Part shown: positions 1 through 64,000 of the stretch, in pieces | Position numbering within the stretch: position 1 is the first letter of the stretch | How the letters are laid out: every line of letters begins with the position of its first letter | Source of the DNA: a virus | Taxonomy: Duplodnaviria > Heunggongvirae > Uroviricota > Caudoviricetes | IMG/VR virus record: IMGVR_UViG_3300031911_000001 | Span: 37,881-101,880 of that record | Reading direction: 5' to 3' (one strand) | Length of the DNA: 64,000 nucleotides | The notes under the pieces: model-generated | Told to the model about the DNA's origin: nothing | Databases searched by the model: none | The model's input: the letters and a program-made list of their open reading frames with translations, nothing else | Made by a program: the position numbers and the translations under genes

Positions 1-71
1 AACTCAAAGAAGCTCTCGTTGCCGTTGCGGACCCCGAAGTGGAGGTCACCGATGATTGCGATCTTGGTCAT
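1..71 (-). CDS. gp47-like Mre11/SbcD recombination nuclease subunit, N-terminal fragment; gene continues beyond window start
   Basis: Reverse-strand translation from ATG at 71-69 gives MTKIAIIGDLHFGVRNGNESFFE, matching the T4 gp47 N-terminal metallophosphoesterase motif (MKILNLGDWHLG). Open to the window edge. T4 order 47...55 is conserved. Confidence 0.6.
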   Translation of the reverse strand, partial: MTKIAIIGDLHFGVRNGNESFFE

Positions 72-205
72 TATCTTGTTGGCTTGACGAACCATGCGAT
101 ACAGGCAACGCCCACACCGACCTTCCAGCCGTATTGATAGCCAAGGGCTACAGAGCCCCCGACCAATGTGAGCAAATTCAATGCTGCTTCAAAAATCCAT
201 GTCAT
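71..205 (-). CDS. small hydrophobic protein (44 aa)
   Basis: Reverse ORF MTWIFEAALNLLTLVGGSVALGYQYGWKVGVGVACIAWFVKPTR. ATGA overlap with the gp55 stop and TAATG overlap with the gp47 start, typical phage translational coupling. Confidence 0.4.
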   Translation of the reverse strand: MTWIFEAALNLLTLVGGSVALGYQYGWKVGVGVACIAWFVKPTR

Positions 206-888
206 TCCAAAAACTCCAGTAGTCCACCCGGTTCCTGAACAGGCTCGTCGGTGGTTTTCTTTTTACGACCCTTCGACTTCTTCAGATGCTTGGCCTCATA
301 GGTCGAGACCTTTGAATTGAAGTCGTTGTACATCTCCTGAATCGAGGCGTTGCCCGACTCTTGAAGATCGCTCAAGTCCTCGTCACCGAGCATATCTGAC
401 ATGCTGCCCAGTAGCTCAAAAGCCTTGTATTTGTAGTATTGTTGTCGTGCTTCACGTTCAATGCACTTCGTAAAAGTGTTATGACACGTCAACGAGATGT
501 ACCAGAATGGATTTGGCTCCCCTGATCTGGTCGGTGCATCTGGATTGAAGTTGTGCAGGTACGTCAGTGCATTGATGCAAGCATCACCGACCATGTCATC
601 CTTGAAGGAATAGCCACGGAAGTTGAACTTATTGGACATGTTCTTGGCAATGTCCAAAATGCATTTGCCGATGTACTCACTCACACGAGGAGGCTCAGTA
701 CCGTTGGCCTCTGCCTCGGCGATCTGAGCCTTCCAATCTCGAAGAGCCTGTGTGAGCTGCTTCTTGTCGATGTAGTAGCGTTCCTTTTTGGTGACCGCCT
801 CGACAGTTGATTCTTCTGGTTCTGGGGGTGTCCCCGGGAAAGTCAGGGTATCGATCTGACTTTCTGAAATGACTTCTCGACTGTGCAT
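202..888 (-). CDS. late transcription sigma factor (T4 gp55 homolog)
   Basis: 228 aa. KQLTQALRDWK...FNFRGYSF...LHNF...CHNTFTKCIEREARQQYYKYKAF aligns with T4 gp55 (KELLQAIIDWK...RFNFSGYT...GLHNFD...ACFNAFVQRIKKERK). RBS GAGGA 7 nt upstream. Confidence 0.8.
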   Translation of the reverse strand: MHSREVISESQIDTLTFPGTPPEPEESTVEAVTKKERYYIDKKQLTQALRDWKAQIAEAEANGTEPPRVSEYIGKCILDIAKNMSNKFNFRGYSFKDDMVGDACINALTYLHNFNPDAPTRSGEPNPFWYISLTCHNTFTKCIEREARQQYYKYKAFELLGSMSDMLGDEDLSDLQESGNASIQEMYNDFNSKVSTYEAKHLKKSKGRKKKTTDEPVQEPGGLLEFLE

Positions 889-1445
889 CTAAATTCCTCG
901 TCCGAAATGAATCGGATATCTGCTGTTGAGGAACTCTTACTCCAATCGACCTGACGACAGCCCCTATCGGCCCACTCGTCTGCGATCTCATTTCCACGGA
1001 CACCTGAGTGTCCCTTTACCCATTCAATAGTTGAATTTCCATGGGCATCCCACAATGTATAAAGCGGTTCCAGTAAATCTCGGTTTTTTATACCGTTGAA
1101 CGCATATTTTACATGCTTGTGACGCCACTCATTAATTGATTTAATGACATATTGGGCGTCAGAAATGAACTTCAATTGAAGGTTCGGATTCTGGTAGAAA
1201 AGAGCCAGTGCATATAGCACCCCTCCAATCTCTCCCCTTCCGTTTGTCGAGGTAGGCTTGAAGTGCCCGTACCTCACAAATAGCTTCTCAGGACTCATGT
1301 GGACCATTGCCCACCCTGCGTATCCATCGGGTTTGCCGTTCTTCTGGACAGACCCGTCGGTGTAGATTTCAAACATTGAATATTTCCACTTCATCGAACC
1401 TGTAGCGGGTGTAATTGGCACAGACCGGATAGACGTGGTTGTCAA
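843..1445 (-). CDS. rnhA: ribonuclease HI
   Basis: MFEIYTDGS...EWVKGHSGVRGNEIADEWA matches the RNase HI catalytic core. True start may be an internal Met (MKWKYSMFEIY). Overlaps gp55 by 46 nt. Confidence 0.75.
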   Translation of the reverse strand: MTTTSIRSVPITPATGSMKWKYSMFEIYTDGSVQKNGKPDGYAGWAMVHMSPEKLFVRYGHFKPTSTNGRGEIGGVLYALALFYQNPNLQLKFISDAQYVIKSINEWRHKHVKYAFNGIKNRDLLEPLYTLWDAHGNSTIEWVKGHSGVRGNEIADEWADRGCRQVDWSKSSSTADIRFISDEEFRCTVEKSFQKVRSIP

Positions 1446-1492
1446 TCCTATTGAGCCTGAACACTTGCCCGGTCGCCTTGATTCTGACCAGC

Positions 1493-1759
1493 TTACACAT
1501 TGAGCGGCACCCCATTCTGAATGAGACGTCGACCCAATGCAAAGGTCAGTTCACGGAGCTGCTCGTTCTTTTCCTTGACGAACTGACGGAGGCCTTCGAG
1601 CTCACGGGTCGTCGAAACCGGAAGCTCATGCTTCATTAGGAACTCGTCAAATGCGGCATCCACCAACGGGCAAGTCTCTCCGACCTGCTTGAAGGAATAC
1701 TTAACTGCTTGGTACTCGGTATCTGTCATGGAACGGACTTTACCGTTCCAATCTATCAC
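1493..1759 (-). CDS. hypothetical protein (88 aa)
   Basis: ORF with start overlapping upstream gene stop. Confidence 0.5.
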   Translation of the reverse strand: MIDWNGKVRSMTDTEYQAVKYSFKQVGETCPLVDAAFDEFLMKHELPVSTTRELEGLRQFVKEKNEQLRELTFALGRRLIQNGVPLNV

Positions 1760-2532
1760 AGCTTCTTGAATATGCTCAGATCAACGTTGTCGATGATGAT
1801 TTGACCATTGCCTGGCAAGACGGCGGCACCATGCGATGCAGACTTGAGGCGGATCGTGAAGACATGCTTGCTATCGACGACGGCATGTACGACCTCCAGA
1901 GACGGCTGGGTGTCAGGGGCCGGCCCAAGCAAGTAGACCGCACTTTGAGCCGAGTATTCTGAATCGTAAACCCCTGAGCTTACCCCGGCAACGGCAAGCG
2001 CAAACGGGATCGTAGCAAAGGAGAGGAAGCCACCGACGTCGCAGGTGTATTCGATGCGTCCAGACAATGACGAGCCCATGGCGAAACTGGCCGACACTGG
2101 GATCACTGCCTCAAGGATGTTCTTTGGGCCGGCAGCAATGTCTGACTCAGTGAACTTGACCACCAGACGGTTCAGAGGATTGGGCAGACGATCATTGAGA
2201 TCGAACAGGTCCGCATAGTCCACCTTGACCATGCCGAGGTTCGTCTTCTGGTAGATGCCGATGTTGTCTGTATTGGAGTCGTAGAGGACACGGCCAAGTT
2301 GACCTTCTTCCAAGTCGGCAGACGCACCATCCAACAGGGCACTGAGCGTCGGGTAGTCAACCACGTGAACCGTGTAGTTGAGTTCCTCAAGCTGCTTGAT
2401 CAGCCCCGCCATCGTCTTGAGCGGGCCGCTGGTGGTCTGGATCAGGGTTCCTTCGCTGCCGTTGACGAAGGCGTCCACCTTGGCAACAAGGGCTGCTAGT
2501 TTTTCGGTTGATTCTGTGATTGTCGGTGTCAT
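1756..2532 (-). CDS. hypothetical protein (258 aa), possibly structural
   Basis: Long ORF with AGAGGA RBS. Upstream CTTAAATA (candidate T4-type late promoter variant). Confidence 0.6.
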   Translation of the reverse strand: MTPTITESTEKLAALVAKVDAFVNGSEGTLIQTTSGPLKTMAGLIKQLEELNYTVHVVDYPTLSALLDGASADLEEGQLGRVLYDSNTDNIGIYQKTNLGMVKVDYADLFDLNDRLPNPLNRLVVKFTESDIAAGPKNILEAVIPVSASFAMGSSLSGRIEYTCDVGGFLSFATIPFALAVAGVSSGVYDSEYSAQSAVYLLGPAPDTQPSLEVVHAVVDSKHVFTIRLKSASHGAAVLPGNGQIIIDNVDLSIFKKL

Positions 2533-2580
2533 GGGTTGTCCTCTGTGTGGTATTTAAGTATATGAAGTAGAGGACTCACC

Positions 2581-3330
2581 ATGTCAACAGTACCGACAAA
2601 ATACCGCTCATCATACACCGGACAACAGATTGACCGACTGCTCGGCTCGATCTCAAGCAAGCTCGATGCGACGGCCATCAAGAACGACTTCCTTGGAGGT
2701 GAAGGTCAAGTCGCATCGGCTGAGCTTGCAAAGATTCTCAACGATCAGTTCCAACAGTTCCTGGACCCGAACTTCTTCCGAGACCTGATCCAGAACATCC
2801 CCGACAACAACCTGTTCACGGACGAGGACAAGGCCAAGCTCGATGCGGTTGACAACACGACATATAAGGGCGTGTTCCTGAACTCGGCTGACCGATCTGC
2901 AAACCTCTCCACCTCTGGCTTCACCGGCAAGGAAATCACCTTCCTGCTCGATGACGGTGAGGGCCTTCAGGCTTGGGACTACTGGGACACATCGACTTCA
3001 TCGTGGGAGAAAGCCAAGCTGGTCACTGCCGATGAACTGGCTAACCTGACCTTCCCTACGGTCGGCACCGGTGTCCTCGCAACCTTCGACAAGACAGAGC
3101 GTCGGGTCGGCAAGTTCGTCGTCTACGGCACCAAGGTGCTTGACTTCCAGAGCTTTGAGTTCCTCGTCGGTACGAATGGCACAGACACTTTCATCTCGGC
3201 CTTCGGTGAGGTCGGCAATGCTCAACTCTTCGACGTAGACGCTCAGGTGTCTGGTGACACGATCAACGTCCGGGTGACTACCCTCACCTCTGGGGTTACG
3301 GTCTCAGGTCGTCGTCTGACTAACTTCTAA
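2581..3330 (+). CDS. hypothetical protein (249 aa)
   Basis: ORF with GAGGA RBS, divergent from 1756..2532. Confidence 0.6.
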   Translation: MSTVPTKYRSSYTGQQIDRLLGSISSKLDATAIKNDFLGGEGQVASAELAKILNDQFQQFLDPNFFRDLIQNIPDNNLFTDEDKAKLDAVDNTTYKGVFLNSADRSANLSTSGFTGKEITFLLDDGEGLQAWDYWDTSTSSWEKAKLVTADELANLTFPTVGTGVLATFDKTERRVGKFVVYGTKVLDFQSFEFLVGTNGTDTFISAFGEVGNAQLFDVDAQVSGDTINVRVTTLTSGVTVSGRRLTNF

Positions 3331-3381
3331 CCTTTAAAAATCCTTCAAAAATCGACATGTCTACCTGATGTGTCGATTCCA

Positions 3382-3546
3382 TCAACAGGCATTCGGGTGA
3401 ATGCCTTTCGCCATACAGAATCCATGCCACATCCACTCCACGTGCTCCTCTAAGTAGTAGCCGTTCGTAGACTTGCTTACGCTGTACTTCTTCATCGCGA
3501 TGGCTTCAAACTGTTCTCTTGGCGTCATCTTCTTCCTTTTGTTCAT
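3382..3546 (-). CDS. small hypothetical protein (54 aa)
   Basis: Reverse ORF MNKRKKMTPREQFEAIAMKKYSVSKSTNGYYLEEHVEWMWHGFCMAKGIHPNAC. Weak RBS. Confidence 0.3.
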   Translation of the reverse strand: MNKRKKMTPREQFEAIAMKKYSVSKSTNGYYLEEHVEWMWHGFCMAKGIHPNAC

Positions 3547-3908
3547 GATCTTCTTACTTTCCCAATCCTTGGGTAGAAGATTTTAACAATCAACTACTTT
3601 AAGGACCATCCGCAGGTCGGATGCTCACTGGTACTCGTTTCACTCAAGGCTACTGTGCTCCGTCACACCGCCTACAGACCTCAGGACGTTGCCTGGACAT
3701 ACGGTCTTCCCATCGTCGACACCTCTTTAGGGACTGTTCGACACCTTCACGAGCCACCTGATGTCTGCTCGTGTTGGCCTTGCTGGTCCATCCAATATGT
3801 ATAGTCCACCCCTGAAGGTGCCCTTAGTCGCGGCTTCGCAAATCGGAGCAAGCTCACCGCACGTTCCACTACTATAACACGGGTTGAGAGTCATGTCAAA
3901 CTTGAGTT

Positions 3909-3935
3909 GAATTCATTGATGTGTTATAATCCACG
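3909..3935 (+). promoter_or_regulatory. sigma70-like promoter (TTGAGT-N17-TATAAT) abutting the topoisomerase start codon
   Basis: Read in sequence: cttgagttgaattcattgatgtgttataatccacgtATG. -10 lies only about 6 nt before ATG 3937, so the mRNA may be leaderless. Confidence 0.35.
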
Positions 3936-3936
3936 T

Positions 3937-5808
3937 ATGCCCATTGATCTTTCAAAGTACAAAAAACTTAACGAGATTGACCACGTCCTTCTGCGGCCCG
4001 GTCGATACCTCGGAACAGTAGCACCCCAAAGTCAGCACACATATGTCTTCCGGGACAGCAAGGTGGTCTGGCGAGACGTGGTGTACTCACCGGCCTTCCT
4101 CAAGCTGTTCGATGAAATCATCAGTAACTCGGTGGACTTCTCGAAGAAGCCAGAAGGCAAACACCTTAACAGGATCGAGATCACTGCGTCAATGTTGACC
4201 GGTGAAATCAGCATCTATGACAACGGGGGAATCCCGGTCGTGATGCACCCTGAGCACAATCAGTGGTTGCCGGACATGCTGCTTGGCGAACTGCGCTCAG
4301 GGTCGAACTTCAATGACGATGAGGCCAATGAGACGACTGGGCAGAACGGTGAGGGCGCATCCCTTGCAGGTATCTTCTCGACGAGCTTCCATGTACAGAC
4401 GGCCGACCGGAAGCAGTCGTTCGATCGCAAGTACCTGAGCAACTTCAAGGAACGCACCAACATCACCGTCAAGCCGAGCAAGGAAGGGTTCACGCGCATT
4501 ACCTACATGCCTGACTATGACCGGCTCGGCATCACGATGGACCAGGACCACTTCGACATGATCGAACGTCGGGCCTATGAGGTGGCGGCCTGTAACCCTC
4601 ACCTCAAGGTGTTCTTCAACAGCCACCGGATCAACCTGAACAACTTCAAGGATTTTGCCCTGCTGTTCGATCCCGATGTGATCTACACCGAGAGCGACAA
4701 GTGGCAGATTGCCGTCGGCTTGAGCCAAGACGGTTTCAAGCAGGTTAGCTTCGTGAACAGCACCCTGACTAGCAGTGGCGGCACTCACATTGACTACATC
4801 AACGACAAGATCGTAGCGGGCATCCGGGAGAAGATTCAAAAGAAGACGAAGCAGCAGGTGCGGCCGTCAGACATCAACAGTCACTTCTTCCTGTTCGTTA
4901 ATGCTCGGATCGACAAACCCCGTTACTCAAGCCAGACCAAGGAAGACCTCAAGTCGGATTGGAAGACTTGGGGCAGCGTACCCGACATTGACGACAAGTT
5001 CCTGAAGAAGATTCTGAGCAGCAAGATCGTCGAAGAGGTCATCGAGTGGGCCCTTCGGAAGAAGGCCATGGAGGATGCCAAGGCCGTCAAGGACAAGACG
5101 ACCAAGAAGAAGTCCTTCAATGATATTCTCAAATACGAGCCGGCTGGCGAGAAGGTTGATCGGTCCAAGTGCATACTGATTGTGTGTGAGGGGGATTCTG
5201 CCTCGGGACCATTGCTCGAAGCACGTAACCCGAACCTGCATGGGGTCTACCCACTGCGAGGCAAATCGATGAACGTGCGGGATACCGACATTGCCACTGT
5301 CAAGAAGAATGATGAGCTCATTAACCTGATGCGGATCATCGGGTTGGAGATTGGTAAGGTGCCTGTGCGTAGTGAGCTACGATATCATCACTTGCTGGTC
5401 GCCACTGACCAAGACTGGGACGGCCACCACATCCGGGGCCTCGTCATCAATCTGTTCCAAACCTTCTGGCCGTCATTGCTGTCAGAAGGCTTCGTACTGG
5501 GTCTGCAGACGCCGATCGTCCGAGTCGAGCAGAGCAAGAAGATGCTTGAGTTCTTCACCGAGGATGACTACCTTGCTTGGCAGGCCTCACAATCGAAGCC
5601 GTTCACCAGCACCTACCTGAAGGGTCTGGGTGGCAACACAGCGGAGCACTTCAAGAAGTTTTTGGCTTCTGACGAATTCTTCGTACAATACACTTTTGAT
5701 GGACCAGAGGACTTTGCCGCCATGGACATTGCATATCAACACGGTAGCGGAAGCGCCGATCAACGGAAGGTTTGGCTGTATGGCGATCAAGAAGATTCCG
5801 GCTCGTGA
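3937..5808 (+). CDS. DNA topoisomerase II large subunit (T4 gp39+gp60 fused; GyrB-like ATPase + Toprim)
   Basis: ORF track 3907..5808. Likely start MPIDLSKYKKLNEIDHVLLRPGRYLG (T4 gp39 begins similarly). GHKL ATPase motifs (ISIYDNGGIPV), Toprim EGDSASG. 624-633 aa covers both gp39 and gp60. Confidence 0.85.
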   Translation: MPIDLSKYKKLNEIDHVLLRPGRYLGTVAPQSQHTYVFRDSKVVWRDVVYSPAFLKLFDEIISNSVDFSKKPEGKHLNRIEITASMLTGEISIYDNGGIPVVMHPEHNQWLPDMLLGELRSGSNFNDDEANETTGQNGEGASLAGIFSTSFHVQTADRKQSFDRKYLSNFKERTNITVKPSKEGFTRITYMPDYDRLGITMDQDHFDMIERRAYEVAACNPHLKVFFNSHRINLNNFKDFALLFDPDVIYTESDKWQIAVGLSQDGFKQVSFVNSTLTSSGGTHIDYINDKIVAGIREKIQKKTKQQVRPSDINSHFFLFVNARIDKPRYSSQTKEDLKSDWKTWGSVPDIDDKFLKKILSSKIVEEVIEWALRKKAMEDAKAVKDKTTKKKSFNDILKYEPAGEKVDRSKCILIVCEGDSASGPLLEARNPNLHGVYPLRGKSMNVRDTDIATVKKNDELINLMRIIGLEIGKVPVRSELRYHHLLVATDQDWDGHHIRGLVINLFQTFWPSLLSEGFVLGLQTPIVRVEQSKKMLEFFTEDDYLAWQASQSKPFTSTYLKGLGGNTAEHFKKFLASDEFFVQYTFDGPEDFAAMDIAYQHGSGSADQRKVWLYGDQEDSGS

Positions 5809-7132
5809 ATTTGTTGCCCGTGAGCTAAGAGGAGCCGGGGACTACTTCAACCGACGTTCCCTCCCCCACTTGATGGACGGCCTCAAGACTGGTCAACGCA
5901 AGGTGATCAGTGCGGCCTTGGACATGTCTGCCGCCGACAAGATCAAGGTGAGCAGCCTCGGGGCACGTGCCGTAGAGACGAAGGCATACCACCACGGTGA
6001 CGCCTCATTGCAGGACACCATTGTCAGATTGGCACAACAGTTTCCGGGCAGCAACAACGTGAGCCTGCTGGAGCCGCTGGGTAGCTTCGGCACCGCCAAG
6101 AACAAGCAGGGTAGTGCTCCACGGTACATCTCGACCCGGTTGAGCAAGGCGTTCTGGCAATACTTTGACAAGCGTGACCAGAAGATCGTGACGCCCCTGT
6201 ACGACGACGGTGAAGAGATTGAGCCGGCCTTCTTCATCCCCATGTTGCCGATGATCTTGATCAACGGTGCATCAGGCCCCGGTACGGGCTACTCTTCCAA
6301 CATCCTCCAGTATCAGCCCAAGGAACTGAAGCGCGCGATCCTCGAACTGTGCAAGGACGGCGCAATAGGAAAGCCCCTGACGCCTTGGCTGAACGGGTGG
6401 AAGGGTAAGGTAGTAAAGGACCAGACGACCGGGCAGGTGGCGTTCTATGGGGTCGTGGAGGTACAGACAAAGACCAAGCTCGTCGTTACAGAGATTCCAC
6501 ACAGCATGGACCTGATCAAGTACAAGACACACTTGAACAAGCTCATCGAGAAGGAAATCATCAAGGACTACACGAACGCGTCTGGCACCGGTGAGTGGAG
6601 GATCGAGATTCAGGTCGCCAGAGACTTCACCGAGAAGAACAGCCCTGAGAAAATCCTTGACATCCTTGGCTTGATCCATCGGACGACCGAGACAATCGTC
6701 TGTTGGGGGGTTGACAGCACGAAGCCTCGGGTGTTTAATACGGCCGAGGAACTTCTGGTAGAGTGGTTCACCGAGCGGATCAAGCTGTCTGGTGTAGCCC
6801 TCAACAACCTCATCGAGGAAGAAGAAGACGCCCTGATCTGGTTGCGCATCAAACGTGCATTCCTGGCATGGTGGGCAGACAACAACGATGAGGTGGTCAA
6901 GCTCTCGAAGAAAGAAATTCAAGAAAAAATCGTGCAAGAGATCGTTTTGCTAAACGAACACCCTAAGTATCTCACACGATTGATGGATATCAAAGTTTTT
7001 AACCTAGCCTCAGACGAGATAGAAATGCTCAACCACCAGATTATTGCTAAAGAGAATGACGTCGCCAAGCTGCGCGGCTTCTCACCGGCATCGTGGTATC
7101 AGACCAACCTCGAAGGAGTAGGGCTGGCCTAA
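5780..7132 (+). CDS. DNA topoisomerase II medium subunit (T4 gp52, GyrA-like)
   Basis: Start taken at MAIKKIPAREF (overlaps gp39 end by 29 nt). GyrA-like breakage-reunion domain. 451 aa versus T4 gp52 442 aa. Confidence 0.8.
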   Translation: MAIKKIPAREFVARELRGAGDYFNRRSLPHLMDGLKTGQRKVISAALDMSAADKIKVSSLGARAVETKAYHHGDASLQDTIVRLAQQFPGSNNVSLLEPLGSFGTAKNKQGSAPRYISTRLSKAFWQYFDKRDQKIVTPLYDDGEEIEPAFFIPMLPMILINGASGPGTGYSSNILQYQPKELKRAILELCKDGAIGKPLTPWLNGWKGKVVKDQTTGQVAFYGVVEVQTKTKLVVTEIPHSMDLIKYKTHLNKLIEKEIIKDYTNASGTGEWRIEIQVARDFTEKNSPEKILDILGLIHRTTETIVCWGVDSTKPRVFNTAEELLVEWFTERIKLSGVALNNLIEEEEDALIWLRIKRAFLAWWADNNDEVVKLSKKEIQEKIVQEIVLLNEHPKYLTRLMDIKVFNLASDEIEMLNHQIIAKENDVAKLRGFSPASWYQTNLEGVGLA

Positions 7133-7160
7133 GGAACAGGAACGATCTACGTTCATCCTC

Positions 7161-7197
7161 AAGGCCACCCTTAAACCGGTGGCCTTCGTTGTTTTTG
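7161..7197 (+). terminator. rho-independent terminator after topoisomerase genes
   Basis: aaggccacc-cttaaac-cggtggcctt followed by cgttgtttttgt. Confidence 0.6.
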
Positions 7198-7544
7198 TAT
7201 GCCTCGTGACATTGAATGTCATACTAAAGTCAAGGGTCATACAAAAACATTGAATTTGAAGTGTTATACTTTGGACATGATGCAAAACAACGTAACCCGT
7301 TAGTTTTGCCGCCAAGGGAAACTGGAAGGCAGGTGATCGAACCTACTTCCCTAGATGTTCATTAACAAACTAGAAACAAAACGGATGGTCCGGTGGAACA
7401 CACAGGTGGCGATAACGTCTACCTGCCACCGGAACCATTTCTAAGCCTCTGTCAGGTGACGTGCGCTGGCAGGCGGAAAGCATATCGAAAGATCACTGCA
7501 ACCCATAGCTACCCGGAAACACAGGCCGGGTCTAGTGACAGATG

Positions 7545-7627
7545 CTTAGAAATGGGGTGTGTTGGGTGCTGGAATACCCAAGGGATTGTAAATCCCCCGT
7601 CTCTGACATGTTGGTTCGAGTCCAACC
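7545..7627 (+). tRNA. tRNA-Tyr (GTA), type II
   Basis: Acceptor gggtgtg/cataccc+A+CCA, anticodon loop ttGTAaa, 12-nt variable arm, T-arm gttgg-ttcgagt-ccaac. Confidence 0.7.
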
Positions 7628-7680
7628 ATACCCACCAAGTATATTGCGTGTCGCTTTTCGATGTAGAAGCGACACGGAAG

Positions 7681-7756
7681 GCGCCTCTAGCTCAGTGAAT
7701 AGAGCAACGGACTTCTACCCCGTGGGTCGGGGGTTTGAATCCCTCGAGGCGCACCA
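7681..7756 (+). tRNA. tRNA-Arg (TCT)
   Basis: Acceptor gcgcctc/gaggcgc+A+CCA, D-arm tagctcagtgaatagagc, anticodon loop ctTCTac. Confidence 0.75.
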
Positions 7757-7766
7757 AGTTTAATGT

Positions 7767-7844
7767 CCGTTCGTAGCTCAGTCTGGTCAGAGTTCTCGCC
7801 CTGGAAGCGAGGGGTCCGTGGTTCGAATCCACGCGGGCGGACCA
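7767..7844 (+). tRNA. tRNA-Pro (TGG)
   Basis: Acceptor ccgttcg/cgggcgg+A+CCA, anticodon stem ctcgc/gcgag with loop ccTGGaa, T-loop ggttcgaatcc. Confidence 0.8.
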
Positions 7845-7852
7845 ATTTTTGT

Positions 7853-7934
7853 GGGTTAGTTGATATGTTGGGAAGTGATCGCCTCTCACCTATGAGAGGG
7901 GAAATCGGGAGTTCGAGTCTCCTCTGATCCACCA
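7853..7934 (+). tRNA. atypical tRNA (full cloverleaf but 8-nt or 6-nt anticodon loop cacctatg; anticodon unassignable, possibly CTA-containing)
   Basis: Acceptor gggttag/ctgatcc all paired, +A+CCA. T-arm gggag-ttcgagt-ctcct. Anticodon stem cctct/agagg encloses 8 nt. Confidence 0.4.
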
Positions 7935-8242
7935 AAAGATTCCATGAGCCTAGCCAGCATCGCCTGTGTCCATTGAAGCTCCGATGAGGGGTGGAGGACA
8001 TTCTCAACGGGCCAGGAAGCGTGAGGAAGATGGCTGCTCCCTCTTCTCCTTACACGGGAGTGACAACCGATACCATCGTGTAGTGTCTAGATGGTTAGAG
8101 TCCAAGTGGTGCACCGCTGAAGACCGACTCGGATTGCTGGGGTGTACACCACGTGACAACCTACGTTAGTGGATTGGGCCAGTCGATGGTGGCCTCGTGA
8201 TTTGAAGCTTTCGATCAGTACACGACCTCTGCTGATCACCCT

Positions 8243-8318
8243 GCTCGGGTAACTCAGTTGGTAGAGTAATCGCTTGATAAGCGATAAGTCGCTGGTTCGA
8301 ACCCAGCTCTGAGCACCA
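8243..8318 (+). tRNA. tRNA-Ile (GAT)
   Basis: Acceptor gctcggg/tctgagc+A+CCA, anticodon stem atcgc/gcgat with loop ttGATaa, T-arm gctgg-ttcgaac-ccagc. Confidence 0.8.
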
Positions 8319-8393
8319 AGATTTTGACTGACTGGGTACAAGGCCCAGCTAGGATTCGGTATCCTAGAGCCTCAAGAGGAAGCTACAGTCTTT

Positions 8394-8470
8394 GCCCCGG
8401 TGGTGGAATCGGTAGACACACCCGCCTCAGAAGCGGTTCGCTGAGAGTTCGAGTCTCTCCTAGGGCACCA
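8394..8470 (+). tRNA. tRNA with Leu anticodon CAG but short (5-nt) variable arm (class-I-like tRNA-Leu)
   Basis: Acceptor gccccgg/ctagggc, discriminator A, CCA. Leu-like D-arm ggtggtggaatcggtagacac. Anticodon loop ctCAGaa. Variable tcgct. T-arm gagag-ttcgagt-ctctc. 77 nt. Confidence 0.55.
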
Positions 8471-8520
8471 AGTTTTGATGAAGATCGTGGTTCAAAGCCA
8501 CGGCAATGACCATATCGAAA

Positions 8521-8708
8521 GTGCTGGTAGCTAGCTCAACTGGTAAGAGCGTCGTCGAATTAATGAGCCGATCCTCACCGGCAATAGCGATGGAGTAATG
8601 TCCGGCTGCAGAATGAGGAAGATTGAAGCAGGCGAGTGGAACGGATACATAACCATCTTGGTCTCATAAGCCAAGGATACCGGGTTCGACTCCCGGGCAC
8701 TGCAACCA
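8521..8708 (+). other. composite tRNA-like element: tRNA-like D-arm 5' part and canonical T-arm/CCA 3' part separated by about 110 nt; no consistent acceptor pairing
   Basis: 5' tagctcaactggtaagagc; 3' ccggg-ttcgact-cccgg...acca. Acceptor strands not complementary. Possibly a degenerate or interrupted tRNA. Confidence 0.3.
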
Positions 8709-8783
8709 AACAAGCCCCGGCGGCTTATCGTCCGGCGGGGCGGTCCCAGATTGGGTAGGTCTGGGTTATCAAAAGACCCCTGT

Positions 8784-8860
8784 GCCCTTGTAGTTTAACT
8801 GGTTTAGAACAGTGGACTTTCACTCCACCGATTCGGGTTCGATCCCCGATGAGGGCACCA
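8784..8860 (+). tRNA. tRNA-Glu (TTC)
   Basis: Acceptor gcccttg/tgagggc+A+CCA, anticodon stem gtgga/tccac with loop ctTTCac, T-arm tcggg-ttcgatc-cccga. Confidence 0.8.
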
Positions 8861-8928
8861 AGTTTTTAGAGGTTTTCCGGAAATGGGTAGCTCCCACTCC
8901 GGGATTGGGCTAGTACGCGACTGGCCTT

Positions 8929-9018
8929 GGACGAAGTGATGGAAATGGTAGACATAGGCCCTTTACCGGGCCGGAGGATGCAAAGCACCTCGTGTGGGTT
9001 CGAGCCCCACCTTCAATG
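8929..9018 (+). other. tRNA-like (type II-like) element with T-arm gtggg-ttcgagc-cccac but no encoded CCA and a 6-nt candidate anticodon loop
   Basis: ggccc-tttacc-gggcc hairpin and a long variable-like segment. Acceptor pairing not found. Confidence 0.25.
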
Positions 9019-9182
9019 TCCAGCAAGATTCTTGCAAGAAGAAAGCGCATAGACCCTGCAAATCGCCGCACACCGGCAGGGGTATTGACTATGCGGGGTA
9101 TGAGCCCCAAGAGTGCGGCTACAATTCCAAGGGCGGAACGTCATCAGACCGTCTAAAAAATTCGATGACCTTTGATAATTAT

Positions 9183-9258
9183 TCCCCGGAAGCAAACTAG
9201 GTGTGGGCAACGGACTGTTAATCCGCGAAGCGAGGTTCGAATCCTCGGCGGGGAGCCA
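9183..9258 (+). tRNA. tRNA-Asn (GTT), degenerate D-arm
   Basis: Acceptor tccccgg/gcgggga+G+CCA, anticodon arm cgga-ctGTTaa-tccg (as in E. coli tRNA-Asn), T-arm cgagg-ttcgaat-cctcg. D-stem not complementary. Confidence 0.6.
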
Positions 9259-9273
9259 TTATCAAAGAATTGT

Positions 9274-9349
9274 GTGTCGGTGGCTGAATGGTTTAGGCGG
9301 TGGATTGCAAATCCATCTCATGTAGGTTCGAGTCCTATCCGGCATTCCA
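9274..9349 (+). tRNA. tRNA-Cys (GCA)
   Basis: Acceptor gtgtcgg/ccggcat+T+CCA, anticodon stem gtgga/tccat with loop ttGCAaa, T-arm gtagg-ttcgagt-cctat. Confidence 0.7.
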
Positions 9350-9478
9350 AGTTTCTGTCAGTTGTCAAAAGGTGCCCTTGATCAGGGTGGCTGAGTAGGC
9401 AGCAAGGGTAGATTGATCATCTACTGATATACCGGATACGTCATCTGGGTAGTGGCGAATTATTTCAACGATTTATGT

Positions 9479-9555
9479 GCGTGTGTAGTTCCAATTGGTA
9501 GAACGCTATCCTTCCAAGTTAGATGTTGCAGGTTCGAATCCTGTCGCCCGCACCA
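9479..9555 (+). tRNA. tRNA-Gly (TCC)
   Basis: Acceptor gcgtgtg/cgcccgc+A+CCA, D-arm gttc-caattggta-gaac, anticodon loop ctTCCaa, T-arm gcagg-ttcgaat-cctgt. Confidence 0.75.
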
Positions 9556-9659
9556 GTTTTTATCAGCAGTCATCTGTCCGTGCTCTGGATGAGACGTCGA
9601 ATTCCTCTTGGTTCTCAACGAGAGGTTAGTAGTGCCAGAGCACGGGGTCAAATGATTGT

Positions 9660-9736
9660 TGGGGAGTCGCCTAGTTGGCCTAAGGCACGTGACTTTGACT
9701 CATGCATCGCTGGTTCGAATCCAGCCTCCTCTGCCA
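9660..9736 (+). tRNA. tRNA-Gln (TTG)
   Basis: Acceptor tggggag/ctcctct (U1 mismatch as in E. coli tRNA-Gln)+G+CCA, anticodon stem cgtga/tcatg with loop ctTTGac, T-arm gctgg-ttcgaat-ccagc. Confidence 0.75.
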
Positions 9737-9833
9737 GTTTATGTCAAGGTAGTTCAAACAGCAAGAACACCGGCTCGTCAATACCAGCCGGAAATGTGGT
9801 CGACTGGCAGCACACCCTTGACACCAGATATAT

Positions 9834-9914
9834 CCCGCGGTAGCTCAGTCGGTAGAGCGGTCCATGATGTACAGCATGGATGCGTCGGTGGTTCAATTCC
9901 ATCCCAAGGGGCCA
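9834..9914 (+). tRNA. atypical tRNA (canonical D- and T-arms; anticodon stem ccatg/catgg enclosing 8-nt loop atgtacag; GTA/TAC-containing)
   Basis: D-arm tagctcagtcggtagagc, T-arm ggtgg-ttcaatt-ccatc, acceptor 3' ccaaggg+G+CCA with 5/7 pairing. Confidence 0.45.
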
Positions 9915-10074
9915 GATTAAGTGTGTTTGTTCAATGTGTCCCAAAACCTTATCAGAGCGAAATTGCCGTCCCCTGCAAAGGGCGCGCTGACTGTACCTAC
10001 CTTCTTAGGTTCTTTAGGAGCCCTATCGCTGGCCCAGATAGGCAAACATAGAAGGACATTGAACAAACACTCGT

Positions 10075-10545
10075 ATCAGTGACTTGATCACTGTGAAAAG
10101 CGAAGTGGATAGATGGAACACGGGGGTTCAACTCCCCCCACCTCCACCAAAAGAGCCCTCTGCCCGAGCGGTTAGGTCGAAAGACTATAGCGTCGGATCG
10201 GCAGAGACAATAACCCGGCAAAGGCTGCTAAGCGGGTTCTTTTGATGGGGGTGACCCGGCTATCGACTCCGTCATTGAAACAGAGCTTACGAGTAGAGGA
10301 AAGCATATCACAGCCTCTTAAAAATCGGTATGCAAAAGAGTAAGTGCAAACGACGCTCAAATGCGTATTGCGGCCTAAAAACCTGCAACGCTGAGGGGTA
10401 AAGCCCTTATCACCAAAACCAATCCTTGAGCCCGGCAATTGCAGGGTGACTTTGAGAACCATCAGAAATGATGGGGGTCAGGGACTGGGCCGTATAAAGT
10501 AGCGGTCCACCAATTTAAGTAGAGCACAGGCAAAACACTGCTCTA
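10075..10545 (+). ncRNA. ssrA: tmRNA (ssrA), apparently circularly permuted two-piece form: acceptor piece about 10075-10148 (T-arm gggg-ttcaact-cccc, 3' cacctcc-A-CCA) precedes coding piece 10246 to about 10545 (5' GGGGGUGACCCGGCUAUCGACUCCG, tag ORF 10346-10378)
   Basis: 3' acceptor cacctcc (10138-10144) pairs perfectly with downstream gggggtg (10246-10252). Coding piece carries GCAAACGACGCUCAAAUGCGUAUUGCGGCCUAA, giving the tag peptide ANDAQMRIAA-stop followed by CCUGC as in E. coli ssrA. Terminal hairpin agtagagca...tgctctact at about 10510-10540. No T-arm or matching acceptor downstream of the tag, arguing against a one-piece gene. Confidence 0.7.
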
Positions 10546-10571
10546 CTAAGTAACCATGAAGGAACAAAATC

Positions 10572-11015
10572 ATGGTTACCATAGAAGAATACATCGAGAA
10601 ACCAATCGCTGAACGTCAGTCCCATCTGAGGTTGGATGAACCCTGTATGGAGCGTAGCTCGTCTGGTAAGAGCACCTCGACGTTCTGCAAGGGTTTGCTG
10701 GCTCACATTTTTGATACGACTATCCCAAAGGGTATGTCAATTCATGTTTGCCATGCTTGCAACAATGAAATCTGTTCAAATCCGGATCATCTCTATTGGG
10801 GTACGGCAAAAGAAAACAGGCTGGATCAGGTCAAAGACCGCAGCATTTGGGAACGTAATGTTCATAAAAACGGACTCGAGACTGCGATAGAAGTTCAACG
10901 TGCTGCATCAAGTAAAGGCGGTAGAGCCAATGCAGGCAAACCGAAGTCTCCTGAGCATCGGGCCAAACTGGCTCTAGCAATGATGGGGAAACGGAACAGA
11001 TCAAAGGGTATCTAG
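10572..11015 (+). CDS. HNH homing endonuclease
   Basis: 147 aa with HVCHACNNEICSNPDHLYWGTAKEN (HNH motif). AAGGA RBS. 3' end overlaps tRNA-Trp by 10 nt. Nucleotides about 10634-10660 inside the ORF resemble a tRNA D-arm (gtagctcgtctggtaagagcacc). Confidence 0.7.
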   Translation: MVTIEEYIEKPIAERQSHLRLDEPCMERSSSGKSTSTFCKGLLAHIFDTTIPKGMSIHVCHACNNEICSNPDHLYWGTAKENRLDQVKDRSIWERNVHKNGLETAIEVQRAASSKGGRANAGKPKSPEHRAKLALAMMGKRNRSKGI

Positions 11016-11081
11016 CTCAACTGGCAGAGCAGGCGCCTCCAAAGCGTCAGGTTGTAGGTTCAACTCCTACGGTGCCCGCCA
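11006..11081 (+). tRNA. tRNA-Trp (CCA)
   Basis: Acceptor gggtatc/ggtgccc+G+CCA, D-arm gctc-aactggca-gagc, anticodon stem ggcgc/gcgtc with loop ctCCAaa, T-arm gtagg-ttcaact-cctac. Confidence 0.8.
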
Positions 11082-11239
11082 AAATACAGGTCAGAGCCAA
11101 TATCAACCAGATACATGCTCTGACCAATAAAGTGAATAAACTCACTTTTAAGCCGGTTAATCACCAGTTTATTAACTGAATTCGTTGATGTTTGAGGCTT
11201 TACAATAGTGACGTCAAACAAACATAAACGGAGTTCATT

Positions 11240-11776
11240 ATGACAGACAAGGTAAGCGGAATCCTCCACGTGCGGCCGATCAACATCACAGAAGGCGCGT
11301 ACTCGAACTATGGCGGCATTTCGCTGGCCTACTCGGTGAAGGAAAGTGGTGATGTGAAGGTAAGTCTCGCGATCTGCTCGCACCAAGATCGGTTCAACCG
11401 TAAGCGCGGACGTCAGATCGCTCTGGGACGCCTGAACAGCGAACGTGCTCAAGAGCTCGTGTCGACGTTCGATTCTTCGGCCCTCGAATTCATGGCAGCT
11501 GAATACTTCGGCGTCAAGATGAAGATCGAACCGAAGGTGGGTAGCACCGGTGAGTTCTACGTGGAACGTGAGAAGTTCCCACTGAGCGCAGTGCTCCTGT
11601 TGATGGTGCGCCCGATGGTCCTGGACCTGCTCCATCGTGAAGCAGCTGACCACGCTGTTCAGTTCCTGGAAGAATACACGATCGAGGACGTTGCGATCGT
11701 CAGCTACCGGAATGGTCTGGGTTGGCACTTCGGTGCTAAGACCAATGAAGTCGGAATCGGCGTCCGCGTGGTCTAA
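11240..11776 (+). CDS. hypothetical protein (178 aa) within tRNA island
   Basis: ORF with RBS aaacggag. The antisense 361-aa ORF is judged spurious. Confidence 0.6.
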   Translation: MTDKVSGILHVRPINITEGAYSNYGGISLAYSVKESGDVKVSLAICSHQDRFNRKRGRQIALGRLNSERAQELVSTFDSSALEFMAAEYFGVKMKIEPKVGSTGEFYVEREKFPLSAVLLLMVRPMVLDLLHREAADHAVQFLEEYTIEDVAIVSYRNGLGWHFGAKTNEVGIGVRVV

Positions 11777-11876
11777 AGGTTTTGCCAGTTTATCAAAACT
11801 GGCTGGTGGAAGTTGAATCGAGTAAAACCGGTTCAGCCCTAGTTTTCTCCCAAGGTTTTCACAAAACGTTGGATCT

Positions 11877-11954
11877 GCCCCTGTAGCTCTTAACTGGTAG
11901 AGCGACTGCCTTGTAAGCAGAGGGTTGGCGGTTCGAGTCCGTCCGGGGGCACCA
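11877..11954 (+). tRNA. tRNA-Thr (TGT)
   Basis: Acceptor gcccctg/cgggggc+A+CCA, D-arm tagctcttaactggtagagc, anticodon loop ctTGTaa, T-arm ggcgg-ttcgagt-ccgtc. Confidence 0.8.
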
Positions 11955-11977
11955 GATTTTTGATAAAGGAAAAGAAG

Positions 11978-12118
11978 ATGGTTGCAAAGCGTTTTGAGGT
12001 TCGTCACAACAATGACATCTATCACGTGTTTGACACACGTCTCTACATCGTGATTGATGCATACCGTGACAAGCAATCGGCTGACGAGCATGTCGATCAG
12101 CTGAACGGCAAGAAGTAA
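11978..12118 (+). CDS. small hypothetical protein (46 aa)
   Basis: MVAKRFEVRHNNDIYHVFDTRLYIVIDAYRDKQSADEHVDQLNGKK. RBS aaaggaaaag. Confidence 0.45.
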   Translation: MVAKRFEVRHNNDIYHVFDTRLYIVIDAYRDKQSADEHVDQLNGKK

Positions 12119-12249
12119 GAAGGCGGAGGCTTCAATGCCTCCCATTAGGCCAGGATGTTTGTAAGGCGTTATTGTGGGTGCCTCCCACTAGCTGTCGGTG
12201 GAAAGGGACACGGCAACCCGGTTCCCCTGATTAAGCATCCTGGCCTAAT

Positions 12250-12342
12250 GGGCATCTTAGCCGAGCTGGCCTAGCGGCAACGGTCTTGAAAACCGAAGGC
12301 TCCGAAAGGGGTGTGTGAGTTCGAGTCTCACGGTGCCCGCCA
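12250..12342 (+). tRNA. tRNA-Ser (TGA), type II
   Basis: Acceptor gggcatc/ggtgccc+G+CCA, anticodon stem cggt/accg with loop ctTGAaa, long variable arm, T-arm gtgag-ttcgagt-ctcac. 93 nt. Confidence 0.8.
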
Positions 12343-12529
12343 AATTTGTGTGAGATTGAAATGTGAAGGAAAACGGTTAAGTCTGCAGGCGCTTGCCGTT
12401 AGTAGGTCACAAAGTAGTTGCTCAGGCTACCTGCACTTTTGATGTTGTCGCGAGTACGCCAACGGGTCAATGCAAACAGTACCGAACTCAAAAGATGCCG
12501 CCGGCGTCGGAACCGGCCACAAACCACAT

Positions 12530-12609
12530 CTCTCGTTAACTCAGTGGAATAAAAGAGTACTGCGCTACGAACGCAGGAGTCGGAGGTTCGAATCCTTCAC
12601 GAGGGACCA
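12530..12609 (+). tRNA. tRNA-Arg (ACG)
   Basis: Acceptor ctctcgt/acgaggg+A+CCA, anticodon stem ctgcg/cgcag with loop ctACGaa, T-arm ggagg-ttcgaat-ccttc. Confidence 0.75.
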
Positions 12610-12675
12610 TTATTTCTGCCTTGGGTTCGAATCCCACGGCGCGAGGGCTGAAGTGGACAGCAGGCAGAAATAATG

Positions 12676-12751
12676 GCCTAGATAGCTCAGACGGTAGAGC
12701 GGCAGCTTGAAAAGCTGTGCGTCACTGGTTCGATCCCAGTTCCGGGCACCA
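12676..12751 (+). tRNA. tRNA-Phe (GAA)
   Basis: Acceptor gcctaga/tccgggc+A+CCA, D-arm tagctcagacggtagagc, anticodon loop ttGAAaa, T-arm actgg-ttcgatc-ccagt. Confidence 0.8.
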
Positions 12752-12939
12752 AGATTGTTCATTGACGACTGGGTAATGTCGTGGATGTTCATGTGAAAGT
12801 CGTGTCCAGGAGGCTCTTGAGAAGATGGCACCGCCCTCCAGCAATGGAGTCCACCGGGAGTGGATGTAAAGAGATTAGAGTCGTGCGGTTGGTGGTTCGC
12901 CATCAACTGTCAAGGATCGGTGGTGACATCGGTCCACCC

Positions 12940-13015
12940 GGGCTCGTAGCTCAGCCGGGAGAGCAACTGCTTTGCAAGCAGAAGGTTGCAGGTTCGATTC
13001 CTGTCGGGTCCACCA
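12940..13015 (+). tRNA. tRNA-Ala (TGC)
   Basis: Acceptor gggctcg/cgggtcc+A+CCA, D-arm tagctcagccgggagagc, anticodon loop ttTGCaa, T-arm gcagg-ttcgattc-ctgt. Confidence 0.75.
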
Positions 13016-13537
13016 GTTTTGTTGATCGTCATGGGCAAGTCGTGACACGTGGGGAACGTAGACCATACACCGATGATCAACGCATTTTATTCGCCGAAGC
13101 TGTAGGTTCAGAGCCGTGATGCAGTACTCCACTCTAATGAGGGAGCGTTTGTGAGGTCAATACTCACCGGCAAATGGTTTGGAGAGTAGTTAGGATGTCG
13201 GGGTGAAATCCCATCATTTAAAGAGTCGTATGGCATTACCCTGATCCCCCACTGCAAGGATCGGAATGTTGTGCCCGGGGAAAGAACAAGCACAGTTCAT
13301 GTGGTTATCGACTATTCGTGCTCTAGAGCTCAGGGCATGAGGTTGAACGTTCAAGGGCGAAGCCTTGGACTAAATCGGCGGGTGTAATGACGGAAAGACC
13401 CAAAGAGATGCCACGTTGAGACCCGTAGATCGTTTGGCTGTCGAAAGCACACTACCTACTCCCAATTCAACATTAGACCCGCCCACGTTATGGGTAGAAG
13501 ATCGGTCGTTTATTAGGGCCTACATGGATCGTCCTCC

Positions 13538-13609
13538 GGACCGCATGCACCGGAGTAAGGCCTCTTTCGAGAGGCCGATGGGTGGGTTCGATTCCCATCA
13601 GGTCCACCA
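13538..13609 (+). other. tRNA-like element with canonical T-arm and CCA end (gtggg-ttcgatt-cccat, caggtcc-A-CCA) but 6-nt anticodon-like loop and degenerate D-arm
   Basis: ggcctc-tttcga-gaggcc hairpin. Acceptor pairing 5/7. Confidence 0.3.
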
Positions 13610-13617
13610 GTTTCAAT

Positions 13618-13693
13618 GCGTGCTTAGCTCAGTTGGTAGAGCAGTTGAGTGCCACTCAACAGGTCGCAGGTTCGAACCCTGTAGCCCGCACCA
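13618..13693 (+). tRNA. tRNA-Gly (GCC)
   Basis: Acceptor gcgtgct/agcccgc+A+CCA, D-arm tagctcagttggtagagc, anticodon stem gttga/tcaac with loop gtGCCac, T-arm gcagg-ttcgaac-cctgt. Confidence 0.8.
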
Positions 13694-13743
13694 GTTTCAA
13701 TGATTGATGACTCAATGCAGTGTATAATGACTGCTTTTGGGAC

Positions 13744-13998
13744 ATGAACATGAAACCTATTCGCCTCATCTTCAACATCTACCGGACGCTTCGGAAGAAG
13801 CCAATCGTCCAGTCGGTTGAAATCTACATGAAGTCCGGCAACGTGATTGTCATCGACAATGTGATCGGAGATATCACTTACACGTATCAGGGCAACCAGA
13901 TCACCTATCTGAAGGTCAAGCAGGCCCCGGGACACAATGTAGCGATTGAATCCATCGACTTGAGCCAGATCGAGGGCTTCAAGAGCAAAGCATACTAG
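13744..13998 (+). CDS. small hypothetical protein (84 aa)
   Basis: ORF track 13720..13998 begins at GTG. ATG at 13744 follows a TATAAT box at 13723-13728. Confidence 0.45.
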   Translation: MNMKPIRLIFNIYRTLRKKPIVQSVEIYMKSGNVIVIDNVIGDITYTYQGNQITYLKVKQAPGHNVAIESIDLSQIEGFKSKAY

Positions 13999-14008
13999 AA
14001 AGAGCATT

Positions 14009-14344
14009 ATGATCGACGACAACTTCCGCAAAGCATTCCTGACCGGCACCGATGACACCGGGCGTCACATCGTGACTTCGGCTCGCACAGGTCGTACCTA
14101 CTTCGTAGAGGCGATCATCACCGAGAAGACCCCTTCGTGGGGTTCGGTGGACCCGGCAACCGGGAACCTGATGCACAAGAAGGGCGACGGGAAACATCTG
14201 GGTGGCGTGAAGCCGGCTCAGTCCATGATCACTCTCGAGAACGGTTTCGATAAGGTCCATGAACTGGGCCACGGAACGTCACCGTATGCGAAGATCGAAG
14301 AACTCGACGCTCAGTACCCCGACAAGGAAGCTGTAGCGGCGTAA
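14009..14344 (+). CDS. hypothetical protein (111 aa)
   Basis: ORF in tRNA island with plausible RBS. Confidence 0.5.
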   Translation: MIDDNFRKAFLTGTDDTGRHIVTSARTGRTYFVEAIITEKTPSWGSVDPATGNLMHKKGDGKHLGGVKPAQSMITLENGFDKVHELGHGTSPYAKIEELDAQYPDKEAVAA

Positions 14345-14439
14345 GGAATTGAAGTATCGTCGGGGTTGTTCCGGCTTCCGCTTCGATGGGCAGTTTTCAT
14401 CCGGTTCTGCGCCTTGTAAAAACCGGCTCCTATTCTGTG

Positions 14440-14516
14440 TGGACCGTCGCCAAGCTGGTTAAGGCCGGGGATTGTGATTCCCCTATGCGTGGGTTCGAAT
14501 CCCATCGGTCCAACCA
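14440..14516 (+). tRNA. tRNA-His (GTG)
   Basis: Acceptor tggaccg/cggtcca (perfect)+A+CCA, preceded by G(-1). Anticodon stem gggga/tcccc with loop ttGTGat. T-arm gtggg-ttcgaat-cccat (close to E. coli tRNA-His). Confidence 0.8.
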
Positions 14517-14526
14517 CACAATTTCG

Positions 14527-14604
14527 GGGTCGCTAGCTCAATCGGTTTAGAGCACCGGGCTTTTAACCCGGGGGTTCTGAGTTCGAGTCTCAGGCGGCCC
14601 ACCA
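14527..14604 (+). tRNA. tRNA-Lys (TTT)
   Basis: Acceptor gggtcgc/gcggccc+A+CCA, anticodon stem ccggg/cccgg with loop ctTTTaa, T-arm ctgag-ttcgagt-ctcag. Confidence 0.8.
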
Positions 14605-14612
14605 AGGTTTTC

Positions 14613-14690
14613 GGATTGCTAACTCAACTGGTTTAGAGTACCCGCCTCTTAAGCGGGAGGTTCTGTGTTCGACTCACAGGCAATCCACCA
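14613..14690 (+). tRNA. tRNA-Lys (CTT)
   Basis: Acceptor ggattgc/gcaatcc (perfect)+A+CCA, anticodon stem cccgc/gcggg with loop ctCTTaa, T-arm gtgtg-ttcgact-cacag. Confidence 0.8.
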
Positions 14691-14702
14691 CTACAGGAGA
14701 AG

Positions 14703-14861
14703 ATGATGAGCAGAACAGTCAAAGGCGGTAAGGGACCGGGATTTGAATACTGGGGCAAGCGTCCCTTCTCGGGTGTCAGTCCCAGCAAAGAGAACAAGCA
14801 GATCACCCACAAGATCGAACGCCAGCGCAACAAGAAGCTGGACAAAGCCGAGAAAGACTAA
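14703..14861 (+). CDS. small basic protein (52 aa)
   Basis: MMSRTVKGGKGPGFEYWGKRPFSGVSPSKENKQITHKIERQRNKKLDKAEKD. Strong RBS caggagaag. Confidence 0.5.
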   Translation: MMSRTVKGGKGPGFEYWGKRPFSGVSPSKENKQITHKIERQRNKKLDKAEKD

Positions 14862-14959
14862 GTAGATACGTTACGCAGGTATTGCTCGACTGAGGGTGAA
14901 AACCCCTCCCGGGACTGCGCCCGCTATAACCGGAGATGAGTACCGGTTTACAACATTTT

Positions 14960-15035
14960 GGGACGTTAGCTCAGCTGGTAGAGCAGCGGATTGTCTATCC
15001 GCATGTCAGGGGTTCGAATCCCCTACGTCCCGCCA
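14960..15035 (+). tRNA. tRNA-Asp (GTC)
   Basis: Acceptor gggacgt/acgtccc (perfect)+G+CCA, anticodon stem gcgga/tccgc with loop ttGTCta, T-arm cagggg-ttcgaat-cccct. Confidence 0.85.
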
Positions 15036-15089
15036 GTTTTTATTGACCACATGGGGCTAGAGTTTTGAAAGCCGAAGTGTCGTCAATAC

Positions 15090-15164
15090 AGCCGATTAGC
15101 TCAGAGGCAGAGCGGCTCCCTTACAAGGAGAAGGTCGACGTTTCAAAATCGTCATTGGCTACCA
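15090..15164 (+). tRNA. tRNA-Val (TAC), unusual T-loop
   Basis: Acceptor agccgat/attggct+A+CCA, D-arm tagctcagaggcagagc, anticodon loop ctTACaa, T-arm gacg-tttcaaaat-cgtc (non-canonical). Confidence 0.65.
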
Positions 15165-15170
15165 TACAGA

Positions 15171-15237
15171 GGTGCTGTAGCTCAGTTGGTTAGAGCGCAG
15201 GATTCATAACCCTGAGGCCGGTGGATCATTCCCACCT
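15171..15237 (+). tRNA. tRNA-Met/Ile2 (CAT), elongator-type, unusual T-loop
   Basis: Acceptor ggtgctg/tagcacc+A+CCA, D-arm tagctcagttggttagagc, anticodon loop ttCATaa, T-arm ggtgg-atcattc-ccacc. Confidence 0.65.
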
Positions 15238-15251
15238 AGCACCACCAGAAC

Positions 15252-15277
15252 AAGACCCTTCGGGGTCTTTTCTTTTG
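15252..15277 (+). terminator. rho-independent terminator closing the tRNA array
   Basis: aagaccc-ttcg-gggtctt followed by ttcttttg. Confidence 0.7.
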
Positions 15278-15297
15278 CCCTTTCTTTCATCGAAGTG

Positions 15298-15356
15298 TTG
15301 ACGGTCGTCATGAACCTCCCTACAATAGGACATCAACAACCACTTGGAGAAGTGAA
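15298..15356 (+). promoter_or_regulatory. conserved early promoter + leader, copy 1 (TTGACG-N17-TACAAT, leader CATCAACAACCACTTGGAGAAGTGAAATG)
   Basis: Seen in sequence. Shares the core CCACTTGGAGAAGTGAAATG with 8 other sites. Confidence 0.7.
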
Positions 15357-15563
15357 ATGCGCAAATTCAAAATGACTATCCTCTGTTCTGTCCAGGTCGA
15401 GGTTCTTGCAGAACTGACCGAAGACGGCACCTTCGTCAGACATGTGGTTGGCGTCAAACATCCGACTGCCGAAGAGGTCATGGCGGCACTAGAAACCCAT
15501 CCCGGTGTCGGTGGCTTAGAAGAGCTCGACTCCCACTACGCCAACGCAAAGGATTTCCAATGA
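15357..15563 (+). CDS. small early protein (68 aa)
   Basis: ATG directly follows the conserved leader. Confidence 0.65.
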   Translation: MRKFKMTILCSVQVEVLAELTEDGTFVRHVVGVKHPTAEEVMAALETHPGVGGLEELDSHYANAKDFQ

Positions 15564-15760
15564 AAACCATGTACTTGGTCCTTGACGGCCTGACCCCGGA
15601 AGACTTCATCCTTCAGCACGTCATACAGACATACGAATTGGATGAGGATCAGGCCAAGGCCATCATCCAAGGACTGAAGGACAACGGGAGTTACCAAGAC
15701 CTTTACAATAGGGCGGTCGAGGTAATCGACGGATTTAAAAAGATGATGGAGGTAAAGTGA
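15560..15760 (+). CDS. small early protein (66 aa)
   Basis: ATGA overlap with previous gene. Confidence 0.6.
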   Translation: MKTMYLVLDGLTPEDFILQHVIQTYELDEDQAKAIIQGLKDNGSYQDLYNRAVEVIDGFKKMMEVK

Positions 15761-15969
15761 TGAGCAAGACCAAACTTCGCCGAGGAATCGGCCACATGGG
15801 CCGTGTCTTCCAATACGGCACCGCAGTCGGCCCGAATGGTGCATCTCTTAGCATCCGGGCTTCTGTAAAGATGCAGGAGGATAACGCCCGAAAGCTGAAC
15901 AAGCTGCCAGAGTTCAAACGTGCTGCAAAGAAGCGCCAACGTCGTGATGACTTCCGGATGGCATCATGA
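15757..15969 (+). CDS. small basic early protein (70 aa)
   Basis: GTGATG overlap with previous gene. Lys/Arg-rich C-terminus. Confidence 0.6.
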   Translation: MMSKTKLRRGIGHMGRVFQYGTAVGPNGASLSIRASVKMQEDNARKLNKLPEFKRAAKKRQRRDDFRMAS

Positions 15970-16442
15970 ACTCCTGTGAAGAACTAGTCCGTGGCATGGA
16001 AGCCGTGGCTGGACCGGGTAATGTGCCCATCTCGTATCGCATCATGGCCCAGTACGGCCGTGAGTACAAGATCAAGACCAACCACCTGACCGGCAAAGGC
16101 CGCAAGCAGGAATGCTACCGGAACTCCGAGAACCTCGTGACGTTCCAGAGCCTCGATGACCGATACGTCTACGTCGAAGGCTACGCCATGAAGCCGGGGT
16201 TGATTCCCTTGTCCCATGCGTGGGTCGTAGACCTGAACGATGGCAAGGCAATCGATCCTACGTGGCCTGAGGGCGATGGCATCTACTTCGGGGTGCCATT
16301 CGACAACGAGTTCGTCAACGACTTCTCGATCAGTGTCGGCTGCTACGGAATCTTCGAGAACCTCTACAAGTTGCACCGTGCTCGCAACATCAAGCGGCTC
16401 GAAGACGTCATCAAATACCTCGAGTCAGGTATCGTCAAGTAA
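15966..16442 (+). CDS. hypothetical protein (158 aa)
   Basis: ATGA overlap with previous gene. Confidence 0.65.
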   Translation: MNSCEELVRGMEAVAGPGNVPISYRIMAQYGREYKIKTNHLTGKGRKQECYRNSENLVTFQSLDDRYVYVEGYAMKPGLIPLSHAWVVDLNDGKAIDPTWPEGDGIYFGVPFDNEFVNDFSISVGCYGIFENLYKLHRARNIKRLEDVIKYLESGIVK

Positions 16443-16489
16443 GTAAACCACGGGTCATTGAAGGCCCGTCATTTACCATACAGGTTCAA

Positions 16490-16579
16490 GGGCGGTTGGC
16501 AGAGAGGCCGATTGCAGGGGGTTGCTAACCCCTAGGCTCCGCAAGGGGTCCACAGGTTCAAATCCTGTACCGCCCGCCA
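16490..16579 (+). tRNA. tRNA-Ser (GCT), type II
   Basis: Acceptor gggcggt/accgccc (perfect)+G+CCA, anticodon stem ggggg/cccct with loop ttGCTaa, long variable arm, T-arm cacagg-ttcaaat-cctgt. 90 nt. Lies outside the main array. Confidence 0.8.
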
Positions 16580-16595
16580 ACTCTACGGAACCTGT

Positions 16596-17018
16596 ATGTC
16601 AGCACTCTACAATCACATCCGAGCCGAATGGGTCGCTGCCCGACAAGGCAGAATCGAGCTCAAGGCGACTGCTCTCGGCACCATCATTTCTGATCTGGAC
16701 CGCATTGCCAAGGACGAGCAACGTGAGGTCCGAGACTCAGACGTCTTCAATCTGGCACTGAAGTACATCAAGGGCATCAACGAGACCTTGGATGCTCTGC
16801 TGAAGAACGCACCGTCGGACGTGCGCATCCCCCGAATTCAGTTCGAGAAGACGATCTACCAAGAGCTCCTGCCGTCTCAATTGACGCCAGACGAGATCAA
16901 GAAGATCATCCAGCAAAACCACCTGACCGGTGTCAAGGACATCATGACGTACTTCAAGCACCACTACGTTGGCCGGTACGATGGAAAGGTACTCTCAGAA
17001 ATCGCCAGGACAGCATGA
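16596..17018 (+). CDS. hypothetical protein (140 aa)
   Basis: ORF. Confidence 0.6.
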   Translation: MSALYNHIRAEWVAARQGRIELKATALGTIISDLDRIAKDEQREVRDSDVFNLALKYIKGINETLDALLKNAPSDVRIPRIQFEKTIYQELLPSQLTPDEIKKIIQQNHLTGVKDIMTYFKHHYVGRYDGKVLSEIARTA

Positions 17019-17326
17019 AATCAGCCATTATCTACACGCAGGCCGGAGACCGTACCTACCGGTTCATCTGGTACGAAGACCTGCTTAAACGGGCGCAAAT
17101 CGGCTTCCGTGTAGTAGAGCTCCCACGTCTCGAGAACCAGTGTCAGGGGTGCATCCTGAAGTGGGACTTCTCGGTCAGAGGCAACCACATGGATGACTAC
17201 GGTAATCGCATGGGTTGCACCGCTGACCAGTACCGAGACTTGACATACGTCATTGGATGGGATCACAGCTGCGGAACAACTGAAATCAGATCAGAGAAGC
17301 AACTCAAAGAATGGATCGAATCATGA
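17015..17326 (+). CDS. hypothetical protein (103 aa)
   Basis: ATGA overlap with previous gene. Confidence 0.6.
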   Translation: MKSAIIYTQAGDRTYRFIWYEDLLKRAQIGFRVVELPRLENQCQGCILKWDFSVRGNHMDDYGNRMGCTADQYRDLTYVIGWDHSCGTTEIRSEKQLKEWIES

Positions 17327-17793
17327 AGCAAATCTACGTCGCAGGCTTCGCCTTCAATGGTGATCGTGTCCTGCTCATCGAGAAGACGAAGCCTGAATGG
17401 CAGGCAGGGAAGCTCAACGGTATTGGTGGCAAGGTCGAGAAGTACGACCACGACGAATACGCCGCCCAATGCCGTGAGTTCTGGGAAGAGACTGGCATCA
17501 GCACCAATGCCCTCAATTGGACCAAGTTCGACGTCGAACGATTCGATCATGCCGAAGTCCATTGGTTCTTCAACCCGGTTGTCAACATTGACTCATTCAT
17601 CAAGACTACCGAGGAGCAACCGGTGATTGTTCGAGTCAGTGACGTCATCGGTGAAGGATTCAATCCATACGACGATGGCAAGATGTGTCTCTATAACTTG
17701 CCCTATCTGCTACTAAAAGCATGGACTTTCGTCTTCAATGGTGGTCCTCACCATCAGATTCCCAATCTTAAGGCCTCATACTACACTGCGTAG
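17311..17793 (+). CDS. Nudix hydrolase (T4 NudE-like)
   Basis: Nudix box GGKVEKYDHDEYAAQCREFWEETGI. Confidence 0.75.
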   Translation: MDRIMKQIYVAGFAFNGDRVLLIEKTKPEWQAGKLNGIGGKVEKYDHDEYAAQCREFWEETGISTNALNWTKFDVERFDHAEVHWFFNPVVNIDSFIKTTEEQPVIVRVSDVIGEGFNPYDDGKMCLYNLPYLLLKAWTFVFNGGPHHQIPNLKASYYTA

Positions 17794-17829
17794 CAATTGT
17801 AAAGTGTAAGTAAGCAGGGAGATACCAAT

Positions 17830-18465
17830 ATGAAACTAATCAACAAACTGGTGTTCGCTGCTATTATGCTTGTCACTTGCACTGCCGTGACTACACAGCA
17901 ACTGCAGCAGACCGAGAAGATCATTGAGACGGAGCAGTCTACGATTGCTGTCGTTCGTGACAAGATTGACAAGTCCATCACCGGTGACAAGCTGGTGTTC
18001 GGCAGTGTGGTTCACCTGAAGAAGCAGGTCGGCGTAGACAACATCCGGATCATCCAGCGCAAGGGTGCGTACAACTGTGCCCGGGGTGAGTTCATCATCA
18101 AGGAAGTTACCGCCTTTGACAAGTCCGGTAACGAGGTCAAGGATGAAAACATCAAGACCGATGTGATCATGACGCCGAACATCGACACCGTCAAGCGAGA
18201 GTTCAAGTTCATGTGTGCCGATCCTACACCGGCTCCTGTAGTAGAACCACCTGCACCGCCGCCTCAGATCATCACGGTTCCGATCCCTGTGATCATTGAA
18301 GCCGTCGAGGAAGCACCGAAGAAGGCCCGTCCGAAGCCAGCAGTGAAGAAGCCTGAACCGGCACCGAAGCCAATCGCCAAAGCCCCTGAGGCACCCAAGG
18401 TCAAGGCTCCTGTTGTTCAAAAACAACCACTCAACGCCGGACAACGTACTGATCTGGTAGACTAA
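17830..18465 (+). CDS. secreted/membrane protein with Pro/Ala/Lys-rich repetitive C-terminus
   Basis: N-terminal hydrophobic segment. C-terminal PTPAPVVEPPAPPP...KKPEPAPKPIAKAPEAPKVKAP low-complexity repeats. Confidence 0.6.
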   Translation: MKLINKLVFAAIMLVTCTAVTTQQLQQTEKIIETEQSTIAVVRDKIDKSITGDKLVFGSVVHLKKQVGVDNIRIIQRKGAYNCARGEFIIKEVTAFDKSGNEVKDENIKTDVIMTPNIDTVKREFKFMCADPTPAPVVEPPAPPPQIITVPIPVIIEAVEEAPKKARPKPAVKKPEPAPKPIAKAPEAPKVKAPVVQKQPLNAGQRTDLVD

Positions 18466-18472
18466 TGCACAT

Positions 18473-18553
18473 GGGGGAGTGACGGGAATCCTTGGTATAC
18501 CTCGGGGCCTCAAAAGCTCTGGTCTGTGGGTTCAAGTCCCACCTCCCCTACCA
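18473..18553 (+). tRNA. tRNA with Leu anticodon CAA, Leu-like D-arm, discriminator A, but short (5-nt) variable arm (second class-I-like tRNA-Leu)
   Basis: Acceptor gggggag/ctcccct+A+CCA, anticodon stem ggggc/gctct with loop ctCAAaa, variable ggtct, T-arm gtggg-ttcaagt-cccac. Confidence 0.5.
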
Positions 18554-18560
18554 AGATATG

Positions 18561-18588
18561 AAATAGACGCTCCGGCGTCTATTTCGTT
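18561..18588 (+). terminator. rho-independent terminator
   Basis: aaatagacgc-tccg-gcgtctattt followed by cgtt. Confidence 0.55.
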
Positions 18589-18613
18589 GATGAATCGGTG
18601 TTAAAGTCTGCTC

Positions 18614-19162
18614 ATGCCACTGACAAAAGTACCCGCCAAGATTCGCAAGAAGGTTGAGGCTCGTATCCAATGGACCCTCGATTCGCTGGCCTTCCTGGCT
18701 CCTCGGAGCATCCCCCGCTACAAGATCACCGCCACCTATGACATAGAAGGTACGGCCGCAGGCTATGCCATCGACAAGACCGGTGTCGTCGAGCTCAACC
18801 CGATCCTGCTCATAGAGAATGTCGATGAGTTCATCAAGCAGATCGTTCCGCACGAGGTCGTCCATATCATCGTCGGTAGGCTGTGGAAGGATGCCGCCTT
18901 TCATGGTCCCCAGTTCACGCGACTCATGCAGATTCTGGGTCTGCCAGTCTCATGCTTCCATACCTTTGATACCGACCGCTGTAAGCAGGCCGACCCCGAC
19001 GTCTTCGTCTACCGTTGCATGTGTCAGCACACCACCAGACACGAGGTGACCGAGCGTACTCACAATATGAGGCAAAAGAGGCCCATCACTTGTAAACTCT
19101 GTCAACATCCACTACAATACAGCCACACACGTCAACTGAGGAAAAATCATGGAACTATTTGA
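18614..19162 (+). CDS. SprT-like zinc metallopeptidase domain protein
   Basis: HEVVHIIV (HExxH) plus C-terminal CxxC...CxxC zinc ribbon. Confidence 0.6.
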   Translation: MPLTKVPAKIRKKVEARIQWTLDSLAFLAPRSIPRYKITATYDIEGTAAGYAIDKTGVVELNPILLIENVDEFIKQIVPHEVVHIIVGRLWKDAAFHGPQFTRLMQILGLPVSCFHTFDTDRCKQADPDVFVYRCMCQHTTRHEVTERTHNMRQKRPITCKLCQHPLQYSHTRQLRKNHGTI

Positions 19163-20522
19163 GATCATCAAAACTCTGCAGGAAACCAAGGGCACCAACG
19201 CCAAGATCGATGTGTTCAAGACACACGAGAAGAACCTGCTCCTCGTCGAATTCCTCAAGGCCACCTACGAGCCACGGATCAACTACTTCCTGCGGCCTGA
19301 CTTTCTGGCCAAGATGGATGCCGACTGGTATGCACAGGCCACGGCCCCTGCCGCCCAGAAGTTTGATATGTTCTTGATCGACACGATTCAAGACCTGCTC
19401 TGCAATCGTCGACTGACCGGCAATGCGGCCCGTGAGTACATCATGAACATCTACCTCGGCCTCAGTCCAGAAGAGCGTCCCCTGCTGATCATCATGTTGG
19501 CTGGTGATCTCCGTGCCGGCGTCAGTACCACGGCGATCAACAAGGTCTGGCCGAACCTGATCAGCACAACCCCGTACATGCGTTGCGGCCTTCCCAAGCA
19601 TACCGACCTTGAGGAATGGTTCAAGAGCGGAGAAGTGATCTACGCCCAGACCAAGGCCGACGGCACCTTCACCAACTTCGAGGTCAGCCTCGGGGCCTAC
19701 TCGGTCTACTCCCGTCAGGGCAAGGTGTACCCGAACGTCTTCGATGACATCTTCAACCAGCTGAAGCAACACATCAACGGACCGACCGTCTTCCTCGGCG
19801 AGTTCCTGGTCAACAAGGATGGGGTGATCCTTCCTCGTCAAGAAGGCAACGGCCTCCTGAACAGCTTGGCACAGGGCGAAGACCTCCCGAAAGGCCACAC
19901 GGTCGAGTACCACGTCTGGGACGCAGTGCCCAAGATCTACTTCAAGAAGAAGGGCGAATACGACTGCCCGTACAAGGACCGTCTGGAGTACGTCCGTCAA
20001 TGTGTCGGTCCTGCTGGCACTGGTCCGGTCTTTGTCTCCGACACCGAGATCATCAAGTCATGGGCAGAGGCAAAGGCCCACTTCAAGAAGATGCTCAAGG
20101 CAGGCCAAGAAGGCAGCATCATCAAGCTCGGTTCGATGAAGTGGGAAGACGGCGACTCTGTCGGGCAGATCAAGCTGAAGCAGGAAACGGTCGTCGAGCT
20201 CAAGGTCGTCGGCTTCCGTGAAGGCCGTGGGAAGAATGCCTCCCTGTTCGGATCGATCATCGGCCAGACCGAGGACGGATTGCTGGAAGTCGGCGTCTCT
20301 GGCATCAAGGACGCGCTCCGCAAACACATCAGCGAGAACCGTGAGCTGTACCTCGGCAAGATCATGGCGGTCAAGGGCAACGGGGTGATGTCCCCGCAAC
20401 CGGACACCGACGGCAAGTACTCCATGTACCTGCCCCGCCTTGTCGAGTTCCGTGACGACAAGATGGTGGCCGACACCCTGCAACAGGTGATCGACCAGTT
20501 CGAAGCAGCGATGGAGGACTGA
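19149..20522 (+). CDS. ATP-dependent DNA ligase (T4 gp30-like)
   Basis: Motif I active-site lysine in YAQTKADGTF. 457 aa. Confidence 0.8.
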   Translation: MELFEIIKTLQETKGTNAKIDVFKTHEKNLLLVEFLKATYEPRINYFLRPDFLAKMDADWYAQATAPAAQKFDMFLIDTIQDLLCNRRLTGNAAREYIMNIYLGLSPEERPLLIIMLAGDLRAGVSTTAINKVWPNLISTTPYMRCGLPKHTDLEEWFKSGEVIYAQTKADGTFTNFEVSLGAYSVYSRQGKVYPNVFDDIFNQLKQHINGPTVFLGEFLVNKDGVILPRQEGNGLLNSLAQGEDLPKGHTVEYHVWDAVPKIYFKKKGEYDCPYKDRLEYVRQCVGPAGTGPVFVSDTEIIKSWAEAKAHFKKMLKAGQEGSIIKLGSMKWEDGDSVGQIKLKQETVVELKVVGFREGRGKNASLFGSIIGQTEDGLLEVGVSGIKDALRKHISENRELYLGKIMAVKGNGVMSPQPDTDGKYSMYLPRLVEFRDDKMVADTLQQVIDQFEAAMED

Positions 20523-20525
20523 TCC

Positions 20526-20699
20526 ATGATGGACCAATTTGTGGTCGGGGAACAGGTAGTTCACGGGCGCCGGGCGCTCTACGTGAGGCGGTTTCGCTAT
20601 ATGAGCAGTGATGGCCGTGTCACTCTCGAATTCGCTATTCAACCACCGGCATCGGCTGGGTTCACATCAACATGGCTCAAATGGGTGAAATACATATGA
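20526..20699 (+). CDS. small hypothetical protein (57 aa)
   Basis: MMDQFVVGEQVVHGRRALYVRRFRYMSSDGRVTLEFAIQPPASAGFTSTWLKWVKYI. Start 3 nt after the ligase stop. Confidence 0.35.
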   Translation: MMDQFVVGEQVVHGRRALYVRRFRYMSSDGRVTLEFAIQPPASAGFTSTWLKWVKYI

Positions 20700-20821
20700 A
20701 TCGCAAACTGATGAAGGTCCTCATCCTCGTGACCATCCCGATTTGGGTTGTCCCTGCTGGCGTGATTCTTCTTGGCAGGATGGCATGGGAAGACATCAGT
20801 GAATGGGTCGATTCTTTCTAA
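20696..20821 (+). CDS. small membrane peptide (41 aa)
   Basis: MNRKLMKVLILVTIPIWVVPAGVILLGRMAWEDISEWVDSF. ATGA overlap. Confidence 0.3.
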   Translation: MNRKLMKVLILVTIPIWVVPAGVILLGRMAWEDISEWVDSF

Positions 20822-20828
20822 GAAACAC

Positions 20829-20887
20829 TTGACGGTGCCTTTCAATTCGTTATAATTGAGGCACCATAAACCACTTGGAGAAGTGAA
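20829..20887 (+). promoter_or_regulatory. conserved early promoter + leader, copy 2 (TTGACG-N16-TATAAT...CCACTTGGAGAAGTGAAATG)
   Basis: Seen in sequence. Confidence 0.7.
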
Positions 20888-21028
20888 ATGAAAGTCATCT
20901 ACACACTCAAGCGCCCCGGCGCACCTGTCTCCAAAGTCTTCCGTAGCACGTGCCGCTTCGAGACTTTTCTGTTCACGGCACTTGGCTACACGGTTCGCAA
21001 GACCGAAGTCCTTCACAAGGAGTTTTGA
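20888..21028 (+). CDS. small early protein (46 aa)
   Basis: MKVIYTLKRPGAPVSKVFRSTCRFETFLFTALGYTVRKTEVLHKEF. Directly after the conserved leader. Confidence 0.55.
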   Translation: MKVIYTLKRPGAPVSKVFRSTCRFETFLFTALGYTVRKTEVLHKEF

Positions 21029-21029
21029 C

Positions 21030-21251
21030 ATGGTCCATTTCATGCCGCAACTGGCCATGTCTCACGGCTTTGACGAACATGCTTTCGTCGAGTGGGCAGA
21101 ACGTGAAGGTCAACGCCACGGCGCCTTCCTCGATACCGTCACCCTGCAAACTGCGGTGACCACGTGGAACGTCGACGAGCTCATCCTTGCCGCCCGTGAG
21201 GCCGGCTTCTTCCGCATCAACAACCCGATGGCAACACCTGTAGGAGTCTGA
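21030..21251 (+). CDS. hypothetical protein (73 aa)
   Basis: ATG 21030 one nt after previous stop. Track ORF 20982..21251. Confidence 0.5.
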   Translation: MVHFMPQLAMSHGFDEHAFVEWAEREGQRHGAFLDTVTLQTAVTTWNVDELILAAREAGFFRINNPMATPVGV

Positions 21252-21252
21252 C

Positions 21253-21474
21253 ATGGCAAACCATTTCATCTTTCGCGTCAGTGGCCGTGGCGAGTTCCCT
21301 GTGGACATGCTGCGCCGTGACGAGTGCTACCCCTACCGTACCGAAGACGCCATGATCATCCTTGGCGGCGCAACTGCCCCCAAGCGTGTCGGGGTTTTCG
21401 TCTCCCCACGTCCTCCCCTGATCGACCGATGGGACAGCTTCGGTTGGAACGTCGAACAGGTCATCACCGTATGA
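21253..21474 (+). CDS. hypothetical protein (73 aa)
   Basis: ORF. Confidence 0.5.
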   Translation: MANHFIFRVSGRGEFPVDMLRRDECYPYRTEDAMIILGGATAPKRVGVFVSPRPPLIDRWDSFGWNVEQVITV

Positions 21475-21761
21475 AAAAACTCCTCGTTCTGCTGCTGGCC
21501 TCGTTGGCCGTCGTCTCTCATGCTGCTACGCATATCGTCTATCAACCGGTTGCGATACCGATGGACAAACCGTGCTTCGTGTCTCTGAGTCCTACCTTCG
21601 TCCTCAACGCATCGATGGTGATCCGGATTGAGTATGGTGAGTTCAACGACTTCGGGAAAGAGCCTGTTACCATCTTCTGGCACCCTGCCAGTCGCAGGGC
21701 CATGAAGGGCGACCATGTCAAGACATTCCTTGACGGCGCAAAACAGTGCAAAGGAAACTGA
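21471..21761 (+). CDS. secreted protein with signal peptide (96 aa)
   Basis: MKKLLVLLLASLAVVSHAATH signal peptide. ATGA overlap. Confidence 0.55.
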   Translation: MKKLLVLLLASLAVVSHAATHIVYQPVAIPMDKPCFVSLSPTFVLNASMVIRIEYGEFNDFGKEPVTIFWHPASRRAMKGDHVKTFLDGAKQCKGN

Positions 21762-21762
21762 C

Positions 21763-22143
21763 ATGACGAAAGTCTGGAAAATCACCACACCGAGCCGCAG
21801 CCGCTCTTGGTTCACCAAGGACCGAGCAGAGGTTGATCGGTTCTCCGATCAGGGCCATGAGATCGAACTGTTCCTCAAGAAGGAAGAGGCTCCTCTGAGC
21901 ATCCATGAACAGAAGGCTGTGCTGGCCGACCTGCAGGGCATAGACTGCCTGATCAACTACCACGATTGCAAAGAAGTCGAGGCCGACGCCATCGAACCGG
22001 GATGGGGCGCCGCCAACGGCAAACGCTCTCTGGAGCTCCTGGCGCTTGGTCGAGAGATCATCGCTCGTGATCCTGAAATCTGGACCGAGAGCCAGAAGAA
22101 GCCCTTTGAGCTCCGCTACAGCGAGAAGGTGGCAAAGAAATGA
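21763..22143 (+). CDS. hypothetical protein (126 aa)
   Basis: Start MTKVWKI with RBS aaggaaa. Track ORF 21715..22143. Confidence 0.55.
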   Translation: MTKVWKITTPSRSRSWFTKDRAEVDRFSDQGHEIELFLKKEEAPLSIHEQKAVLADLQGIDCLINYHDCKEVEADAIEPGWGAANGKRSLELLALGREIIARDPEIWTESQKKPFELRYSEKVAKK

Positions 22144-22385
22144 AGCTGGACACCCTCATCCCCATCGGAGCCCTGCTCTCGATTATCGGCGTTGCCGGCA
22201 TTGTGTACCTCGAGAAGGAACACCCGATCCAATGCCTCGACATGGCAAAGGTCAAGAGCATCAACCGGGTCATCCATCGGTCAGCTGAGATCGAGTTCAC
22301 TGATGGCAGAATCGTGACGCTCCAACAGCCGTCCATTCGTCCGGGTGACAACTACTGCGTCAAACATGCAAGGCGGTGGGATTGA
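22140..22385 (+). CDS. small membrane protein (81 aa)
   Basis: ATGA overlap. Hydrophobic N-terminus. Confidence 0.55.
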   Translation: MKLDTLIPIGALLSIIGVAGIVYLEKEHPIQCLDMAKVKSINRVIHRSAEIEFTDGRIVTLQQPSIRPGDNYCVKHARRWD

Positions 22386-22858
22386 TGACTACGAAGATCG
22401 AATCATTCTCAGGTGAGTACGCTTTCCTCTCGAACTTCTGGGACGTTCGGGTGGAGTACGATGGCGGGTGGTTCAGTAGCGTAGAACATGCCTATCAGGC
22501 AGCGAAATACCCGAAAGAGGCCCGTTCCGTGTTCCGGAATGGTATTACCCCGGGACAGGCGAAACGCCTTGGTGGTGCCGCAGAGTTGCCGTGGGATTGG
22601 GAACACAAGAAGATCGAGATCATGACCCGGTTGGTCCTACAGAAGTTCAGGAACAACAACCCGCTCAAATTCTTGCTTTTGTCTACCGGCGATGCCACCC
22701 TCATCGAGGGCAACCACTGGGGAGACCGGTTCTGGGGCCAGTGTGGCGGAACCGGTAAGAACCATCTTGGTCGCATCCTGATGTACGTCAGGACGGTGCT
22801 CCGAAACGAAGAGACCCTCAGCTACTTCTTTACTGAGGAATCCCCCGTTGAAGACTAG
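22376..22858 (+). CDS. NADAR-domain protein (YbiA-like N-glycosidase / ADP-ribose-processing family)
   Basis: GEYAFLSNFW...VEHAYQAAK...GQAKRLG...WGD...GKNHLGRILMYVR matches the YbiA/NADAR signature. Confidence 0.7.
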   Translation: MGLMTTKIESFSGEYAFLSNFWDVRVEYDGGWFSSVEHAYQAAKYPKEARSVFRNGITPGQAKRLGGAAELPWDWEHKKIEIMTRLVLQKFRNNNPLKFLLLSTGDATLIEGNHWGDRFWGQCGGTGKNHLGRILMYVRTVLRNEETLSYFFTEESPVED

Positions 22859-23081
22859 CCTGATTGCGTTTGGCTTCTTGGTCTTTGCGCATTAGTTGCA
22901 ATTCAACGTCAAGGGTCCATGGCAACATCGCATTGAATTCTGTAATGCTGATGTTGCCACTTTTCTTGAGTAGGTGCTGGAGCTCGAAATATTCCATCAA
23001 GCTCCTACCTTCAAACATCAGCCGAAAAAATCGGTAAGCTCCGTGAATTGAAGCTTGTGCTTCGTTCCACAGCTCTTGCAC
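22830..23081 (-). CDS. questionable small ORF (83 aa)
   Basis: Fills a 160-nt gap but overlaps the ends of both neighbours. Confidence 0.25.
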   Translation of the reverse strand: MQELWNEAQASIHGAYRFFRLMFEGRSLMEYFELQHLLKKSGNISITEFNAMLPWTLDVELQLMRKDQEAKRNQASLQRGIPQ

Positions 23082-23749
23082 GTGAGCTCCTGCTCATGGA
23101 AGATATGCGGTGCCGACAACAAGAAGACCTTGTGGATTTTGACCTTCTCTTTCATGTCGAGGTTCTTATACCACTTGATCAAGTCTTCCGGCTTCTGGTC
23201 CTTGGCATAGTGGATGTCGTCGCCATCGAAGATGAAGTCGATGCACGAGACAATCGTATCCACCTCGGTCATCCCTTCTTCCATGTTCATGAGCATGTCG
23301 AAGTCCGGGTACTTGAACTTGATTCCGATGGTGTCGGTGATCATGACCTTTGTCTCGTGGCCGTCGATTTCACGCATGTCCACTTTGCGCAGATCGATTG
23401 AGACGTCAATTGGAGTGTTGCACTCCTTCGTCTCGCCGGCCTCACCCTCGACCTTGTGCTTGCAGATGTAATTGAATTCCATCATTTCACCGACCGATTT
23501 TTCACGGAGGCGAATGAAGATCAATTCAAGCACAAATACAGGAATTGAATCGACGTCGTAATTCGGAGTCGTAATACACTCCTTAATGATCTGACGGATC
23601 GCGTTGACCTGTTCCTTTTTCTCTTTGGTGTCCTGCACGGCGAGGAGAACACTCTCCTGACCGACTGTGAACGGGACGTAGTCAAATGGTCCGGCAGGAA
23701 GGAATTTGCTCTTAAAACGACTGACGTTTTTAGGGATGACTGGAAGCAT
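23018..23749 (-). CDS. hypothetical protein (243 aa) with C-terminal CxxC zinc-ribbon
   Basis: Long ORF, only minus-strand gene in this plus-strand block. CKSCGTKHKL motif. Confidence 0.6.
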   Translation of the reverse strand: MLPVIPKNVSRFKSKFLPAGPFDYVPFTVGQESVLLAVQDTKEKKEQVNAIRQIIKECITTPNYDVDSIPVFVLELIFIRLREKSVGEMMEFNYICKHKVEGEAGETKECNTPIDVSIDLRKVDMREIDGHETKVMITDTIGIKFKYPDFDMLMNMEEGMTEVDTIVSCIDFIFDGDDIHYAKDQKPEDLIKWYKNLDMKEKVKIHKVFLLSAPHIFHEQELTCKSCGTKHKLQFTELTDFFG

Positions 23750-23842
23750 TGATGAACCTCATTGATGTATCTTCCATTACACTTAGTTGATCAGAAACAT
23801 TCGTTATTGCAGTCGTTCTGGGTAAGTATCACCTAAACGAAT

Positions 23843-25699
23843 TTGAAATTTGGCTACCCGGAAGAAAGAAAGATGCTCGACTGCACCATTAAACTCAAAC
23901 CAGACAATGACAAGCTATTCGACGACCATGGACTAACCCGGCTCAAGACCGGCTACATGCGAGAAGATGAACAATCACCTCAACAACGATTCGCTTACGT
24001 CGCCCGATCCTTTGGATCAAACCCAGAACATGCTCAACGAATCTACGGATACGCCAGTGACTTCTGGCTCAGCTTCTCGACCCCGCTAGCCGCATTCGGC
24101 AAGCACAAGAAGGGTCTACCTGTCAGCTGTTTCCTTTCACCCATCCATGATACGACGGACTCACTGATCGAGACGTCAACCGAAACCCGCCGCATGACAG
24201 TCGGTGGCGGTGGTGTCGGTCTCTACATGGGGATGCGCGAGAAGGACGACAAGTCAACTGGTATCTTGGCCCACGCCAAGACCTACAACGCTGACACCCG
24301 TGCCTATAAGCAAGCAAAGACCCGCCGTGGTGCGTATGCGATGTATGTCGATGACAGTCACCCCGAGATCATGGAAGTGCTCGACGCCCGGAACCCGACC
24401 GGTGGCGATGCCAACCAGAAGGTCCTGGACATGCACGTCGGCGTCAACTACAGTGACGACTTCATGAAGCGTGTGCTGGAGCTCTCGACCAACCCGAACC
24501 TGACCAAGGCCGAACAGGACGCACTGGACAATTGGCCCTTGATCTCCCCGAAGGAACGACGTATCGTCGGTCATGAGTCGGTGAAGAAAATCTGGATGAA
24601 GCACATCGAGAACCGTGTGTCTATCGGTGGTGAGCCGTACATGCACTTCATCGATACGACGAATCGCTTCCTGCCTGAGTACCAGAAGGCTCTCGGCCTC
24701 CGTGCCTATCAATCGAACCTGTGTACCGAGATCACCCTGCCCGTAGGCAAGGACATCTTGGGCGGTGACCGTGCTGCCATCTGCTGCCTGAGCTCGCTCA
24801 ATCTGAGCAAGTGGAATGAGTGGAAGGATCACCCGACCTTCATCGCAGACGTCGTTGAGTTCCTCGACAACGTGATTCAGTATTTCATCGACGAAGCCAG
24901 CAAGCAAAAGGGCTACGAGCGTGCTGTCTACTCTGCTACCCGTGAGCGTGCTATTGGTATCGGTGGCCTCGGCTGGCATGATCTGCTTCAACAGATGAAC
25001 CTGCCGTTCGCATCCCCGATGGCTGTCGGTCTGAACATGCAGATTTGGAAGCACATCAAGGAACAGGCGATGGCGGCCAATATCCGTCTCGCTGAGGAAC
25101 GCGGACCGTGCCCGGATAGTAAGGGTAGTGCAACCCCCGTCCGTTGCTCCCACCTGCTTGCCATTGCTCCGAATGCATCGTCATCGATCATCTTGGGCAC
25201 ATCGCCGAGCATCGAGCCGTTCAACGCCAATGCCTACGGTGAAAAGGGTCTCAACGGTTACTTCGTCGCCAAGAACCACAACCTCGAGAAGCTGCTTGAG
25301 ACCAAGGGTTTCAACGACGAAAAGACGTGGAAGTCCATCGTCGCCAATGACGGATCAGTACAGCACCTCGATTGCCTCGACGACTGGGAGAAGGACGTCT
25401 ACAAGACCTTCCTGGAGATTGACCAACGTTGGGTCGTGCAACAAGCGGCAGATCGTCAAGTCCACATCTGTCAAGCACAATCGGTGAATCTGGCATTCCG
25501 TCCGACTGCCCGCATTGAAGAGATTTCAATGATTCACTTGATGGCATGGAGACTGGGCCTCAAGAGCCTGTACTATGCCCGTTCCGCTTCTGGTTCCAAA
25601 GCCAAGGTAGGTAAGAAGACTGAGAGAGCAGAAATGATTGACTTGGAAGCATTGAAGAATGCCATCCAGGAAGACAGCGTCTGCGTTGCGTGCGAATAA
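23843..25699 (+). CDS. nrdA: ribonucleoside-diphosphate reductase large subunit (class I NrdA), no ATP-cone
   Basis: NLCTEITLP, CLSSLNL and C-terminal CVACE motifs. 618 aa. No intron or intein apparent. Confidence 0.85.
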   Translation: MKFGYPEERKMLDCTIKLKPDNDKLFDDHGLTRLKTGYMREDEQSPQQRFAYVARSFGSNPEHAQRIYGYASDFWLSFSTPLAAFGKHKKGLPVSCFLSPIHDTTDSLIETSTETRRMTVGGGGVGLYMGMREKDDKSTGILAHAKTYNADTRAYKQAKTRRGAYAMYVDDSHPEIMEVLDARNPTGGDANQKVLDMHVGVNYSDDFMKRVLELSTNPNLTKAEQDALDNWPLISPKERRIVGHESVKKIWMKHIENRVSIGGEPYMHFIDTTNRFLPEYQKALGLRAYQSNLCTEITLPVGKDILGGDRAAICCLSSLNLSKWNEWKDHPTFIADVVEFLDNVIQYFIDEASKQKGYERAVYSATRERAIGIGGLGWHDLLQQMNLPFASPMAVGLNMQIWKHIKEQAMAANIRLAEERGPCPDSKGSATPVRCSHLLAIAPNASSSIILGTSPSIEPFNANAYGEKGLNGYFVAKNHNLEKLLETKGFNDEKTWKSIVANDGSVQHLDCLDDWEKDVYKTFLEIDQRWVVQQAADRQVHICQAQSVNLAFRPTARIEEISMIHLMAWRLGLKSLYYARSASGSKAKVGKKTERAEMIDLEALKNAIQEDSVCVACE

Positions 25700-25712
25700 G
25701 GAATTAGAGAGA

Positions 25713-26726
25713 ATGGCAACCAAGAAAGCAAAGCTAGACATTTTCGGAACCCGGGACGGGTACAGACCGTTCCACTTCCCGAAATACTTCGAGATGTACA
25801 AGGCCCACCGGGCCGCAGACTGGACCCCAGAGGAAGCCCCTCTGAATGACGACATCTATCAATGGCAGAAGGTCCTGGACGAGGGCGAAAAGAACTTCCT
25901 GACCCATATCTTCCGGTTCTTCACACAGGCCGACGTCGATGTGGCTGGTGCGTACGCAACCCACTACCTCCCACGGTTCAAGCACCCTGAAATCCGCATG
26001 ATGATGCTGGACTTCGCTGCCCGTGAGGCTGTCCACATCGATGCCTACTCGGGCCTTGTGGATCAACTGGGGATGCCGGAGACCACCTATCAAGCCTTCC
26101 TCGAATACGAGGCGATGGCGGAGAAACACGACTACATCTCGAAGTTTGGTGGCGACACCATCGAGGACTTGATCAAGCAGATGTTCGTCTTCTCGGTGTT
26201 CACCGAAGGGATGGCCCTGTTCAGCTCCTTTGTGATGCTGCTCAACTTCCAACGTTTCGGCAAGATGCCAGGCATGTGCACCCGAGTCGAGTGGTCCATC
26301 CGTGACGAGAACCTACACTTCAACGGCATGGTCGAACTCTTCAAGGACGTCGTCCGCCAGAACAAGGAAGTCTGGACCGACGAACTGAAGGCCGAGCTCT
26401 ACGATATTGCCGAGAAGATGATCGAACTTGAAGACAAGTTCATTGATCTGGCCTTTGAGCTTGGTCCACGTGAAGGACTGACCGTTGATGAAATGAAGCA
26501 GTACATTAGATACATCGGCAATAGTCGACTTCACATGGCTGGCCTCAAGAACGTTCTCAAGTGGAACGGTAAGGTCGTCAGGGAGAACCCGATGCCATGG
26601 GTCGAAGAAATGCTGAACCTTCCTATCCACACTAACTTCTTTGAAGCCCGTGTGACGGAATACTCTAAGGGAACCCTGACCGGTTCGTGGGACAACTTTT
26701 GGGCTAAGCCCGTGGAAAGCAACTGA
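25713..26726 (+). CDS. nrdB: ribonucleoside-diphosphate reductase small subunit (NrdB)
   Basis: Start MATKKAKLDIFG with RBS agagaga (track ORF 25659..26726). Di-iron ligand pattern EAVH...ENLHF. Uninterrupted. Confidence 0.85.
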   Translation: MATKKAKLDIFGTRDGYRPFHFPKYFEMYKAHRAADWTPEEAPLNDDIYQWQKVLDEGEKNFLTHIFRFFTQADVDVAGAYATHYLPRFKHPEIRMMMLDFAAREAVHIDAYSGLVDQLGMPETTYQAFLEYEAMAEKHDYISKFGGDTIEDLIKQMFVFSVFTEGMALFSSFVMLLNFQRFGKMPGMCTRVEWSIRDENLHFNGMVELFKDVVRQNKEVWTDELKAELYDIAEKMIELEDKFIDLAFELGPREGLTVDEMKQYIRYIGNSRLHMAGLKNVLKWNGKVVRENPMPWVEEMLNLPIHTNFFEARVTEYSKGTLTGSWDNFWAKPVESN

Positions 26727-27244
26727 TGGCAAAATTGAAGACAGCAGAGAAGGCAATCGTTCTGGGCGGCATTCTCGAGAAGTTCGACTACAAGGTCGAC
26801 ATCAAACACGATGCCGAGAAGATCAAATACTTCGTCGAATGCCCGGACTTTGTGTTCATGCTCGGCATCCACGGTCAACAAGACGGCTACGCTGTCCATG
26901 TGATGGCCGATGCAGCCATTGCCATCTATGTGATGGAGACCGTCAACCGTTCGGTCCCGGGTCTGGTTGGCTACGGCCCATTTGCCCGTGATCCCGATGC
27001 CGGTGGCCGCTTTGCTCAGGGTGAACGTGCTCTGGAGATCAAGGAGTCGCTGATCATGTACGTGGCGAATCAGATCATCCAGAAGCGCCTTCAGGCCGAG
27101 AAGAACAAGGATGCAATCGAAGGCGAAGTGAAGACGGTTGCTACCGAGCCTATCCCGGTCGGGATCGTGGGTGCCGACGGCAATGTGATCCGTGACAAGG
27201 CAGTAACCGCCGACGAACGTGGTTCGATCATCATCGCAGCCTGA
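26726..27244 (+). CDS. hypothetical protein (172 aa)
   Basis: ORF. Confidence 0.55.
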   Translation: MAKLKTAEKAIVLGGILEKFDYKVDIKHDAEKIKYFVECPDFVFMLGIHGQQDGYAVHVMADAAIAIYVMETVNRSVPGLVGYGPFARDPDAGGRFAQGERALEIKESLIMYVANQIIQKRLQAEKNKDAIEGEVKTVATEPIPVGIVGADGNVIRDKAVTADERGSIIIAA

Positions 27245-27246
27245 CC

Positions 27247-27714
27247 ATGAACATCAAGTCAATCATCGCTGACTTGGTCGCCGATCTTATTTTTCGGCGC
27301 ACCGTCCGCATCATCAACGGATCAAACCGCAACAGCGGGGACATTGCATGGTTGAGTGACCACTGCACCATGTGGCTGAACGCCGGTCGTAGTGCAGGTC
27401 ATACGACTGCTGTCTATGAATTGTTCAACAAGGAACAGGACATTGCGATCGTCGGCAACAGCATGTGGAAGCGTGAGTATGAGTCCAATCAGATTCCTGC
27501 AGAACGTGTCTTCGACAAGACTTTCAACGGAGCATTGGGAGCACGTCAGAAGGCCCTACTCTCAAGGGATTCGATTGTCTGGGTCGATGCCGCCAGCTGG
27601 TGGTGCAAGCCCAAGGAACTCGAAGACCTCTACTTTGCCATCATCGGTGAAGTCGGCTACCGTCATGCAGAAGATCGGTGGGACCACTACCCCGTCATCG
27701 TCCTCTTGGGCTAA
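27247..27714 (+). CDS. hypothetical protein (155 aa)
   Basis: ORF. Confidence 0.55.
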   Translation: MNIKSIIADLVADLIFRRTVRIINGSNRNSGDIAWLSDHCTMWLNAGRSAGHTTAVYELFNKEQDIAIVGNSMWKREYESNQIPAERVFDKTFNGALGARQKALLSRDSIVWVDAASWWCKPKELEDLYFAIIGEVGYRHAEDRWDHYPVIVLLG

Positions 27715-27723
27715 GGAGCTCGT

Positions 27724-27993
27724 ATGTTCCCAATCTATGTCGTCAGTGCCTACAAATACGGCAAGAACGATGACCATTCGTACTTGGTCGGTCTTACTTC
27801 AGACCCGGTGCAGGCCATCCGGTTTGCTGACGTCGAGGAAGATCGACGTGGCAACAAGTACGAATGTGAGATCGTCTGTTTCGATACTCCGACGACCTAC
27901 AGCGTGATCAGAGCCCTGAAACGAGAGGGCAACTACCCGACGCCCGGTAGGCAGAGCAGCTTCTCCGCTGACGTCGATCACGCACTGGTCTAA
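27724..27993 (+). CDS. hypothetical protein (89 aa)
   Basis: ORF. Confidence 0.5.
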   Translation: MFPIYVVSAYKYGKNDDHSYLVGLTSDPVQAIRFADVEEDRRGNKYECEIVCFDTPTTYSVIRALKREGNYPTPGRQSSFSADVDHALV

Positions 27994-28053
27994 GTAGACA
28001 CCTGAAATTGAGCCTGTTAACTATCCCGTATATCAAACACGGGATAGTTAGAC

Positions 28054-28233
28054 ATGACAACAAAATCTCTCCTGAGACACGACCTAACGTGTTTCAACTG
28101 CCAAGAAAACTACATCGTCCTCCTCAGCGTTGACTCCGAGGCCGAACCGACCAATTGCCCGATCTGTGGAAGCACTGAGATCGGAGCATATGGCTCGGAA
28201 CGCCCGGTTGATCCAGACGAGGAAATTGGATGA
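28054..28233 (+). CDS. small zinc-ribbon protein (59 aa)
   Basis: MTTKSLLRHDLTCFNCQENYIVLLSVDSEAEPTNCPICGSTEIG... (CxxC x2). Preceded by hairpin ctatcccgt...acgggatag. Confidence 0.5.
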   Translation: MTTKSLLRHDLTCFNCQENYIVLLSVDSEAEPTNCPICGSTEIGAYGSERPVDPDEEIG

Positions 28234-28805
28234 TCTTCGCAGGCATCGACTATTCCTACACGTCACCGGGCATTTGCATCTATGACGATGTGCTGGACCC
28301 GACGTTCGACAACCTCCTGTTCTTCAATCTGATGGAAGATGCCAACCGCAATTCCATCAAGAAGGCAGGCGTCTATGGCAACATCAGGATCGACCTTCGC
28401 AAGAAGTGGACCTGTGCAGAGGAACGCTACTTTTACAACGCCGAGTGGACGTGCAAGATTCTTGCCGATCACAAGGTAGAACAGGTTGCGATTGAAGGCT
28501 ATGCCATGGGTGCCCGTGCTGGTCTGGTCTTCAACATTGCCGAGAACACGTCGCTTGTCAAGCAGTATATGTTCCACAATGGAATCGCCTTTGAGACGCC
28601 TGCGCCTACCTCGGTCAAGAAGTCCTTCACCGGGAAGGGCAATGCCAAGAAGGAACAGATGGTAGATCGATTCCATGAAATCTTCCCTCATATACAGTTG
28701 GATAAGGTATTGGGTACGAAGGAATATGCGAAACCAATCGATGACCTCGTAGACGGCTTTGCCAACATGACGACACACAGTAAGCTAGAGAGGAAATTTG
28801 CATGA
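28230..28805 (+). CDS. RuvC-like Holliday junction resolvase (putative)
   Basis: N-terminal GIDYSYTSPGICIYDD and VAIEGYAMGARAG resemble the RuvC/phage resolvase catalytic motifs. Confidence 0.45.
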   Translation: MIFAGIDYSYTSPGICIYDDVLDPTFDNLLFFNLMEDANRNSIKKAGVYGNIRIDLRKKWTCAEERYFYNAEWTCKILADHKVEQVAIEGYAMGARAGLVFNIAENTSLVKQYMFHNGIAFETPAPTSVKKSFTGKGNAKKEQMVDRFHEIFPHIQLDKVLGTKEYAKPIDDLVDGFANMTTHSKLERKFA

Positions 28806-29038
28806 CCGACCTTATGTTGATCAACATCATCGCTGCCATCGGCACAGCCGCAGGGTTCATCCATCTCTGCACCGATTTGACCAACCGCTTGATGTGGACG
28901 CTGGCGATGGCAGGAAACAAGATGGGTGACGACCAAGCCGAAGCCGAAGAGTCTGGCTACCCGCTGGTCCTCGTCAGGGACTATTGGTGGTTCGCCCTCA
29001 GCCTCGGATACGTGATTTACGCTGGAGTTTTTAAGTGA
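28802..29038 (+). CDS. small membrane protein (78 aa)
   Basis: ATGA overlap. Two hydrophobic segments. Confidence 0.5.
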   Translation: MTDLMLINIIAAIGTAAGFIHLCTDLTNRLMWTLAMAGNKMGDDQAEAEESGYPLVLVRDYWWFALSLGYVIYAGVFK

Positions 29039-29499
29039 TCAATGAAGTAGACAAAAAATTCAACCGGTTGACGACGCTCGTAGAGCTACTCGACTATGCT
29101 GCCGTCCCCGATCTGATCGAGGAACGGGTGGTCCGTCTCAAGGAGATTGCGGAGGTGTTCCCCACCTTCAAGACCTTCCTGAAGATGGCCCACAGCCAAC
29201 TGAACGGCCTGGAGTACCTTACCCCTTACTACCAGAACAAGCCCGTTACGAAGACCGCAAACCGCCAAGAGATTGGCTTCGAAGAGTTCTTCAAGCGCCA
29301 CCTGAGCCACCTGTTGCCTTCGGCAGGAGGCACCCCGGACATTCGTAGGTCCAAGTTCGCGAGGATTGCCGACTTCCTGGAACCACGGGACTTTGAGCTG
29401 ATTGCCCCTGCGCTGCAAGGTCAGTTCGCATACAATAACCCCAAGATCAACGCACTGGCGCTGAAGCTGGCCTTCCCGAATCTCTTCCCAAACGCATAA
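29035..29499 (+). CDS. hypothetical protein (154 aa)
   Basis: ORF. Confidence 0.55.
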   Translation: MINEVDKKFNRLTTLVELLDYAAVPDLIEERVVRLKEIAEVFPTFKTFLKMAHSQLNGLEYLTPYYQNKPVTKTANRQEIGFEEFFKRHLSHLLPSAGGTPDIRRSKFARIADFLEPRDFELIAPALQGQFAYNNPKINALALKLAFPNLFPNA

Positions 29500-29563
29500 A
29501 GCTGCACCTGACCTTGAGAATCAGGGAAGCTATGTGGAACCGCTCTTGGAAGATGCTTCTATA

Positions 29564-29596
29564 ATGCCCCTGAGCTCAACCGGGGCATTTTCATTT
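29564..29596 (+). terminator. rho-independent terminator
   Basis: atgcccc-tgagctcaac-cggggcat followed by tttcattt. Confidence 0.6.
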
Positions 29597-29601
29597 AGAT
29601 G

Positions 29602-29629
29602 TTGACAGACCTTCAAACCTCTATACACT
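29602..29629 (+). promoter_or_regulatory. sigma70-like promoter TTGACA-N16-TACACT
   Basis: gttgacagaccttcaaacctctatacact, upstream of 29676 gene with AAGGAG RBS. Confidence 0.55.
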
Positions 29630-29675
29630 ACGGACTTGTTACTTGAACTTGTTTTAATTTTTAAGGAGTTTGAAA

Positions 29676-30368
29676 ATGTCCAATGTCATTCTGAGTCTCG
29701 TGTCTCCCGAAGGTACTGTGCGCGTCGATTTCATCGAGGGTGAAAACTCCGGTGACATGCTGCAGAAGGTCGAACAGGCCCTGACCGAACATCCCCTGAT
29801 CCCCAAGCTGGGTCGTGGATCGGTCAAGGACATGATCTACGGTCGCAAGACCACGGTCAGCGGCTGGCACGTCGAGAAGGACGGCAAGAACCTCGCAGAC
29901 GGCAGCAAGTCGGTGCCCAATTCGATCCCGGTGACGGTGATCGGTGCGGTTGCTGATGGTACGGTGGCAACGACCCCCGATGCAGGCAAGGAAGCAACGA
30001 AGCCGGCCGACACGCTGCCTTCGAGCCCCGAGGCCTCCACCGTGAAGCACGCTGCCAAGAAGACCCGCAAGCCGCGTACCGCCAAGACGACTGCTGCTCC
30101 GGCCGCTGTCAAGACGGGTCGCCGCGAGAAGGTCTACAAGCTCGGTCCCAAGGTGGCCGAAATGACCAGCCGTGGAATGATCGCCAAGATCGTCGAACTG
30201 GTCAAGCAGGGCAAGAACACGAAGTCGCAGATCATCGCGGCCCTGCCCGGCATGAACAAGTCGACCATCCAACACGAAATCTGCATGGCTGGTCCGGCTT
30301 TCCGCAACTACATCGCCATCGACGAAGAAGCGACGGCGAAGGCGGCCCAAGAAAGCCAGACCGTCTGA
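29676..30368 (+). CDS. hypothetical protein (230 aa) with Lys/Ala-rich central region
   Basis: ATG 29676 after AAGGAG RBS (track ORF begins at TTG 29670). Confidence 0.6.
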   Translation: MSNVILSLVSPEGTVRVDFIEGENSGDMLQKVEQALTEHPLIPKLGRGSVKDMIYGRKTTVSGWHVEKDGKNLADGSKSVPNSIPVTVIGAVADGTVATTPDAGKEATKPADTLPSSPEASTVKHAAKKTRKPRTAKTTAAPAAVKTGRREKVYKLGPKVAEMTSRGMIAKIVELVKQGKNTKSQIIAALPGMNKSTIQHEICMAGPAFRNYIAIDEEATAKAAQESQTV

Positions 30369-30394
30369 TCCCGGGGTAACCCGGTGTTAGAAGC

Positions 30395-30422
30395 AGGGGA
30401 CGATTAAGTCCCCTTCTTTTTG
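30395..30422 (+). terminator. rho-independent terminator
   Basis: aggggac-gattaa-gtcccct followed by tcttttt. Confidence 0.65.
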
Positions 30423-30468
30423 CCCTGAGTTGTAAAGTAACAACAATCTTACTGAATGTTTAAAATTG

Positions 30469-30497
30469 TTGTTGCGGACTCAAAAAGATCATACAAT
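30469..30497 (+). promoter_or_regulatory. sigma70-like promoter TTGTTG-N17-TACAAT
   Basis: ttgttgcggactcaaaaagatcatacaat. Leader contains caacaaacc...ggagg, reminiscent of the conserved leader. Confidence 0.5.
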
Positions 30498-30547
30498 AGT
30501 GACACCACAAACCATGTGGCAATCAACAAACCCTGGAGGTATTCATC

Positions 30548-31384
30548 ATGAAGCGTAATCTTTCTTTCCTCGTGGCAGTGGCCACACTGGCAATCTCGTC
30601 TGCAGCCTTTGCCACTCCCGGCAACAACGGCAATGGCGGTGGTGGTTGCGGCAACGGCCAAACGACAAACGGTTGCCCAGGCAATCAGCCCGGCCCTCAA
30701 GGCCCGCAGGGTCCACAAGGTCCAGTCGGTCCACAAGGTCCAGTCGGTCCACAAGGTCCGCAGGGTCCGGTAGGTGCAACTGGTCCCCAAGGCCCGCAAG
30801 GAGCAACGGGAGCAACTGGCGCCACCGGCGCTACGGGTGCCCAAGGCGTTGCTGGTCGTGACGGAACCAACGGTACGAACGGCCGTGATGGTGTCAATGG
30901 AACCAATGGCGTCAACGGTACGAACGGGACCAATGGTCGAGACGGTGCGGCCGGACGTGATGGAGCCGATGGTGTTGCTGGTGCCACTGGCGCTACCGGT
31001 GCTCAGGGCGTCCAAGGCGAACGCGGCCTGCAGGGTGAAAACGCCCCGGATGCTGTGACCGTCCAACAGATGACCAGCACGGTGGCAGCGGCTCAAGCCC
31101 AAACCCAGATGCAGATCAACGGGCTCCGTGACGAAATCCAAGGCGTTGCCAAGGCTGCCTATTCGGGTGTTGCCGCAGCGATGGCCCTGCAGATGCCTTC
31201 GATCAATCCGAACAAGCCGGATGCACTGGTGATGCGCATGGGCGTGGGCACCTACAAGGGCCAGTCGGCGGTGGGCATCAGCTTCCGTCGAAGCAACAAG
31301 GCCGGTGACTGGTCGGTGACGGGTGGCGTGTCCCATACTTCCCACGGTACGGCGGCTGCTCTGGGCATTGAACACTCCTTCTAA
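30548..31384 (+). CDS. secreted collagen-like (Gly-X-Y) protein with YadA-like C-terminal beta-barrel anchor (trimeric-autotransporter-like)
   Basis: Signal peptide [22 protein letters not shown]. About 40 GXY triplets ([19 protein letters not shown]...[10 protein letters not shown]). C-terminal [15 protein letters not shown]...[47 protein letters not shown] ending in Phe, like YadA/TAA membrane anchors. Confidence 0.65.
30655..31045 (+). repeat. tandem Gly-X-Y coding repeats (collagen-like triplets)
   Basis: Repeated ggtccacaaggtccagtcggtcca... units within the CDS. Confidence 0.8.
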
Positions 31385-31404
31385 ACCAGATCGTTGATCC
31401 TAGA

Positions 31405-31427
31405 GGGTCACTACAATGTGACCTTTT
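31405..31427 (+). terminator. rho-independent terminator
   Basis: gggtcac-tacaat-gtgacc followed by tttt. Confidence 0.55.
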
Positions 31428-31441
31428 AGGAGTCAAACAAA

Positions 31442-31618
31442 ATGGTTCGTCAGGTAGTTTTGTTCATTCTGTTGTGGGCCCTGCTTTGGGCGGGACTCTC
31501 AACGTGGCGCAAGTGGAAGGTCAAGTCGGCCTTCAACTGGTCCAAAACACTGGGTCTTAGCGGGTTGGCCGCCGTCTTGACCTTCATTCTTCTGGCTGTG
31601 TTCGTACAAGTATTCTAA
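31442..31618 (+). CDS. small membrane protein (58 aa)
   Basis: MVRQVVLFILLWALLWAGLSTWRKWKVKSAFNWSKTLGLSGLAAVLTFILLAVFVQVF. RBS ttaggag. Confidence 0.5.
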   Translation: MVRQVVLFILLWALLWAGLSTWRKWKVKSAFNWSKTLGLSGLAAVLTFILLAVFVQVF

Positions 31619-31628
31619 GGAACTTCCA

Positions 31629-32423
31629 ATGAAACGTCTCTCGATCCTCTTCGCAGCCCTCGTGCTGATGGTCCTCTCGGCATGTACCCGAATCGAAACC
31701 GGTGAAGTCGGCGTCCGTACCGATTTTCGCAAACAGGTTGTGATGGAAGAGTTGCCCGCTGGCTCCATGAACCAGACCATCATCGGCGACGTTCACACGT
31801 TCCCGGTGCGTGACCTGTCCCTGCATCGCAAGATCAACCCCCAAGCCGGTGACAACAGCACCCTCAAGAACTTCGAGTACACCGTCGTCTACAGCATCAG
31901 TGCTGGCGCAGCGGCCGAACTCTGGGCCAACAAGTCCCGTCAATTCCATGGCCGTGAGCAAGACGGTGACGTGCTGCTGATGTGGAACTACGTGCAGAAC
32001 ATTGCCGACAACTCTGCCCAGAAGGCTGTTCGCAAGCATCGCTCCCTCGTCCTCAACGACAACCGTGCGCAGATCGAGCAGGACATCAAGACCTTCATGA
32101 CCGAGAAGCTGGTTGAAGAAAAGCTCCAGAACTCGATCATCATTTCGCAGGTTCAGATGAACGCCGCTCTGGCAGCCGATGACATCGTCGAGTCCGCCAA
32201 CCGTGCGATCCGAGCCGAGAACGACCTGAAGACCAAGATGACCGAGGTCCAGACGGCCGAGCAGGAAGCCAAGCGCATTGCCATGCTCAACAGCAACGCC
32301 AAGGCGATCGAGTACATGAATGCTCAGTCGATGATGACCATTGCCGAGGCAGTGAAGGCCGGCAAGGTGAGCACCATCGTCATCCCCTACGACTTCAAGG
32401 GCATGGTCAACATCACCAAGTAA
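31629..32423 (+). CDS. lipoprotein with SPFH/band-7-like domain
   Basis: Lipobox LSAC after signal peptide. Coiled-coil/SPFH-like region. Confidence 0.5.
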   Translation: MKRLSILFAALVLMVLSACTRIETGEVGVRTDFRKQVVMEELPAGSMNQTIIGDVHTFPVRDLSLHRKINPQAGDNSTLKNFEYTVVYSISAGAAAELWANKSRQFHGREQDGDVLLMWNYVQNIADNSAQKAVRKHRSLVLNDNRAQIEQDIKTFMTEKLVEEKLQNSIIISQVQMNAALAADDIVESANRAIRAENDLKTKMTEVQTAEQEAKRIAMLNSNAKAIEYMNAQSMMTIAEAVKAGKVSTIVIPYDFKGMVNITK

Positions 32424-32432
32424 GAGGCCACC

Positions 32433-32774
32433 ATGGAACACCCGATTCAACACCCTCTGTGCCTCGAAATCCTGAAGACCGGCCTTACCTTCGAAGCCTA
32501 CAGTGACAGCATCGGGATTCACGGGTTCAGTAAGGCTGGCCAAGCGAGGCTCTACCTTGATCCTGCAGACCCAAGTCGCCTCGTAGCCCATACCCGCTAC
32601 GGGGAGACAGAGCTGATCTACACGGTCAGGGACCTCGTGGAGTTGTCGTTGAAGTGGTGGAGGAGGTATGCAGATTGGGGATATGAATGCCCTCCAAACT
32701 TCAAACCGCTGTTCGTAAGTCTGGGGTTGGTCAAGATCGAGACGATAACGACAGAGAAGACGGTCTTCATTTAA
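32433..32774 (+). CDS. hypothetical protein (113 aa)
   Basis: ORF. Confidence 0.5.
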   Translation: MEHPIQHPLCLEILKTGLTFEAYSDSIGIHGFSKAGQARLYLDPADPSRLVAHTRYGETELIYTVRDLVELSLKWWRRYADWGYECPPNFKPLFVSLGLVKIETITTEKTVFI

Positions 32775-32794
32775 TCGTCAACTTTACAAAAGAA

Positions 32795-32820
32795 AAGCCA
32801 CCTTCGGGTGGTTTCTTGTT
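32795..32820 (+). terminator. rho-independent terminator
   Basis: aaagccacc-ttcg-ggtggtttc followed by ttgtt. Confidence 0.65.
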
Positions 32821-32879
32821 GCGTGCCGTTATCAATGAACATATAATTGTGACATCGAAACCCACTTGGAGAAGTGAAG
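32819..32879 (+). promoter_or_regulatory. conserved early promoter + leader, copy 3 (TTGCGT-N18-TATAAT...CCACTTGGAGAAGTGAAGATG)
   Basis: Seen in sequence. Confidence 0.6.
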
Positions 32880-33086
32880 ATGATTACCCTTAACGCACAA
32901 AACAGGTTCAACAACCACACGGTCACCGGTGCTACCGAACTTGAATGTATCAAGGCGATGGGTGATCTCATGGACCTTGCTTTTTCTCATCGTAAGGTCT
33001 GGTCTTCTTACAACAAGATTTTCACCAGTGTTCGCCGATTCCACAATTGGATGACCAAGGCAAACTGGACCGTCACCTGGAGTTAA
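32880..33086 (+). CDS. small early protein (68 aa)
   Basis: ATG 32880 after the leader (track starts at GTG 32874). Confidence 0.55.
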   Translation: MITLNAQNRFNNHTVTGATELECIKAMGDLMDLAFSHRKVWSSYNKIFTSVRRFHNWMTKANWTVTWS

Positions 33087-33089
33087 ATC

Positions 33090-33389
33090 ATGGCAACCAG
33101 AAACCAACAAAGCCAAGAGCTAGCAAAGGCTCTGAAGGCGATAGAGGCCGTCGATGTACTGCCCCCATACGTTACCCCTCCCACGGAGCCGGAGGCTGCT
33201 GTAGCACCGTTTACCGAGGCGCAGGAAACCCGTATAAAGGAGCTGTTCGAAGAGGTTCTGCGCGAGAAGCTCAGCATCTACCTCGAGACCCGCCGCGGCT
33301 CGTGGGGTGACAGCCCAAGTGTCTCGGTTTCCCTCAAGTTCGACGATCAGGAGTTTAGCTCCTCCAAAGACTCCATCATCACCGACTGA
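33090..33389 (+). CDS. hypothetical acidic protein (99 aa)
   Basis: ORF. Confidence 0.55.
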   Translation: MATRNQQSQELAKALKAIEAVDVLPPYVTPPTEPEAAVAPFTEAQETRIKELFEEVLREKLSIYLETRRGSWGDSPSVSVSLKFDDQEFSSSKDSIITD

Positions 33390-33400
33390 AAGGAAAGACC

Positions 33401-33634
33401 ATGACCGAAGAGCAAGAAATCAAGATGTACGGCAGCACCGTCGTCGACATGCAAAACTCAGTCGAGAACTCCCTGTCGGTCAAGATCGATGGGGCTGGCG
33501 GCTACCCAATGGTCGTTGCATCTATGATGTCTGACGCACAGGAGCTCATTGCCATGGGCCAAAGCGAAGAAGCCCGCCAGATGCTCAATTGCGCCAAGTG
33601 GGTGCTGTTCACCTACATCATGAAGAGGCGCTGA
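33401..33634 (+). CDS. hypothetical protein (77 aa)
   Basis: ORF with RBS aaggaaag. Confidence 0.5.
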   Translation: MTEEQEIKMYGSTVVDMQNSVENSLSVKIDGAGGYPMVVASMMSDAQELIAMGQSEEARQMLNCAKWVLFTYIMKRR

Positions 33635-33635
33635 G

Positions 33636-33911
33636 ATGGGATACGTCAACGATCTCTCTGCCGCCGACTTCAAGTCTTTGCTTGCAGGCATGGTGGAATC
33701 CAACGACCGGCATCACAGACCGACGGCATCGGCAATCCATCTGAGCAAGTACCTCCAACTCCTGGATGGGAAGCTGACGCTAGAGGACTTCAAGGCAAAG
33801 GCGAACCTCTACTCTATCGTCGACCTTCGCCGGTTGAAGAAGGATGGTCTTTTCATCGACGTTTACCTGCGCATGGTCAAAGAATTGAAGAAAGTTGTTG
33901 ACGACCGTTGA
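33636..33911 (+). CDS. hypothetical protein (91 aa)
   Basis: ORF, TGATG overlap. Confidence 0.5.
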   Translation: MGYVNDLSAADFKSLLAGMVESNDRHHRPTASAIHLSKYLQLLDGKLTLEDFKAKANLYSIVDLRRLKKDGLFIDVYLRMVKELKKVVDDR

Positions 33912-33956
33912 TATCGTCAATACAATAAGACATCAACAACCACTTGGAGAAGTGTA
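33898..33956 (+). promoter_or_regulatory. conserved early promoter + leader, copy 4 (TTGACG-N17-TACAAT...CATCAACAACCACTTGGAGAAGTGTAATG)
   Basis: Seen in sequence. Overlaps the 3' end of the previous gene. Confidence 0.7.
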
Positions 33957-34442
33957 ATGTCAATGACTTTCGCGGCGGCGTACGCAATGGTGATGGGCAC
34001 GGCCTCAATTTCTACGGCCCAGATCGACACCCAGCAACATCACTGCCTTGCTGAGGCAATCTACTTCGAAGCCGGCAATCAAAGCTACTTCGGGAAGATT
34101 GCAGTGGCAAACGTGATCATGAACCGGGCCAAGTCCTCGGGAAAGACGGTCTGTGAGGTCATCAAGCGGCCCAAGCAGTTCAGCTACCGTCAGATGACGG
34201 CCTTCAAGAAGCAGAACATCAAGGTCGATCAGCCCAAGGTGAAGATTGCGGTGGTAAATTCTATCACGGTAGCAAAGGCAGCGCTGAAGAAAAACCTGCC
34301 AGACCTGACCCGTGGGGCACGGTTCTATTTGAACCCGGCCGCAGCGACTGACTTCTCATGGTCTTCCAAGTTCACGAAGACTGTAGTGATCGGTGATCAT
34401 CACTTCTACATTGATCCCAAGGCAAAGAACGGCAACGCATGA
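33957..34442 (+). CDS. SleB/CwlJ-family cell-wall hydrolase with N-terminal signal/anchor
   Basis: CLAEAIYFEAGNQSYFGKIAVANVIMNR...QFS matches the Hydrolase_2 (SleB) signature. N-terminal hydrophobic segment. Confidence 0.65.
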   Translation: MSMTFAAAYAMVMGTASISTAQIDTQQHHCLAEAIYFEAGNQSYFGKIAVANVIMNRAKSSGKTVCEVIKRPKQFSYRQMTAFKKQNIKVDQPKVKIAVVNSITVAKAALKKNLPDLTRGARFYLNPAAATDFSWSSKFTKTVVIGDHHFYIDPKAKNGNA

Positions 34443-34639
34443 ATTCCTTCATTCTCGGACTCATCACCTGTTTCAACGTGATCTGTCTGATTCTATACGT
34501 GCCGATCCTCTGTAAGGAGGTCTACGACTGGGCATGGTGCTGGTACACCAAGAGCACATGGCCTCTGATCTCTCCGGTGGCGGGCTCGGCGTTGATTGTT
34601 TTCACCAATACGCTCTGCCTGTTGATTCCGTCCAAATAA
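34439..34639 (+). CDS. small two-TM membrane protein (holin-like) downstream of hydrolase
   Basis: MNSFILGLITCFNVICLILYVPIL...PLISPVAGSALIVFTNTLCLLIP. ATGA overlap. Confidence 0.5.
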   Translation: MNSFILGLITCFNVICLILYVPILCKEVYDWAWCWYTKSTWPLISPVAGSALIVFTNTLCLLIPSK

Positions 34640-34652
34640 TTGAAAAGAGTTG

Positions 34653-34713
34653 TTGACTCCTCCGGTGGTTGTCCCTACAATAGGAACATCAACAACCACT
34701 TGGAGAAGTGAAC
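34653..34713 (+). promoter_or_regulatory. conserved early promoter + leader, copy 5 (TTGACT-N17-TACAAT...CATCAACAACCACTTGGAGAAGTGAACATG)
   Basis: Seen in sequence. Confidence 0.7.
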
Positions 34714-35073
34714 ATGGCCCACTACAGCAAACTAGTTTTCGTCTACGGCAACTGGACCTCGACCGACAAGCAAAGCGCCGAGATGGACGTGCTGGCTGCC
34801 AAATACAACGGCAAGCACACGGGTGGGATGCGTGGATGCTACGGCACAATCGATTTCAAGACCAAGAAAGAGGCAGAAGATGCGGTTCACGCAATCAACA
34901 ATGGTCGCAAGTTCACTGCCATTGGTGCCTTTGACCGCTCGGTGAAGATGCACCAAGAAATGTACGACGGCATGGTTGCACGTAATGGTGCTGACTACGC
35001 CAACGAAAAGATGGACATGTTCGCAAAGAGCACCTACCCGGGCGTCGGTGCCCTGATCAAGCGGGTCAAGTGA
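34714..35073 (+). CDS. hypothetical protein (119 aa)
   Basis: ATG 34714 after the leader (track starts at GTG 34708). Confidence 0.6.
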   Translation: MAHYSKLVFVYGNWTSTDKQSAEMDVLAAKYNGKHTGGMRGCYGTIDFKTKKEAEDAVHAINNGRKFTAIGAFDRSVKMHQEMYDGMVARNGADYANEKMDMFAKSTYPGVGALIKRVK

Positions 35074-35147
35074 GCTAACCCATTTCAACAATTGATTGAG
35101 GTGCTTGTCACCTAGAATTGGAGCCTTATTAACAAGGGCTCCAATTC

Positions 35148-36104
35148 ATGGCAGGCTTTAAAACCCGAACAATCAAGGCCATCCTCCGGGGGAAGGTCAA
35201 CGCATGGCTCAATACGATTGACAACGAGGAAGTTGTCAAGGCACTCCGCAAGGACGTACTGATCACCGGGGGCAGCATCGCCTCCATGCTCATCGGCGAG
35301 AGCGTCAAGGACTTTGACATCTATCTCCGCACCAAGGAGACGGCAAAGCTCGTTGCCAACTACTACCTCAAGATTTTCAGTGACGAGTACTCAAAGGCTC
35401 ATGCCGGTGAGCAATTGCATGCCGTCGTCGCCGAGGTCTACCGGATGAATCTGAAGGGTGAGGGCGAGATGGTCGTCACCATCAAGAACGAAGGCCGCAA
35501 CCGCAATGCCGTACAGATGCGGGGCGTCGCCGACACCACACAGAGTCCGGATGACATGGCCGAGGAAATGGTCGAAGAGCTCAACGATGAGGCACTCCAA
35601 GACTCCTTCGAGAAGCGCACCTCCAAGCGCTATCACCCGGTGTTCATCAGTGACAATGCGATCACCCTGTCGAACAAGATTCAGATCGTCATGCGGTTCG
35701 TCGGTGAGCCCGAGGTCATCCACGAGAACTACGACTTCGCTCACTGTAAGAACTACTACGACTTTGCCAAGGATGATCTGGTCCTCAATCAACTGGCACT
35801 CGAATGCCTGATGAGCAAGACCCTGCGCTACACCGGCTCCCTGTATCCGCTGTGCTCTGTCTTCCGTGCCAAGAAGTTCATCGAACGTGGTTGGCGCATC
35901 TCGGCTGGTGAGCTGCTCAAAATCTGCTATCAGGTCTCGAAGATCGACTTCGGCGACATGGAAATGTTGCGTGAACAACTGGTCGGCGTCGATGCCCTCT
36001 ACTTCTTCAACCTGATGTCGAAGATCAAGGACCACGTCGATTCCGGCAAGACCCTTGACAACGACTCGCTCGTCAACCTGATCGATGAGGTGTTCAACGC
36101 ATGA
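35148..36104 (+). CDS. hypothetical protein (318 aa), possible nucleotidyltransferase fold
   Basis: ITGGSIASMLIGESVKDFDIY resembles the GS...DxD pol-beta-type motif (weak). Confidence 0.5.
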   Translation: MAGFKTRTIKAILRGKVNAWLNTIDNEEVVKALRKDVLITGGSIASMLIGESVKDFDIYLRTKETAKLVANYYLKIFSDEYSKAHAGEQLHAVVAEVYRMNLKGEGEMVVTIKNEGRNRNAVQMRGVADTTQSPDDMAEEMVEELNDEALQDSFEKRTSKRYHPVFISDNAITLSNKIQIVMRFVGEPEVIHENYDFAHCKNYYDFAKDDLVLNQLALECLMSKTLRYTGSLYPLCSVFRAKKFIERGWRISAGELLKICYQVSKIDFGDMEMLREQLVGVDALYFFNLMSKIKDHVDSGKTLDNDSLVNLIDEVFNA

Positions 36105-36346
36105 CCGTCGAAGAACTCGTCCAATACTGTGAGGCCAACGGCATCAGCCTCAAGACTCCGATTGCCCTGCGCGCAAAGGATGACTACCTCCTTGTCGAGG
36201 AAAACATTGAGACCGGAGATCACCCTTACTTCGGCAACTGCGACAATGGTGGAGACTGGCTCAGGGAGAACGCACCGAAGACGCCAGACGGTGATATCGA
36301 CTTCGACAATCTGCCTTTGTTCCTCATCCTCGACACGGGACGATAA
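36101..36346 (+). CDS. hypothetical protein (81 aa)
   Basis: ATGA overlap. Confidence 0.5.
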   Translation: MTVEELVQYCEANGISLKTPIALRAKDDYLLVEENIETGDHPYFGNCDNGGDWLRENAPKTPDGDIDFDNLPLFLILDTGR

Positions 36347-36348
36347 CC

Positions 36349-36669
36349 ATGAAATTCCTCAAAGACGTTCTCTTCACTGCGTTGACTGACATGGGTGACA
36401 GCGATCATCCCGACGTCGACAAGATCAACACCGTCGTCGACCGGCAGATCGGTAAGCGCCGCTGGGTGGCCGTCAACGAGTGGATCTTCGAGTTCGAGGG
36501 CAAGTTCTACCGGACGACCTACGAAAGCGGCCTGACCGAGAAACAGGACACTGAGCCATTCGAGTACGCACCAGCCGAGATCGAATGCGATGAGGTCTTC
36601 CCGGTGGAAGTCAAGGTCATCAAGTACATGAACGAAGCAGAGAAAGTGAAGCATGAAGCGACTGTTTGA
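36349..36669 (+). CDS. hypothetical protein (106 aa)
   Basis: ORF. Confidence 0.5.
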   Translation: MKFLKDVLFTALTDMGDSDHPDVDKINTVVDRQIGKRRWVAVNEWIFEFEGKFYRTTYESGLTEKQDTEPFEYAPAEIECDEVFPVEVKVIKYMNEAEKVKHEATV

Positions 36670-36895
36670 CATCATCGAGAAGGTGGCCCTGATCGCCACC
36701 GCTGGGCCCAATTCACTGACTCCGGAGGAAAGGAAGTCACTGGGTCAGGACATCTTGAAGAGACTAAATGTCCTTGAAACACGCCCGATTTACCTCAGGC
36801 ACAAAGACAACAACGTCATTCTCTACGCATCAGAATCCGAGATTGCGTTCGAGGATGAGATTTACGAGAAACTCGTCAAAGATGCCAACCTATAG
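36653..36895 (+). CDS. hypothetical protein (80 aa)
   Basis: ORF. Confidence 0.45.
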   Translation: MKRLFDIIEKVALIATAGPNSLTPEERKSLGQDILKRLNVLETRPIYLRHKDNNVILYASESEIAFEDEIYEKLVKDANL

Positions 36896-37139
36896 CTTCA
36901 AATGTTCAAATTGTTCAGAGACCTTTGATGTCATGAACAATATCATTAACCGTGATGCACCAGTTACCGAACCATGTCCAGCATGTGGCAAAGAAGGTGG
37001 TGTGTCAAGGAAACTTGATGCGCCGATGACAACATCGGGTACGCCGGATCATATTGGATCAAAGGTGCCTGCGGGCTTCCGTGATCGACTCAAACAGATC
37101 AAGAAGTCATCAGGCAAACATTGCACAATTGACGTTTAA
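36882..37139 (+). CDS. FmdB-family zinc-ribbon protein (85 aa)
   Basis: MPTYSFKCSNCSETFDV...PCPACG motif. Track ORF 36768..37139 with start moved to Met39. Confidence 0.5.
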   Translation: MPTYSFKCSNCSETFDVMNNIINRDAPVTEPCPACGKEGGVSRKLDAPMTTSGTPDHIGSKVPAGFRDRLKQIKKSSGKHCTIDV

Positions 37140-37144
37140 CCAAT

Positions 37145-37378
37145 ATGGCCAAAATCTACACAGCCGAATCATTCTCGATTGAGGTCGAGCAGGAATATCT
37201 CAAGGCGGGTGGCAAGTACACCTATCTTGAAATCGCTTCGGAATTGATGACCGCAAATGGCATCGATCCCGAAGACGGTGGAACCCTGATCTCGTCGACT
37301 CTCAAGGAAAAAATCAGGGCCGAAAGCCGTGATAGAAACTTGCTGAAAGAGCGCTCTACGACCCGCAAATTGGTCTGA
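37145..37378 (+). CDS. hypothetical protein (77 aa)
   Basis: ORF. Confidence 0.5.
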   Translation: MAKIYTAESFSIEVEQEYLKAGGKYTYLEIASELMTANGIDPEDGGTLISSTLKEKIRAESRDRNLLKERSTTRKLV

Positions 37379-37468
37379 GCCTACTAAATACGAAGTCGGA
37401 GGAATGTTCTGAGCCTACCGCCAAATTCGTTAATAGACAGACACACACTTTACTGAAAGATAAGCAAA

Positions 37469-38539
37469 ATGGTTGATTTCGCAGCACTACGTCAACGCAA
37501 GGGTACAAACTTCGATGCCCTGCAAAAGTCACTGGAAAAATCGAGCTCCGGTGGTGGCTTCAAGAAAGATGAACGCATCTGGAAGCCAAAGGAAAACAAG
37601 GACGGCAAGTCGTCCAGCATCATTCGATTCCTCCCCATCCCCGCAGTTGACTTCGATCTGGTCGCACAGGGCAAGTTCCCCGAGACTGACCTGACGCCCC
37701 TGATCAAGGTGGTCCGTCACCAGTTCCAAGGCCCGAACGGCTGGTACGTTGAGAACTCACTGCAGACCTTCGGTGAAGCCTGCCCGGTCCGTGAACACGA
37801 TGGCCCGATCTGGGGTGACGCCAAGAAGCGCAACGACAAGCCTCTGCAGGAAGTGCTCAAGAAGCGTCTCCCGAAGCAGGACGAGTACGTCGGCATCTAC
37901 GTCATCAAGGACGGCACCAGCCCCGAGAACAACGGTGGCGTGTTCCTGTACCAAGTACCGGCAACGATCAAGAAGATGATCGACCTTGCGAACAAGCCAG
38001 AGTTCGAGAACCAAGTCGCATTCGACCCGTTCGATATCTGGGAAGGCAAGGACCTGATCCTGAACATCACCTACGAAACGAAGGCGATCAACGGCAAGGA
38101 CGCTCGCGTACCGAACTGGACCAACGTGGCGTGGGCACCGGCTCCGAGCGCTTTCCTGAACGGCAACGAAAAGGAAATCGAAGCCGTGTGGCGCAAGCAA
38201 TACTCGCTGCTTGAGTTCCATGATCGCAGCCCGGAAGCCAAGAAGTTCAAGACCTACGACGAGCTCAAGGAAAAGTTCTGCAAGGTGATGAACCTTGACG
38301 AGAACTACAATCCCCTGAAGGGTTCTGCGGCTCGTGCTGGTACTACAGCTGGTGACTTCGTCGGTGGGCAAGAGTCTGCTCCTGCAGCAAGCGCACCTGC
38401 GGCCCCTGCACCGGCCCCGAGCGCACCTCCTGCGGCTACCCCTAGTGCTGCACCTTCAGCAGCCCCTGCGGCCGCTCCTGTAGCTTCGGCGGATGACTCA
38501 ATGGCTGAGTTTGAACGTCTGTTGAACGGCGGCAACTAA
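37469..38539 (+). CDS. single-stranded DNA-binding protein (T4 gp32 homolog) with Ala/Pro-rich C-terminus
   Basis: SIIRFLPIP, CPV...H zinc site and IYVIKDGTSPENNGGVFLYQ align to T4 gp32 ([29 protein letters not shown]). Confidence 0.8.
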   Translation: MVDFAALRQRKGTNFDALQKSLEKSSSGGGFKKDERIWKPKENKDGKSSSIIRFLPIPAVDFDLVAQGKFPETDLTPLIKVVRHQFQGPNGWYVENSLQTFGEACPVREHDGPIWGDAKKRNDKPLQEVLKKRLPKQDEYVGIYVIKDGTSPENNGGVFLYQVPATIKKMIDLANKPEFENQVAFDPFDIWEGKDLILNITYETKAINGKDARVPNWTNVAWAPAPSAFLNGNEKEIEAVWRKQYSLLEFHDRSPEAKKFKTYDELKEKFCKVMNLDENYNPLKGSAARAGTTAGDFVGGQESAPAASAPAAPAPAPSAPPAATPSAAPSAAPAAAPVASADDSMAEFERLLNGGN

Positions 38540-38580
38540 AATAGTTGCATACGAGGGGGCTTCGGCCCCCTCACTAACTT

Positions 38581-39273
38581 TTGGGAAATCAAATGATTGC
38601 TGAAATTCGTAAGAAGACAATCGCCATCGACGTTGATCTGACGGTCGTCGATACCCTGACCCCGTGGCTCAACTGGATCGAACAAACGCAGGGTGAGAAG
38701 TTCCCCTTGCAAGACTTCGCCGGTCACCGGGCCTACTCGAACAAGTACGTGCCGCCGTGGATCGAGCACTATGGCAACATGCCCGGCTTCATGAAGCAAG
38801 GGATGCTTCCACTGGAGGTCGACGAGATCACGTTCATGGCCTACTGGAGTCAACCGACTCTCTACCAGAACCTCAAGCCTCTTGATGGTGTCGTGGAACA
38901 GATCAAGCGACTGTCTGGCAAGTACAACATCGTCTTCGTGAGCCATTGCATTGCTCCGCACCGTGAGTCGAAGAAGAAATTCCTGGAGTATCACTTCAAG
39001 GACGTCCCGTTTCAGTTCCTCGACGTCGCTGGGAAGCAAAAGCACATGGTGCGATACGATTGGCTCATCGATGACACCGTCTCGGTGATTTCGGATGCAG
39101 CAAAGGCCAACCCGAGGAGTGAGCACATCCTGTTCGCCGGGGTCTTCGAGAGCATCGTGCTGGCTCCCTATGACATCGTGGCCAAGGACGTCCTCCGCAA
39201 GTTCTTGCCAGAGGGTGTCAAGGTCAGTAGCGATTGGGTCTCCATCACCAATCACATCTTGGAACAGGCATGA
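38581..39273 (+). CDS. HAD-superfamily 5'(3')-deoxyribonucleotidase-like phosphatase
   Basis: N-terminal IAIDVDLTVVD (DxDxT motif). Confidence 0.55.
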   Translation: MGNQMIAEIRKKTIAIDVDLTVVDTLTPWLNWIEQTQGEKFPLQDFAGHRAYSNKYVPPWIEHYGNMPGFMKQGMLPLEVDEITFMAYWSQPTLYQNLKPLDGVVEQIKRLSGKYNIVFVSHCIAPHRESKKKFLEYHFKDVPFQFLDVAGKQKHMVRYDWLIDDTVSVISDAAKANPRSEHILFAGVFESIVLAPYDIVAKDVLRKFLPEGVKVSSDWVSITNHILEQA

Positions 39274-39455
39274 ACCAAGTCAATCCTGATGCTTACTACG
39301 TCGCCGAGTACATCGGAGTGACTGACGAATATGTCATCAAGAAAGAGTTTGCCTCCTTCGAGGGTGCCATGCAGCACGCCAAGACATTGGACTTGAATCA
39401 GCGGAACATCCTCACCGGTGCCCGTCTCATCGAAATGGGTGTCACTGAGTACTGA
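39270..39455 (+). CDS. small hypothetical protein (61 aa)
   Basis: Start MNQVNPDAY after ggaacagg RBS. Track ORF 39234..39455. Confidence 0.45.
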   Translation: MNQVNPDAYYVAEYIGVTDEYVIKKEFASFEGAMQHAKTLDLNQRNILTGARLIEMGVTEY

Positions 39456-39512
39456 CACTAAGTTCGCTGCTTAAATATCCTCGTAGGCGCATTGTCTACG
39501 AGGATTTCTTAC

Positions 39513-40490
39513 ATGGCAACTACTGAAGAACAATATGCCCGTCTAAACGGGGAGACCGATTCAAGATCGACACAGTTGATCTATCCAATTGATTTGGTCA
39601 ATGACGAGACCTACGTCCCGCACGTGGTTGTCTTTGAGCCGAACATCATTTCGGGACATGCAGTCGATTACACCGACAAGCTGATCAAAGCAGACAACCA
39701 GATCACCGGAGTCTACGGATCAGAAGTCGCCATCAACACGGAGGTCGGCGGAAATGGATCTTTGCGTCGTAAGAAGGGCATCGCTGATTTCAAGGATGGG
39801 AAGACAAACGCTACGTATGTCAAGAGTGATGAGAAGATCGTTCTTCCGATGCCAAACGTCCTGAACTTCAATTACTCGGCACAGTGGCAATCGTCTGACA
39901 TCGGGGCATTGGGTCGGGGTATCGACTTCGTCAATTCCATGAAGGACCACAATTGGGGCCTGATGATGGACCAAGCGGGTGAGGCCACGAAGCGCTCATT
40001 GGCTGGTGCTGTCCAATCACTGGGTATCGCCAATGTGAAGGATTACATGGAATTGACCAGCGGTGTGTCGGTCAACAATTACACTGAGGTGCTGTTCAAG
40101 GGCATGGGCAATCGAATGATCCCGTTCTCGTACACCTTTACACCAAGAAATCTCAAGGAAGCCGAAGTAATTCGTGCAATCATCCATCGATTCAAATACC
40201 ACCAAGCACCGGAGTTCAAGTTCGATGGCGGGAACAATTCGTACATGCTGCACCCTTCGACCTTCGACATCAGCTTCCTGGACCTCCGCAAGGGCAATGG
40301 GAAGCAGAACTCTTGGCTCTACCGGGTATCGACCTGTGCTCTGACCAACATCTCGATCAACGGCACACCGAACGGTGAGTACAGCGTCCTGACCGATGGT
40401 GCCCTGACGGCCATCACCGTGGACTTGATCTTTACCGAAATGGTCACCCTGAGCAAGGAAATGATGCGCAACCCAGAGGAGAGCTTCTAA
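39513..40490 (+). CDS. putative tail/baseplate structural protein (gp48/gp54 tube-family-like?)
   Basis: 325 aa beta-rich protein. Start MATTEEQ. Upstream CTTAAATA at 39463-39470. Position relative to 180/409/697-aa genes resembles the T4 baseplate hub/tape-measure cluster. Confidence 0.4.
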   Translation: MATTEEQYARLNGETDSRSTQLIYPIDLVNDETYVPHVVVFEPNIISGHAVDYTDKLIKADNQITGVYGSEVAINTEVGGNGSLRRKKGIADFKDGKTNATYVKSDEKIVLPMPNVLNFNYSAQWQSSDIGALGRGIDFVNSMKDHNWGLMMDQAGEATKRSLAGAVQSLGIANVKDYMELTSGVSVNNYTEVLFKGMGNRMIPFSYTFTPRNLKEAEVIRAIIHRFKYHQAPEFKFDGGNNSYMLHPSTFDISFLDLRKGNGKQNSWLYRVSTCALTNISINGTPNGEYSVLTDGALTAITVDLIFTEMVTLSKEMMRNPEESF

Positions 40491-41032
40491 TGAGCTACTT
40501 CAAAAACTTCGGCTCGGTCTGGTATCAGATCGAAGAGGGCAACTTTGTCCTCCTGAACGACATTACGAAGTTCGCAGGCTTCACCTCACGTTATCGTGAT
40601 CAGCCCGGGTTCTTCCTCGTCTACAAAATTCGTGAGGGTGAACGCCCTGAGCAGATCAGTCAACGACTCTACGGGGATGGACGCTTTGCGTGGACCATCA
40701 TCCTGTTCAACGGCCTGTGCGACTACGACAACCAATGGCCACTGACACAGGACAACCTCGAGAAGCTCATTGCTGCCAAGTATCCGGGCCAGGACTATGC
40801 CGACGTCCATCACTATGTAGATGAGAACGGAGACATTGCCGATCCACGTGCCTTGCGCATCCTCAATGGCCTGAAGACTGACGCCGATGCCATCGGTACT
40901 TTCAAGCTCTCACCGGTGACGATTGGTGACTACGAGAACGCGGTCAATGAATCCAAACGCAGTATCAAACTGATCAACGCAAACCAGATTGCCAAGGTCG
41001 AGAAAGACCTGAAAGACTTGTTCAATGGCTGA
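40490..41032 (+). CDS. hypothetical structural protein (180 aa; size like T4 gp28)
   Basis: ATGA overlap with previous gene. Confidence 0.5.
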   Translation: MSYFKNFGSVWYQIEEGNFVLLNDITKFAGFTSRYRDQPGFFLVYKIREGERPEQISQRLYGDGRFAWTIILFNGLCDYDNQWPLTQDNLEKLIAAKYPGQDYADVHHYVDENGDIADPRALRILNGLKTDADAIGTFKLSPVTIGDYENAVNESKRSIKLINANQIAKVEKDLKDLFNG

Positions 41033-42254
41033 TGCTTCTAAGACTCAACGCTACTCTCGTGAGCACCAGTATGAACTGCTGGAGCTCACCTTCTACCGAC
41101 TGACGGATAGCGGCGACGTGCCCGACAAGACCAAGTGGATTGACATGGCCTCGATGATGGAGGAACTCGATATCTACGAGGACATCATGTCCAACTCCGT
41201 CACCGGGCAGATGCTGGTCGTAGACGGATTCAACATGCCTGACCGCCTCCCTATCGTCGGTGGAGAGCGTCTGAAGGTCCGCTTCCGTACTGCCTCCTTT
41301 GAGAAAGAGATCAACCAGACGATGGTGATCTACAAGGTCGGCGAGCGCATGTTCTCGAACAACCCGGACAAGGCCCAGATGTACTGGCTGTTCCTGTGTA
41401 CCGAGGACGCATGGAACAATGCCCAACTGGACGTGAGCTTCTCGAGCCGTGGCACCTACGACTCCCTCATCAAGAAGTCTCTCGAGAAGTTGAACTCGAA
41501 GAAGACCCAAGACCTGCAAGCGACCAACGGCATCGCCAGCTTCATTGCCCCTTACTGGAGCCCTCTGAAGATTTGCTCCTATGCAGCAACCCGCTCCGTC
41601 ACGGATGATGGTGGGCCGATGTTCTTCTGGGAGACGACTGACGCCTACATGCTCAAGTCATTGGACACGATGTTCAAGCAGGCCCCACAGAAGAAAATCT
41701 TCATTGAGGACCGTAAGGGCAACTCTATCCTTGAGCACGCTGACAAGCTGTTCAACACGGTCATGAGCTGGAACTATGCCGCCTCTGATGACAAGCTCAC
41801 TCAGAACCGCAACGGCGACTTCGGTACCGACGTCTACATCATGGACACCGTCAACTGGAACATCAGTCGTCAGGAAGTGACGAAGGACTCCATCGACATC
41901 ATCCGTATCGACAAATTCCCTATCACCGATAGCAAGTGGAGTGGCCGCTCCAAGACTGAGTCCGTCCTGAGCAAGCCAGATGGATCGGAACAGTCGGAAG
42001 TCCGCAAGCGCCTGATTCTGGACAAGATAGATAATAAGAGGATCGTAGTTGAATTGCCCGGGGATTCATCAGTCCATGCAGGTCAACTCATTGATCTGGA
42101 TGTGCCCAGTATGACCGGACAACTTGCCTACGCCACCGAAAAGGTCGCAAGTGGAAACTTCCTGGCCGCTTCCGTGAGACACATCCTCGTCCGTGATCGA
42201 TACAAGATGAACATTGAGCTCCTCAAGAACGCGACAGAAAAGCAAGTGGTGTAA
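41025..42254 (+). CDS. hypothetical structural protein (409 aa; size like T4 gp27 baseplate hub)
   Basis: Overlapping start. Assignment by size/synteny only. Confidence 0.5.
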   Translation: MADASKTQRYSREHQYELLELTFYRLTDSGDVPDKTKWIDMASMMEELDIYEDIMSNSVTGQMLVVDGFNMPDRLPIVGGERLKVRFRTASFEKEINQTMVIYKVGERMFSNNPDKAQMYWLFLCTEDAWNNAQLDVSFSSRGTYDSLIKKSLEKLNSKKTQDLQATNGIASFIAPYWSPLKICSYAATRSVTDDGGPMFFWETTDAYMLKSLDTMFKQAPQKKIFIEDRKGNSILEHADKLFNTVMSWNYAASDDKLTQNRNGDFGTDVYIMDTVNWNISRQEVTKDSIDIIRIDKFPITDSKWSGRSKTESVLSKPDGSEQSEVRKRLILDKIDNKRIVVELPGDSSVHAGQLIDLDVPSMTGQLAYATEKVASGNFLAASVRHILVRDRYKMNIELLKNATEKQVV

Positions 42255-42257
42255 TAA

Positions 42258-44351
42258 ATGGCAGACGAAAATAACAAGCCGCAAGGCTCACCGACACGTA
42301 AGACGATTGCGCCTCAACCTCATTCCAATGAGCGGAAGACGCCTACCGAGTCTACACTTGAATTGATCTCGAAGCGAATCAAGGAACAGAACGAGCACAG
42401 CAACGGAGACACGAAGGAACTGGTCGATACGATCAAGAAGTCCCTGTCGACGATCATTGTCGATCTCAAGTCAGAGAACAAGCTGGTCCGCCGCCAGAAC
42501 CTCTTTGCCTTGAAGGAGACCCGTGCTCAGATCATGACGCTGGAAGAAGGCATCTTCACTGACAAGCAAGTCGTGATTGATGGGATCGATGCTGTTGTGC
42601 AAGCGGCAGAACATAACACGACTTCTCTCACAGCACTGACCGAGAAGCTGGACAAGAGCCTGTTCAAGAATTTGATGAAGAGCCTGCCGACGGCCAAGGG
42701 CTTCGTCAACGCATTCATCAAGAACTCGAACCCACTGCTTCAGGTAGCAGTCAACATCGTCGATGACGTCGCCAATCTGGTGTCTGCCTCCAAGAAGGAA
42801 GCCGAGGACGCCCGCAAGAAGGACATTGACGCAAAGGCCAAGCAACTCGACTCCATCAAGGCCGTGGCTGCTGCCTCCAAGAAGACTGCCGACCAGACGA
42901 CAGAGCTCGTCAAAACCGAAGTCAAGGAACGTAAGAAGTACACACGCAAGGGTGAAGGCCCGGTGGTGTCCCGTCTCGAGAAGCTGAAGGGCTCTACCGA
43001 CATCCAAACCCGCCTGCTTCAAGCCATCTACGAAGACCTGAGCGGCAAGAAGTTCGACGTCGAGGAACTGATCCGTCAGGACTCGGAGATGCTCAAGGAG
43101 TTCGTCGAAGGTGTCAAGGAAGGCATTGCTCAGGAAGGCAAGGCCAAGGGTGCAGACCCAGAGCTGGTCCGTGGGTTGATCGAAGGCGTCCACGAGGAAG
43201 CTGCCCCACTGGTCAAAGCCATGCAGGACCAGGAAGCAGAGCTCAAGAAGGTCAACACCAACCTGAAGGCCCAGACAGAACTGCAGAAGAAGGCAGACGC
43301 CGACCGCCGTGACAACGAGTTCAAGGAGAAGACTCCTGAGCCGGTACAGTCAGGCCAGACCAAAGCGGGCTCGATGTTCAAGAAGGAAAAGAGCTTCCTG
43401 GAAAACATGATCGGTGGCATCGCAGGTGCCGTCGGAAGTCTGTTCGCATCCGTAGGCAAGATGTTCACTGGAGCCTTCGGGACCGTGGGTCGCTCTGTCC
43501 TCGGGATCGTGACAAAGGCTGGTGCGTTCCTCAAGCTCATCGGTAAGGCAAGCGGTATCTTCACCATCATCTTGGCGGTGTTCGACTTCCTGAGCGGATT
43601 CAATAACGCAGACAAAATACTTGGCAAGGCCGAGGGTGCGCTCACGCTGTGGGACAAGGTCAGTGCCGGCCTCGGCATGGTCGTAGAAGGGTTTGCGAGC
43701 CTGTTCGACTTCCTCGGCGGTTTCGTCGGGATCAACCGTGGATGGTCCAAGGGCATTGCCGAGAAGGTAGGCAAGTTCCTATCAAACATCGGTGAGACCG
43801 TGACCGCCCTGTTCAATGACGTGTGGAGCTCTATCCAAACCGGTTGGGATACTGTCCGCTCTACGATCAGCGAGATCATCGATCCGAAGTTCTGGAAGCA
43901 AAAAGCGGAGAACGCTCTTAGCTTTGTAAGCGATATCAGCGACGTGATCCTAGACTTCGTCAAGGGCATCATCCGCTTCCACCTGAAGTTCCTCCCGAGC
44001 TCGGTCGTACCTGACTGGTTGGAGAAGGCATTGGAGCCCACCAGCAAGGGGGCGAAAGCGCCTACAGGTGGCTCTTCTCTAGAACCTGCACCTACGGGTG
44101 CAAAAGAGACTCTGTCGCCTTCAGGCGAGGCTCAGCCACCTACAGAAAAGCGTGGCTTTGCCGAGCAATATGAAAAGGCAGATCAGGAGATTGAGATGCT
44201 CAGGAAGAAGTCAGAGGCAGCGAAAGTGCCTTCGATGAACCAGCAATCGAACAATACGGTCAACGCCAACACGACGAACTACTACCCTTCACCGTTGAAG
44301 ACACGCAACGATGATGACAGTATCAGAGGTGTCAATTTCAACTGGGGATAG
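42258..44351 (+). CDS. putative tail tape-measure / baseplate hub protein (gp29-like)
   Basis: 697 aa. N-terminal coiled-coil-rich region, central glycine-rich hydrophobic segment GGIAGAVGSLFASVGKMFTGAFGTVGRSVLGIV..., C-terminal extension. Confidence 0.45.
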   Translation: MADENNKPQGSPTRKTIAPQPHSNERKTPTESTLELISKRIKEQNEHSNGDTKELVDTIKKSLSTIIVDLKSENKLVRRQNLFALKETRAQIMTLEEGIFTDKQVVIDGIDAVVQAAEHNTTSLTALTEKLDKSLFKNLMKSLPTAKGFVNAFIKNSNPLLQVAVNIVDDVANLVSASKKEAEDARKKDIDAKAKQLDSIKAVAAASKKTADQTTELVKTEVKERKKYTRKGEGPVVSRLEKLKGSTDIQTRLLQAIYEDLSGKKFDVEELIRQDSEMLKEFVEGVKEGIAQEGKAKGADPELVRGLIEGVHEEAAPLVKAMQDQEAELKKVNTNLKAQTELQKKADADRRDNEFKEKTPEPVQSGQTKAGSMFKKEKSFLENMIGGIAGAVGSLFASVGKMFTGAFGTVGRSVLGIVTKAGAFLKLIGKASGIFTIILAVFDFLSGFNNADKILGKAEGALTLWDKVSAGLGMVVEGFASLFDFLGGFVGINRGWSKGIAEKVGKFLSNIGETVTALFNDVWSSIQTGWDTVRSTISEIIDPKFWKQKAENALSFVSDISDVILDFVKGIIRFHLKFLPSSVVPDWLEKALEPTSKGAKAPTGGSSLEPAPTGAKETLSPSGEAQPPTEKRGFAEQYEKADQEIEMLRKKSEAAKVPSMNQQSNNTVNANTTNYYPSPLKTRNDDDSIRGVNFNWG

Positions 44352-44353
44352 CA

Positions 44354-44608
44354 TCACTTGCTGTCCTCAAGGTCGTCCCAAACTGAGGGCGGCTCACGGT
44401 GAGCGACGACCCTCGGGACGTTATCTGCAAGAGCGCCGCTGACGATCAAAACGTCGCGGCCGTTCTTTTGCCAGCCCTTCTGCTGTGCTGAATGAACACG
44501 ACTCCCAAAGAGCGCACGCTCAAGCAGAACCTGAAAGACTCCGGGGCGCTTGGGCTTACCGGGCTTCCAATCGGGTTGAAGTGGTTTGTGCTCCACTGGA
44601 TCCAACAT
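44354..44608 (-). CDS. hypothetical protein (84 aa)
   Basis: ORF convergent with 42258..44351. Confidence 0.45.
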   Translation of the reverse strand: MLDPVEHKPLQPDWKPGKPKRPGVFQVLLERALFGSRVHSAQQKGWQKNGRDVLIVSGALADNVPRVVAHREPPSVWDDLEDSK

Positions 44609-44641
44609 GATTGCACCAAAACGGTAGTTGATTTACGATTC

Positions 44642-45298
44642 TTATGGTAACGAATCCGAAGTAATTACGCAAACAGTTTGTAGTAATTTCGTAAACATCT
44701 CCCGTGTAAGACTTCCTACATCCTCACCGTAAGGAAGGAAGATGCTCGTCCTCGTAGAATACTTCGCTAGTGACATTGATGCCTTGTCACCCTGAACGCA
44801 AGCAATGAACTCGAATGGCATGATGCCCAGCCACTGCTCAAGGTGAGCCGGATCATTGCCCAGAACCGAGAGGGCTTGGAGCCCGTACCAATGAAGACGG
44901 CTGGCATCGAAGATTCCCTCGCAAAGGAACACCGGCTTGGTCCGGTCGACAAGGGTTTCTAAGCCCCACACGGCAAGTTCTTTGGTTGCCCCGTACTTGG
45001 ACACATGCGTGTAGTAACGCATTTCCTTCGGGTTCTCCTTGCGTTCCTTACCCCTTAGCGGTGAGTACTGCTGATACCCGACCATCTTCCCCGACAGATT
45101 CCACAGGGGAACCGTCAGGATGAAGTCCTTCTCATTCAGTGTTACCGAAGGGTAGATCGCGGGGTTGAAGAACCGGCTCAGTAGATGGTTCAGAAGGGTC
45201 ATCGTGTGACCAGCCGCAACCGTCACATGACCAACCGGAGACCCAGCGAGTTCCGACGATGGTGGCAAAGGGGTGCATTGCAATGTCGCATTCTTCAC
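44642..45298 (-). CDS. hypothetical protein (218 aa), possible Toprim-like domain
   Basis: VFLCEGIFDASRL resembles the primase Toprim E-G-x-x-D motif (weak). Confidence 0.5.
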   Translation of the reverse strand: MKNATLQCTPLPPSSELAGSPVGHVTVAAGHTMTLLNHLLSRFFNPAIYPSVTLNEKDFILTVPLWNLSGKMVGYQQYSPLRGKERKENPKEMRYYTHVSKYGATKELAVWGLETLVDRTKPVFLCEGIFDASRLHWYGLQALSVLGNDPAHLEQWLGIMPFEFIACVQGDKASMSLAKYSTRTSIFLPYGEDVGSLTREMFTKLLQTVCVITSDSLP

Positions 45299-45313
45299 AG
45301 ATAGGTCTTTCAG

Positions 45314-45703
45314 TCATGAGTTATCCACGAAATTGAAGTGCTTGAAGGCCATGCGCTCTTGAGCCGTTGGTTTGAAGCCCTTGCCGACGTAGATGTTGTG
45401 ATGTGAGACACTGCTGAGCCAGAAGCCCATGTGCTCGTTGACGTATCCCTCGTCAATCCCGTCGTAGTCCTTGCCCTTGCGCAGCAGGTAAATCCACGTG
45501 GCGGTGATCTCGTGATAGCACTTGATCTCCAGCAAAGTTTCGGTCGGACGGTCGTAGAGCCAGTGCGAGTCGGCAATGATTTCCCGGGCCAAGGGTGTGC
45601 CCAGCTTGTGGCCCTTTTGCCAGCCGAGGTACTCGACCAGCTGCATCTTCTTGAATCCGTCGGGGAATTGATCGACCCAAGGGTCTGGCCAGTTTGTGCT
45701 CAT
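45314..45703 (-). CDS. hypothetical protein (129 aa)
   Basis: Start MSTNWPDPWV with RBS aagggga. Track ORF 45314..45742. Confidence 0.55.
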   Translation of the reverse strand: MSTNWPDPWVDQFPDGFKKMQLVEYLGWQKGHKLGTPLAREIIADSHWLYDRPTETLLEIKCYHEITATWIYLLRKGKDYDGIDEGYVNEHMGFWLSSVSHHNIYVGKGFKPTAQERMAFKHFNFVDNS

Positions 45704-45714
45704 TTCGTTTCCCC

Positions 45715-45933
45715 TTACCAGTAGCGGCCCTTGGCGATGCATTTATCGAGCTTGTCCTTGTAATTCCGCATGTGGACAAGGTCGTCCTCCGTGATTCCTT
45801 CCTTGGCGCCACCGGCAATGGTCACAGCCAGAGCGTTACTGCTGTAGACAAAGTTGAACTTTGCATTGACTTTGGAGGCGCCTTCTTCGAGGGCAATCTT
45901 TTCGGCTTCTTTTGCGGTAAGGGTTTTGGGCAT
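45715..45933 (-). CDS. small early protein (72 aa)
   Basis: MPKTLTAKEAEKIALEEG... ATG follows the conserved leader. Track ORF extended by read-through of the leader. Confidence 0.6.
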   Translation of the reverse strand: MPKTLTAKEAEKIALEEGASKVNAKFNFVYSSNALAVTIAGGAKEGITEDDLVHMRNYKDKLDKCIAKGRYW

Positions 45934-45992
45934 TTCACTTCTCCAAGTGGGTTTCGTTGTCCCAATTATACATGCGGGGGTGAGGCCGTCAA
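45931..45992 (-). promoter_or_regulatory. conserved early promoter + leader, copy 6 (TTGACG-N16-TATAAT...CCACTTGGAGAAGTGAAATG)
   Basis: Reverse-complement of 45931-45992. Confidence 0.7.
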
Positions 45993-46004
45993 CATAAATA
46001 TGAT

Positions 46005-46508
46005 ATGGCCTCAAGATATCTTCAAGGGAAGTACAATCCCTCGTACCCAAACAAATACCGTGGCGATCTCAAAGACATTGTCTTCCGGTCGTCGTGGGAA
46101 CTCGTTGCGTTCAAGTTCTGTGATTTTGCACCGGACGTAATCGCATGGTCATCTGAAGGTGTTGTCATTCCCTACCGGGGAGTCGATGGCCGCATGCACC
46201 GCTACTTCGTTGATCTCTGGATCATGTGTAGGCAGGGCGATGGTACGACCAAGAAGTTCCTCGTCGAGATCAAGCCAGCCTCAAAGAAGCTGCCACCTCG
46301 TAAGGGGATCACCAAGCGGGATGACGTCTTCCTACGTGAAGTCATTGAGTATCAGACCAACCAGCTGAAGTGGGAGGCCGCAGAGGCCTACTGCAAGAAG
46401 AATGATTGGGGCTGGATCATCTGGACCGAGGAACAGTTGCTGCCCCCGCTGCAGAAGTTCAAGGCGTCCAGACCAAAGAAGCTGGCGCCTCGTAGGGTCA
46501 AACGTTGA
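46005..46508 (+). CDS. hypothetical protein (167 aa)
   Basis: Plus-strand ORF divergent from the 45933 gene. Confidence 0.55.
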   Translation: MASRYLQGKYNPSYPNKYRGDLKDIVFRSSWELVAFKFCDFAPDVIAWSSEGVVIPYRGVDGRMHRYFVDLWIMCRQGDGTTKKFLVEIKPASKKLPPRKGITKRDDVFLREVIEYQTNQLKWEAAEAYCKKNDWGWIIWTEEQLLPPLQKFKASRPKKLAPRRVKR

Positions 46509-46989
46509 CCTTGATGATCTCTGTACGGAAGATCGCGTCCTTCTTGAGCAACACCTCATTGGCTGCCCTGAAGTAAGCCTTCTTCTCGTCGGTCAGGTCT
46601 GGGAAGTTCTTCTCGGCCCCACGGCTGTCGAACATGACCTGTGAGCCATCACACATGATCTTGTAGACGAAACCGACTTTGCGGCCACCGGCATAGCCTT
46701 CGGCAACCGCTCGGTCAAGGCTCGTATGGATGCAGATCGGGGCATCCTGTGGACGCTCAAACTTTACTGGGCATGGTTGCCCGAGTCGTATGTCCTCGTC
46801 AGGCAGATTGTCAAGTGACAGACCCCGGAAGAGCACATAAGGACCACTCTTTGCTGTCGCACGAAGGAACGACATGGTGGCACGATCAGGTTGAACACCC
46901 AGTCGAGAGCTTTGCGTGATGTTGTCAAGAAACTGGATAGCTTTTTCATAGGCATCCTGAAATTGTTCAGAAAAGAGGTGCATGTTCAC
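46498..46989 (-). CDS. hypothetical protein (163 aa)
   Basis: ORF. Confidence 0.55.
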   Translation of the reverse strand: MNMHLFSEQFQDAYEKAIQFLDNITQSSRLGVQPDRATMSFLRATAKSGPYVLFRGLSLDNLPDEDIRLGQPCPVKFERPQDAPICIHTSLDRAVAEGYAGGRKVGFVYKIMCDGSQVMFDSRGAEKNFPDLTDEKKAYFRAANEVLLKKDAIFRTEIIKVNV

Positions 46990-47276
46990 TTTTTGTTCCG
47001 CTGACGTTCTTTTTCTACCAGTTCGTTATAGAACTCGTTCCACCCCTTGACTTTAACACCACACAGGATCAACTCTTGATTGTTGGCGGTGCCGGCCCTC
47101 AGGGCGTCAGTCTTTGTTGCCTTTAGCGGGTCGCCCGGAATCTGCTCCGGTTCCTTGCACTCCACTGTCAAGTTTGCAGGCGCCGTCGGCAATTGGTTCA
47201 CCCCGGGCGGACGCATTGAAAAGGCACACCCACTCAGCGCCAATAGGACTGTCAGCGTCAGGATTAGTTTTTTCAT
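46986..47276 (-). CDS. o-spanin (outer-membrane lipoprotein, Rz1-like), overlapping the i-spanin 3' end in another frame
   Basis: MKKLILTLTVLLALSGCAF lipobox. 96 aa. Its 5' 170 nt lie inside the 47107..47544 gene. Confidence 0.6.
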   Translation of the reverse strand: MKKLILTLTVLLALSGCAFSMRPPGVNQLPTAPANLTVECKEPEQIPGDPLKATKTDALRAGTANNQELILCGVKVKGWNEFYNELVEKERQRNKK

Positions 47277-47544
47277 ATTGACCTACTTGTCTATCAATCT
47301 TCTTGAACGTTTGTCGGACTTCTTCCTGTTTGGCCTCGACCTTTTTACCGGTGCTGTCCGCTACACCTTGATTCTCATCCTTGCTCTCGACCTCTTCGAC
47401 GATGGCCTCGACGACCTTCTTGGCCTCTTGCCCATCACGGTATTGGTAGCCGGTGTAGACACCGCTTGCAAAGACGACTGCTGCGATGCCTGCATACATG
47501 AGGAGCTTACGCCACCCGTTTACGATCCAATCAATGATTCCCAT
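47107..47544 (-). CDS. i-spanin (Rz-like; N-terminal TM + charged coiled-coil periplasmic domain)
   Basis: MGIIDWIVNGWRKLLMYAGIAAVVFASGVYTGY TM followed by E/K-rich helix. Confidence 0.6.
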   Translation of the reverse strand: MGIIDWIVNGWRKLLMYAGIAAVVFASGVYTGYQYRDGQEAKKVVEAIVEEVESKDENQGVADSTGKKVEAKQEEVRQTFKKIDRQVGQYEKTNPDADSPIGAEWVCLFNASARGEPIADGACKLDSGVQGTGADSGRPAKGNKD

Positions 47545-47545
47545 A

Positions 47546-48475
47546 TCAACTCCTGTTCAACGTATTGAGGATGTCATCGACATAGCCGGTAAGGGCACCA
47601 TGCTCGAATGACGAGAACGTTTCAATGGTATCTAGTTGCCTCAAGACGCCACGGAACAAGACCTCTGCCGCCCGTGGGCTCATGCCCTGCTGTACCTGTT
47701 CCTTAATGGCCTCGATGTTTCTGAAAGCATCGACGGCACCAACCGACATACCGGATGTGTCCGGGAACAGGGGCAGGGTCAGTGTGAACTCACCGAGCGG
47801 CTGGAGTGGAATCCCGTTGAAGCTGTAGGAGTCGACTCGCTGGCTTCTAATTAGACCAAACTCGTCTTCAAGTCTCTTCGGTTTGGTGAAGTGAAAGGAG
47901 GCCGCAAAGGTCTGGTATTGATTGACGACACTGCGGTCCAGAGTCAGGGGATTGACTGCAGACGGGTAGGCCTCAATCAGCTTGTAGGTGTAGACGACTT
48001 GATCGGCCTCATTGAGAACCTCTACCAGAATGTCTACGACGTAGTCATCGAAGTACGCAACCGTGTGGTCCTTGTTGAAGATGGCCCCGATCCATGCATC
48101 GAATACCTTACGCTCGATCATGTTGCCAGACGACATGAAGGTGCATTCAAAGTCGCTGTAGGACTTGTCAAACGGCATTTTGCGGGTGCTATTCTGGTGC
48201 ACCATGTCTTGGGTGTTGACTGTCGTTCCGGGCAGCGTAACGGCCTGTGCCATGATCGAGAGGGCATAGCTCCCGACCGATGGACTGAACAGTTTGTTCG
48301 CAGTCTCATTGAAACCCTGACGGACGACCATCGAGTCAAGACCCAGTGCCGTTCCGAGCTCTTGGCTCATACGGTCGATGACGACACTTGGCAGATTCAT
48401 CGTCAGGCGGAAACGATTCAGCCTGGCAATGCCGTTGCCCTTGACAAATGCGATGAACTCGTAGACGGATGACAT
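47546..48475 (-). CDS. hypothetical protein (309 aa)
   Basis: Track ORF 47546..48733. Start moved to Met87 (48475) to avoid a 224-nt overlap with the divergent 48510 gene. Confidence 0.5.
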   Translation of the reverse strand: MSSVYEFIAFVKGNGIARLNRFRLTMNLPSVVIDRMSQELGTALGLDSMVVRQGFNETANKLFSPSVGSYALSIMAQAVTLPGTTVNTQDMVHQNSTRKMPFDKSYSDFECTFMSSGNMIERKVFDAWIGAIFNKDHTVAYFDDYVVDILVEVLNEADQVVYTYKLIEAYPSAVNPLTLDRSVVNQYQTFAASFHFTKPKRLEDEFGLIRSQRVDSYSFNGIPLQPLGEFTLTLPLFPDTSGMSVGAVDAFRNIEAIKEQVQQGMSPRAAEVLFRGVLRQLDTIETFSSFEHGALTGYVDDILNTLNRS

Positions 48476-48509
48476 GTGTTTAAGTACCTGAGTAGACCCT
48501 CTATTTACC

Positions 48510-49256
48510 ATGGCAACGACCCCTCCATCAAAGAAACCCAAAGTCCCGGTGAAGAAGCCGACCGACTTCAATGACGAAACATTCGTCAGTCCTGCTGTCG
48601 TCCAGCGTTTCAAGGAGAAGTTCTGGAAGGTGTACCCGCGGGATGCAGACCGTCTCTCGGAAGAATCCTTGAACTGGTTCCGTACTCGGGTCGTCAAGGA
48701 CATCAAGGTCAAACAGTCATCCATCCTGGACACGAACCTGTACGGGAAGAAGTCGGGGACCGAGAAGAATCAGCTGGTCGGGAAGCTCTACTTCTACGAG
48801 TATGCGGCCGAGATGGCCGGTGACTCTGAGCACGGCATCTATGACCGTTACCCGCTCTGCTTCTTCTTCAATGCAGGTAAGAGCAAGTCCGGGAAGACGA
48901 TGCTCTGGGGCCTGAATCTCCACTACTTGGCCCCCAAGGAGCGGATGATCCTGTTGATGAATCTGCTCCAACTGAGAAGCTCCAAGGCAACCCGCCCCGG
49001 GATGCGTCTGAAGCTCTCGTGGGACATGATCAAGGCGGTGTCAAAGCACAACCTGTACGACAAGGCTGTGCATAGCTACCGGGTTGATCGTATTCAATCT
49101 CGACTGATCGAGATTCCCGCCGTTGACTGGTCGGTCGTCGTGTTCCTGCAACTGCAGAAGTGGACTGCTATCGATCCGAACAATCAACTGTACCCAAGTG
49201 ACTACCGCAACATCACCCGTAAACGCACACGGGATCACATGAGGAAGAACAAATGA
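48510..49256 (+). CDS. hypothetical protein (248 aa)
   Basis: Plus-strand ORF immediately followed (ATGA) by the endolysin. Confidence 0.55.
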   Translation: MATTPPSKKPKVPVKKPTDFNDETFVSPAVVQRFKEKFWKVYPRDADRLSEESLNWFRTRVVKDIKVKQSSILDTNLYGKKSGTEKNQLVGKLYFYEYAAEMAGDSEHGIYDRYPLCFFFNAGKSKSGKTMLWGLNLHYLAPKERMILLMNLLQLRSSKATRPGMRLKLSWDMIKAVSKHNLYDKAVHSYRVDRIQSRLIEIPAVDWSVVVFLQLQKWTAIDPNNQLYPSDYRNITRKRTRDHMRKNK

Positions 49257-49864
49257 ACATCACTGCTGAACAACTAGCAAAGATCATGGGGTCCAGCGTG
49301 GCCGCCATGTCCCAATGGGTCGGGCCTCTGAATCAGGCTCTGCCCCTTTTCAAGATCGACACCAAGGAGCGTCTCGCGATGTTCTTGGCTCAGGTCGGAC
49401 ACGAGTCTGCACACATGACCGTGACGAAGGAAAACCTGAACTATGGCGTCGATGGTCTGCTCAAGACGTTCCCGAAGTATTTCAAGGGTGCTGCAGTCGC
49501 TGCTCAGTATGCCCGCAAGCCACAGGCAATTGCCTCACGCGTCTATGCCAACCGCATGGACAATGGGGACGAGGCGTCTGGTGACGGTTGGAAGTACCGT
49601 GGTCGTGGGCTGATTCAGGTCACCGGCAAGCGGAACTACACTGCCTGCGGTGAGGCTCTGGGGCTAGACCTCGTCAATCAGCCCGAGCTGCTGGAGTCAT
49701 GCTTCAACGCTGTACTGTCCGCAGGATGGTACTGGGACACGAATGGACTGAACGCCCTCGCTGACGCAAGAGACGTTCAAGGTGCTACCCGCCGTATCAA
49801 CGGGGGGCTGCATGGTCTGGCTGAACGGCAAGCACTCTACGCAAAAGCGCTTGCCGTTCTTTGA
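49253..49864 (+). CDS. endolysin, glycoside hydrolase family 19 (chitinase-like lysozyme)
   Basis: FLAQVGHES...YRGRGLIQVTGKRNY matches GH19 catalytic motifs. Confidence 0.8.
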   Translation: MNITAEQLAKIMGSSVAAMSQWVGPLNQALPLFKIDTKERLAMFLAQVGHESAHMTVTKENLNYGVDGLLKTFPKYFKGAAVAAQYARKPQAIASRVYANRMDNGDEASGDGWKYRGRGLIQVTGKRNYTACGEALGLDLVNQPELLESCFNAVLSAGWYWDTNGLNALADARDVQGATRRINGGLHGLAERQALYAKALAVL

Positions 49865-50048
49865 GGACCTTTTTCGATTCCAGCCAATGGTGGACGGTGA
49901 TCTCGATGTTTGCGTAGAGGAATAGCAGGATCGAGCCTGCACCAATGAACGTCAGGACGAGACCACCGAAGTGAGGAAAGCCAATCATCATGCCCACGAG
50001 CGTGATGAGGCCAATCAGGATAGCCACAGACAGGATTCTGGTTTTCAT
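49797..50048 (-). CDS. small membrane protein (holin candidate)
   Basis: Two hydrophobic helices (ILSVAILIGLITLVGMMIGF...LTFIGAGSILLFLYA). C-terminal codons overlap the endolysin 3' end on the opposite strand. Confidence 0.4.
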   Translation of the reverse strand: MKTRILSVAILIGLITLVGMMIGFPHFGGLVLTFIGAGSILLFLYANIEITVHHWLESKKVLKERQALLRRVLAVQPDHAAPR

Positions 50049-50278
50049 TTCGGTTCCTTCACGAAGACCGTGTATTGACCGGGGCGGTCAAAAGAGAACT
50101 CCTGTCCTCCGACACTCACCGTCTTCATGTTGGTGATTATAGTGTAGGAAGTGCCACCCTGTGACGTCTCTGAAGAGATTATCTTGAGGGTAGGCAACAC
50201 CGTAATGCCGACGCCGAAGGTTGCGGCCTGTGCTCCCATGGCTGAAGCAAGGAGCAGGGAAACAAGAAGGTGTTTCAT
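50045..50278 (-). CDS. small secreted protein with signal peptide
   Basis: Start MKHLLVSLLLASAMGAQAA. Track ORF 50045..50308. Confidence 0.5.
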   Translation of the reverse strand: MKHLLVSLLLASAMGAQAATFGVGITVLPTLKIISSETSQGGTSYTIITNMKTVSVGGQEFSFDRPGQYTVFVKEPK

Positions 50279-50643
50279 GGGATTGGATCGGTGTGACGTT
50301 GGCCGCACTTACGGCACATGGGAATCAGCCCTTCTTCAGTCAGAGGCTTGAAGTTTATGTAGCCACAGGGTCGAAGGTTCAGCTCTTGCTGTACCGGCTG
50401 AGAGGGGACTTCCGGATACGCAGTCTGGAACACCCGGGCACAGTCGATCACGCTCTCGACCGGGTAGGACCGTCCATCAGGAGCAATCAGCAACCACTTC
50501 TGCGGGAGCTTTTCCTTGAGCTCTTCGCTGGCCTTGTTGATCGTGGCGAGCAAGTCTTCCAGCGTGATTGATTGACCTCCGGGGTACGAGGTGTATCCGG
50601 TATGCGGACCGAACACGATAGAGCCTAAAGGCATGGATGTCAT
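50275..50643 (-). CDS. hypothetical protein (122 aa)
   Basis: Start moved to Met27. Track ORF 50275..50721. Confidence 0.45.
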   Translation of the reverse strand: MTSMPLGSIVFGPHTGYTSYPGGQSITLEDLLATINKASEELKEKLPQKWLLIAPDGRSYPVESVIDCARVFQTAYPEVPSQPVQQELNLRPCGYINFKPLTEEGLIPMCRKCGQRHTDPIP

Positions 50644-50885
50644 TTGTTCTCCGGAAATTGCATGATGTTGGGATCGAACATCAGGTAAGGAAAGCTGGCA
50701 AGAATGCTGCCGCAATCCCAATCGTGATCAACGAAACCACCATCAAGAGCAATAGTGCCACGGGCTCGTTGTCGTTCTGTTCCATCCTTGTACTCCTTGA
50801 AATAGAGTTCCTTAATCAGGAAGACTGATGTTGGGCGAGACCTTTTGTCTTTCCATATTTGTCCGGTCTTGAATTCTGGGGTCAA
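50640..50885 (-). CDS. hypothetical protein (81 aa)
   Basis: ORF. Overlaps neighbours. Confidence 0.4.
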   Translation of the reverse strand: MTPEFKTGQIWKDKRSRPTSVFLIKELYFKEYKDGTERQRARGTIALDGGFVDHDWDCGSILASFPYLMFDPNIMQFPENK

Positions 50886-51507
50886 CGTAGCCTCTGAATG
50901 TAAGCGAGATTCTCGGTCCGCAGTTGTGCTTGCTGGACTTCGGAATTCGGTGTTGGTGGGTGTCCTGCATCCCCGGTTGCATCAGACACAGACTCCCGTG
51001 ACCAAGGGTCAGCTTGGTCACCTCCACTGACTGCCTGGCAAGCTCTTCGTGTTGCTTTTCATCAAAGAACTCGGCTTGCTTGGCAATGAGCTCGACGTAC
51101 TCTTTTCGAGACCTGAACCAGATTTCACGCTCTTCGCCAAGCGTGACGATAGCGATGGGCCGGTCATCGTCCATTTCGGGGCTGTCATCGGAGTGCCAGC
51201 CGAGTTGGTCTTTTCCGTCCACGTAGCCGTTGAGGAAACATACTTCGAACCGCTCATTGGTGATCTCCTCAAGCAATACCCTGATGCCACGGATGATGAG
51301 AGTCATCGGCTGAGGCCAATACACATGAGCATCTGGCCCCTTGTCGTATACATAGGGTGCCTTGACGTCGTTGCAGTAGTACTCACGACGAGGCTTCCCG
51401 GTCTTCACCCAGTCGAGTTTGTCCCAAAGCTCTTTGAAAGCAATGTCGGCATCCTCCTGGCCAAGCCAGTTAGGGATGTAGTTGATCGGTGGGTAGAATG
51501 GGTTCAT
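50812..51507 (-). CDS. alkB: AlkB-family Fe(II)/2-oxoglutarate dioxygenase (alkylation repair)
   Basis: HSDD...IAIVTLGEEREIWF...HRIP...RISLTFR motifs. Confidence 0.7.
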   Translation of the reverse strand: MNPFYPPINYIPNWLGQEDADIAFKELWDKLDWVKTGKPRREYYCNDVKAPYVYDKGPDAHVYWPQPMTLIIRGIRVLLEEITNERFEVCFLNGYVDGKDQLGWHSDDSPEMDDDRPIAIVTLGEEREIWFRSRKEYVELIAKQAEFFDEKQHEELARQSVEVTKLTLGHGSLCLMQPGMQDTHQHRIPKSSKHNCGPRISLTFRGYVDPRIQDRTNMERQKVSPNISLPD

Positions 51508-51901
51508 GGTCGGTCGGTTCTCCGTTATCCCCGTTGCGGTACAGTGTACCAGAGTTCATGTCGAGTCCTTGGTGTTTTGCCCCATGGCAGAGACCGACAC
51601 AGACATGGTCGTGTGAGTGGCATCCCCAGTTGCGGTTCTTGAGGATTTTCATTTGCATGATCTCTCCTGCGCTGGGCAAGCAACCATAGTCCTGAGCCTT
51701 TGCTGCATGCTCGTTCAGGGGCTCATTGAAGGGGCAGGTTTCGCATGTGCCCTTCAGGCCGCCGTGTACAGGATCGGTAGGCACCAGAAACACCGTATCC
51801 GTCCACGAAAGGGGCTTTCTAGGCAGGTTCGTGACGAGGTGGATGGGGTACTGCTTCGCAAGCTCCCGCACGGTCTGGTAGAGTTCTTCGTCGAGGAGCA
51901 T
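51470..51901 (-). CDS. Cys/His-rich hypothetical protein (143 aa)
   Basis: Start MLLDEELYQ (Met71 of track ORF 51470..52111). CETCPF...CHSHDHVCVGLCHG. Confidence 0.45.
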   Translation of the reverse strand: MLLDEELYQTVRELAKQYPIHLVTNLPRKPLSWTDTVFLVPTDPVHGGLKGTCETCPFNEPLNEHAAKAQDYGCLPSAGEIMQMKILKNRNWGCHSHDHVCVGLCHGAKHQGLDMNSGTLYRNGDNGEPTDHEPILPTDQLHP

Positions 51902-51902
51902 T

Positions 51903-53105
51903 TCATTCCTTGGCTGCGATCTTGCAGCGAGTGACGTAGGTCTGATTATGGTCGCGACCAGCACGGTCAGTCCACGTCTTGTGGAACTTGACTGTACCAG
52001 AAAGGAGAACCTCGTCTCCGGCTTCAAGGTTGAACTTGCCGCCGGTAGACCAGACGAACTCGTGGTTCGCTCCGTCCCTGAAGGTGTAGAGATATTGGCT
52101 ACCGTAGGCACCGTCGAAGGCAGCGACGCGCAGGAACTTCACCGGTACGAGCTTCAGTCGATCCTTCGGCTCACCATAGAACTCCGAGGGCACGAACTCC
52201 TTGACTTCCTTGGTGTCTCTGATCCACATGTTCACGGCCGCACAGAGGATGCCCAGTTTGCGGGGCCGTACACCGATACCGGCAGAAATCGTCTGCTTGA
52301 CGTTGTAGATGAAGTCGCTGGCGTTCTCGTCCTTCTTCTCGAAGTAGGCAAAGAACTCATCGATCTGCTTCTTGTCCTCGTCGGTCACCTCGAGGTGTTT
52401 GCCCCGTGGGGAGTGACTGGCGTACAGTACGTCAGACACCTTGCTGGAAGTGGTGTCGTAGTATTCGAGCTCACCGTTGCTCTCTTCGACCTTCTTGCGG
52501 CTGATGAAGCCCTTGTTCCTGATCTGATCGATGATTGCCTTGAAGGACTCGTCGAAGTAGAAAAGGAAGGTCGGTCGCGGTCCCTTCTCGAATTCGTCCT
52601 CGTCCTTGGTGAAGACGACGATGCCGCTGACCATCTCAAACCATGCGGCCAGCGTCTCGGGGTTCTTGTGGCCGAGGAAGTCCTTGACGCACGAGGAGCC
52701 GACTTGTTTGAGACCGCCTTGCGTCTCGTGCTGGACGAAAAAGTAGCGGTTGCGCTTGCGACTGTGGCCGCAGTGATCGCAGATGTCACGGGTGCGGTAT
52801 TCGGGAGGAAGATCAAACCCGGGGACCGAGCGAATCTCGTCGCCGTCTTCCTGGATGTCCCGCTTGGCTTTGAAGTGCCAGTCGGCCAGCTTGGGAGTGA
52901 CGCCCTCGATGATGAAGTGATGGTAGACCTCAATCCAGCGATAAATCTCGCCATCTTCGAGTTGCCTCGACTTCTCTTCTTGGGTGATCTCCCAGAGGTT
53001 GAAGGTGGGAGCCGGGAGGTCGAGTCGCTTGCAGACCTTGGCAAGCTGCGCAAGGTGGGCCTCGAGGGACGGCACATTGCGCTCGGGAATCTTGAACATG
53101 GGCAT
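51903..53105 (-). CDS. hypothetical early protein (400 aa)
   Basis: ATG 53105 directly follows the conserved leader. Internal CDHCGH motif. Confidence 0.65.
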   Translation of the reverse strand: MPMFKIPERNVPSLEAHLAQLAKVCKRLDLPAPTFNLWEITQEEKSRQLEDGEIYRWIEVYHHFIIEGVTPKLADWHFKAKRDIQEDGDEIRSVPGFDLPPEYRTRDICDHCGHSRKRNRYFFVQHETQGGLKQVGSSCVKDFLGHKNPETLAAWFEMVSGIVVFTKDEDEFEKGPRPTFLFYFDESFKAIIDQIRNKGFISRKKVEESNGELEYYDTTSSKVSDVLYASHSPRGKHLEVTDEDKKQIDEFFAYFEKKDENASDFIYNVKQTISAGIGVRPRKLGILCAAVNMWIRDTKEVKEFVPSEFYGEPKDRLKLVPVKFLRVAAFDGAYGSQYLYTFRDGANHEFVWSTGGKFNLEAGDEVLLSGTVKFHKTWTDRAGRDHNQTYVTRCKIAAKE

Positions 53106-53165
53106 GTCACTTCTCCAAGTGGTTGTTGACAGGGCCAGTATATGACCTTGTCAACAGGGTGTCAA
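53103..53165 (-). promoter_or_regulatory. conserved early promoter + leader, copy 7 (TTGACA-N17-TATACT...TCAACAACCACTTGGAGAAGTGACATG)
   Basis: Reverse-complement read. Confidence 0.7.
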
Positions 53166-53169
53166 CGAC

Positions 53170-53694
53170 TCATTTGATGCCGTGGTGTTGCTCGATTGCT
53201 TCGGCGAACCCCTTGGCGACGAGGAAGATTGGAGTCCCCCGCTTTGCACCGGTGGCTTGCTCGATCTGCCAATCATCCATCGGCGTAGACAGGAGTTTGA
53301 AGTTTCCCATCAATCGTTCGATGGCCACGCCGGCCTGATATTTTGCCAGTGAATCCGGCCAGCCTTTGATGATTGACTGCAGCAGGTCAAGGTCGTCTTT
53401 GCTGTTGAGCATCGTCGCGCCCAGATGCTGATTACCGAGAACCCTCAACTTCAGCCTTTGCATTGCTGCCAGTGCTTCATGCGGTGAGTCCGAGGCCTGT
53501 GCGTAGGCGCGAACGATGTTCCCGATCCACTGGAGGTCAGCATCGACCATGCTCTGCTGCATGTCGGCTTCGATGGCCTGACGCAATTGTTGAGCACACT
53601 GACGCAGGAATCCTGCTTGGTAGCCCATGTCTCCGATGTAGGATGCGTTCTCCCAATCATGGAGCAAGATGTCCATCTTCGATTCTGTTTTCAT
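53170..53694 (-). CDS. hypothetical protein (174 aa)
   Basis: ORF. Confidence 0.55.
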   Translation of the reverse strand: MKTESKMDILLHDWENASYIGDMGYQAGFLRQCAQQLRQAIEADMQQSMVDADLQWIGNIVRAYAQASDSPHEALAAMQRLKLRVLGNQHLGATMLNSKDDLDLLQSIIKGWPDSLAKYQAGVAIERLMGNFKLLSTPMDDWQIEQATGAKRGTPIFLVAKGFAEAIEQHHGIK

Positions 53695-53975
53695 TTCAGC
53701 ACCTTTTTCTTTCCGTCATACCACTCAATCGGGCGGTGGATTTTGCCCATACGGTGAACCTTCCGGCAACGTGGGCAGGTGCCGTACAGGGTAGCATGCT
53801 CGCGGCCGATGCCATCGATCGGCCCGACACTGATCGTCATGTACTCGCCACCGGTAAAGACCTTCTCATTGGTCTTGTGCCCGAAGATCGAACAGAACAA
53901 TTTCTTGAACCAGACGGTGTCCATGACGAAGATCAGTGTGACCAGGAAGGCCAGAATAACCATGATGAAAATCAT
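53691..53975 (-). CDS. small membrane protein (94 aa)
   Basis: Hydrophobic N-terminus. ATGA overlap. Confidence 0.5.
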   Translation of the reverse strand: MIFIMVILAFLVTLIFVMDTVWFKKLFCSIFGHKTNEKVFTGGEYMTISVGPIDGIGREHATLYGTCPRCRKVHRMGKIHRPIEWYDGKKKVLK

Positions 53976-53976
53976 T

Positions 53977-54759
53977 TCAGTTTCCGATCAGGATTGGCTT
54001 GGTGCCGGTGGGGGCGTTGACGCCACGAACATTGATGTCGACGTTGCGGCCGTCTTCTTGGCCTGCAGCATAGGCTTCTGCATTGCGGTGCGGGGTCGAC
54101 TTCTTCTTGGGATAGTCGAACTTGCCGTACTTCACGGTGATCGCGTTCTGCTTCACGACCATCAGGCTCGTACCGGTGGGCGACGCTGCCTTGGCTGCTT
54201 CCTGCTCGGCCAGCTTCTCCTGCACCTTCTCTTCGAGCACAGAGGTAATACCAAGGGCGCAACCCCGACGATACGACGCGACGGCGCCATCCTTAGTGGC
54301 CTTGGCGGTGTGGGCCTTGGCGAACTGCTTGGTCAGTTGGCGCACCTGAGTCAGCAGGTAGTCGAACATCCAGCCGGCGACCATGACGTCTTGCTTCATG
54401 CCGTAGAAGCGAATCCGCATTCCGTACTTGGGAACCTCGGTCATCCGGCAGCCGACGTCCATTAGGGCCGCAACCTGTGCGCCGATCCAACGGCACCAGA
54501 CCGGGATGGTCTTAGCCTTGTGGTCTTCGGAGACGCCCTCGGTGTGCGTGTATGCCTTGTGGTCGGAAGTGCAGAGATTGTCGCCAGCCTTCAGCGAGTT
54601 GACCAGAATGTCCTGATGGTCAAGCTGGTACTTCCGCATGATCTTTTCGGCCATCGCAGCGGCCGATGTTGCTTCATTGATGTCGCCGCGTCCGTCTTGG
54701 GCCATTGCCAAGAGCTTCTGCACACGACGCATTACACCTTCAAGATCATCAATTGCCAT
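53977..54759 (-). CDS. hypothetical early protein (260 aa)
   Basis: ATG 54759 follows the conserved leader (CCACTTGGAGAAGTAAAATG) but lacks a clear -35. Probably co-transcribed with 54790..55032. Confidence 0.6.
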   Translation of the reverse strand: MAIDDLEGVMRRVQKLLAMAQDGRGDINEATSAAAMAEKIMRKYQLDHQDILVNSLKAGDNLCTSDHKAYTHTEGVSEDHKAKTIPVWCRWIGAQVAALMDVGCRMTEVPKYGMRIRFYGMKQDVMVAGWMFDYLLTQVRQLTKQFAKAHTAKATKDGAVASYRRGCALGITSVLEEKVQEKLAEQEAAKAASPTGTSLMVVKQNAITVKYGKFDYPKKKSTPHRNAEAYAAGQEDGRNVDINVRGVNAPTGTKPILIGN

Positions 54760-54789
54760 TTTACTTCTCCAAGTGGTTGATGGTTTAGT

Positions 54790-55032
54790 TTAACCGAAAT
54801 AGAACGTGTCGCATTGCTTTTTGACACAGATTCTGATGGGGTCGATTTCGGCCTTGGTGCGATCACGAAGCATGTTGATCAGCTCTTGGGCTGCTTCAAT
54901 GACGTTCAGGGAGTCAATTCCGACTGCCGAGTTCACCGGGCACTCCAACACTTCCTTGGAGAGTACCGAGAGCCACTGTTCTGCTGTCTGGAGGCCGAGG
55001 TCTTCTTCGAGCCATGCTGCAAGGGTTGTCAT
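54790..55032 (-). CDS. small early protein (80 aa)
   Basis: Start MTTLAAW immediately after the conserved leader. Track ORF extended through the leader. Confidence 0.6.
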   Translation of the reverse strand: MTTLAAWLEEDLGLQTAEQWLSVLSKEVLECPVNSAVGIDSLNVIEAAQELINMLRDRTKAEIDPIRICVKKQCDTFYFG

Positions 55033-55092
55033 TTCACTTCTCCAAGTGGTTGTTGATGTACGTATTTTATTGATGCTTGTTTGCCTTGTCAA
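55030..55092 (-). promoter_or_regulatory. conserved early promoter + leader, copy 9 (TTGACA-N17-TAAAAT...CATCAACAACCACTTGGAGAAGTGAAATG)
   Basis: Reverse-complement read. Identical leader to copy 1. Confidence 0.7.
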
Positions 55093-55372
55093 CCTTTTCT
55101 TTCAGTTTATCGAGCAACGCAAGTTTGATGAACTGAACGAGGTCATGGACGTCTTCCGGATCGGTGAGCCACGTCGTGAACTTCAGGTTGTCGTTGATGT
55201 GGGTCGTGTAGCAATCTAGGTTCATGGCGCCACCGGGGTCCTGGAACCGCTCGATGACTTCCTTGCAGTCCTTCTCGGTCAGGCCAGCATTGTTGAACTC
55301 CTCCAAGGAGAGGAAGACTTCTGTGCGGACGTAGTATTGAAGTGGTGCGTGGATCAAGTGCTTGTAACTCAT
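55067..55372 (-). CDS. hypothetical protein (101 aa)
   Basis: ORF. Confidence 0.5.
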   Translation of the reverse strand: MSYKHLIHAPLQYYVRTEVFLSLEEFNNAGLTEKDCKEVIERFQDPGGAMNLDCYTTHINDNLKFTTWLTDPEDVHDLVQFIKLALLDKLKEKVDKANKHQ

Positions 55373-55599
55373 GATGAAGAAAGTTGTTCAAGAGCATAGT
55401 CAGAGACTATGCTCTTAGCAATGTTCATGGTTTCCACAAAGGGGTAGCCCTCTTGAGAAAGAAGCAGCCTGAACCCGCCAACCGCAGGAATGTGCATGGG
55501 CCAGAGGCCGGTCCTGTTAAGACAGACCATCTCCTTGGCTGCCTGCTTCCAGAGCTCTTCGGTGAAATACTCTGCCGCCAGTTCCTTGACCTGCCTCAT
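55369..55599 (-). CDS. hypothetical protein (76 aa)
   Basis: Start MRQVKELAAE. ATGA overlap with the upstream gene stop. Confidence 0.45.
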   Translation of the reverse strand: MRQVKELAAEYFTEELWKQAAKEMVCLNRTGLWPMHIPAVGGFRLLLSQEGYPFVETMNIAKSIVSDYALEQLSSS

Positions 55600-56198
55600 G
55601 CGAAGTAGACACGCCAACGATGCGGTGCGCCCTCCGGGTTGGCACGGTCGGCAAGTTCGAGTTCCTGTTTCGGATTCGGCATACTGAACGGGTTGATTTC
55701 GGTAATGGCAAGCCAACCGACACGGCTGCCCTTTTTGTCGACGACGCCCCATGCACTGGGCACGATATCGATCTTCCGATCATTGATGATCTCGACTTCC
55801 AGTTGGTCAGGCAGAGTCTGTTCGAGGTTGGACATGTGCTCGACGACCTTCAGGGCGAATTCTTCCCGGGCAGGGTCGAGCGAAGAGTCCTTGATGTCCT
55901 TGCGCATTTTGTCTGCATGGAATTTGATCAGGCGTTCGTGTTGATCCTCGGTGATGTAGATCATCTTGGTCAACTCGGTCACGAGGGGGATGTCGTCCTC
56001 GAACGTAATTGTAGCAAGTTCTGCTTCGGTGTCGATATCAATCTTCGTGATGACGAGCCAGCCACCCTCCTTGTTGCTCTTCGAGAAGGCCCGCTCGCTC
56101 TGCATGTACTCGGGGCGCTGTGCCCATGTCCCGATCGGAATCATCCGATTGCCAGTCATCGGGTCTGGGTCTTGCATAAGGGTGACGATGTATTCCAT
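55596..56198 (-). CDS. hypothetical protein (200 aa)
   Basis: ORF. Confidence 0.55.
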   Translation of the reverse strand: MEYIVTLMQDPDPMTGNRMIPIGTWAQRPEYMQSERAFSKSNKEGGWLVITKIDIDTEAELATITFEDDIPLVTELTKMIYITEDQHERLIKFHADKMRKDIKDSSLDPAREEFALKVVEHMSNLEQTLPDQLEVEIINDRKIDIVPSAWGVVDKKGSRVGWLAITEINPFSMPNPKQELELADRANPEGAPHRWRVYFA

Positions 56199-56201
56199 TG
56201 G

Positions 56202-56381
56202 CTATTCCGTTCTGGTTTGGGTTGTGCGTTGATCCTCTCGGATGCCAGCGATGCGGAAGACATCTAGCATGGACTGGGCCATGTCGCAAAGTTCGGTAGC
56301 CACCTTTGTCCCATCGGGAGTGTCGTAGGTAGCCGTCGCATCGTTGTATGTGACCCAGCTGCTCTCTGTCTTCCTGCTCAT
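56202..56381 (-). CDS. small hypothetical protein (59 aa)
   Basis: MSRKTESSWVTYNDATATYDTPDGTKVATELCDMAQSMLDVFRIAGIREDQRTTQTRTE. RBS aaagga. Confidence 0.45.
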   Translation of the reverse strand: MSRKTESSWVTYNDATATYDTPDGTKVATELCDMAQSMLDVFRIAGIREDQRTTQTRTE

Positions 56382-56384
56382 TGT

Positions 56385-57050
56385 TTATCCTTTTGGCCAG
56401 ACCCGGGTGATGGCTCTGACCTTGTAGTCCTTGCCGCCGATTTCCTGGACCTCGTAGGCCGTTTGGAAATTGTAACCTACATCAATGTGACGTTGGTTGA
56501 GATTCGCATAGGGACTTTCGACCCCGGGAGCCATGTGGATGCGACCCTTCATCTGGGTCGGCACCATGACCTGACAGCTGATGGTCGAAGAGCTCAGGTC
56601 TCGTAGGGACACCCGGCCGATCTGGTACTGGGTGTCTACCTGTACGAGCTTCTCCGCCTGCCCACTTTTGTAGACGGCCTCGAGCTTGCGGTACATCCAG
56701 CGCTCGTTGTCCTTGCGGGTGTACTCGGGGGAGTCGTTTGCCACGTTCAGAGGCTCGACTTTGTCCATGATCTTGTCTCGGAGCAGTGCTTGCACCTTGG
56801 GGACGCTCATGATGCCGATGCACCGATTGGCCGCAGCATCTGCCTGCTCCTTGGTCACCTGCTCGTGGGCACCGGGGTAAGCATGCCTTACGACGTCAGA
56901 GTCGATCCCGACTTCCTTTGCCAGTCTGGCACGCAGGGGGTCCATCGACTTGATGATCCCGGTGACGTCTTCGACCAGCGGGTTATTCTGTTGCGCTGAC
57001 ACTGCCCCCGCGAGCAGCATGGCGCTTACAAGCACCGCAATCTTCTTCAT
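56385..57050 (-). CDS. secreted/periplasmic protein with signal peptide
   Basis: MKKIAVLVSAMLLAGAVSAQQ. Track ORF 56385..57065. Confidence 0.55.
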   Translation of the reverse strand: MKKIAVLVSAMLLAGAVSAQQNNPLVEDVTGIIKSMDPLRARLAKEVGIDSDVVRHAYPGAHEQVTKEQADAAANRCIGIMSVPKVQALLRDKIMDKVEPLNVANDSPEYTRKDNERWMYRKLEAVYKSGQAEKLVQVDTQYQIGRVSLRDLSSSTISCQVMVPTQMKGRIHMAPGVESPYANLNQRHIDVGYNFQTAYEVQEIGGKDYKVRAITRVWPKG

Positions 57051-57118
57051 GACATATATCTCCAAAAAGTGTTGAAACTGTTTGGGAATATATGCCCTTA
57101 GAATTCAAATGTCAACAA

Positions 57119-58672
57119 TTAAATGAAGTTTGTTACGGTATTCGGTTTGACGATCTTTTCACCCTCGATCTTCAGCGTGTATTCCTTTACGGGGTGCTGC
57201 TCTGCATCGTAATAGCCCTTGCGGACCTCAGCATGTTGCAGCGTCGTATTTTCTTTCCCACGGGTCGAGAAGTCGTCGAAGATGTCATAGATATTGGCTA
57301 CGTCCTTACTCTTGTGCAGACGGAGCATACGGCCAATCGATTGGAGCACCCGGATGATCGACTTCACCGGGTGACAGAACACCAGATTGTGGAGGTGCTT
57401 GATCGACACGCCTGTAGACATGGTGCCGTACGAACCGAGAATAATGATGTCTCCCTCGGCCTCTGTGATCTTTTGGATGGTCACACGGTCGTCACCGCTT
57501 ACGTCGCCATTGATGACGAACACCTTCTTGTCACCCAGCCCCTCTTCCAGCATCTGGGCCAGGATCATCAATTGGTGCTTGTCTTTACGGTCGAACAGGA
57601 ATAGTGAATTCCCTTTCAGCGTCTTGGCGAGAGTCTTGATCACCCGGTTTCTTGCAGGGTGACCAATGATGTATTCCAGCTCCTGTTGGTAGGTCATCTT
57701 GTAGACGGCCTCACGTTGGTCGGACGGATATTCCAGTCGCATGCGAATGACCTGCGTCTTGGCAGCACGACCGGCATCTTGCAACTGTTTGGTTGTCACC
57801 ACACGTTGGACAGGACCGAAATTGCCCTGCACCATCAGTGGGTGCAGCTCGTTGTTCTGCAGCGTACCGGTGAGGCCGACCTTTTGGTATGCATTGATAG
57901 AACATTCGCAGATCATCTTGATGCACTTCGCCTTGGCAAGGTGGCACTCGTCGACAAGGATTTGTCCAAACTGTTCGTAGTAATCAGGCTCCATATCTTG
58001 GATAGACTGCCACGTAGCAATGTAGACGGACCTCTTGGATACCTTTACCGCACCTTCTGAAATAACGTGGCAATTTGCGTGTACGTCCCATCCGTTCTTC
58101 TGGCTGTATGCCTTGAAGTCGTTGAACATCTGGTGGGTCAGGTGGATCGACGGCACGAGCAATAGCGTCTTGTGAACAGATTCACCGGCCTGACGGAGCA
58201 TGTCGTAATAGCGAATCAGGATGTATTGGATCAATGACTTACCGGCAGACGTGGCGGCCAGCAGGGTCATGCGGTTGTATTTGATGGCGAGATAGACGGC
58301 CTCAAGCTGATAGTCGTAGGGGATCAGTGGGTCACCGTGTTCATCGGTGCATTCCAGCGTGTCGATCCACTTCGCCAATTCCTCTTTGGTGATCTTGGTG
58401 ATGTCGTTCTTGAAACGCTTGTCCATCTCAAATGTGTATCCACGCATTTTGCAGAACTGGAGGACGATCTGGAGCAGGCCATACGGGAGCTTGCCCGTAG
58501 CCTTGTTGAACATGCGCACTTCACCGTCCCAAGTAGATTTGGAATAACGGTTCTTCTGAAAGGTCGGTTCCTTGAATCTGAAGAACTGATACAGGTCTTC
58601 CGAAACTCCAAGGTCGTCGGTCAGGAGGCGAATGTAGCTCGCGTTGAATCTGTCAATGTAAATGTCCGCCAT
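57119..58672 (-). CDS. uvsW: UvsW-like SF2 DNA/RNA helicase
   Basis: Walker A ATSAGKS. DEAH box ILVDECH. 517 aa (T4 UvsW 503 aa). Confidence 0.8.
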   Translation of the reverse strand: MADIYIDRFNASYIRLLTDDLGVSEDLYQFFRFKEPTFQKNRYSKSTWDGEVRMFNKATGKLPYGLLQIVLQFCKMRGYTFEMDKRFKNDITKITKEELAKWIDTLECTDEHGDPLIPYDYQLEAVYLAIKYNRMTLLAATSAGKSLIQYILIRYYDMLRQAGESVHKTLLLVPSIHLTHQMFNDFKAYSQKNGWDVHANCHVISEGAVKVSKRSVYIATWQSIQDMEPDYYEQFGQILVDECHLAKAKCIKMICECSINAYQKVGLTGTLQNNELHPLMVQGNFGPVQRVVTTKQLQDAGRAAKTQVIRMRLEYPSDQREAVYKMTYQQELEYIIGHPARNRVIKTLAKTLKGNSLFLFDRKDKHQLMILAQMLEEGLGDKKVFVINGDVSGDDRVTIQKITEAEGDIIILGSYGTMSTGVSIKHLHNLVFCHPVKSIIRVLQSIGRMLRLHKSKDVANIYDIFDDFSTRGKENTTLQHAEVRKGYYDAEQHPVKEYTLKIEGEKIVKPNTVTNFI

Positions 58673-58711
58673 GTCGTACTTCCTTCGAGGTACTTACCTG
58701 CGGACATTACA

Positions 58712-59398
58712 TCAATTCTTCTTGTGTTTCCTGACCAAGTCCAGGACCTTTGGCATCCACTTTGCCCGGTCCTGAATGAAGACTGAGGCCTTTTGCTCAC
58801 CGTCCGTGCCAATGACGACGACCAATTGCTCTGCCTTGATGCCGGTGCGCTCCTGCAACATCATTGAGTAAATACAGGTTTGAAGGAAATATCCTTCAAT
58901 GTACTCAAGACGCTTGAGCTTTCTGGAGGACTTCCAATCGATGATCGAGAGCTTCCCCTTCCACTCTGCCAAGAGGTCGGCAGTCCCAGCAAGATTCATG
59001 TAGTTGGAGTAGAGGGCGAACTCCTGACCATGGATCTTCCCAAGGCACATATCGGCCACCCGCTTCAGCTGAGGAAAGAGTGAAATCTTCTTGTTCCTCT
59101 CCTGCCACCCCGGGGAGTCTGTCAGGTAGTCCTCCATCGACTTGTGGAGGGCACTGCCTCTGATGCTGGCTTCGTTCTTGATCCTCTCGGCCTCTTCATG
59201 ACCGACCTCGTCGTACCAGCGCTCCAGAGCAGCCTTGTCACCGACCTGACCGAGGAATGTCGTGACCGACGTCATAATGACCCCGTCAGGGCTGACATAG
59301 TGCCTGCCGTTGACGGGGTGATTGACCTGTACGGGTTCTACGAGGTCTTTGAGGCTATCGGTCCATTCAAATGAACGTTGTTGAGGTTTGAGTATCAC
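58712..59398 (-). CDS. PD-(D/E)XK nuclease (YqaJ/lambda-exonuclease-like)
   Basis: GTADLLAEWKGKLSIIDWKSS catalytic D...E-x-K pattern. Confidence 0.55.
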   Translation of the reverse strand: MILKPQQRSFEWTDSLKDLVEPVQVNHPVNGRHYVSPDGVIMTSVTTFLGQVGDKAALERWYDEVGHEEAERIKNEASIRGSALHKSMEDYLTDSPGWQERNKKISLFPQLKRVADMCLGKIHGQEFALYSNYMNLAGTADLLAEWKGKLSIIDWKSSRKLKRLEYIEGYFLQTCIYSMMLQERTGIKAEQLVVVIGTDGEQKASVFIQDRAKWMPKVLDLVRKHKKN

Positions 59399-59405
59399 CT
59401 ACGAT

Positions 59406-59744
59406 TTAGGTTGCAGCCCGGACCTGAAGATCGCGAGCGGCACGCCATTCATCGAGGACCGCATCGGCTTCACCCAAAACCTTTGTCCGATCTTCCGATT
59501 GGGTGCTCACCGCGTTGTGCAGGTTCTGGAACTGGACCCGCAGATCGAAAGGAGCATCGGCAATGTTGAACTTCTGGTCCTTCGAGAAGATGGTCTCGGC
59601 AGTCCGTAGGGCTCGTGGCACGGTGCAACGTCCTTGGAGGGCATCGATCAGCCGACGATATGCCGGTATGAACTGACGCAGCATCCACTCTTGGTAGGCC
59701 GGGTCATCACGTTGACCAAAGATTTTCTTGATAAGGCGAATCAT
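59406..59744 (-). CDS. hypothetical protein (112 aa)
   Basis: ORF. Confidence 0.5.
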   Translation of the reverse strand: MIRLIKKIFGQRDDPAYQEWMLRQFIPAYRRLIDALQGRCTVPRALRTAETIFSKDQKFNIADAPFDLRVQFQNLHNAVSTQSEDRTKVLGEADAVLDEWRAARDLQVRAAT

Positions 59745-60193
59745 GGTTGTTCCTTCTTGCTTTTGAGCAATTTCACTGCTAATTCTACATGGCCATATTG
59801 GCTCAACGTGTTGACCATAACATTGATTTCATGATGTGTCAACAAGGCATCGATCTTGAAGGCCACGAGCTTTGGCTCAAGAGATCGGTTGTACTCTACC
59901 AGATGGGTGCCGTATTGACTCGGGCCGACGTATTCGATTTTGAGCTTGTGCTTTTTGGCCAGATCGATGATCGACTTGGTGAAGTTGTACGAGCCATTGT
60001 GAGTCTTCAAGTCAAGTGGGAACTTGGCGTTGAACCACGAGTCCTCCAGATCATGACCAAAGGATGTCAAGACGAATCGTTCGCCTTGATTCAGCCGTTC
60101 GATATGGCGGTTGTATTGGGTGACAATGTCATCGATGCCTTCGATGAATTTGTATTTCTCTGGTGCCACCATAAAGCCTTTGGGATCACGCAT
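59741..60193 (-). CDS. hypothetical protein (150 aa)
   Basis: ORF. Confidence 0.5.
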   Translation of the reverse strand: MRDPKGFMVAPEKYKFIEGIDDIVTQYNRHIERLNQGERFVLTSFGHDLEDSWFNAKFPLDLKTHNGSYNFTKSIIDLAKKHKLKIEYVGPSQYGTHLVEYNRSLEPKLVAFKIDALLTHHEINVMVNTLSQYGHVELAVKLLKSKKEQP

Positions 60194-60194
60194 A

Positions 60195-60599
60195 TCATCT
60201 TCTCCTTAACAGACCGTTCCTCAAATCCTCGAGGTCCTGGTCGGTGGCTAGTTGTAGTCCACCCTTGTTGTAGAGTGGTATCGCACGCGATGAAAGTATC
60301 CGTTTCGCCTCGGAAAGATCGGGGTCGAAGGGAATCGTGCCTCCTTTGCCCATCGGAACTGATCTTCCGACTCTGGCGACTTCTCGCCGGGACGGAAGGG
60401 TCGGTGATGGTCCCACCATCCCTGAAAGCTCAGCCTTGACAGGGGGTTGACGATGATTCTTGTTCCTGGACGAAAACTTCGGTAGCGACGCATATTTGTT
60501 TTGCAGTTCATCCCATGACTTCTGGAGTTCACGGGCTTTTTGCACCTTGTTCAATTTGGTTGGCCTCAAGAAAGATTTTGCGATACTTGGAAATGGCAC
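60195..60599 (-). CDS. hypothetical basic protein (134 aa)
   Basis: ORF. Confidence 0.5.
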   Translation of the reverse strand: MPFPSIAKSFLRPTKLNKVQKARELQKSWDELQNKYASLPKFSSRNKNHRQPPVKAELSGMVGPSPTLPSRREVARVGRSVPMGKGGTIPFDPDLSEAKRILSSRAIPLYNKGGLQLATDQDLEDLRNGLLRRR

Positions 60600-60717
60600 C
60601 GATCATGTTCTTGTGGGGAGGCGGAGGAGCATCCCGGTCGGCACCCTTGAGAGGGTCTTCGGTCCTCAGCTTCTCTTCGAAGCGAGCCCACATTTCCGCT
60701 GGGGTCGGCATCACCAT
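60529..60717 (-). CDS. questionable small ORF (62 aa)
   Basis: Overlaps the downstream gene by 70 nt. Confidence 0.25.
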   Translation of the reverse strand: MVMPTPAEMWARFEEKLRTEDPLKGADRDAPPPPHKNMIGAISKYRKIFLEANQIEQGAKSP

Positions 60718-60838
60718 TCACCCATGTAGATCATTGCGAAACCACATGCCAGAACGGGAACCCAGAAGGGTGCGGTAGCAAAGAACAGGGTCATTTGTTT
60801 CTCCAAACAGTTTCGATGTCCAAGTATAACCGAGAAAC

Positions 60839-61378
60839 TCAAACCTGCAAGGATGTCGTCGCAATCAATTCATCGCTGTAGACTCGCTTGACCAGCTTGT
60901 ACTTTGGTAAGAGAATGATCTCTCTGAAAATCTGCTCAGAATACCAGCGGCAGATGATCTTCGTGTCGAGGTCGACATGATAGAAGTTGCAACCCTGTTG
61001 GACGTACTTCAGCATGTGGTCCATGAGCCTGTACTCACGGAGGTAGAAGACGTCACGGACGCCTGCGTTGAACAGGTCATCCATGCAGTCCGGGCAGGGG
61101 CTGTCGGTGACGAACAGGACAGCTTCCTTAGCGGTCTCACGACTGCCCCAGAGCTTGTTTAAGGCATTAATCTCGGCATGACGTACACCGGGCTTCGTGT
61201 TGCCGTTTTCGTCCTCACAGCAGTTGCATTCCCCCGGGCGGGTGCCGTTGTAGCCGATGGCGATCGGGGTTCCACCCTTCACCAGCAGAGCACCGACCTT
61301 GCGGCGAACACAGCTGCTCAGTTGAGCATAGACCTTGGCTGCCTCAAGGTGTGCAAAGACAAATTTTCTTTTGATCAT
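60839..61378 (-). CDS. dCMP deaminase (T4 cd-like)
   Basis: HAEINAL...SPCPDC zinc-binding deaminase motifs. Confidence 0.8.
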   Translation of the reverse strand: MIKRKFVFAHLEAAKVYAQLSSCVRRKVGALLVKGGTPIAIGYNGTRPGECNCCEDENGNTKPGVRHAEINALNKLWGSRETAKEAVLFVTDSPCPDCMDDLFNAGVRDVFYLREYRLMDHMLKYVQQGCNFYHVDLDTKIICRWYSEQIFREIILLPKYKLVKRVYSDELIATTSLQV

Positions 61379-61593
61379 TGTGCTCTTCGTTATTCAGTGG
61401 AGGCGGCCGTTTGACCTCCGGGTTAGCATATTCCGGCTCTTATCAAGGAGGTGGGGCCAGACATCGAAACTTCCTCCCACAGTCTGGCGGAATGCCCGTT
61501 GGCATTCCTCGTCACCCTACGCATATGCAAGACGTCATGAATTGTGGGCAGTACCCGCACCCTAGCCTTTCGGCTGAGATTCGTTGTTGGGCA

Positions 61594-61881
61594 TCAAGCC
61601 TTGACGTCCAGAGGACTCACGGTCGTCGGTGCGCGCTTGGATTTGATTTGACGGGTATCACCATCACGAATCCATTGCTGGATCATCGGGCTCACACCGC
61701 CATAACCGGCATTGCGAGCGTCATGGAGGACACGACGACGGACCTGATGCAGGTTCAGGTCTACACCCTCGGCCTTTGCCAGATTCACAAGGAACTGGGC
61801 CAGGACGGTGGTGTTGTTGTTGCGGACGATACCGTCCTTCTTCACATTGGCGATCTTAGTCATTTTGACTTTACCTTTCAT
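61594..61881 (-). CDS. hypothetical protein (95 aa)
   Basis: ORF. Confidence 0.5.
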   Translation of the reverse strand: MKGKVKMTKIANVKKDGIVRNNNTTVLAQFLVNLAKAEGVDLNLHQVRRRVLHDARNAGYGGVSPMIQQWIRDGDTRQIKSKRAPTTVSPLDVKA

Positions 61882-62078
61882 TAAACACGGGTTGCGTTGC
61901 GGAGGTTCTCGTAGACGTCAGATGCTCGGTAGCGCTCTGGACCAACATCGCATTCGGCGAAGTAGGCATGGGCTGCCTGCTCTGCGGCTCGAATCTTGGT
62001 GTCACGATCCTGCTTGAGAATCTTGATCTTTTCAGTCTGGCTCAACGGTTCAGACGATGTTACTACGGCCATTTTCAA
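61881..62078 (-). CDS. hypothetical protein (65 aa)
   Basis: ORF, overlapping start/stop. Confidence 0.45.
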   Translation of the reverse strand: MKMAVVTSSEPLSQTEKIKILKQDRDTKIRAAEQAAHAYFAECDVGPERYRASDVYENLRNATRV

Positions 62079-62083
62079 TTCCT

Positions 62084-62482
62084 TCAGACGAGTTTGCCAC
62101 CATGCTTGTGGGAGCGGGTTGAGTTGTACTTCAGCTTTGCCACGACGGCTTCTGCCAGACGGAGGTCTTCCTTCTCGGCGTAGTCCATGCTTCGGATCAC
62201 GACGTCGGCCAGTTCTTCCTCTTCACAGGTGAATTCAGGAATCTTCTCTGATGGCTTCATCGGCTTGCGACAGGCCTCGGTCATCTCTGCGACTTCCGAG
62301 ACGATGAGCATCTGCTTGCTCAGCTTCTTGTCGACGCTCGACGGTCCACGATCTTGGCTTTCATGCCAGCCCTTGGAGGTGTTGACATTGAATACCTCCA
62401 GTTGCTTGCGCTTGAAGCCAAAGATAAAGGAGGCGTCAATCTCTCGTTGGACTGACGGCGGCATGATGTTTTCGATGCTCAC
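62084..62482 (-). CDS. MazG-like nucleotide pyrophosphohydrolase
   Basis: EVAEMTEA...EEELADVVI (EExxE/D motifs). Confidence 0.6.
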   Translation of the reverse strand: MSIENIMPPSVQREIDASFIFGFKRKQLEVFNVNTSKGWHESQDRGPSSVDKKLSKQMLIVSEVAEMTEACRKPMKPSEKIPEFTCEEEELADVVIRSMDYAEKEDLRLAEAVVAKLKYNSTRSHKHGGKLV

Positions 62483-63273
62483 TTGAAATCTCCGGTGAAA
62501 ATGGTCATGTTGGCGTAGGCGTCAATGAGGTCGCACATCATGCGTTCCTCAAAGTCTGGGTTCGGAATGGTCTTGTAGCCTCGCATCAGGTCCATGCTGT
62601 ACTCGTTGAGTGGGCTCAGTGGGCTCACCCCGACGTAGTCTTCGTAGATGTCGAAGTTGCGCAGGATCAGGGCTCGCTTGACGCACTGGAGGCACTTGCC
62701 ACAGGGTTGGCCGTGATTGTGCCAGCAACTGGTCGTCGCCTTGAGTTCTTCACGAGTGACGAGGTTGTTGTCGAGGCAGTACCGCACGGCGTCAAACTTG
62801 GTCCAACCCAGACGGGAGAAGGGGAAGACGACTTCGACGTTGTCAACGAATGGGCTCAAGACGTAGTTGAGGGTGTCACTCATCTTCGACCGGAACATCT
62901 CGTTCTTGTCGGTCGCACGATCATTGTCCTCATCGAAGAGAACACCGAGCCAGATTTCGTTCGGCAGGTAATAGCTGGCGGCCATGGCAGCAAACACCAT
63001 GTTGCGACCGGGGATGTAGATCGGGCCTGCAAGGGGCATCGACTTCTTGGCAACCGGTTTGATCTCGTCACCGAGCCAATCGATCTTCTTGATCTTGATG
63101 TCGGCGGGCAGCCCGCTCATCTCTTGCTCAAGGGCTTCTTGACCATGATCGATGAACATGGTGATGACCTCGGCCTGCGGGTATGCGTGTTTCGCAAACC
63201 GCTGCATGAGCAGGGAGTCAAGTCCCCCGCTGTACAGGATAACGATTCGGTTCGTTGGGTTTGGTGTGTTCAT
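62479..63273 (-). CDS. queC: 7-cyano-7-deazaguanine synthase QueC
   Basis: PP-loop ILYSGGLDS. C-terminal CGKCLQC zinc motif. 264 aa. Confidence 0.75.
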   Translation of the reverse strand: MNTPNPTNRIVILYSGGLDSLLMQRFAKHAYPQAEVITMFIDHGQEALEQEMSGLPADIKIKKIDWLGDEIKPVAKKSMPLAGPIYIPGRNMVFAAMAASYYLPNEIWLGVLFDEDNDRATDKNEMFRSKMSDTLNYVLSPFVDNVEVVFPFSRLGWTKFDAVRYCLDNNLVTREELKATTSCWHNHGQPCGKCLQCVKRALILRNFDIYEDYVGVSPLSPLNEYSMDLMRGYKTIPNPDFEERMMCDLIDAYANMTIFTGDFK

Positions 63274-63297
63274 GTGTCTATTCTAAGGGGTCAATCT

Positions 63298-64000
63298 TCA
63301 ATCAAAGAACGCAGACAGTGACGTCTCTGGTCCCTTGATGGTGTGCTGTTTGCCGGTCGTTGACAGGAACGTTCCGGCCTTCAACTGTTGGCGCTTGTAG
63401 TGGGTCTTGGCCTTGTGGGCACCATGGACGTCTTCAATCGACGGCTTGCGTCCAAGACCCTCCATGTAAGAACCGTATAGGAAGTCGTCATTCGCAGTGA
63501 ACAGGGTCTTGGTAGGGGTATGAGGGTGATCCTCCGAAAGCAGCTCCAACCATGCTTTCCGTGCGCGCTGGTCGTACTCCTGTCCCTCTTTCAGTTGTCC
63601 GAATCCTTCTACCGGTTGCTCGTGGATGAACTTGGCGTATTTGGCCCGGTTTTCCTTCGTCGTCTTGATGAGAGCGAAGCCCTCGGACTCAAAGTTCTTG
63701 TGCCAGTAGCAATCACCGTCTACGATGACCGGACACTGGGCCATACCCTCAAGGCAAGAGAAGCTGAAGTTCTCGTGACGTGATGGATGGTAGACCAGCT
63801 TGGCCGAGGAAATGAAGTCAACCTTCTCCTGACCGAAGATGCCTGACTTGATCTCGTAGTCCGTGATCCCTGCTTCCTTGAAAGCCTTCTCGAACTTGGC
63901 GACACCACGGGGGCCGGTCATGACCTTTGCGGGGAGGCCAGACTCCTTGATCAGTGCGACGAATTCCTCTGGGCGCTTGCGTGGTTCCCAACGGCCATTG
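63298..64000 (-). CDS. GT1-family glycosyltransferase, C-terminal part (N-terminus beyond window)
   Basis: ENFSFSCLEGMAQCPVIV matches the GT-B C-terminal E-x7-E/nucleotide-sugar motif. Reading frame stays open to the window edge upstream of Met 63921. Confidence 0.5.
   Translation of the reverse strand, partial: NGRWEPRKRPEEFVALIKESGLPAKVMTGPRGVAKFEKAFKEAGITDYEIKSGIFGQEKVDFISSAKLVYHPSRHENFSFSCLEGMAQCPVIVDGDCYWHKNFESEGFALIKTTKENRAKYAKFIHEQPVEGFGQLKEGQEYDQRARKAWLELLSEDHPHTPTKTLFTANDDFLYGSYMEGLGRKPSIEDVHGAHKAKTHYKRQQLKAGTFLSTTGKQHTIKGPETSLSAFFD

Follow-up and report, generated by a model that had tools for sequence, protein, structure and literature searches.

Two short-armed leucine tRNA genes of an uncultured T4-type phage are probably functional type I tRNA-Leu

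Introduction

In textbooks and most reviews, tRNA-Leu is a class II tRNA everywhere outside mitochondria. A preliminary description of a 64,000-nt stretch of viral DNA, here called the window, pointed to two tRNA genes with leucine anticodons that appeared to be of class I, with the anticodon stem and the T stem just 5 nt apart. It offered three explanations: the genes are truncated pseudo-tRNAs, they are charged by leucyl-tRNA synthetase (LeuRS) without the long arm, or they carry a different identity while reading CUG and UUG codons. What, then, are these genes? We consider it likely that both are functional type I tRNA-Leu genes, descended from long-arm tRNA-Leu and leucylated by the LeuRS of the host. 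In our analysis, charging without the long arm is the best supported of the three options.

The phage and its tRNA array

Replication and structural proteins of T4 type are encoded in the window, namely gp32, a UvsW-like helicase, topoisomerase II subunits, ribonucleotide reductase and a gp19-like tail tube protein, and the source phage is an uncultured T4-superfamily myovirus of ~168 kb. Megablast of the tRNA array against 50,697 phage records returned isolated tRNA matches only and no close relative of the window. Among cultured phages the nearest is Ralstonia phage RSP15, with ~25% identity over one large protein.

Between 7555 and 18553 ARAGORN called 26 tRNAs together with a permuted tmRNA, every one of them on the + strand, and Rfam at the gathering threshold found no tRNA in the rest of the window. 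The main array (7555-16579, + strand; ARAGORN and Rfam) holds 24 tRNAs and the tmRNA. The only tRNAs with leucine anticodons called by ARAGORN in the window are the two considered here, one with anticodon CAG inside the main array and one with anticodon CAA beyond it. No normal long-arm tRNA-Leu was detected in the main array by ARAGORN or over the whole window by Rfam. The long arms of tRNA-Tyr (83 nt) and of both tRNA-Ser (93 and 90 nt) are kept (ARAGORN). In our annotation the CAG and CAA genes stay tRNA-Leu, and with them counted as such the phage tRNA set covers all 20 amino acids.

Relatives were sought with the topoisomerase subunit encoded just upstream of the array, and were reached via a large protein collection and the encoding contigs. 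Three loci (L007, L012 and L014), with topoisomerases of 60-64% amino acid identity to that of the window, have the same gene order, i.e. topoisomerase, Tyr-Arg-Pro-Ile-Leu and onwards, then YqeY and NUDIX, and their tRNA arrays are syntenic with that of the window. The same search of IMG/VR and JGI metagenomes yielded only relatives of 26-29% identity, with no tRNAs nearby. Two loci of intermediate identity (L016 and L017, 36-40%) carry no tRNAs beside the topoisomerase, so the arm loss cannot be dated from them.

Two other features of the array region were observed. The tmRNA, at 10057-10469 (+ strand; Rfam RF04321, 61.9 bits), is of the permuted, two-piece kind and lies within the tRNA array; its tag peptide, ANDAQMRIAA, is identical to that of the tmRNA in L007 (L007:14188-14595). 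Directly after the array, a YqeY/GatB-like ORF (16596-17018, + strand) takes the same place as in L007 and L012. In the records of RSP15 and T5, a 'tRNA amidotransferase' gene adjoins the tRNA genes and, judged by annotation only, may match this ORF.

Structure of the two leucine tRNA genes

The CAG gene (8394-8470, + strand) is 77 nt long and was called as tRNA-Leu(cag) over this interval by ARAGORN; Infernal aligned 8394-8467 to Rfam RF00005 at 52.1 bits (gathering score 29). Its variable region is UCGCU, 5 nt between the anticodon and T stems, with U48 (Infernal). The acceptor stem, GCCCCGG/CUAGGGC, contains a C5-A68 mismatch and a G6-U67 pair, the anticodon loop is CUCAGAA, the discriminator is A73 and CCA is encoded. 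The D arm, UG-GUGG-AAUCGGUAGA-CAC, has the layout of tRNA-Leu, with U8 G9, a 3-bp stem, G13-A22 and the loop AAUCGGUAG. The mismatches C5-A68 and C27-U43 are both kept in L007. Position 37 is A, where G37 is usual in CUN-reading tRNA-Leu; the loop of the RSP15 Leu(UAG) gene, CUUAGAA, already has A37, which makes this a trait of the wider lineage.

The CAA gene (18473-18553, + strand) was called as tRNA-Leu(caa) at 18475-18553 by ARAGORN, whereas Infernal starts at 18473. This latter start, which the preliminary description had used, gives a better acceptor stem of 7 bp, GGGGGAG/CUCCCCU, with G1-U72. Infernal aligned 18473-18550 to RF00005 at 33.7 bits (gathering score 29). The variable region is GGUCU, again 5 nt between the anticodon and T stems and with U48 (Infernal), the anticodon loop is CUCAAAA, and A73 and an encoded CCA are present. 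The D arm is irregular, with an extra G, a C11-C24 mismatch and a 3-nt loop insertion relative to the orthologues, and was handled by Infernal as a local insertion. The first observation on the two genes is confirmed.

Both genes fold as a cloverleaf in which the acceptor stem has 7 bp, the anticodon and T stems 5 bp each and the anticodon loop 7 nt, and both have the 4-5-nt variable region, the leucine anticodon (NAG or YAA) and the compensatory changes by which we recognize type I tRNA-Leu. The variable stem-loop of at least 10 nt that marks canonical class II is absent, with 5 nt in either gene. The preliminary description had been read by hand and had proposed folding by program as a check. 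ARAGORN gave both genes as tRNA-Leu without a long variable arm, in agreement with Infernal on the class I architecture and the 5-nt variable region, and both Rfam scores lie above threshold. Its reading of the variable regions (tcgct and ggtct), of A73 and of the anticodon loops (ctCAGaa and ctCAAaa) was the same as ours.

Conservation and origin

The relatives carry leucine tRNAs of the same kind: UAG (77 nt) and CAA (78 nt) in L007, CAG (77 nt) and CAA (78 nt) in L012, and CAA and AAG (both 77 nt) in L014. No normal class II tRNA-Leu was found in these three loci. The anticodons vary among orthologues, always inside the leucine boxes. As a separate observation, the AAG gene of L014 (L014:12623-12699) is a type I tRNA-Leu with A34, unusual for a bacterial-type tRNA other than tRNA-Arg(ACG); nine further cases occur among the IMG/VR matches listed (see below).

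The CAG gene differs from its UAG orthologue in L007 (L007:12633-12709) at 10 of 77 positions. Six of these differences belong to three stem pairs in which both partners have changed, the remainder fall at unpaired positions, and pairing is lost nowhere. Between the CAA gene and its L007 orthologue (L007:16845-16922) there are 11 differences, eight of them in four doubly changed stem pairs, all compensated. The L012 orthologue (L012:16961-17038) is separated from the CAA gene by four substitutions and the 3-nt insertion. Every stem substitution between the leucine orthologues compared is compensated, and the identity of the leucine genes between phages (0.73-0.92) can be set beside medians of 0.75-0.79 for the other tRNAs. 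Such conservation with compensated changes indicates selection on a working cloverleaf and contradicts decay.

A long-arm ancestry is suggested by RSP15, which carries two tRNA-Leu genes of the ordinary class II type, 85-86 nt long. Both window genes can be aligned with these along their whole length apart from the arm, where 13 nt have given way to 5. The CAA gene and the Leu(CAA) gene of RSP15 have in common G1-U72 and the T arm GUGGGUUCRAGUCCCAC, which implies common descent. We hypothesize that the extra arm of ancestral long-arm tRNA-Leu genes was reduced to 5 nt, and that the elements recognized by a LeuRS of the E. coli type remained: U8-A14, the Levitt pair A15-U48, a Leu-type D loop with G18G19, the T loop and discriminator A73. 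Canonical class II tRNA-Leu (RSP15, 85-86 nt; phage T5, 85 nt) matches the window genes in the D arm, T arm, A73 and style of the anticodon loop, and differs in its variable stem-loop of 13-15 nt.

Leucine identity and codon use

A covariance model, R1, was built from 105 type I Leu sequences of IMG/VR, none of them from the clade of the window. The CAG gene scored 74.2 bits with R1, in line with the 73-78 bits of other class I Leu genes; the highest score of a non-Leu tRNA in the window was 60.9 bits, 13 lower. R1 also gives 68.7 bits to the tRNA-Lys(UUU) of RSP15 (L004:19875-19948). Since the model is not fully isotype-specific, score differences were used in place of ranks. R1 minus Rfam is +22.1 bits for the CAG gene and +19.6 bits for the CAA gene, as opposed to -0.7 to -33 bits for every other intact window tRNA compared.

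The leucine determinants of the E. coli type (A73, U8-A14, A15-U48, and G18G19 with U55C56) are present by sequence in both genes. In phage loci, 49% of class II Leu tRNAs have the Leu D-arm motif, as against 7% or fewer of the tRNAs of most other isotypes. The anticodons are sense leucine anticodons and the tRNA bodies carry leucine determinants, so nothing in the two genes marks a suppressor or recoding tRNA.

Codon usage, the second check that had been proposed, was counted for the phage over 76 ORFs (49 kb). CUG is the commonest leucine codon, at 35% of leucine codons and 31 per 1000 codons, and UUG makes up 14%; together they account for 49% of the phage leucine codons. In the topoisomerase gene, homologues have leucine at 0.48 of CUG columns and 0.56 of UUG columns, as often as at CUC columns (0.52), which indicates that the phage uses both codons with their standard meaning. 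Because CUG and UUG are half of its leucine codons, a non-leucine identity would damage half of its leucine positions.

Distribution of type I tRNA-Leu

The preliminary description held the long variable arm to be universal in bacterial tRNA-Leu. This does not stand: type I tRNA-Leu has been reported from Streptomyces (PMC6614811), and we found it on Actinomycetota chromosomes and in many phages. IMG/VR was scanned with a pattern that fixed only A14 A15 U16, G18 G19, a leucine anticodon with A37 A38, class I spacing and the T loop. It gave at least 134 matches on at least 120 viral contigs. Several features that the pattern did not demand were counted in the 134 matches listed: A73 is present in all 134, U48 in 133 and an encoded CCA in 100, and all seven acceptor pairs are formed in 120 and the five anticodon-stem pairs in 121. 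Among the 105 distinct sequences, pairing holds in 98.9% of cells and double changes are seen in 19 of 20 pairs; covariation reaches a score of 1.06, compared with 0.24 after shuffling and 0.14-0.19 after sliding.

In the loci of the matches listed, ARAGORN called 171 Leu tRNAs of at most 80 nt and 42 longer ones; CAG is a rare anticodon among the short ones (2 of 171). One recurrent type I sequence matched 40 GenBank phage records, whose hosts include Vibrio, Klebsiella, Providencia, Proteus, Escherichia, Cronobacter, Aeromonas, Xanthomonas and Enterobacter, and the annotated features under these matches are tRNA-Leu with one exception. Class I Leu tRNAs of 77 nt, annotated as tRNA-Leu, are present in Escherichia phage 4MG (NC_022968) and in Providencia phage PR1 (NC_041913). 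The genes of 4MG, PR1 and the 40-record list are like the window genes in their 77-nt layout with CCA, the Leu-type D arm with U8-G9, U48, A73 and a C32/A37/A38 loop, and those of 4MG and PR1 score 73-77 bits with R1, as does the CAG gene. They are at best 73-87% identical to the window genes, belong to unrelated phage families and have anticodons UAG or UAA.

The same pattern run over bacterial contigs, one genome per species, gave at least 119 matches; among those listed, 110 have seven acceptor pairs and 116 both A73 and U48. The listed matches are mostly single tRNA genes, mostly of Actinomycetota (Mycobacterium, Nocardia, Rhodococcus, Corynebacterium, Bifidobacterium and Arthrobacter), with anticodon UAA or CAA. 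The same conserved ORFs lie beside the gene in six genera of different orders, which makes the type I Leu gene of Actinomycetota a core gene and not prophage cargo. The loci concerned (L141-L260, e.g. L153, L161, L191, L177, L143 and L164) hold single-copy chromosomal class I tRNA-Leu(UAA/CAA) genes with A73 and U48. The spread of type I tRNA-Leu in Actinomycetota is much wider than the single Streptomyces case that we found in the literature.

The bacterial matches are of a U8-A9/C13-A22 subtype, and the window genes of a U8-G9/G13-A22 subtype. The latter looks like the body of a class II tRNA-Leu minus its arm. The U8-A9 subtype resembles tRNA-Lys bodies (A14 A15 U16, U48), and this likeness hints at a second origin.

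Full-text literature searches found no description of short-arm tRNA-Leu in phages. By our scans, type I tRNA-Leu is common in phage tRNA arrays, including those of cultured coliphages, and is a syntenic chromosomal gene across Actinomycetota.

Charging by leucyl-tRNA synthetase

From these observations we infer that both genes are expressed, processed and leucylated. The CAG gene would be transcribed with the array and the CAA gene behind the ORF at 17830-18465, and both transcripts would be processed to the encoded CCA end. Leucylation would then fall to the host LeuRS, as an enzyme that needs neither the anticodon nor the long arm, and the charged tRNAs would decode CUG and UUG.

In E. coli tRNALeu, the anticodon and the long arm are dispensable and arm-less variants are active; leucine identity there needs A73, A15-U48, G18G19, A20a and the D/T-loop contacts of the tertiary core (Giegé and Eriani 2023, PMC9976931). 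Engineered arm-less E. coli tRNALeu, as summarized in that review, is charged and edited by E. coli LeuRS if A73 and the D/T-loop interactions are intact (Larkin et al. 2002 via PMC9976931); these were artificial constructs, assayed in vitro.

A natural precedent is the type I tRNALeu(CAA) of Streptomyces coelicolor, which is leucylated by the LeuRS of that bacterium (Fan et al. 2019, NAR 47:6369, PMC6614811). It shares with the window genes a 5-nt variable loop and the U8-A14 determinant. Unlike them, it is a cellular gene beside type II isoacceptors, where the window genes are phage-borne and the only Leu tRNAs found. Its variable loop is ACAGC (C48) and its LeuRS does not use A73, in contrast to U48, A73 and the U8-G9/G13-A22 D arm of the window genes. 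When tried in vitro, E. coli LeuRS accepted the type II tRNA of S. coelicolor but failed on its type I tRNALeu(CAA) (PMC6614811), so type I architecture is not accepted automatically. The same study terms type I tRNALeu rare in bacteria and does not mention phages.

Animal mitochondrial tRNALeu(UUR) is likewise of type I and has its identity via A73 and A14 without a long arm (PMC9976931). In contrast to the window genes it is organellar, A/U-rich and loose in structure, is served by its own LeuRS and has no sequence relationship to them; it is not charged by S. coelicolor LeuRS (PMC6614811). Two questions are raised by these comparisons: whether a LeuRS of the E. coli type charges natural type I tRNALeu, for which phage-host pairs exist (4MG/E. 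coli K-12), and why the arm was lost in Leu but not in Ser or Tyr.

Alternative explanations

Evasion of host immunity would leave both genes as leucine tRNAs and give another reason for their form. The arm would have been lost since host toxins or nucleases recognize class II tRNAs by it, and the short-arm copy would sustain leucine decoding once the host tRNA-Leu is disabled. The specificity of the loss is in keeping with this: in the phage loci of the matches listed, arms are kept in Ser (almost all 84-97 nt) and Tyr (mostly 81-93 nt), and in all four phages of the clade the whole Leu set is replaced. The anticodon loops have C32, A37 and A38; a Shigella phage Leu(UAG) tRNA is reported to depart from the host loop in this way, with a link to anticodon-nuclease resistance (PMC12482277; PMC10264068). 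Nucleotidyltransferase toxins of the AbiEii/MenT family reportedly have a likely preference for long-arm class II tRNAs, and MenT1 targets a tRNA-Leu (bioRxiv 10.64898/2026.01.19.700257).

This case is circumstantial throughout. Both Leu types are present in 33 of the 120 phage loci of the matches listed, and the type I Leu tRNAs of Actinomycetota are housekeeping genes. We know of no defence system that tells tRNA-Leu apart by its arm. Neutral loss is a sufficient explanation, given that LeuRS does not need the arm, and we regard evasion as unlikely. Similarly doubtful is the broader proposal that phages of Proteobacteria have repeatedly swapped long-arm for short-arm Leu tRNAs, in this clade for the whole Leu set, and that the short-arm copies evade defences which detect class II tRNAs through the arm (MenT/AbiEii-type nucleotidyltransferases or tRNA nucleases) while still being charged by LeuRS of the E. 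coli type. If true, it would overturn the in-vitro view that such LeuRS serve type II tRNALeu only.

A different possibility concerns the CAA copy alone, which might be decaying after its move from the array, with a disrupted D loop and poor or no charging. That it lies outside the main array, as the preliminary description had noted, is correct: it is 1.9 kb and four ORFs past the last array tRNA. In L007 and L012 the orthologue is inside the array, before or after tRNA-Ala. The window keeps the Phe-Ala spacer (12800-12890, + strand), which corresponds to the spacer preceding Leu(CAA) in L012 (L012:16880-16950), and lacks the tRNA there; the gene was hence relocated from this ancestral place to 18473. 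Its Rfam score of 33.7 bits is the second lowest among the window tRNAs, with only Asn (30.6) lower. The 3-nt insertion stands before G18G19 and displaces them in the D loop, which makes this copy the weaker of the two genes. With R1 it reaches 53.3 bits, less than its orthologues (64.5 and 59.9); this score falls among those of non-Leu tRNAs and does not surpass those of the Lys, Ile and Thr tRNAs of the window.

Several features nevertheless speak for a CAA gene in use. All its stems are intact, A73 and CCA are retained, and apart from the insertion only the four substitutions separate it from L012, though the proteins of the two phages are ~64% identical. It is the only UUG reader that ARAGORN called in the window and so the only one the phage is seen to have. 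Directly 3' of the tRNA, a 10-bp hairpin, AAAUAGACGC-UCCG-GCGUCUAUUU with a short U-poor tail (18561-18589, + strand), was read from the sequence. It may end a transcript carrying the ORF at 17830-18465 and the CAA tRNA, and thus suggests a defined transcript end; a consensus terminator scan did not report it because its T tail is too weak. Decay of the CAA copy accordingly appears improbable, and a functional type I tRNA-Leu remains our preferred reading for this gene as well.

That both genes are non-functional truncated pseudo-tRNAs is very improbable. The minimum-free-energy (MFE) folds of both are non-cloverleaf and no more stable than shuffles (z = -0.02 and -1.0), and the arrays hold several degenerate tRNA-like wrecks. 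MFE folding of one tRNA sequence often misses the cloverleaf, however, so the result carries little weight. Against decay of the pair, the stems are intact and U8, A14, G18G19, U33, the T loop and CCA are present in both genes. They are kept across phages at 60-64% protein identity, where every stem change is compensated and each anticodon belongs to a leucine box; their conservation matches that of the other tRNAs, and their scores lie above the Rfam threshold.

Equally hard to credit is the recoding reading, in which the tRNAs read CUG and UUG with another amino acid or are charged by a phage-encoded synthetase. The class I architecture is that of most non-Leu tRNAs, and our synthetase check covered the 64-kb window, with ~104 kb of the contig lying outside. 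Within the window no ORF (largest at most 697 aa) showed a synthetase domain, and no determinant of another synthetase is visible in the tRNAs: A35 with G36 or A36 suits no anticodon-dependent synthetase, partial matches aside, and the absence of G3-U70 (3-70 is C-G and G-C) speaks against alanine identity. The D arm, U48 and A73 are the leucine set, and the codons to be read are half of the phage leucine codons and lie at leucine-conserved columns.

Degenerate tRNA-like elements in the array

One element of the array resembles a class II tRNA-Leu. At 8930-9018 (+ strand), ARAGORN reported a 'tRNA-???' and Rfam gave 19.6 bits, below threshold. The element combines a D arm of Leu type and a long variable arm with an anticodon loop of 6 nt (UUUACC) and two mismatches in the acceptor stem; its discriminator is G and it lacks CCA. 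A copy of ~80% identity is present in L014 (L014:12424-12513, loop CUAAUA), with the common end CCTTCAATG, and none was found in L007 and L012. The element could represent what is left of a long-arm tRNA-Leu displaced by the type I genes, or else a conserved RNA that does not decode.

Further tRNA-like sequences were observed in the same region, all on the + strand. One, at 9834-9911, appeared with 38 bits when the array was searched permissively with Rfam, but is not in the gathering list of the whole window and was not called by ARAGORN; it has a 6-bp anticodon stem, an 8-nt loop (AUGUACAG), five of seven acceptor pairs and a GCCA end. At 8512-8708, tRNA pieces lie ~90 nt apart, with a sequence like a 5' half, GCTGGTAGCTAGCTCAACTGGTAAGAGCG, followed by a CAU anticodon arm, a T arm and ACCA. 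The partial Rfam match is 21.9 bits, an intact tRNA-Met(CAU) occupies the equivalent place in L007, and the pieces would represent either an interrupted gene or a wreck. Finally, 7853-7931 and 13580-13612 are degenerate remnants with CCACCA ends, the former a weak Rfam match of 22.6 bits and the latter a lone T arm with the 3' acceptor strand.

Follow-up and report, generated by a model that had tools for sequence, protein, structure and literature searches.

A predicted circularly permuted tmRNA gene of divergent lineage in the tRNA array of an uncultured phage with T4-like replication genes

The two-piece tmRNA of Caulobacter crescentus is the experimentally established model of how a permuted gene, once an intervening segment has been excised, yields two RNAs that base-pair with each other, and a two-piece tmRNA is also reported from betaproteobacteria. 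Bacterial two-piece tmRNA is established in the primary literature as cited in two papers (Keiler, Shapiro and Williams 2000; Sharkady and Williams 2004, as cited in PMC9004378 and PMC11915505). The full tmRNA database contains 11,946 permuted sequences (PMC11915505). Phages carry such genes too: 53 of 133 unique phage tmRNAs are two-piece forms, including those of Caulobacter phages, cyanophages, pelagiphages and phage Melnitz (PMC9004378), and published examples are found in Methylophilales phage Melnitz, Pelagibacter phage Mosig, Caulobacter phages CcrSC and CcrBL9, Synechococcus phages and Sphingobium phage Lacusarx (PMC9004378, Table S1). A preliminary description of the locus studied here, which called it unusual for a virus to carry one, was thus overstated. 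The gene described below resembles the published phage examples in being a permuted ssrA gene of a large phage, those being lytic, with a complete tag frame detected by ARAGORN, and it presumably serves the same role of keeping the hijacked translation machinery running. It also resembles the one-piece tmRNAs of the mycobacteriophage Bxz1 group and Bacillus phage G, and the RNA of phage DS6A that consists of a tRNA domain only (PMC4131195), in being phage-borne in a tRNA-rich genome; those RNAs, however, have the standard order or no tag frame, whereas the gene here is permuted with a full frame.

The locus lies in a stretch of 64,000 nucleotides, hereafter the window, which is identical to a portion of a metagenomic phage contig of 167,881 bp in ENA. 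The window encodes topoisomerase II, ligase, ribonucleotide reductase, a UvsW-type helicase and tail genes, and is therefore clearly phage DNA; T4-like replication genes are present in the phage. Its closest cultured relative is Ralstonia phage RSP15, and its lineage is distantly related to RSP15, Cygsa01 and PhiW-14. The closest cultured kin infect Ralstonia and Delftia, which are betaproteobacteria, and Pseudomonas, a gammaproteobacterium. By ARAGORN and Rfam, the window holds a + strand array of 26 tRNA genes at 7555–18553 that covers all 20 amino acids. Within this array the tmRNA gene is flanked by tRNA-Gln (9660–9736) and tRNA-Trp (11006–11081), in keeping with its earlier placement among phage tRNAs. 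An open reading frame nearby, at 11240–11776, matched only itself in a homologue search, and a tblastn search of the window with an approximate E. coli SmpB query gave no match, which is a weak test for smpB.

ARAGORN calls a permuted tmRNA at 10057–10469 with the tag ANDAQMRIAA. The Rfam model for permuted tmRNA, RF04321, aligns over its full length (model positions 1–213) at 61.9 bits (gathering score 47), the E value being 1.5e-9 when the whole 64-kb window is searched against 4227 families; the match is far beyond chance. The standard one-piece model RF00023 (threshold 47 bits) found nothing at its gathering threshold in the window. The order of elements is permuted, with the T-arm, the acceptor 3′ strand and the CCA (ending at 10149) upstream of G1 (10247), the pseudoknot PK1 and the tag frame (10346–10378). 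Since two independent detectors agree, RF00023 does not match, and the locus is conserved with compensatory changes in related phages, the reading of a phage-encoded, circularly permuted (two-piece) tmRNA gene inside the tRNA array is supported at the level of sequence. The preliminary description had proposed such a gene and named ARAGORN and covariance models as checks; the ARAGORN call with the same tag, the passing score of RF04321, the failure of any one-piece model to pass and the conservation in four related phages all bear it out. Among the clade-specific models RF01850 (beta) scored best, yet it reached 36.2 bits against a threshold of 84, while RF01849 (alpha) and RF01851 (cyano) scored below this, were dropped as lower-scoring overlaps within the clan and gave no match at their gathering thresholds in the window.

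Four relatives, all uncultured phages, were found through their topoisomerase homologues (59–64% identical) and are termed L126, L131, L133 and L140. In all four, the corresponding slot of the tRNA array is occupied by a permuted tmRNA, with RF04321 scores of 62.3–69.1 bits, although ARAGORN missed one of the five sequences (L131). The gene order around the slot is that of the window in L126, L131 and L133, and L140 has kept the tmRNA although the first half of its tRNA array is lost. Ligase-based look-ups and a short NCBI contig also reached related phages, on contigs that end before the tmRNA. In L133 the conserved block begins about 6–9 nt past the CCA of tRNA-Gln, and in L131 only 6 nt separate the end of the last helix from tRNA-Trp, so that no room is left for separate promoters or terminators, as would suit co-transcription with the tRNAs.

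The acceptor piece, the 3′ half of the tRNA-like domain, spans at least 10069–10149 by RF04321 alignment and conservation; its true 5′ end probably falls within 10060–10069, and conservation among the relatives begins at AAAC-ACUCGU. Excluding an inserted hairpin, it is 97% identical to that of L126. The T-arm (10122–10138) consists of GGGGG (10122–10126), the loop UUCAACU (10127–10133) and CCCCC (10134–10138), and its stem shows no variation across the five sequences. The acceptor 3′ strand CACCUCC (10139–10145), discriminator A (10146) and encoded CCA (10147–10149) follow, and the strand pairs across the two pieces with GGGGGUG (10247–10253), immediately before which RNase P is predicted to cut, in a 7-bp stem with G3·U70. 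A G·U pair at position 3 is the alanine identity element expected of tmRNA. All the elements of a tmRNA-type T-arm and acceptor end given in the preliminary description are present and agree with the RF04321 alignment; it put the CCA end off by one, at 10148, and the 5′ end at 10246 instead of 10247, and the separation of about 100 nt that it gave measures 97 nt. The 7-nt pairing that it called perfect is real over all 7 bp, but position 3, where G3 stands opposite U, is a wobble and not a Watson–Crick pair.

A P2 helix in three segments, each with strands in both pieces, would join the two RNAs. P2a pairs GAUGGA (10112–10117) with UCCGUC (10268–10273) and was recovered by RNAalifold; it shows compensatory changes in L140 (GCUGGA/UCCGGC) and L131 (UUUGCA/UGCGAG). 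P2b, AAGC (10098–10101) with GCUU (10285–10288), covaries as AAGC/GCUU, AGCC/GGUU, AGGC/GCCU and AGAC/GUCU. P2c pairs ACUCGU (10069–10074) with ACGAGU (10289–10294); neither strand varies in four of the sequences, the helix is predicted by the L133 cofold, and L131 has GGCGG/CCGCC at the equivalent place, an assignment chosen post hoc. Between P2c and P2b, sequence comparison places an inserted hairpin, CAGUGA-CUUGA-UCACUG (10077–10093), that would form a three-way junction. Hairpins of differing sequence occupy the same place in L133 (CAAUGAC/GUCAUUG, compensatory), L126 (CCGGUG/CACCGG) and L140 (CCC-GAAA-GGG), and the Rfam beta and merged models have no such element.

The coding piece is conserved with L126 over 10247–10425: the 5′ part is 90% identical, the tag 100% and the first 47 nt past the stop 96%, after which identity drops to 46%. 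PK1 (10295–10333), read from the sequence, comprises P3 (AGAGG 10295–10299 with CCUCU 10314–10318) and P4 (GCAUA 10303–10307 with UAUGC 10329–10333). Both 5-bp stems are possible in all five sequences, P3 being invariant and P4 varying only by G·U pairs, so PK1 lacks compensatory support, and RNAalifold recovered P4. The tag frame GCA AAC GAC GCU CAA AUG CGU AUU GCG GCC UAA (10346–10378; codons 10346–10375, stop 10376–10378) has GCA as its resume codon and is preceded by UAAGU, which supplies U-5 and A-4. In the five sequences the frame always has 10 codons and UAA and begins GCA AAC GA, giving four distinct tags: ANDAQMRIAA, ANDSQIRVAA, ANESSYRQVA and ANDSQMALRA. The window tag thus starts with Ala, runs to a stop and has a hydrophobic/Ala-Ala end, and two relatives end in QVA and LRA, so that two of the four distinct tags lack Ala-Ala. 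An end other than Ala-Ala is unusual for a proteolysis tag.

Past the stop, CCTGC occupies 10382–10386, and a hairpin, AGGGG-UAAAG-CCCUU (10394–10408), followed by an A/C-rich stretch AUCACCAAAACCAA, is common to the window, L126 and L140; in L131 and L133 the 3′ domain is of another kind and has covarying helices of its own. The minimum-energy fold offers a possible but uncertain helix 5 (CCUGCAA 10382–10388 with UUGCAGG 10439–10445), for which L126 could form only 4 bp and L140 has no clear equivalent. Looking for equivalents of PK2–PK4 we found none, PK1 and the one conserved post-tag hairpin being the elements identified. The non-conserved stretch 10426–10571, with three predicted hairpins and 46% identity to L126, probably lies outside the tmRNA. 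Here too the preliminary description held up in part: its tag is the frame at 10346–10378 and is the one ARAGORN reports, CCUGC does follow at 10382–10386, and neither T-arm nor acceptor strand lies downstream of the tag. Its right-hand limit of 10545 is too far, conservation stopping at about 10425, and its terminator claim is unsupported: the hairpin in question (10519–10546) has no U-tract, is not called by the terminator scan and lies in the sequence that is 46% identical to L126. Directly downstream of this stretch is an open reading frame for an HNH endonuclease (10572–11015), found at this place in the window phage only.

Covariation across the five sequences was assessed on a manual structural alignment, in which standard pairs are found at 189 of 190 helix positions. 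As a control, sliding the partners by 1–3 columns left only 43–52% pairing, and the observed value was not attained in any of 2000 column shuffles. The acceptor stem, P2a and P2b each contain compensatory changes, and G3·U70 is kept in all five; the acceptor stem of L131 (GGGGCGG/CCGCUCC) carries two compensatory pairs with G3·U70 retained. Part of this covariation depends on L131, a single divergent sequence whose P2b and P2c were assigned post hoc. The minimum-energy cofold of the two pieces gives the proposed P2 structure cleanly in L133 only, and the structure accordingly derives from comparison between sequences and not from folding energy.

Between the pieces lies a 97-nt intervening sequence (10150–10246), predicted to be missing from the mature RNA. 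Its fold is a single long hairpin stacked on the acceptor stem (−51 kcal/mol, z = −4.8), with the leader UUGAU paired to ACCAA, and the same single-hairpin architecture occurs in the window and all four relatives (z from −4 to −6.5). Its length is 95 nt in L126 and 27–31 nt in L131, L133 and L140. It has no match in Rfam and is not a repeated element within the window. Identity to L126 is 56% here against 90–100% in the mature parts, a difference by which excision to two mature RNAs is supported only indirectly.

A DNA search with 9900–10700 against 50,697 phage genomes found nothing, and the joined mature sequence, searched against the same genomes at E up to 1, gave only 30-nt T-arm/acceptor matches, which belong to other ssrA genes or to att sites. 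Three IMG/VR loci contain the 28-nt T-arm/acceptor string exactly, none with a permuted tmRNA; two of the three have one-piece tmRNA 3′ ends by Rfam. The pattern CACCTCCACCA-N85-115-GGGGGTGA occurs at no fewer than 119 IMG/VR loci, 82 of them permuted by ARAGORN. Identity to the window gene does not exceed 52% at any of them, and those sampled are of beta or alpha type and have no tRNA arrays, so that they are probably host genes beside prophages. A degenerate tag pattern had zero matches in genome_contigs or metagenome_contigs, as did a resume-region pattern in viral_contigs or metagenome_contigs; a 5′-end pattern matched 5 times in genome_contigs (about 4 estimated by chance), and none of these was a tmRNA. 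Among bacterial species-representative genomes, none has the tag or 5′ end of the window. With the alpha, beta and cyano models all failing and no bacterial counterpart found in these searches, the tmRNA is, as judged by sequence, of a divergent lineage.

This sets the gene apart from the published phage two-piece genes, which fall in with the lineages of their hosts (alpha, cyano or gamma/beta), whereas the window gene fits no clade model. It further differs from them in that its similarity to any of 50,697 deposited phage genomes goes no further than the 30-nt T-arm/acceptor, in having no glutamine riboswitch or other Rfam element attached, and in belonging to a different phage lineage. With the betaproteobacterial form (RF01850) it shares the acceptor stem sequence, a 10-residue AND tag (consensus approximately ANDE-FA-AA) and AAAAC-GC past the stop. 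Beta-type tmRNAs on viral contigs, however, reach 100–178 bits with this model (gathering score 84), while the window gene reaches 36.2 bits and L133 46.6 bits, the latter a local match to the tRNA domain only; the window gene also has the extra P2 hairpin, a different 3′ domain and 97 nt of intervening sequence against about 18 in the model. Caulobacter crescentus and the alpha model (RF01849) have the same overall gene order as the window gene, but alpha tags are longer (12–14 residues, ANDN...) and the alpha model falls below the beta score here. The host lineage that the preliminary description drew from the two-piece form is weakly founded: beta is the best clade model but scores 36.2 bits against 84, and the case of Melnitz shows that a phage tmRNA need not match the lineage of its host.

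We consider it very probable that the locus is a functional ssrA gene in circularly permuted form, carried by an uncultured phage that is about 168 kb in size and has T4-like replication genes. What we observe are sequence elements, conservation, covariation, the permuted order and the syntenic position; co-transcription, processing sites, charging, dependence on SmpB and benefit to the phage are proposed by analogy with bacterial two-piece tmRNA. The gene would be transcribed along with the neighbouring tRNA genes as a single precursor, in which the acceptor 3′ strand and CCA (ending at 10149) would already be paired with the 5′ strand (starting at 10247) and the 97-nt hairpin would cap the stem. 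Host tRNA-processing enzymes would then remove the hairpin, RNase P cutting before G10247 and 3′ trimming halting at the encoded CCA. The products would be two RNAs, an acceptor piece starting at about 10060/10069 and ending at 10149, and a coding piece starting at 10247 and extending to 10425 or beyond. These would be held together by the 7-bp acceptor stem and some 16 bp of P2 (P2a, P2b and P2c), with the additional hairpin inserted in the acceptor strand. G3·U70 should allow charging by the host alanyl-tRNA synthetase, and with host SmpB and EF-Tu the RNA could enter ribosomes stalled on broken mRNAs. Translation would restart at GCA 10346, append ANDAQMRIAA and stop at UAA 10376, freeing the ribosome. 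Alongside the 26 tRNAs, which serve all 20 amino acids, the tmRNA may sustain phage translation without dependence on the host RNA supply.

A functional tmRNA might instead serve a purpose specific to the phage, namely rescue, or outcompeting the host tmRNA for SmpB, with a poor protease tag, so that phage proteins from damaged mRNAs, or made during a host defence that cleaves mRNA, are spared destruction. We hold this to be unlikely. It draws on the variation of tag C-termini among close relatives (IAA, VAA, QVA and LRA) and on the AA end in two of four clade tags against 58 of 60 other permuted tags from viral contigs (Fisher p = 0.017, in a small, post hoc comparison). The lack of tag and 5′ end in bacterial species-representative genomes also fits, and there is a precedent on record in a tmRNA fragment of phage DS6A that inhibits host tmRNA (PMC4131195, PMC11915505). 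The window tag itself, however, ends in IAA, near the canonical LAA, and the conserved AND/ANE start is that of normal proteobacterial tags; the sample is five sequences, and degradation is judged from sequence alone. A bolder extension, to which we give a similarly low probability, is that these genes form a fourth, phage-restricted lineage of two-piece tmRNA, by independent permutation or very old capture, with no living bacterial counterpart, matured entirely by processing of neighbouring tRNAs and with a tag drifting away from the protease signal. If this were true, the drift would mean that the phage employs the RNA to rescue ribosomes while sparing the products from degradation, or to counteract mRNA- or tRNA-cleaving host defences.

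Less probable still are two separate genes with no shared precursor, the acceptor piece ended by a terminator in the intervening sequence and the coding piece read from its own promoter. A hairpin with UUUU (AACCCG...CGGGUU-CUUUU, 10215–10243) does stand right before G10247, and the intervening sequences of the window (97 nt) and L126 (95 nt) are long. Yet in the best fold the U-run is paired to the AAAA that follows the CCA, the 27–31 nt present in three relatives are too short for a terminator and a promoter, and RNase P requires a 5′ leader. Moreover, a sigma-70 promoter scan of 9700–10700 found no promoter-like site, and a terminator scan of the same interval found no + strand site, its sole match being on the minus strand at 9788–9769.

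Decay of a host ssrA piece, acquired for instance at an old integration site, would make the locus a non-functional relic, which we regard as highly improbable and largely refuted. In temperate phages, ssrA 3′ fragments commonly serve as attachment sites, and the 28-nt T-arm/acceptor string matches such sites; but both halves and the tag frame are intact, the gene occupies the same place in five phages with proteins only about 60% identical and shows compensatory changes, L140 retained it through the loss of the first half of its tRNA array, and no bacterial genome searched has a matching sequence. An ordinary one-piece tmRNA misread as permuted has next to no probability and is refuted by the gene order, since the 5′ end and the tag are preceded by the T-arm and CCA, neither T-arm nor acceptor strand follows the tag, RF00023 has no match at threshold and ARAGORN flags a permuted gene; only the common tRNA-like elements speak for it.

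Phage two-piece tmRNAs are already known, and the permuted gene of the window is a divergent new example of modest novelty that leaves knowledge of the tmRNA mechanism unaltered. It adds a well-supported two-piece tmRNA with structural annotation, from a group of phages that neither cultured-phage collections nor IMG/VR contain, and indicates that phage tmRNAs can diverge beyond the reach of the three clade-specific Rfam models. Because those models missed it and ARAGORN missed L131, surveys of phage tmRNAs probably undercount. The tight packing between tRNAs suggests that the ends of the tmRNA are made by tRNA processing, and the variable tag ends hint that phages may need ribosome release more than proteolysis.

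The sequence between positions 9700 and 10900 was read for the elements of a tmRNA. All those listed in the preliminary description are present on the + strand; two of the coordinates given there are one base out. The T-arm comprises GGGGG (10122–10126), TTCAACT and CCCCC (10134–10138), and is followed by the acceptor 3′ strand CACCTCC (10139–10145), a discriminator A and an encoded CCA that ends at 10149. The acceptor 5′ strand, GGGGGTG (10247–10253), lies downstream, 97 nt past the CCA, and the tag frame, GCA AAC GAC GCT CAA ATG CGT ATT GCG GCC TAA, occupies 10346–10378. The 7-bp acceptor pairing exists, but it is not perfect as first claimed, having a G·U at position 3. For a tmRNA this is no flaw; to our knowledge, all tmRNAs require this pair, which confers alanine identity. 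ARAGORN called a permuted gene ("tmRNA*", 10057–10469, tag ANDAQMRIAA). The merged permuted-tmRNA model of Rfam, RF04321, matched 10090–10378 end to end with 61.9 bits against a gathering score of 47 (E 1.5e-9, 64-kb window against all 4227 Rfam families), and the standard one-piece model, RF00023, had no match at threshold in the window. The resume context, UAAGU followed by GCA, agrees with the RF04321 consensus, UAAaU followed by GCa. Judged on its sequence, the gene can be assigned with high confidence to the permuted (two-piece) tmRNAs; the original observation is confirmed, and its main interpretation is supported by ARAGORN, RF04321 and the relatives. The gene also withstood the searches that the preliminary description had put forward as ways to refute it.

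Direct DNA searches found no close match in deposited phages, IMG/VR, JGI metagenomes or species-representative bacterial genomes. Relatives were reached through topoisomerase homologues of 59–64% identity, which led to syntenic contigs of uncultured phages, and a permuted tmRNA occurs at the corresponding place in every such contig that extends that far. L126 (167,744 bp, with a twin, L127) encodes the same tag as the window, ANDAQMRIAA, and scores 69.1 bits with RF04321. L131 (32,372 bp, tag ANDSQIRVAA), which ARAGORN missed, scores 66.8 bits, L133 (15,213 bp, ANESSYRQVA) 68.2 bits and L140 (5,111 bp, ANDSQMALRA) 62.3 bits. In L140 (2250–2700) the first half of the tRNA array has been lost, but the tmRNA is retained immediately past the topoisomerase gene. 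The 3′ half of a tRNA, GGGTTCGATTCCCGCTGTTGAGCCCA, remains upstream as a remnant, and a terminator-like hairpin with a U-run occurs about 100 nt past the tag stop.

To compare helices, the genes of the window, L126, L131, L133 and L140 were split at landmarks and aligned by hand. Four sequences have GGGGGUG/CACCUCC as their acceptor stem; L131 has GGGGCGG/CCGCUCC, a change of two compensatory pairs that keeps G3·U70. P2a (10112–10117 with 10268–10273) reads GAUGGA/UCCGUC in the window, GCUGGA/UCCGGC in L140 and UUUGCA/UGCGAG in L131. P2b (10098–10101 with 10285–10288) reads AAGC/GCUU, AGCC/GGUU, AGGC/GCCU and AGAC/GUCU in the four sequences with unambiguous alignment, and P2c (10069–10074 with 10289–10294) is ACUCGU/ACGAGU in four. 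Between P2c and P2b, a hairpin (10077–10093) is inserted in the acceptor-piece strand, differing in sequence between relatives and folding in all, to give a three-way junction that lies outside the Rfam models. Standard pairs occupy 189 of the 190 helix cells. Pairing falls to 43–52% when the 3′ partners are slid by one to three columns, and none of 2000 column shuffles, which ignore relatedness, matched the observed pairing. The comparison covers no more than five sequences, and much of the covariation comes from L131, whose P2b and P2c partners were chosen post hoc; the P2b covariation is independent of L131. The pseudoknot PK1 could form in all five sequences (P3, 10295–10299 with 10314–10318; P4, 10303–10307 with 10329–10333), but it is only consistent with the model, not proven, because it shows no compensatory change among them.

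Although its topoisomerase is only 60% identical to that of the window, L126 matches the acceptor piece at 97% identity (inserted hairpin left out), the 5′ part of the coding piece at 90%, the tag and stop at 100% and the first 47 nt past the stop at 96%. Identity is 56% in the intervening sequence and 46% beyond 10425. This profile suggests that the functional RNA comprises about 10069–10149 plus 10247 to about 10425. The right end first proposed, 10545, thus falls in non-conserved DNA, as does the "terminator-like hairpin" at 10519–10546, which has no U-tract and drew no call in a terminator scan; immediately downstream of this DNA comes an HNH endonuclease gene, present at that spot in the window phage only. 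Two forms of the 3′ domain occur. The window, L126 and L140 have AGGGG-UAAAG-CCCUU and then an A/C-rich stretch, and L131 (14568–14652) and L133 (13771–13860) share a different helix set that covaries between them (CAGCU/AGCUG against CAGUC/GACUG; GCCCGCC/GGCGGGC against GCCCCUC/GAGGGGC). These distinct helices indicate that, within this clade, the coding piece has had its 3′ half exchanged or remodelled. No equivalents of PK2–PK4 could be defined in the five-sequence comparison, and a helix-5 candidate predicted in the window, CCUGCAA/UUGCAGG, is not clearly conserved in the relatives.

The intervening sequence measures 97 nt in the window, 95 nt in L126 and 27–31 nt in L131, L133 and L140. 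In all five it is predicted to form a single hairpin continuing the acceptor stem (z −4 to −6.5), in which a conserved leader UUGAU (AUGAU in L131) pairs with ACCAA. A scan of the region around the gene found no promoter-like sites and, on the + strand, no terminator-like ones; the short intervening sequences (27–31 nt) leave no room for either. The conserved block starts about 6–9 nt past the tRNA-Gln CCA in L133, and the last helix stops 6 nt short of tRNA-Trp in L131. In the simplest reading, both pieces would be transcribed with the tRNAs as one polycistronic precursor, and tRNA-processing enzymes would generate all four RNA ends, in agreement with later reports on bacterial two-piece tmRNA.

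The gene content of the window includes a T4-type topoisomerase II (both subunits), an ATP-dependent DNA ligase, a ribonucleotide reductase and a UvsW-type helicase, along with tail tube and tail proteins and a tape-measure-like protein; the window is identical to part of the 167,881-bp contig k141_721879 (ENA metagenome assembly ERZ27248661). Among cultured phages, its closest relatives are Ralstonia phage RSP15, whose helicase is 53% identical, Pseudomonas phage Cygsa01 and Delftia phage PhiW-14, all of them distant. ARAGORN found 26 tRNA genes for all 20 amino acids (7555–18553, + strand), with the tmRNA between tRNA-Gln and tRNA-Trp. Their order is mostly kept in relatives with proteins only about 60% identical, and tRNAs common to the window and L126 are 64–100% identical.

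Several irregular features accompany the array. A degenerate tRNA-like sequence (9834–9914, +) has two acceptor-stem mismatches, a GCCA end and an oversized anticodon loop or 3-nt "intron"; ARAGORN needed a lowered threshold to call it, and at gathering score Rfam made no call. Its slot holds ordinary tRNAs in L126 (tRNA-Asn(att), 13848–13924) and L131 (tRNA-Ala, 14157–14233). An ARAGORN "tRNA-???" call at 8930–9018 (+) combines an anticodon of two bases (ta) with a 6-nt anticodon loop and a long variable arm, and there are similarly odd calls in L126 (13640–13714, "tt") and L133 (12424–12513, "aa"). In L128, another relative of the window phage, an Rfam tRNA match of 36.6 bits stretches the full model over 168 nt (12279–12446), suggesting that about 95 nt, perhaps an intron, interrupt a tRNA gene there. 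The HNH endonuclease ORF (10572–11015, +; phrog_1872/1492) is inserted after the tmRNA and extends over the first 10 nt of tRNA-Trp; L126, L131 and L133 lack it at the corresponding spot. GIY-YIG (SegE-like) ORFs occur elsewhere in the relatives' arrays (for example, L131 12822–13457), and the arrays of these phages look like a favoured target of homing endonucleases.

By analogy, the RNA would act by conventional trans-translation; we hold the processing details outlined above with moderate confidence. The main rival, or refinement, is that ribosome release is of greater importance to these phages than tagging for degradation. Across the clade, the four distinct tags terminate in IAA, VAA, QVA and LRA, whereas 58 of 60 distinct tags from permuted genes in IMG/VR end in AA (Fisher p = 0.017, on a small post hoc sample); we consider this reading improbable, and conventional trans-translation remains our preferred one. 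Regarding lineage, the beta model fits best among the clade-specific Rfam models, yet it clearly fails (36.2 bits against a threshold of 84 in the window; 46.6 bits in L133, a local match to the tRNA domain only). Pattern searches found neither the window's tag nor its gene 5′ end in any species-representative bacterial genome. An AND-start 10-residue tag, the partial beta fit and the hosts of the nearest cultured phages loosely indicate a host among the Beta- or Gammaproteobacteria, though the lineage of a phage tmRNA can disagree with the host, as in Melnitz (PMC9004378).

Phage tmRNAs were first listed in mycobacteriophages and Bacillus phage G (PMC4131195), and a 2025 database holds 79 phage sequences (PMC11915505). 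A survey found tmRNA in 402 of 18,146 phage genomes, in 133 unique forms, 53 of them two-piece by ARAGORN; it described the two-piece tmRNA of phage Melnitz, and its Table S1 marks Caulobacter, Synechococcus, Sphingobium and other phages as "Permuted" (PMC9004378). Two-piece tmRNA in phages is therefore established. The window gene fits the general permuted-tmRNA family in model score, gene order, acceptor stem, P2 helix and tag frame, and so belongs to a known family, and its novelty is modest. It differs in its strong divergence, the hairpin inserted in P2, tight tRNA packing, variable tag ends and, in two of the five sequences, a long hairpin-forming intervening sequence. At least 119 "viral" contigs in IMG/VR (L006–L124) match CACCTCCACCA-N85-115-GGGGGTGA, and ARAGORN called 82 permuted. 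Among 12 sampled, nine pass the beta model (100–178 bits), two pass the alpha model (77–78 bits), and all score 98–155 bits with the merged model. No tRNA arrays lie near the sampled genes, and for this reason they probably belong to the host, as ssrA flanking prophages, rather than to phages, so that counts of "phage tmRNA" from such collections may be inflated.

Follow-up and report, generated by a model that had tools for sequence, protein, structure and literature searches.

T4-like phages carry promoter-early stem-loop (PeSL) cassettes (Arbiol et al., 2010, PMC2839356; Comeau et al., 2014, PMC4122927). Like the cassettes that we describe here, PeSLs occur in many near-identical copies per genome, join a sigma70-like early promoter to a Shine-Dalgarno (SD) sequence and the start codon of the next gene, are concentrated in variable regions before small ORFans, and form a plausible substrate for modular shuffling. 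In a PeSL the promoter is preceded by the stem-loop, which serves as a transcription terminator, and the SD is not described as structured, whereas the hairpin described here is conserved and covarying, follows the promoter, and has the SD as its loop. The present cassettes also differ from PeSLs in that a terminator precedes only 2 of 10 copies, and in that identity is shared over only about 30 nt.

The start-associated sequences (SAS) of Cluster K mycobacteriophages (Pope et al., 2011, PMC3203893) offer a second parallel. They too are a conserved asymmetric motif with an SD core (GGGATAGGAGCCC, with symmetric outer GGG/CCC), placed in one orientation 3–7 bp before the ATG of unrelated, non-structural genes, in 11–19 copies. 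SAS differ from the present element in sequence, host phylum, and phage type; they are not promoter-linked, whereas the present motif follows a sigma70-type promoter; and they are conserved as sequence, with stem covariation not reported, whereas the present stem varies yet stays paired. The targets of CsrA/RsmA (PMC7366521) are likewise short hairpins with GGA in the apical loop, and overlap the SD of the regulated gene. T4 RegB/S1 sites resemble the present element in being GGAG-type early-gene SDs followed by an A-rich tract, as do the RegA, MS2, and PP7 operators in being small initiation-site hairpins that allow coordinated shut-off (PMC1702504, PMC3014915). PeSLs, SAS, and CsrA-type GGA-loop hairpins are the closest analogues; the chief new finding here is that a covarying hairpin displays the SD in four related phages as well.

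We analyzed a 64,000-nucleotide stretch (the window) of a 167.9-kb contig from an uncultured phage of the T4 superfamily, at least ten early genes of which begin with a host-type promoter and a very short hairpin leader. The initial annotation had placed the phage among T4-like phages, but it is not closely related to T4; among cultured phages, Delftia phage PhiW-14 and Ralstonia phage RSP15 come nearest to it (SSB identity 46–50%). The label "early genes" fits the T4-type programme of a phage that encodes a gp33 late coactivator, a gp32-like SSB, UvsW, and topoisomerase II; the timing itself we infer.

The annotation had reported nine copies, and all nine were found where it had placed them, in the form CCACTTGGAGAAGTG(N2-3)ATG. 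A search for CCACTTGGAGAAGTGAAATG with up to 3 mismatches returned these nine (at 15340, 20871, 32862, 33940, and 34696 on the plus strand, and 45931, 53103, 54757, and 55030 on the minus strand), and 100 dinucleotide-preserving shuffles gave a chance expectation of 0. The 14-mer hairpin CACTTGGAGAAGTG is exact in eight of the nine, the exception (c8) having AAGTA. The 20-mer core, which had been called invariant, is exact in only four of the nine copies; of the other five, three differ at one position and two carry an additional base ahead of the ATG. Searching further for the motif also yielded a tenth copy (c10) in the window and three more just outside it, in the flanks of the same contig.

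Copy c1 (15298-15359, plus strand) has TTGACG (15298-15303) and TACAAT (15321-15326) as its -35 and -10 elements and the leader ACATCAACAAC, in which CACTT and AAGTG pair around GGAG (15341-15354) before the ATG (15357) of a 68-aa ORFan; the cassette is closely preceded by an intrinsic-terminator-like hairpin (15252-15269). Copy c2 (20829-20890, plus) has TTGACG-N16-TATAAT, a hairpin at 20872-20885, and the ATG of a 46-aa ORFan at 20888. Copy c3 (32819-32882, plus), immediately downstream of a terminator-like hairpin (32798-32811), combines a weak -35 element (TTGCGT) with TATAAT and the leader ACATCGAAACC; its hairpin (32863-32876) ends 3 nt before the ATG (32880) of another 68-aa ORFan. In c4 (33898-33959, plus), TTGACG-N17-TACAAT and a hairpin at 33941-33954 precede the gene (ATG 33957) of a 161-aa cell-wall hydrolase (PF07486), and in c5 (34653-34716, plus), TTGACT-N17-TACAAT and a hairpin at 34697-34710 precede a 119-aa ORF (ATG 34714).

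The remaining copies are on the minus strand. Copy c6 (45931-45992) has TTGACG-N16-TATAAT, with the -35 element starting at 45992, and a hairpin at 45949-45936, followed by a 72-aa ORFan (ATG 45933-45931). Copy c7 (53103-53165; TTGACA-N17-TATACT, hairpin 53121-53108, ATG 53105-53103) serves a conserved 400-aa protein (phrog_2319); L127 is a near-identical strain variant for this copy. Copy c8 (54757-54776) consists of the leader only, with a 4-bp stem, ACTT/AAGT, around GGAG (54774-54763), and recognizable -35 and -10 elements are absent; its gene (ATG 54759-54757), for a 260-aa DUF2786/DUF7168 protein, is the second behind c9 (55030-55092; TTGACA-N17-TAAAAT, hairpin 55048-55035, ATG 55032-55030), which itself precedes an 80-aa ORFan. 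Copy c10 (60792-60850) has TTGCAG (60850-60845), N16, and TATACT (60828-60823), then the leader GACATCGAAAC, whose segment gacatcgaaac is the same as in the other copies. Its hairpin (60809-60796) pairs TGTTT with AAACA around GGAG, so that three base pairs are changed compensatorily relative to CACTT/AAGTG, and it leads into a 27-aa hydrophobic ORF (60794-60711; ATG 60794-60792).

The unit thus consists, as had been proposed, of a sigma70-type promoter and a conserved leader, about 25 nt long, that terminates in the start codon, although the proposal of a promoter at every copy holds only for most of them. Strict matches to TTGAC(N)-N16-17-TA(N)(N)(N)T number only nine in the 64 kb, and seven of these are cassettes (starting at 15298, 20829, 33898, and 34653 on the plus strand and at 45992, 53165, and 55092 on the minus strand). 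Seven or eight copies have a good promoter, the -35 element is weaker in c3 and c10, and c8 has none. All copies point the same way as their genes, and the distance from hairpin to ATG is tightly fixed, whereas that from hairpin to -10 element varies (10 to 15 nt or less).

Identity among the copies is limited to the -35 element, the -10 element, and the region from +1 to the ATG; as the -35/-10 spacers show no relationship, the sequence that the copies share amounts to only about 30 nt. An ATG-initiated ORF follows each of the nine original copies, and these ORFs have no mutual sequence similarity. The copies are therefore not remnants of a duplicated gene 5' end, since similarity ends at the ATG and the products are unrelated. 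With both spacers and downstream ORFs unrelated, the cassettes would reflect selection rather than recent copying. Recombination between copies, which had also been suggested, is plausible by analogy with PeSLs.

The hairpin noted in the initial annotation is borne out by compensatory changes within the genome and across phages. In four related metagenomic phages (about 50% protein identity), strong promoters are followed by a GGAG tetraloop on a perfect stem of 4–7 bp, 0–5 nt before the ATG, with at least ten different stem sequences; two of these phages (L140 and L142) each have four different stems within a single genome. In the 141 kb formed by the window and the four related phages, 21 of 958 GGAG sites are flanked by a perfect stem of at least 5 bp, whereas about 0.9 are expected and shuffling of stem partners gave 1.2 on average and at most 6. 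An ATG follows within -1 to +5 nt at every one of the 21, and GGAG is by far the commonest tetraloop, with 21 occurrences against 6 for the next. When sites were instead chosen by the promoter as the sole criterion, blind to the stem, 15 of 18 promoter-proximal GGAG sites had a stem of at least 4 bp (shuffled mean 4.7; none of 5000 shuffles reached 15), and after identical stems were collapsed the count was 8 of 11, with 1.29 expected (0 of 20,000 shuffles).

Orthologous positions give the same picture. Upstream of the c7 gene, the hairpin is present in all five phages (stems CACTT/AAGTG, CTACTT/AAGCAG, TTTCTA/TAGAAA, CACT/AGTG, and GGTTT/AAACC), with four different stems among the four relatives, and upstream of the DUF2786 gene (c8) it is present in four of five (three of the four relatives) with three different stems. 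Because the four relatives keep the hairpin with different stem sequences, the structure itself is, by this comparative evidence, under selection. Of 28 sites, 27 have GGAG as the loop and 27 have U-A as the closing pair. The element occurs at promoter-proximal genes within one clade; the search of other phages found it in the four relatives, but not in PhiW-14, RSP15, or more distant contigs.

On their own, the leaders fold into the hairpin with energies of -3 to -5.5 kcal/mol regardless of stem sequence, A/U-rich stems being correspondingly longer. Adding 70 nt of downstream sequence gives the hairpin a median equilibrium probability of only about 0.4, with values near 0 for c2, c6, and c7, and the fold would therefore need to be favored kinetically during transcription. 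In the quantitative work of de Smit and van Duin, translation of the MS2 coat gene was reportedly not lowered by hairpins at the initiation site when these were weaker than about -6 kcal/mol.

On balance, we lean toward reading the copies as compact, portable early-expression cassettes in whose mRNA a structured ribosome-binding site, tuned to marginal stability, works in cis. A strong host sigma70-type promoter with an A-rich stretch upstream of its -35 element would drive a transcript that most likely starts at a conserved CA about 7 nt past the -10 element. The resulting 5' UTR would be only about 25 nt long: an unstructured A/C-rich segment (AUCAACAAC), then a hairpin of 4–7 bp whose 4-nt loop is the SD core GGAG, and 0–5 nt before the AUG. 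The element would act in the mRNA, at the step where ribosomes begin to translate the first cistron of an early transcript. With a stability that is marginal and varies little (about -3 to -5.5 kcal/mol), the hairpin could be opened by the 30S subunit at little cost. Before a ribosome arrives, the SD would be held in the loop and the A-rich SD-AUG spacer paired by the local fold, which would protect the site from nucleases and from misfolding with the downstream coding sequence. With the site shielded from any downstream sequence, the unit of promoter and ribosome-binding site would therefore suit any ORF.

The main rival to this cis-acting role is a translational operator or RNase site for a trans-acting factor. 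Because a 4-nt loop needs stem opening to pair with the anti-SD, the hairpin is at best neutral for initiation, and this makes a regulatory role attractive. Conservation of loop and closing pair over a free, covarying stem is the classic signature of a protein-recognized hairpin, and the U-A closing pair is kept although A-U would lengthen the SD. A phage or host RNA-binding protein would read the loop, the closing pair, and the hairpin shape, and by covering the SD would switch off, or license, all early first cistrons together, as a functional equivalent of T4 RegA, MS2/PP7 coat-protein operators, or CsrA/Rsm targets. The preference for GGAG, which is used by only about 28% of the other genes of the window, and the restriction to transcripts from early-type promoters are in keeping with such an operator. 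The absence from sister phages fits a clade-specific partner, and RSP15 has a RegA-like "translation repressor" with no counterpart found in this clade, which leaves a functional gap. However, homologues of RegA, RegB, and CsrA were not found in the 84 of 168 kb of genome examined, and a Pfam scan of its proteins detected no KH, S1, cold-shock, or other RNA-binding domain. The CsrA consensus is A(N)GGA / CANGGANG, which the flanks here, Y-U-GGA-G-A-R, do not match, and each mRNA offers a single site, whereas a CsrA dimer usually spans a pair of sites. The phage also carries a permuted tmRNA, which we take to hint at a host lineage in which CsrA is often absent. Conservation of the loop and 3' arm could also stem from SD function and a general preference for A-rich spacers, and we regard the operator as a rather unlikely explanation.

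It is less probable still that GGAG is the target of a phage endoribonuclease analogous to T4 RegB (with ribosomal protein S1), whose cuts would functionally silence early mRNAs when the early phase gives way to the middle one, with the hairpin defining or gating the site. T4 RegB cuts within GGAG, mostly in early-gene SDs, at the target GGAGRAYARAA (PMC1702504). The present consensus GGAGAAGUGAA agrees with 9 of these 11 positions, the 3' arms are all purine/A-rich, and GGAG is nearly invariant in the hairpins. However, the RegB/S1 site is single-stranded, and T4 GGAGs in stable structures are resistant (PMC1702504), whereas here the A-rich part is base-paired; no protein in the 84 of 168 kb matched REGB_T4 (Pfam), and GGAG also serves genes of this phage that lack a cassette.

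Very little credence is due to a reading of the copies as PeSL-type promoter cassettes, selfish or spread by recombination, in which the inverted repeat is a historical accident. Nine window copies do have an identical leader, and they lie in variable regions before ORFans, as PeSLs do (PMC4122927, PMC2839356). The unrelated spacers show that they are not recent whole-unit duplicates, and we consider the accident already refuted by the stems of c10 and the four relatives, which differ yet stay paired, since an accident would not be compensated. An element acting on DNA or transcription is the least credible reading. The boxB hairpin of lambda lies close to where early transcripts begin and has a 5-bp stem and a purine-rich loop, and the present hairpin resembles it in stem length, loop type, and position. 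A palindromic repressor operator would find half-sites CACTT/AAGTG 4 bp apart, between about +10 and +24 relative to a strong promoter, but a sequence-specific DNA operator, like any reader of the stem sequence, is excluded because stems differ within single genomes, while boxB/N-like antitermination and an N4-type hairpin promoter are disfavored by a loop that is not GNRA-like, by the canonical -35 and -10 elements upstream, which set it apart from N4 virion-RNAP promoters, by the common orientation of every copy with its gene, and by an element tied to the SD and ATG rather than to the promoter, as in the promoterless c8.

Searching the window with the 20-mer CCACTTGGAGAAGTGAAATG at up to three mismatches gave nine matches, five on the plus strand and four on the minus strand, where dinucleotide-preserving shuffles predict none, and all nine copy positions listed in the initial annotation were recovered in this way. 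The 14-nt hairpin CACTT-GGAG-AAGTG is exact in eight of the nine; in the other copy, c8, the 3' arm reads AAGTA. When the nine upstream regions were aligned, the conserved blocks were the -35 (TTGAC), the -10 (TAnAAT), and a stretch from approximately the predicted start site to the ATG (ACATCAACAAC-CACTTGGAGAAGTG-AA-ATG). The promoter spacers (16-17 nt) are unrelated among the copies, which rules out recent duplication of the whole cassette, and the sequence 3' of the ATG is likewise unrelated. The ORFs behind the copies are of 68, 46, 68, 161, 119, 72, 400, 260, and 80 aa, and their products, which include a Hydrolase_2 cell-wall hydrolase (161 aa), a phrog_2319 protein (400 aa), and a DUF2786/DUF7168 protein (260 aa), have no mutual resemblance. 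Because similarity ends at the ATG and the products are unrelated, the copies are not the remnants of a duplicated gene 5' end, a possibility that the initial annotation had raised.

We also checked each GGAG for a perfect inverted repeat on its two sides, which recovered the nine copies and a tenth, c10 (60792-60850, minus strand), which has the promoter TTGCAG-N16-TATACT and the hairpin TGTTT-GGAG-AAACA and leads a hydrophobic 27-aa ORF. Its leader is the same as that of c3 (GACATCGAAAC), and its stem differs by three pairs, each altered on both sides. Stems of 4 bp or more flank just two further GGAGs in the window, about the number expected by chance, and neither of these lies before a start codon. 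The source contig (ENA ERZ27248661 k141_721879, a 167.9-kb metagenomic contig) carries further copies in the flanks of the window, at 18663 and 19284 (stem CACT/AGTG) of the flank L145 and at 1834 of the flank L146, and there are at least 13 copies in 84 kb (the window plus 20 kb of flanks). Every copy is co-oriented with its gene, and the end of the stem is 0-5 nt from the ATG. Imperfect GGAG hairpins closed by A-U are present at window positions 21019, 29665, and 31429 (plus strand), where the genes are promoter-proximal or operon-internal, an example being TTTAA-GGAG-TTTGA before a 230-aa ORF at 29676; these three may be weaker members of the class, or degenerate ones.

A sigma70-type -35 and -10 had been proposed before each copy. 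Most copies do have both boxes; c3 has a weak -35 (TTGCGT), and c8, which sits 273 nt downstream of c9, has no recognizable promoter. A strict scan of the 64 kb (TTGAC-like -35/N16-18/TAnnnT) gave only nine matches, seven of which belong to cassettes, and in a second scan the cassette promoters ranked top. With c10 added to these seven, eight of the ten window copies have a good predicted sigma70-type early promoter. In c1, c2, c4, c5, and c9, a purine/A-rich stretch (GAAAGA, GAAGAAAG, or GAAAAGAG) lies approximately 15-25 nt upstream of the -35, resembling the UP-like A-tracts of T4 early promoters. The c7 promoter (53137-53165, minus strand) has a -10 bracketed by the inverted repeat TTGACA...TGTCAA and a second TTGACA 11 nt upstream. 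Both features are kept in L127, a strain variant of the c7 locus, and the arrangement could be where a DNA-binding regulator particular to this promoter binds.

In IMG/VR, the exact 20-mer had no matches, a 15-mer gave only single chance matches, and a search for related loci with the c7 protein gave nothing. A pattern of 18 specified bases gave single matches at approximately the chance rate in metagenomes and GTDB genomes, with the exception of L127, the only true motif match. L127 is a 1.4-kb fragment with 91% DNA identity to the c7 locus and an identical leader, an identity that is not significant alone because only about 2.6 changes are expected in 30 nt; it is the only close relative available, the others being at about 50% protein identity. 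No multi-copy contig was found by the motif itself in the public collections searched.

Homologues of the c7 protein (47-53% identity) are encoded on four syntenic phage contigs (L139-L142), and in all four, sigma70-type promoters are followed by a GGAG tetraloop whose perfect stem of 4-7 bp stops 0-5 nt short of an ATG. The initial annotation had proposed looking for the motif in other T4-like phages; as a sequence it was not found in multi-copy form in the collections searched, and what recurs, in L139-L142, is the hairpin architecture. The stems are ACACT/AGTGT, CTTT/AAAG, CACTT/AAGTG, and CTACTT/AAGCAG (one mismatch) in L139; TTTGTTT/AAACAAA, TGTTTT/AAAACA, TTTCTA/TAGAAA, and TAAACT/AGTTTA in L140; CACTT/AAGTG (with the full ACATCAACAAC leader), TGTTTT/AAAACA, CACT/AGTG, and TTTT-GGAT-AAAA in L141; and CGTTT/AAACG, GAACT/AGTTC, GGTTT/AAACC, and CAAACT/AGTTTG in L142. 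At the c7 gene each of the five phages has a hairpin, and the four relatives have four different stems there; a hairpin also precedes the DUF2786 gene in four of the five, and three different stems occur before the small membrane ORF that follows the dCMP deaminase gene. Outside the c7 and DUF2786 ortholog groups, no relationship exists among the genes that the hairpins precede. As judged from these sequences, compensatory change has kept the hairpin intact in five phages, and what looks like a "repeat" in a single genome can be a structural class among related phages. The architecture is missing from 50 kb of the early region of Ralstonia phage RSP15, from 32 kb of Delftia phage PhiW-14 despite synteny, and from two contigs with more distant c7 homologues, L147 (36% GC) and L148 (65% GC). 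These absences rule out a trait general to the wider group, and we conclude that the architecture is a trait of one uncultured lineage.

For statistical analysis we used the window together with L139-L142 (141 kb, containing 958 GGAGs). A perfect stem of at least 5 bp flanks 21 of the 958, compared with approximately 0.94 expected, and swapping of the 3' flanks among GGAG sites gave 1.2 such stems on average and no more than 6 in any of 1000 trials. All 21 stemmed GGAGs are followed by an ATG within -1 to +5 nt, and GGAG is the commonest loop among perfect tetraloop hairpins of at least 5 bp (21, compared with 6 for the next). In a stem-blind test of strong promoters with a downstream GGAG, a stem of at least 4 bp was present in 15 of 18 (shuffled mean, 4.7), a count reached in none of 5000 shuffles; with identical stems collapsed, the result was 8 of 11, compared with 1.29 expected (0 of 20,000 shuffles). 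A count of pairs at 28 sites gave 84.8% paired, compared with 55.6% after shuffling, and 41 double-sided changes; this count is circular, its sites having been picked for perfect stems, and we therefore do not rely on it. Loop identity is specific. Before ORF starts, hairpins that differ in loop size or SD variant are no commoner than background, and among the remaining window genes only about 28% have GGAG in the SD region. The loop consensus is YU-GGAG-AR, and the closing pair is U-A at 27 of the 28 sites. The feature is real.

A CA is conserved 6-7 nt downstream of the -10 and suggests that transcripts begin AUCAACAAC...; with this predicted start, the 5' UTR would be approximately 25 nt long and would lie wholly inside the 30S footprint. 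For isolated leaders, whatever their sequence, the hairpin was the predicted fold, at -3 to -5.5 kcal/mol. A/U-rich stems have 6-7 bp and G/C-richer stems have 4-5 bp, and this relation of length to composition suggests that the stability of the hairpin is tuned and marginal. When 70 nt of coding sequence was added, the equilibrium probability of the hairpin was mixed, with a median of about 0.4 and values of about 0 for c2, c6, and c7. Modeled equilibrium folding with downstream sequence thus does not uniformly favor the hairpin and counts against it. The hairpin, if formed, would be the first, co-transcriptional fold.

Because c8 has no promoter and the distance to the -10 is variable, the element is locked to the start codon and not to the promoter, and its place is therefore in translation initiation on the first cistron of early-type transcripts. 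The reading toward which we lean is that the hairpin is a cis-acting structured RBS. The 30S subunit would open so weak a hairpin; de Smit and van Duin reportedly found for MS2 that initiation-site hairpins weaker than about -6 kcal/mol cost translation nothing. Until the ribosome arrived, the fold would hold the SD in the loop and keep the A-rich spacer paired, which would guard the site against nucleases and misfolding, and a promoter-RBS unit guarded in this way would be portable to any ORF.

The main rival is recognition of the hairpin by a trans-acting factor, which could be a repressor (RegA-, MS2-coat-, or CsrA-like) or a nuclease (RegB-like); even with the two versions combined, we consider this possible but doubtful. 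A loop and closing pair that are invariant over a free stem speak for such a factor, as does the clade specificity of the hairpin, but no RegA, RegB, CsrA, or other RNA-binding domain was found in 84 kb. A tblastn search with RSP15 RegA gave nothing, and REGB_T4 had no match in the proteins scanned or precomputed for approximately 84 of the 168 kb. It is conceivable, if on balance unlikely, that the hairpin is the operator of a structure-defined translational-control regulon, in which a putative factor (an RNA-binding repressor, an endoribonuclease, or a ribosome modifier could serve) reads loop and shape on every host-polymerase mRNA. If this were true, the factor would switch early translation off, or license it, as a block, and the regulon would replace the functions of RegA and RegB in a PhiW-14-like lineage that appears to be without both. 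A sequence-specific DNA operator, or any reader of the stem sequence, is excluded, as the stems differ within one genome.

The closest known kind of element is the PeSL of T4-like phages, a repeated early promoter, SD, and ATG cassette that precedes variable ORFans (PMC2839356, PMC4122927). The cassettes share with PeSLs a near-consensus sigma70-type early promoter (-35/N17/-10, by consensus match only), an SD and start codon at the 3' end, and the presence of many similar copies before variable small ORFs; c3-c5 lie in the region from the RuvC-like gene to gp33, which is expanded relative to PhiW-14. In contrast, the stem-loop of a PeSL is an upstream terminator, and terminator-like hairpins lie upstream of only two of the ten copies, c1 (15252-15269) and c3 (32798-32811), with none at the other eight. 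The start-associated sequences of Cluster K are SD-centered, start-proximal, orientation-specific, and conserved as sequence, with no link to promoters (PMC3203893). An SD motif a few nucleotides before the ATG, a single orientation, and unrelated non-structural genes are common to both, whereas the Cluster K 13-bp consensus GGGATAGGAGCCC does not describe the motif found here, which is YU-GGAG-AR within variable stems.

RegB/S1 sites have the consensus GGAGRAYARAA in single-stranded RNA, and structured GGAGs are resistant in T4 (PMC1702504); GGAGAAGUGAA agrees with this consensus at 9 of 11 positions, but the predicted -4.7 kcal/mol hairpin pairs positions 5-9. CsrA targets have been described as "short hairpins with GGA in the loop" (PMC7366521), and the hairpins here are short, have GGA in the loop, and overlap the SD. 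CsrA/Rsm sites usually come in twos; each leader here has a single site, and the phage proteins scanned gave no CsrA domain. An N4-type hairpin promoter lacks a -35 and -10 and consists of a DNA hairpin, with a stem of 5-7 bp and a 3-nt loop, that precedes the start site; here the boxes are canonical, and the hairpin, whose 4-nt loop is the SD, lies downstream of them and abuts the ATG. A known RNA family is ruled out by Rfam 15, in which only tRNAs and a permuted tmRNA passed the gathering score and no leader matched.

PeSLs and start-associated sequences have been described before, and their RNA-level logic is still unexplained. What is new relative to both is a covarying hairpin with the SD as its loop; we found no description of such a leader in the literature searched. 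It is an unusually clean case, with the SD as a hairpin tetraloop in a very short early leader and compensation in five phages, and the 14-nt element is a simple way into what start-associated motifs do. A cis-acting hairpin would amount to a natural design rule for an RBS that is independent of context and shielded from nucleases, of use in synthetic biology; a hairpin that serves for recognition would define a new system of early shut-off.

The window encodes topoisomerase II subunits, class I ribonucleotide reductase, an ATP-dependent ligase, a gp32-type SSB, a UvsW-type helicase, tail tube and baseplate proteins, and the gp33 late-transcription coactivator. No nucleotide-level relative was found when 19 kb of the window was compared by megablast with 50,697 phage records. 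By SSB, the nearest cultured phages are RSP15 (50%), PhiW-14 (46%), and Vi1-like Ackermannviridae (about 45%), and the gene order is closely that of PhiW-14, so that the description "T4-like" holds in the broad superfamily sense only. A T4-type program, with host-polymerase early promoters and gp33-dependent late transcription, can reasonably be inferred.

The phage leader recurs as an identical 25-nt TIR (gtcaaCCACTTGGAGAAGTGAAATG) at a bacterial gene that encodes an alpha/beta-hydrolase-like protein with a signal peptide and lacks the phage promoter; the gene occurs in L137 (about 1380-1410, minus strand) and L126 (about 5410-5435, plus strand), the sources being Rhizobiales bacterium AFS084561 and a metagenome contig. 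The shared TIR could reflect chance or horizontal transfer, or could be a clue to the host. An island of 26 tRNA genes (7555-18553, plus strand) includes a permuted (two-piece) tmRNA at 10057-10469, detected by ARAGORN (tag ANDAQMRIAA) and by Rfam RF04321 (61.9 bits; gathering score, 47). Permuted tmRNAs are unusual in phages, and this one may point to the host lineage.

Genes for QueC (62479-63159, minus strand) and dCMP deaminase (60839-61378, minus strand) are present in the window, and L141 encodes PTPS (11243-11779); 7-deazaguanine (queuosine-precursor) pathway genes in the phage and its relatives suggest modified DNA bases. Tiny hydrophobic ORFs lie directly behind cassettes in the window (60794-60711, minus strand, 27 aa) and in L140 (after 9655), L141 (after 99), and L142 (after 3555), where they are of 38, 56, and 56 aa; in three of the phages the ORF occupies the same syntenic place, after dCMP deaminase, and the sequences are unrelated. 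An accessory region contains a 278-aa adhesin-like protein (30548-31384, plus strand) with collagen triple-helix repeats and a YadA-like membrane anchor (PF01391, PF03895), and the ORF at 46194-46508 (plus strand) has a TnsA-like N-terminal domain in the precomputed Pfam annotation. A YqeY-like protein (16596-17018), a NUDIX hydrolase (17311-17793), and a NADAR-domain protein (22385-22858) are encoded on the plus strand, and the latter two could bear on RNA 5'-end or ADP-ribose metabolism.
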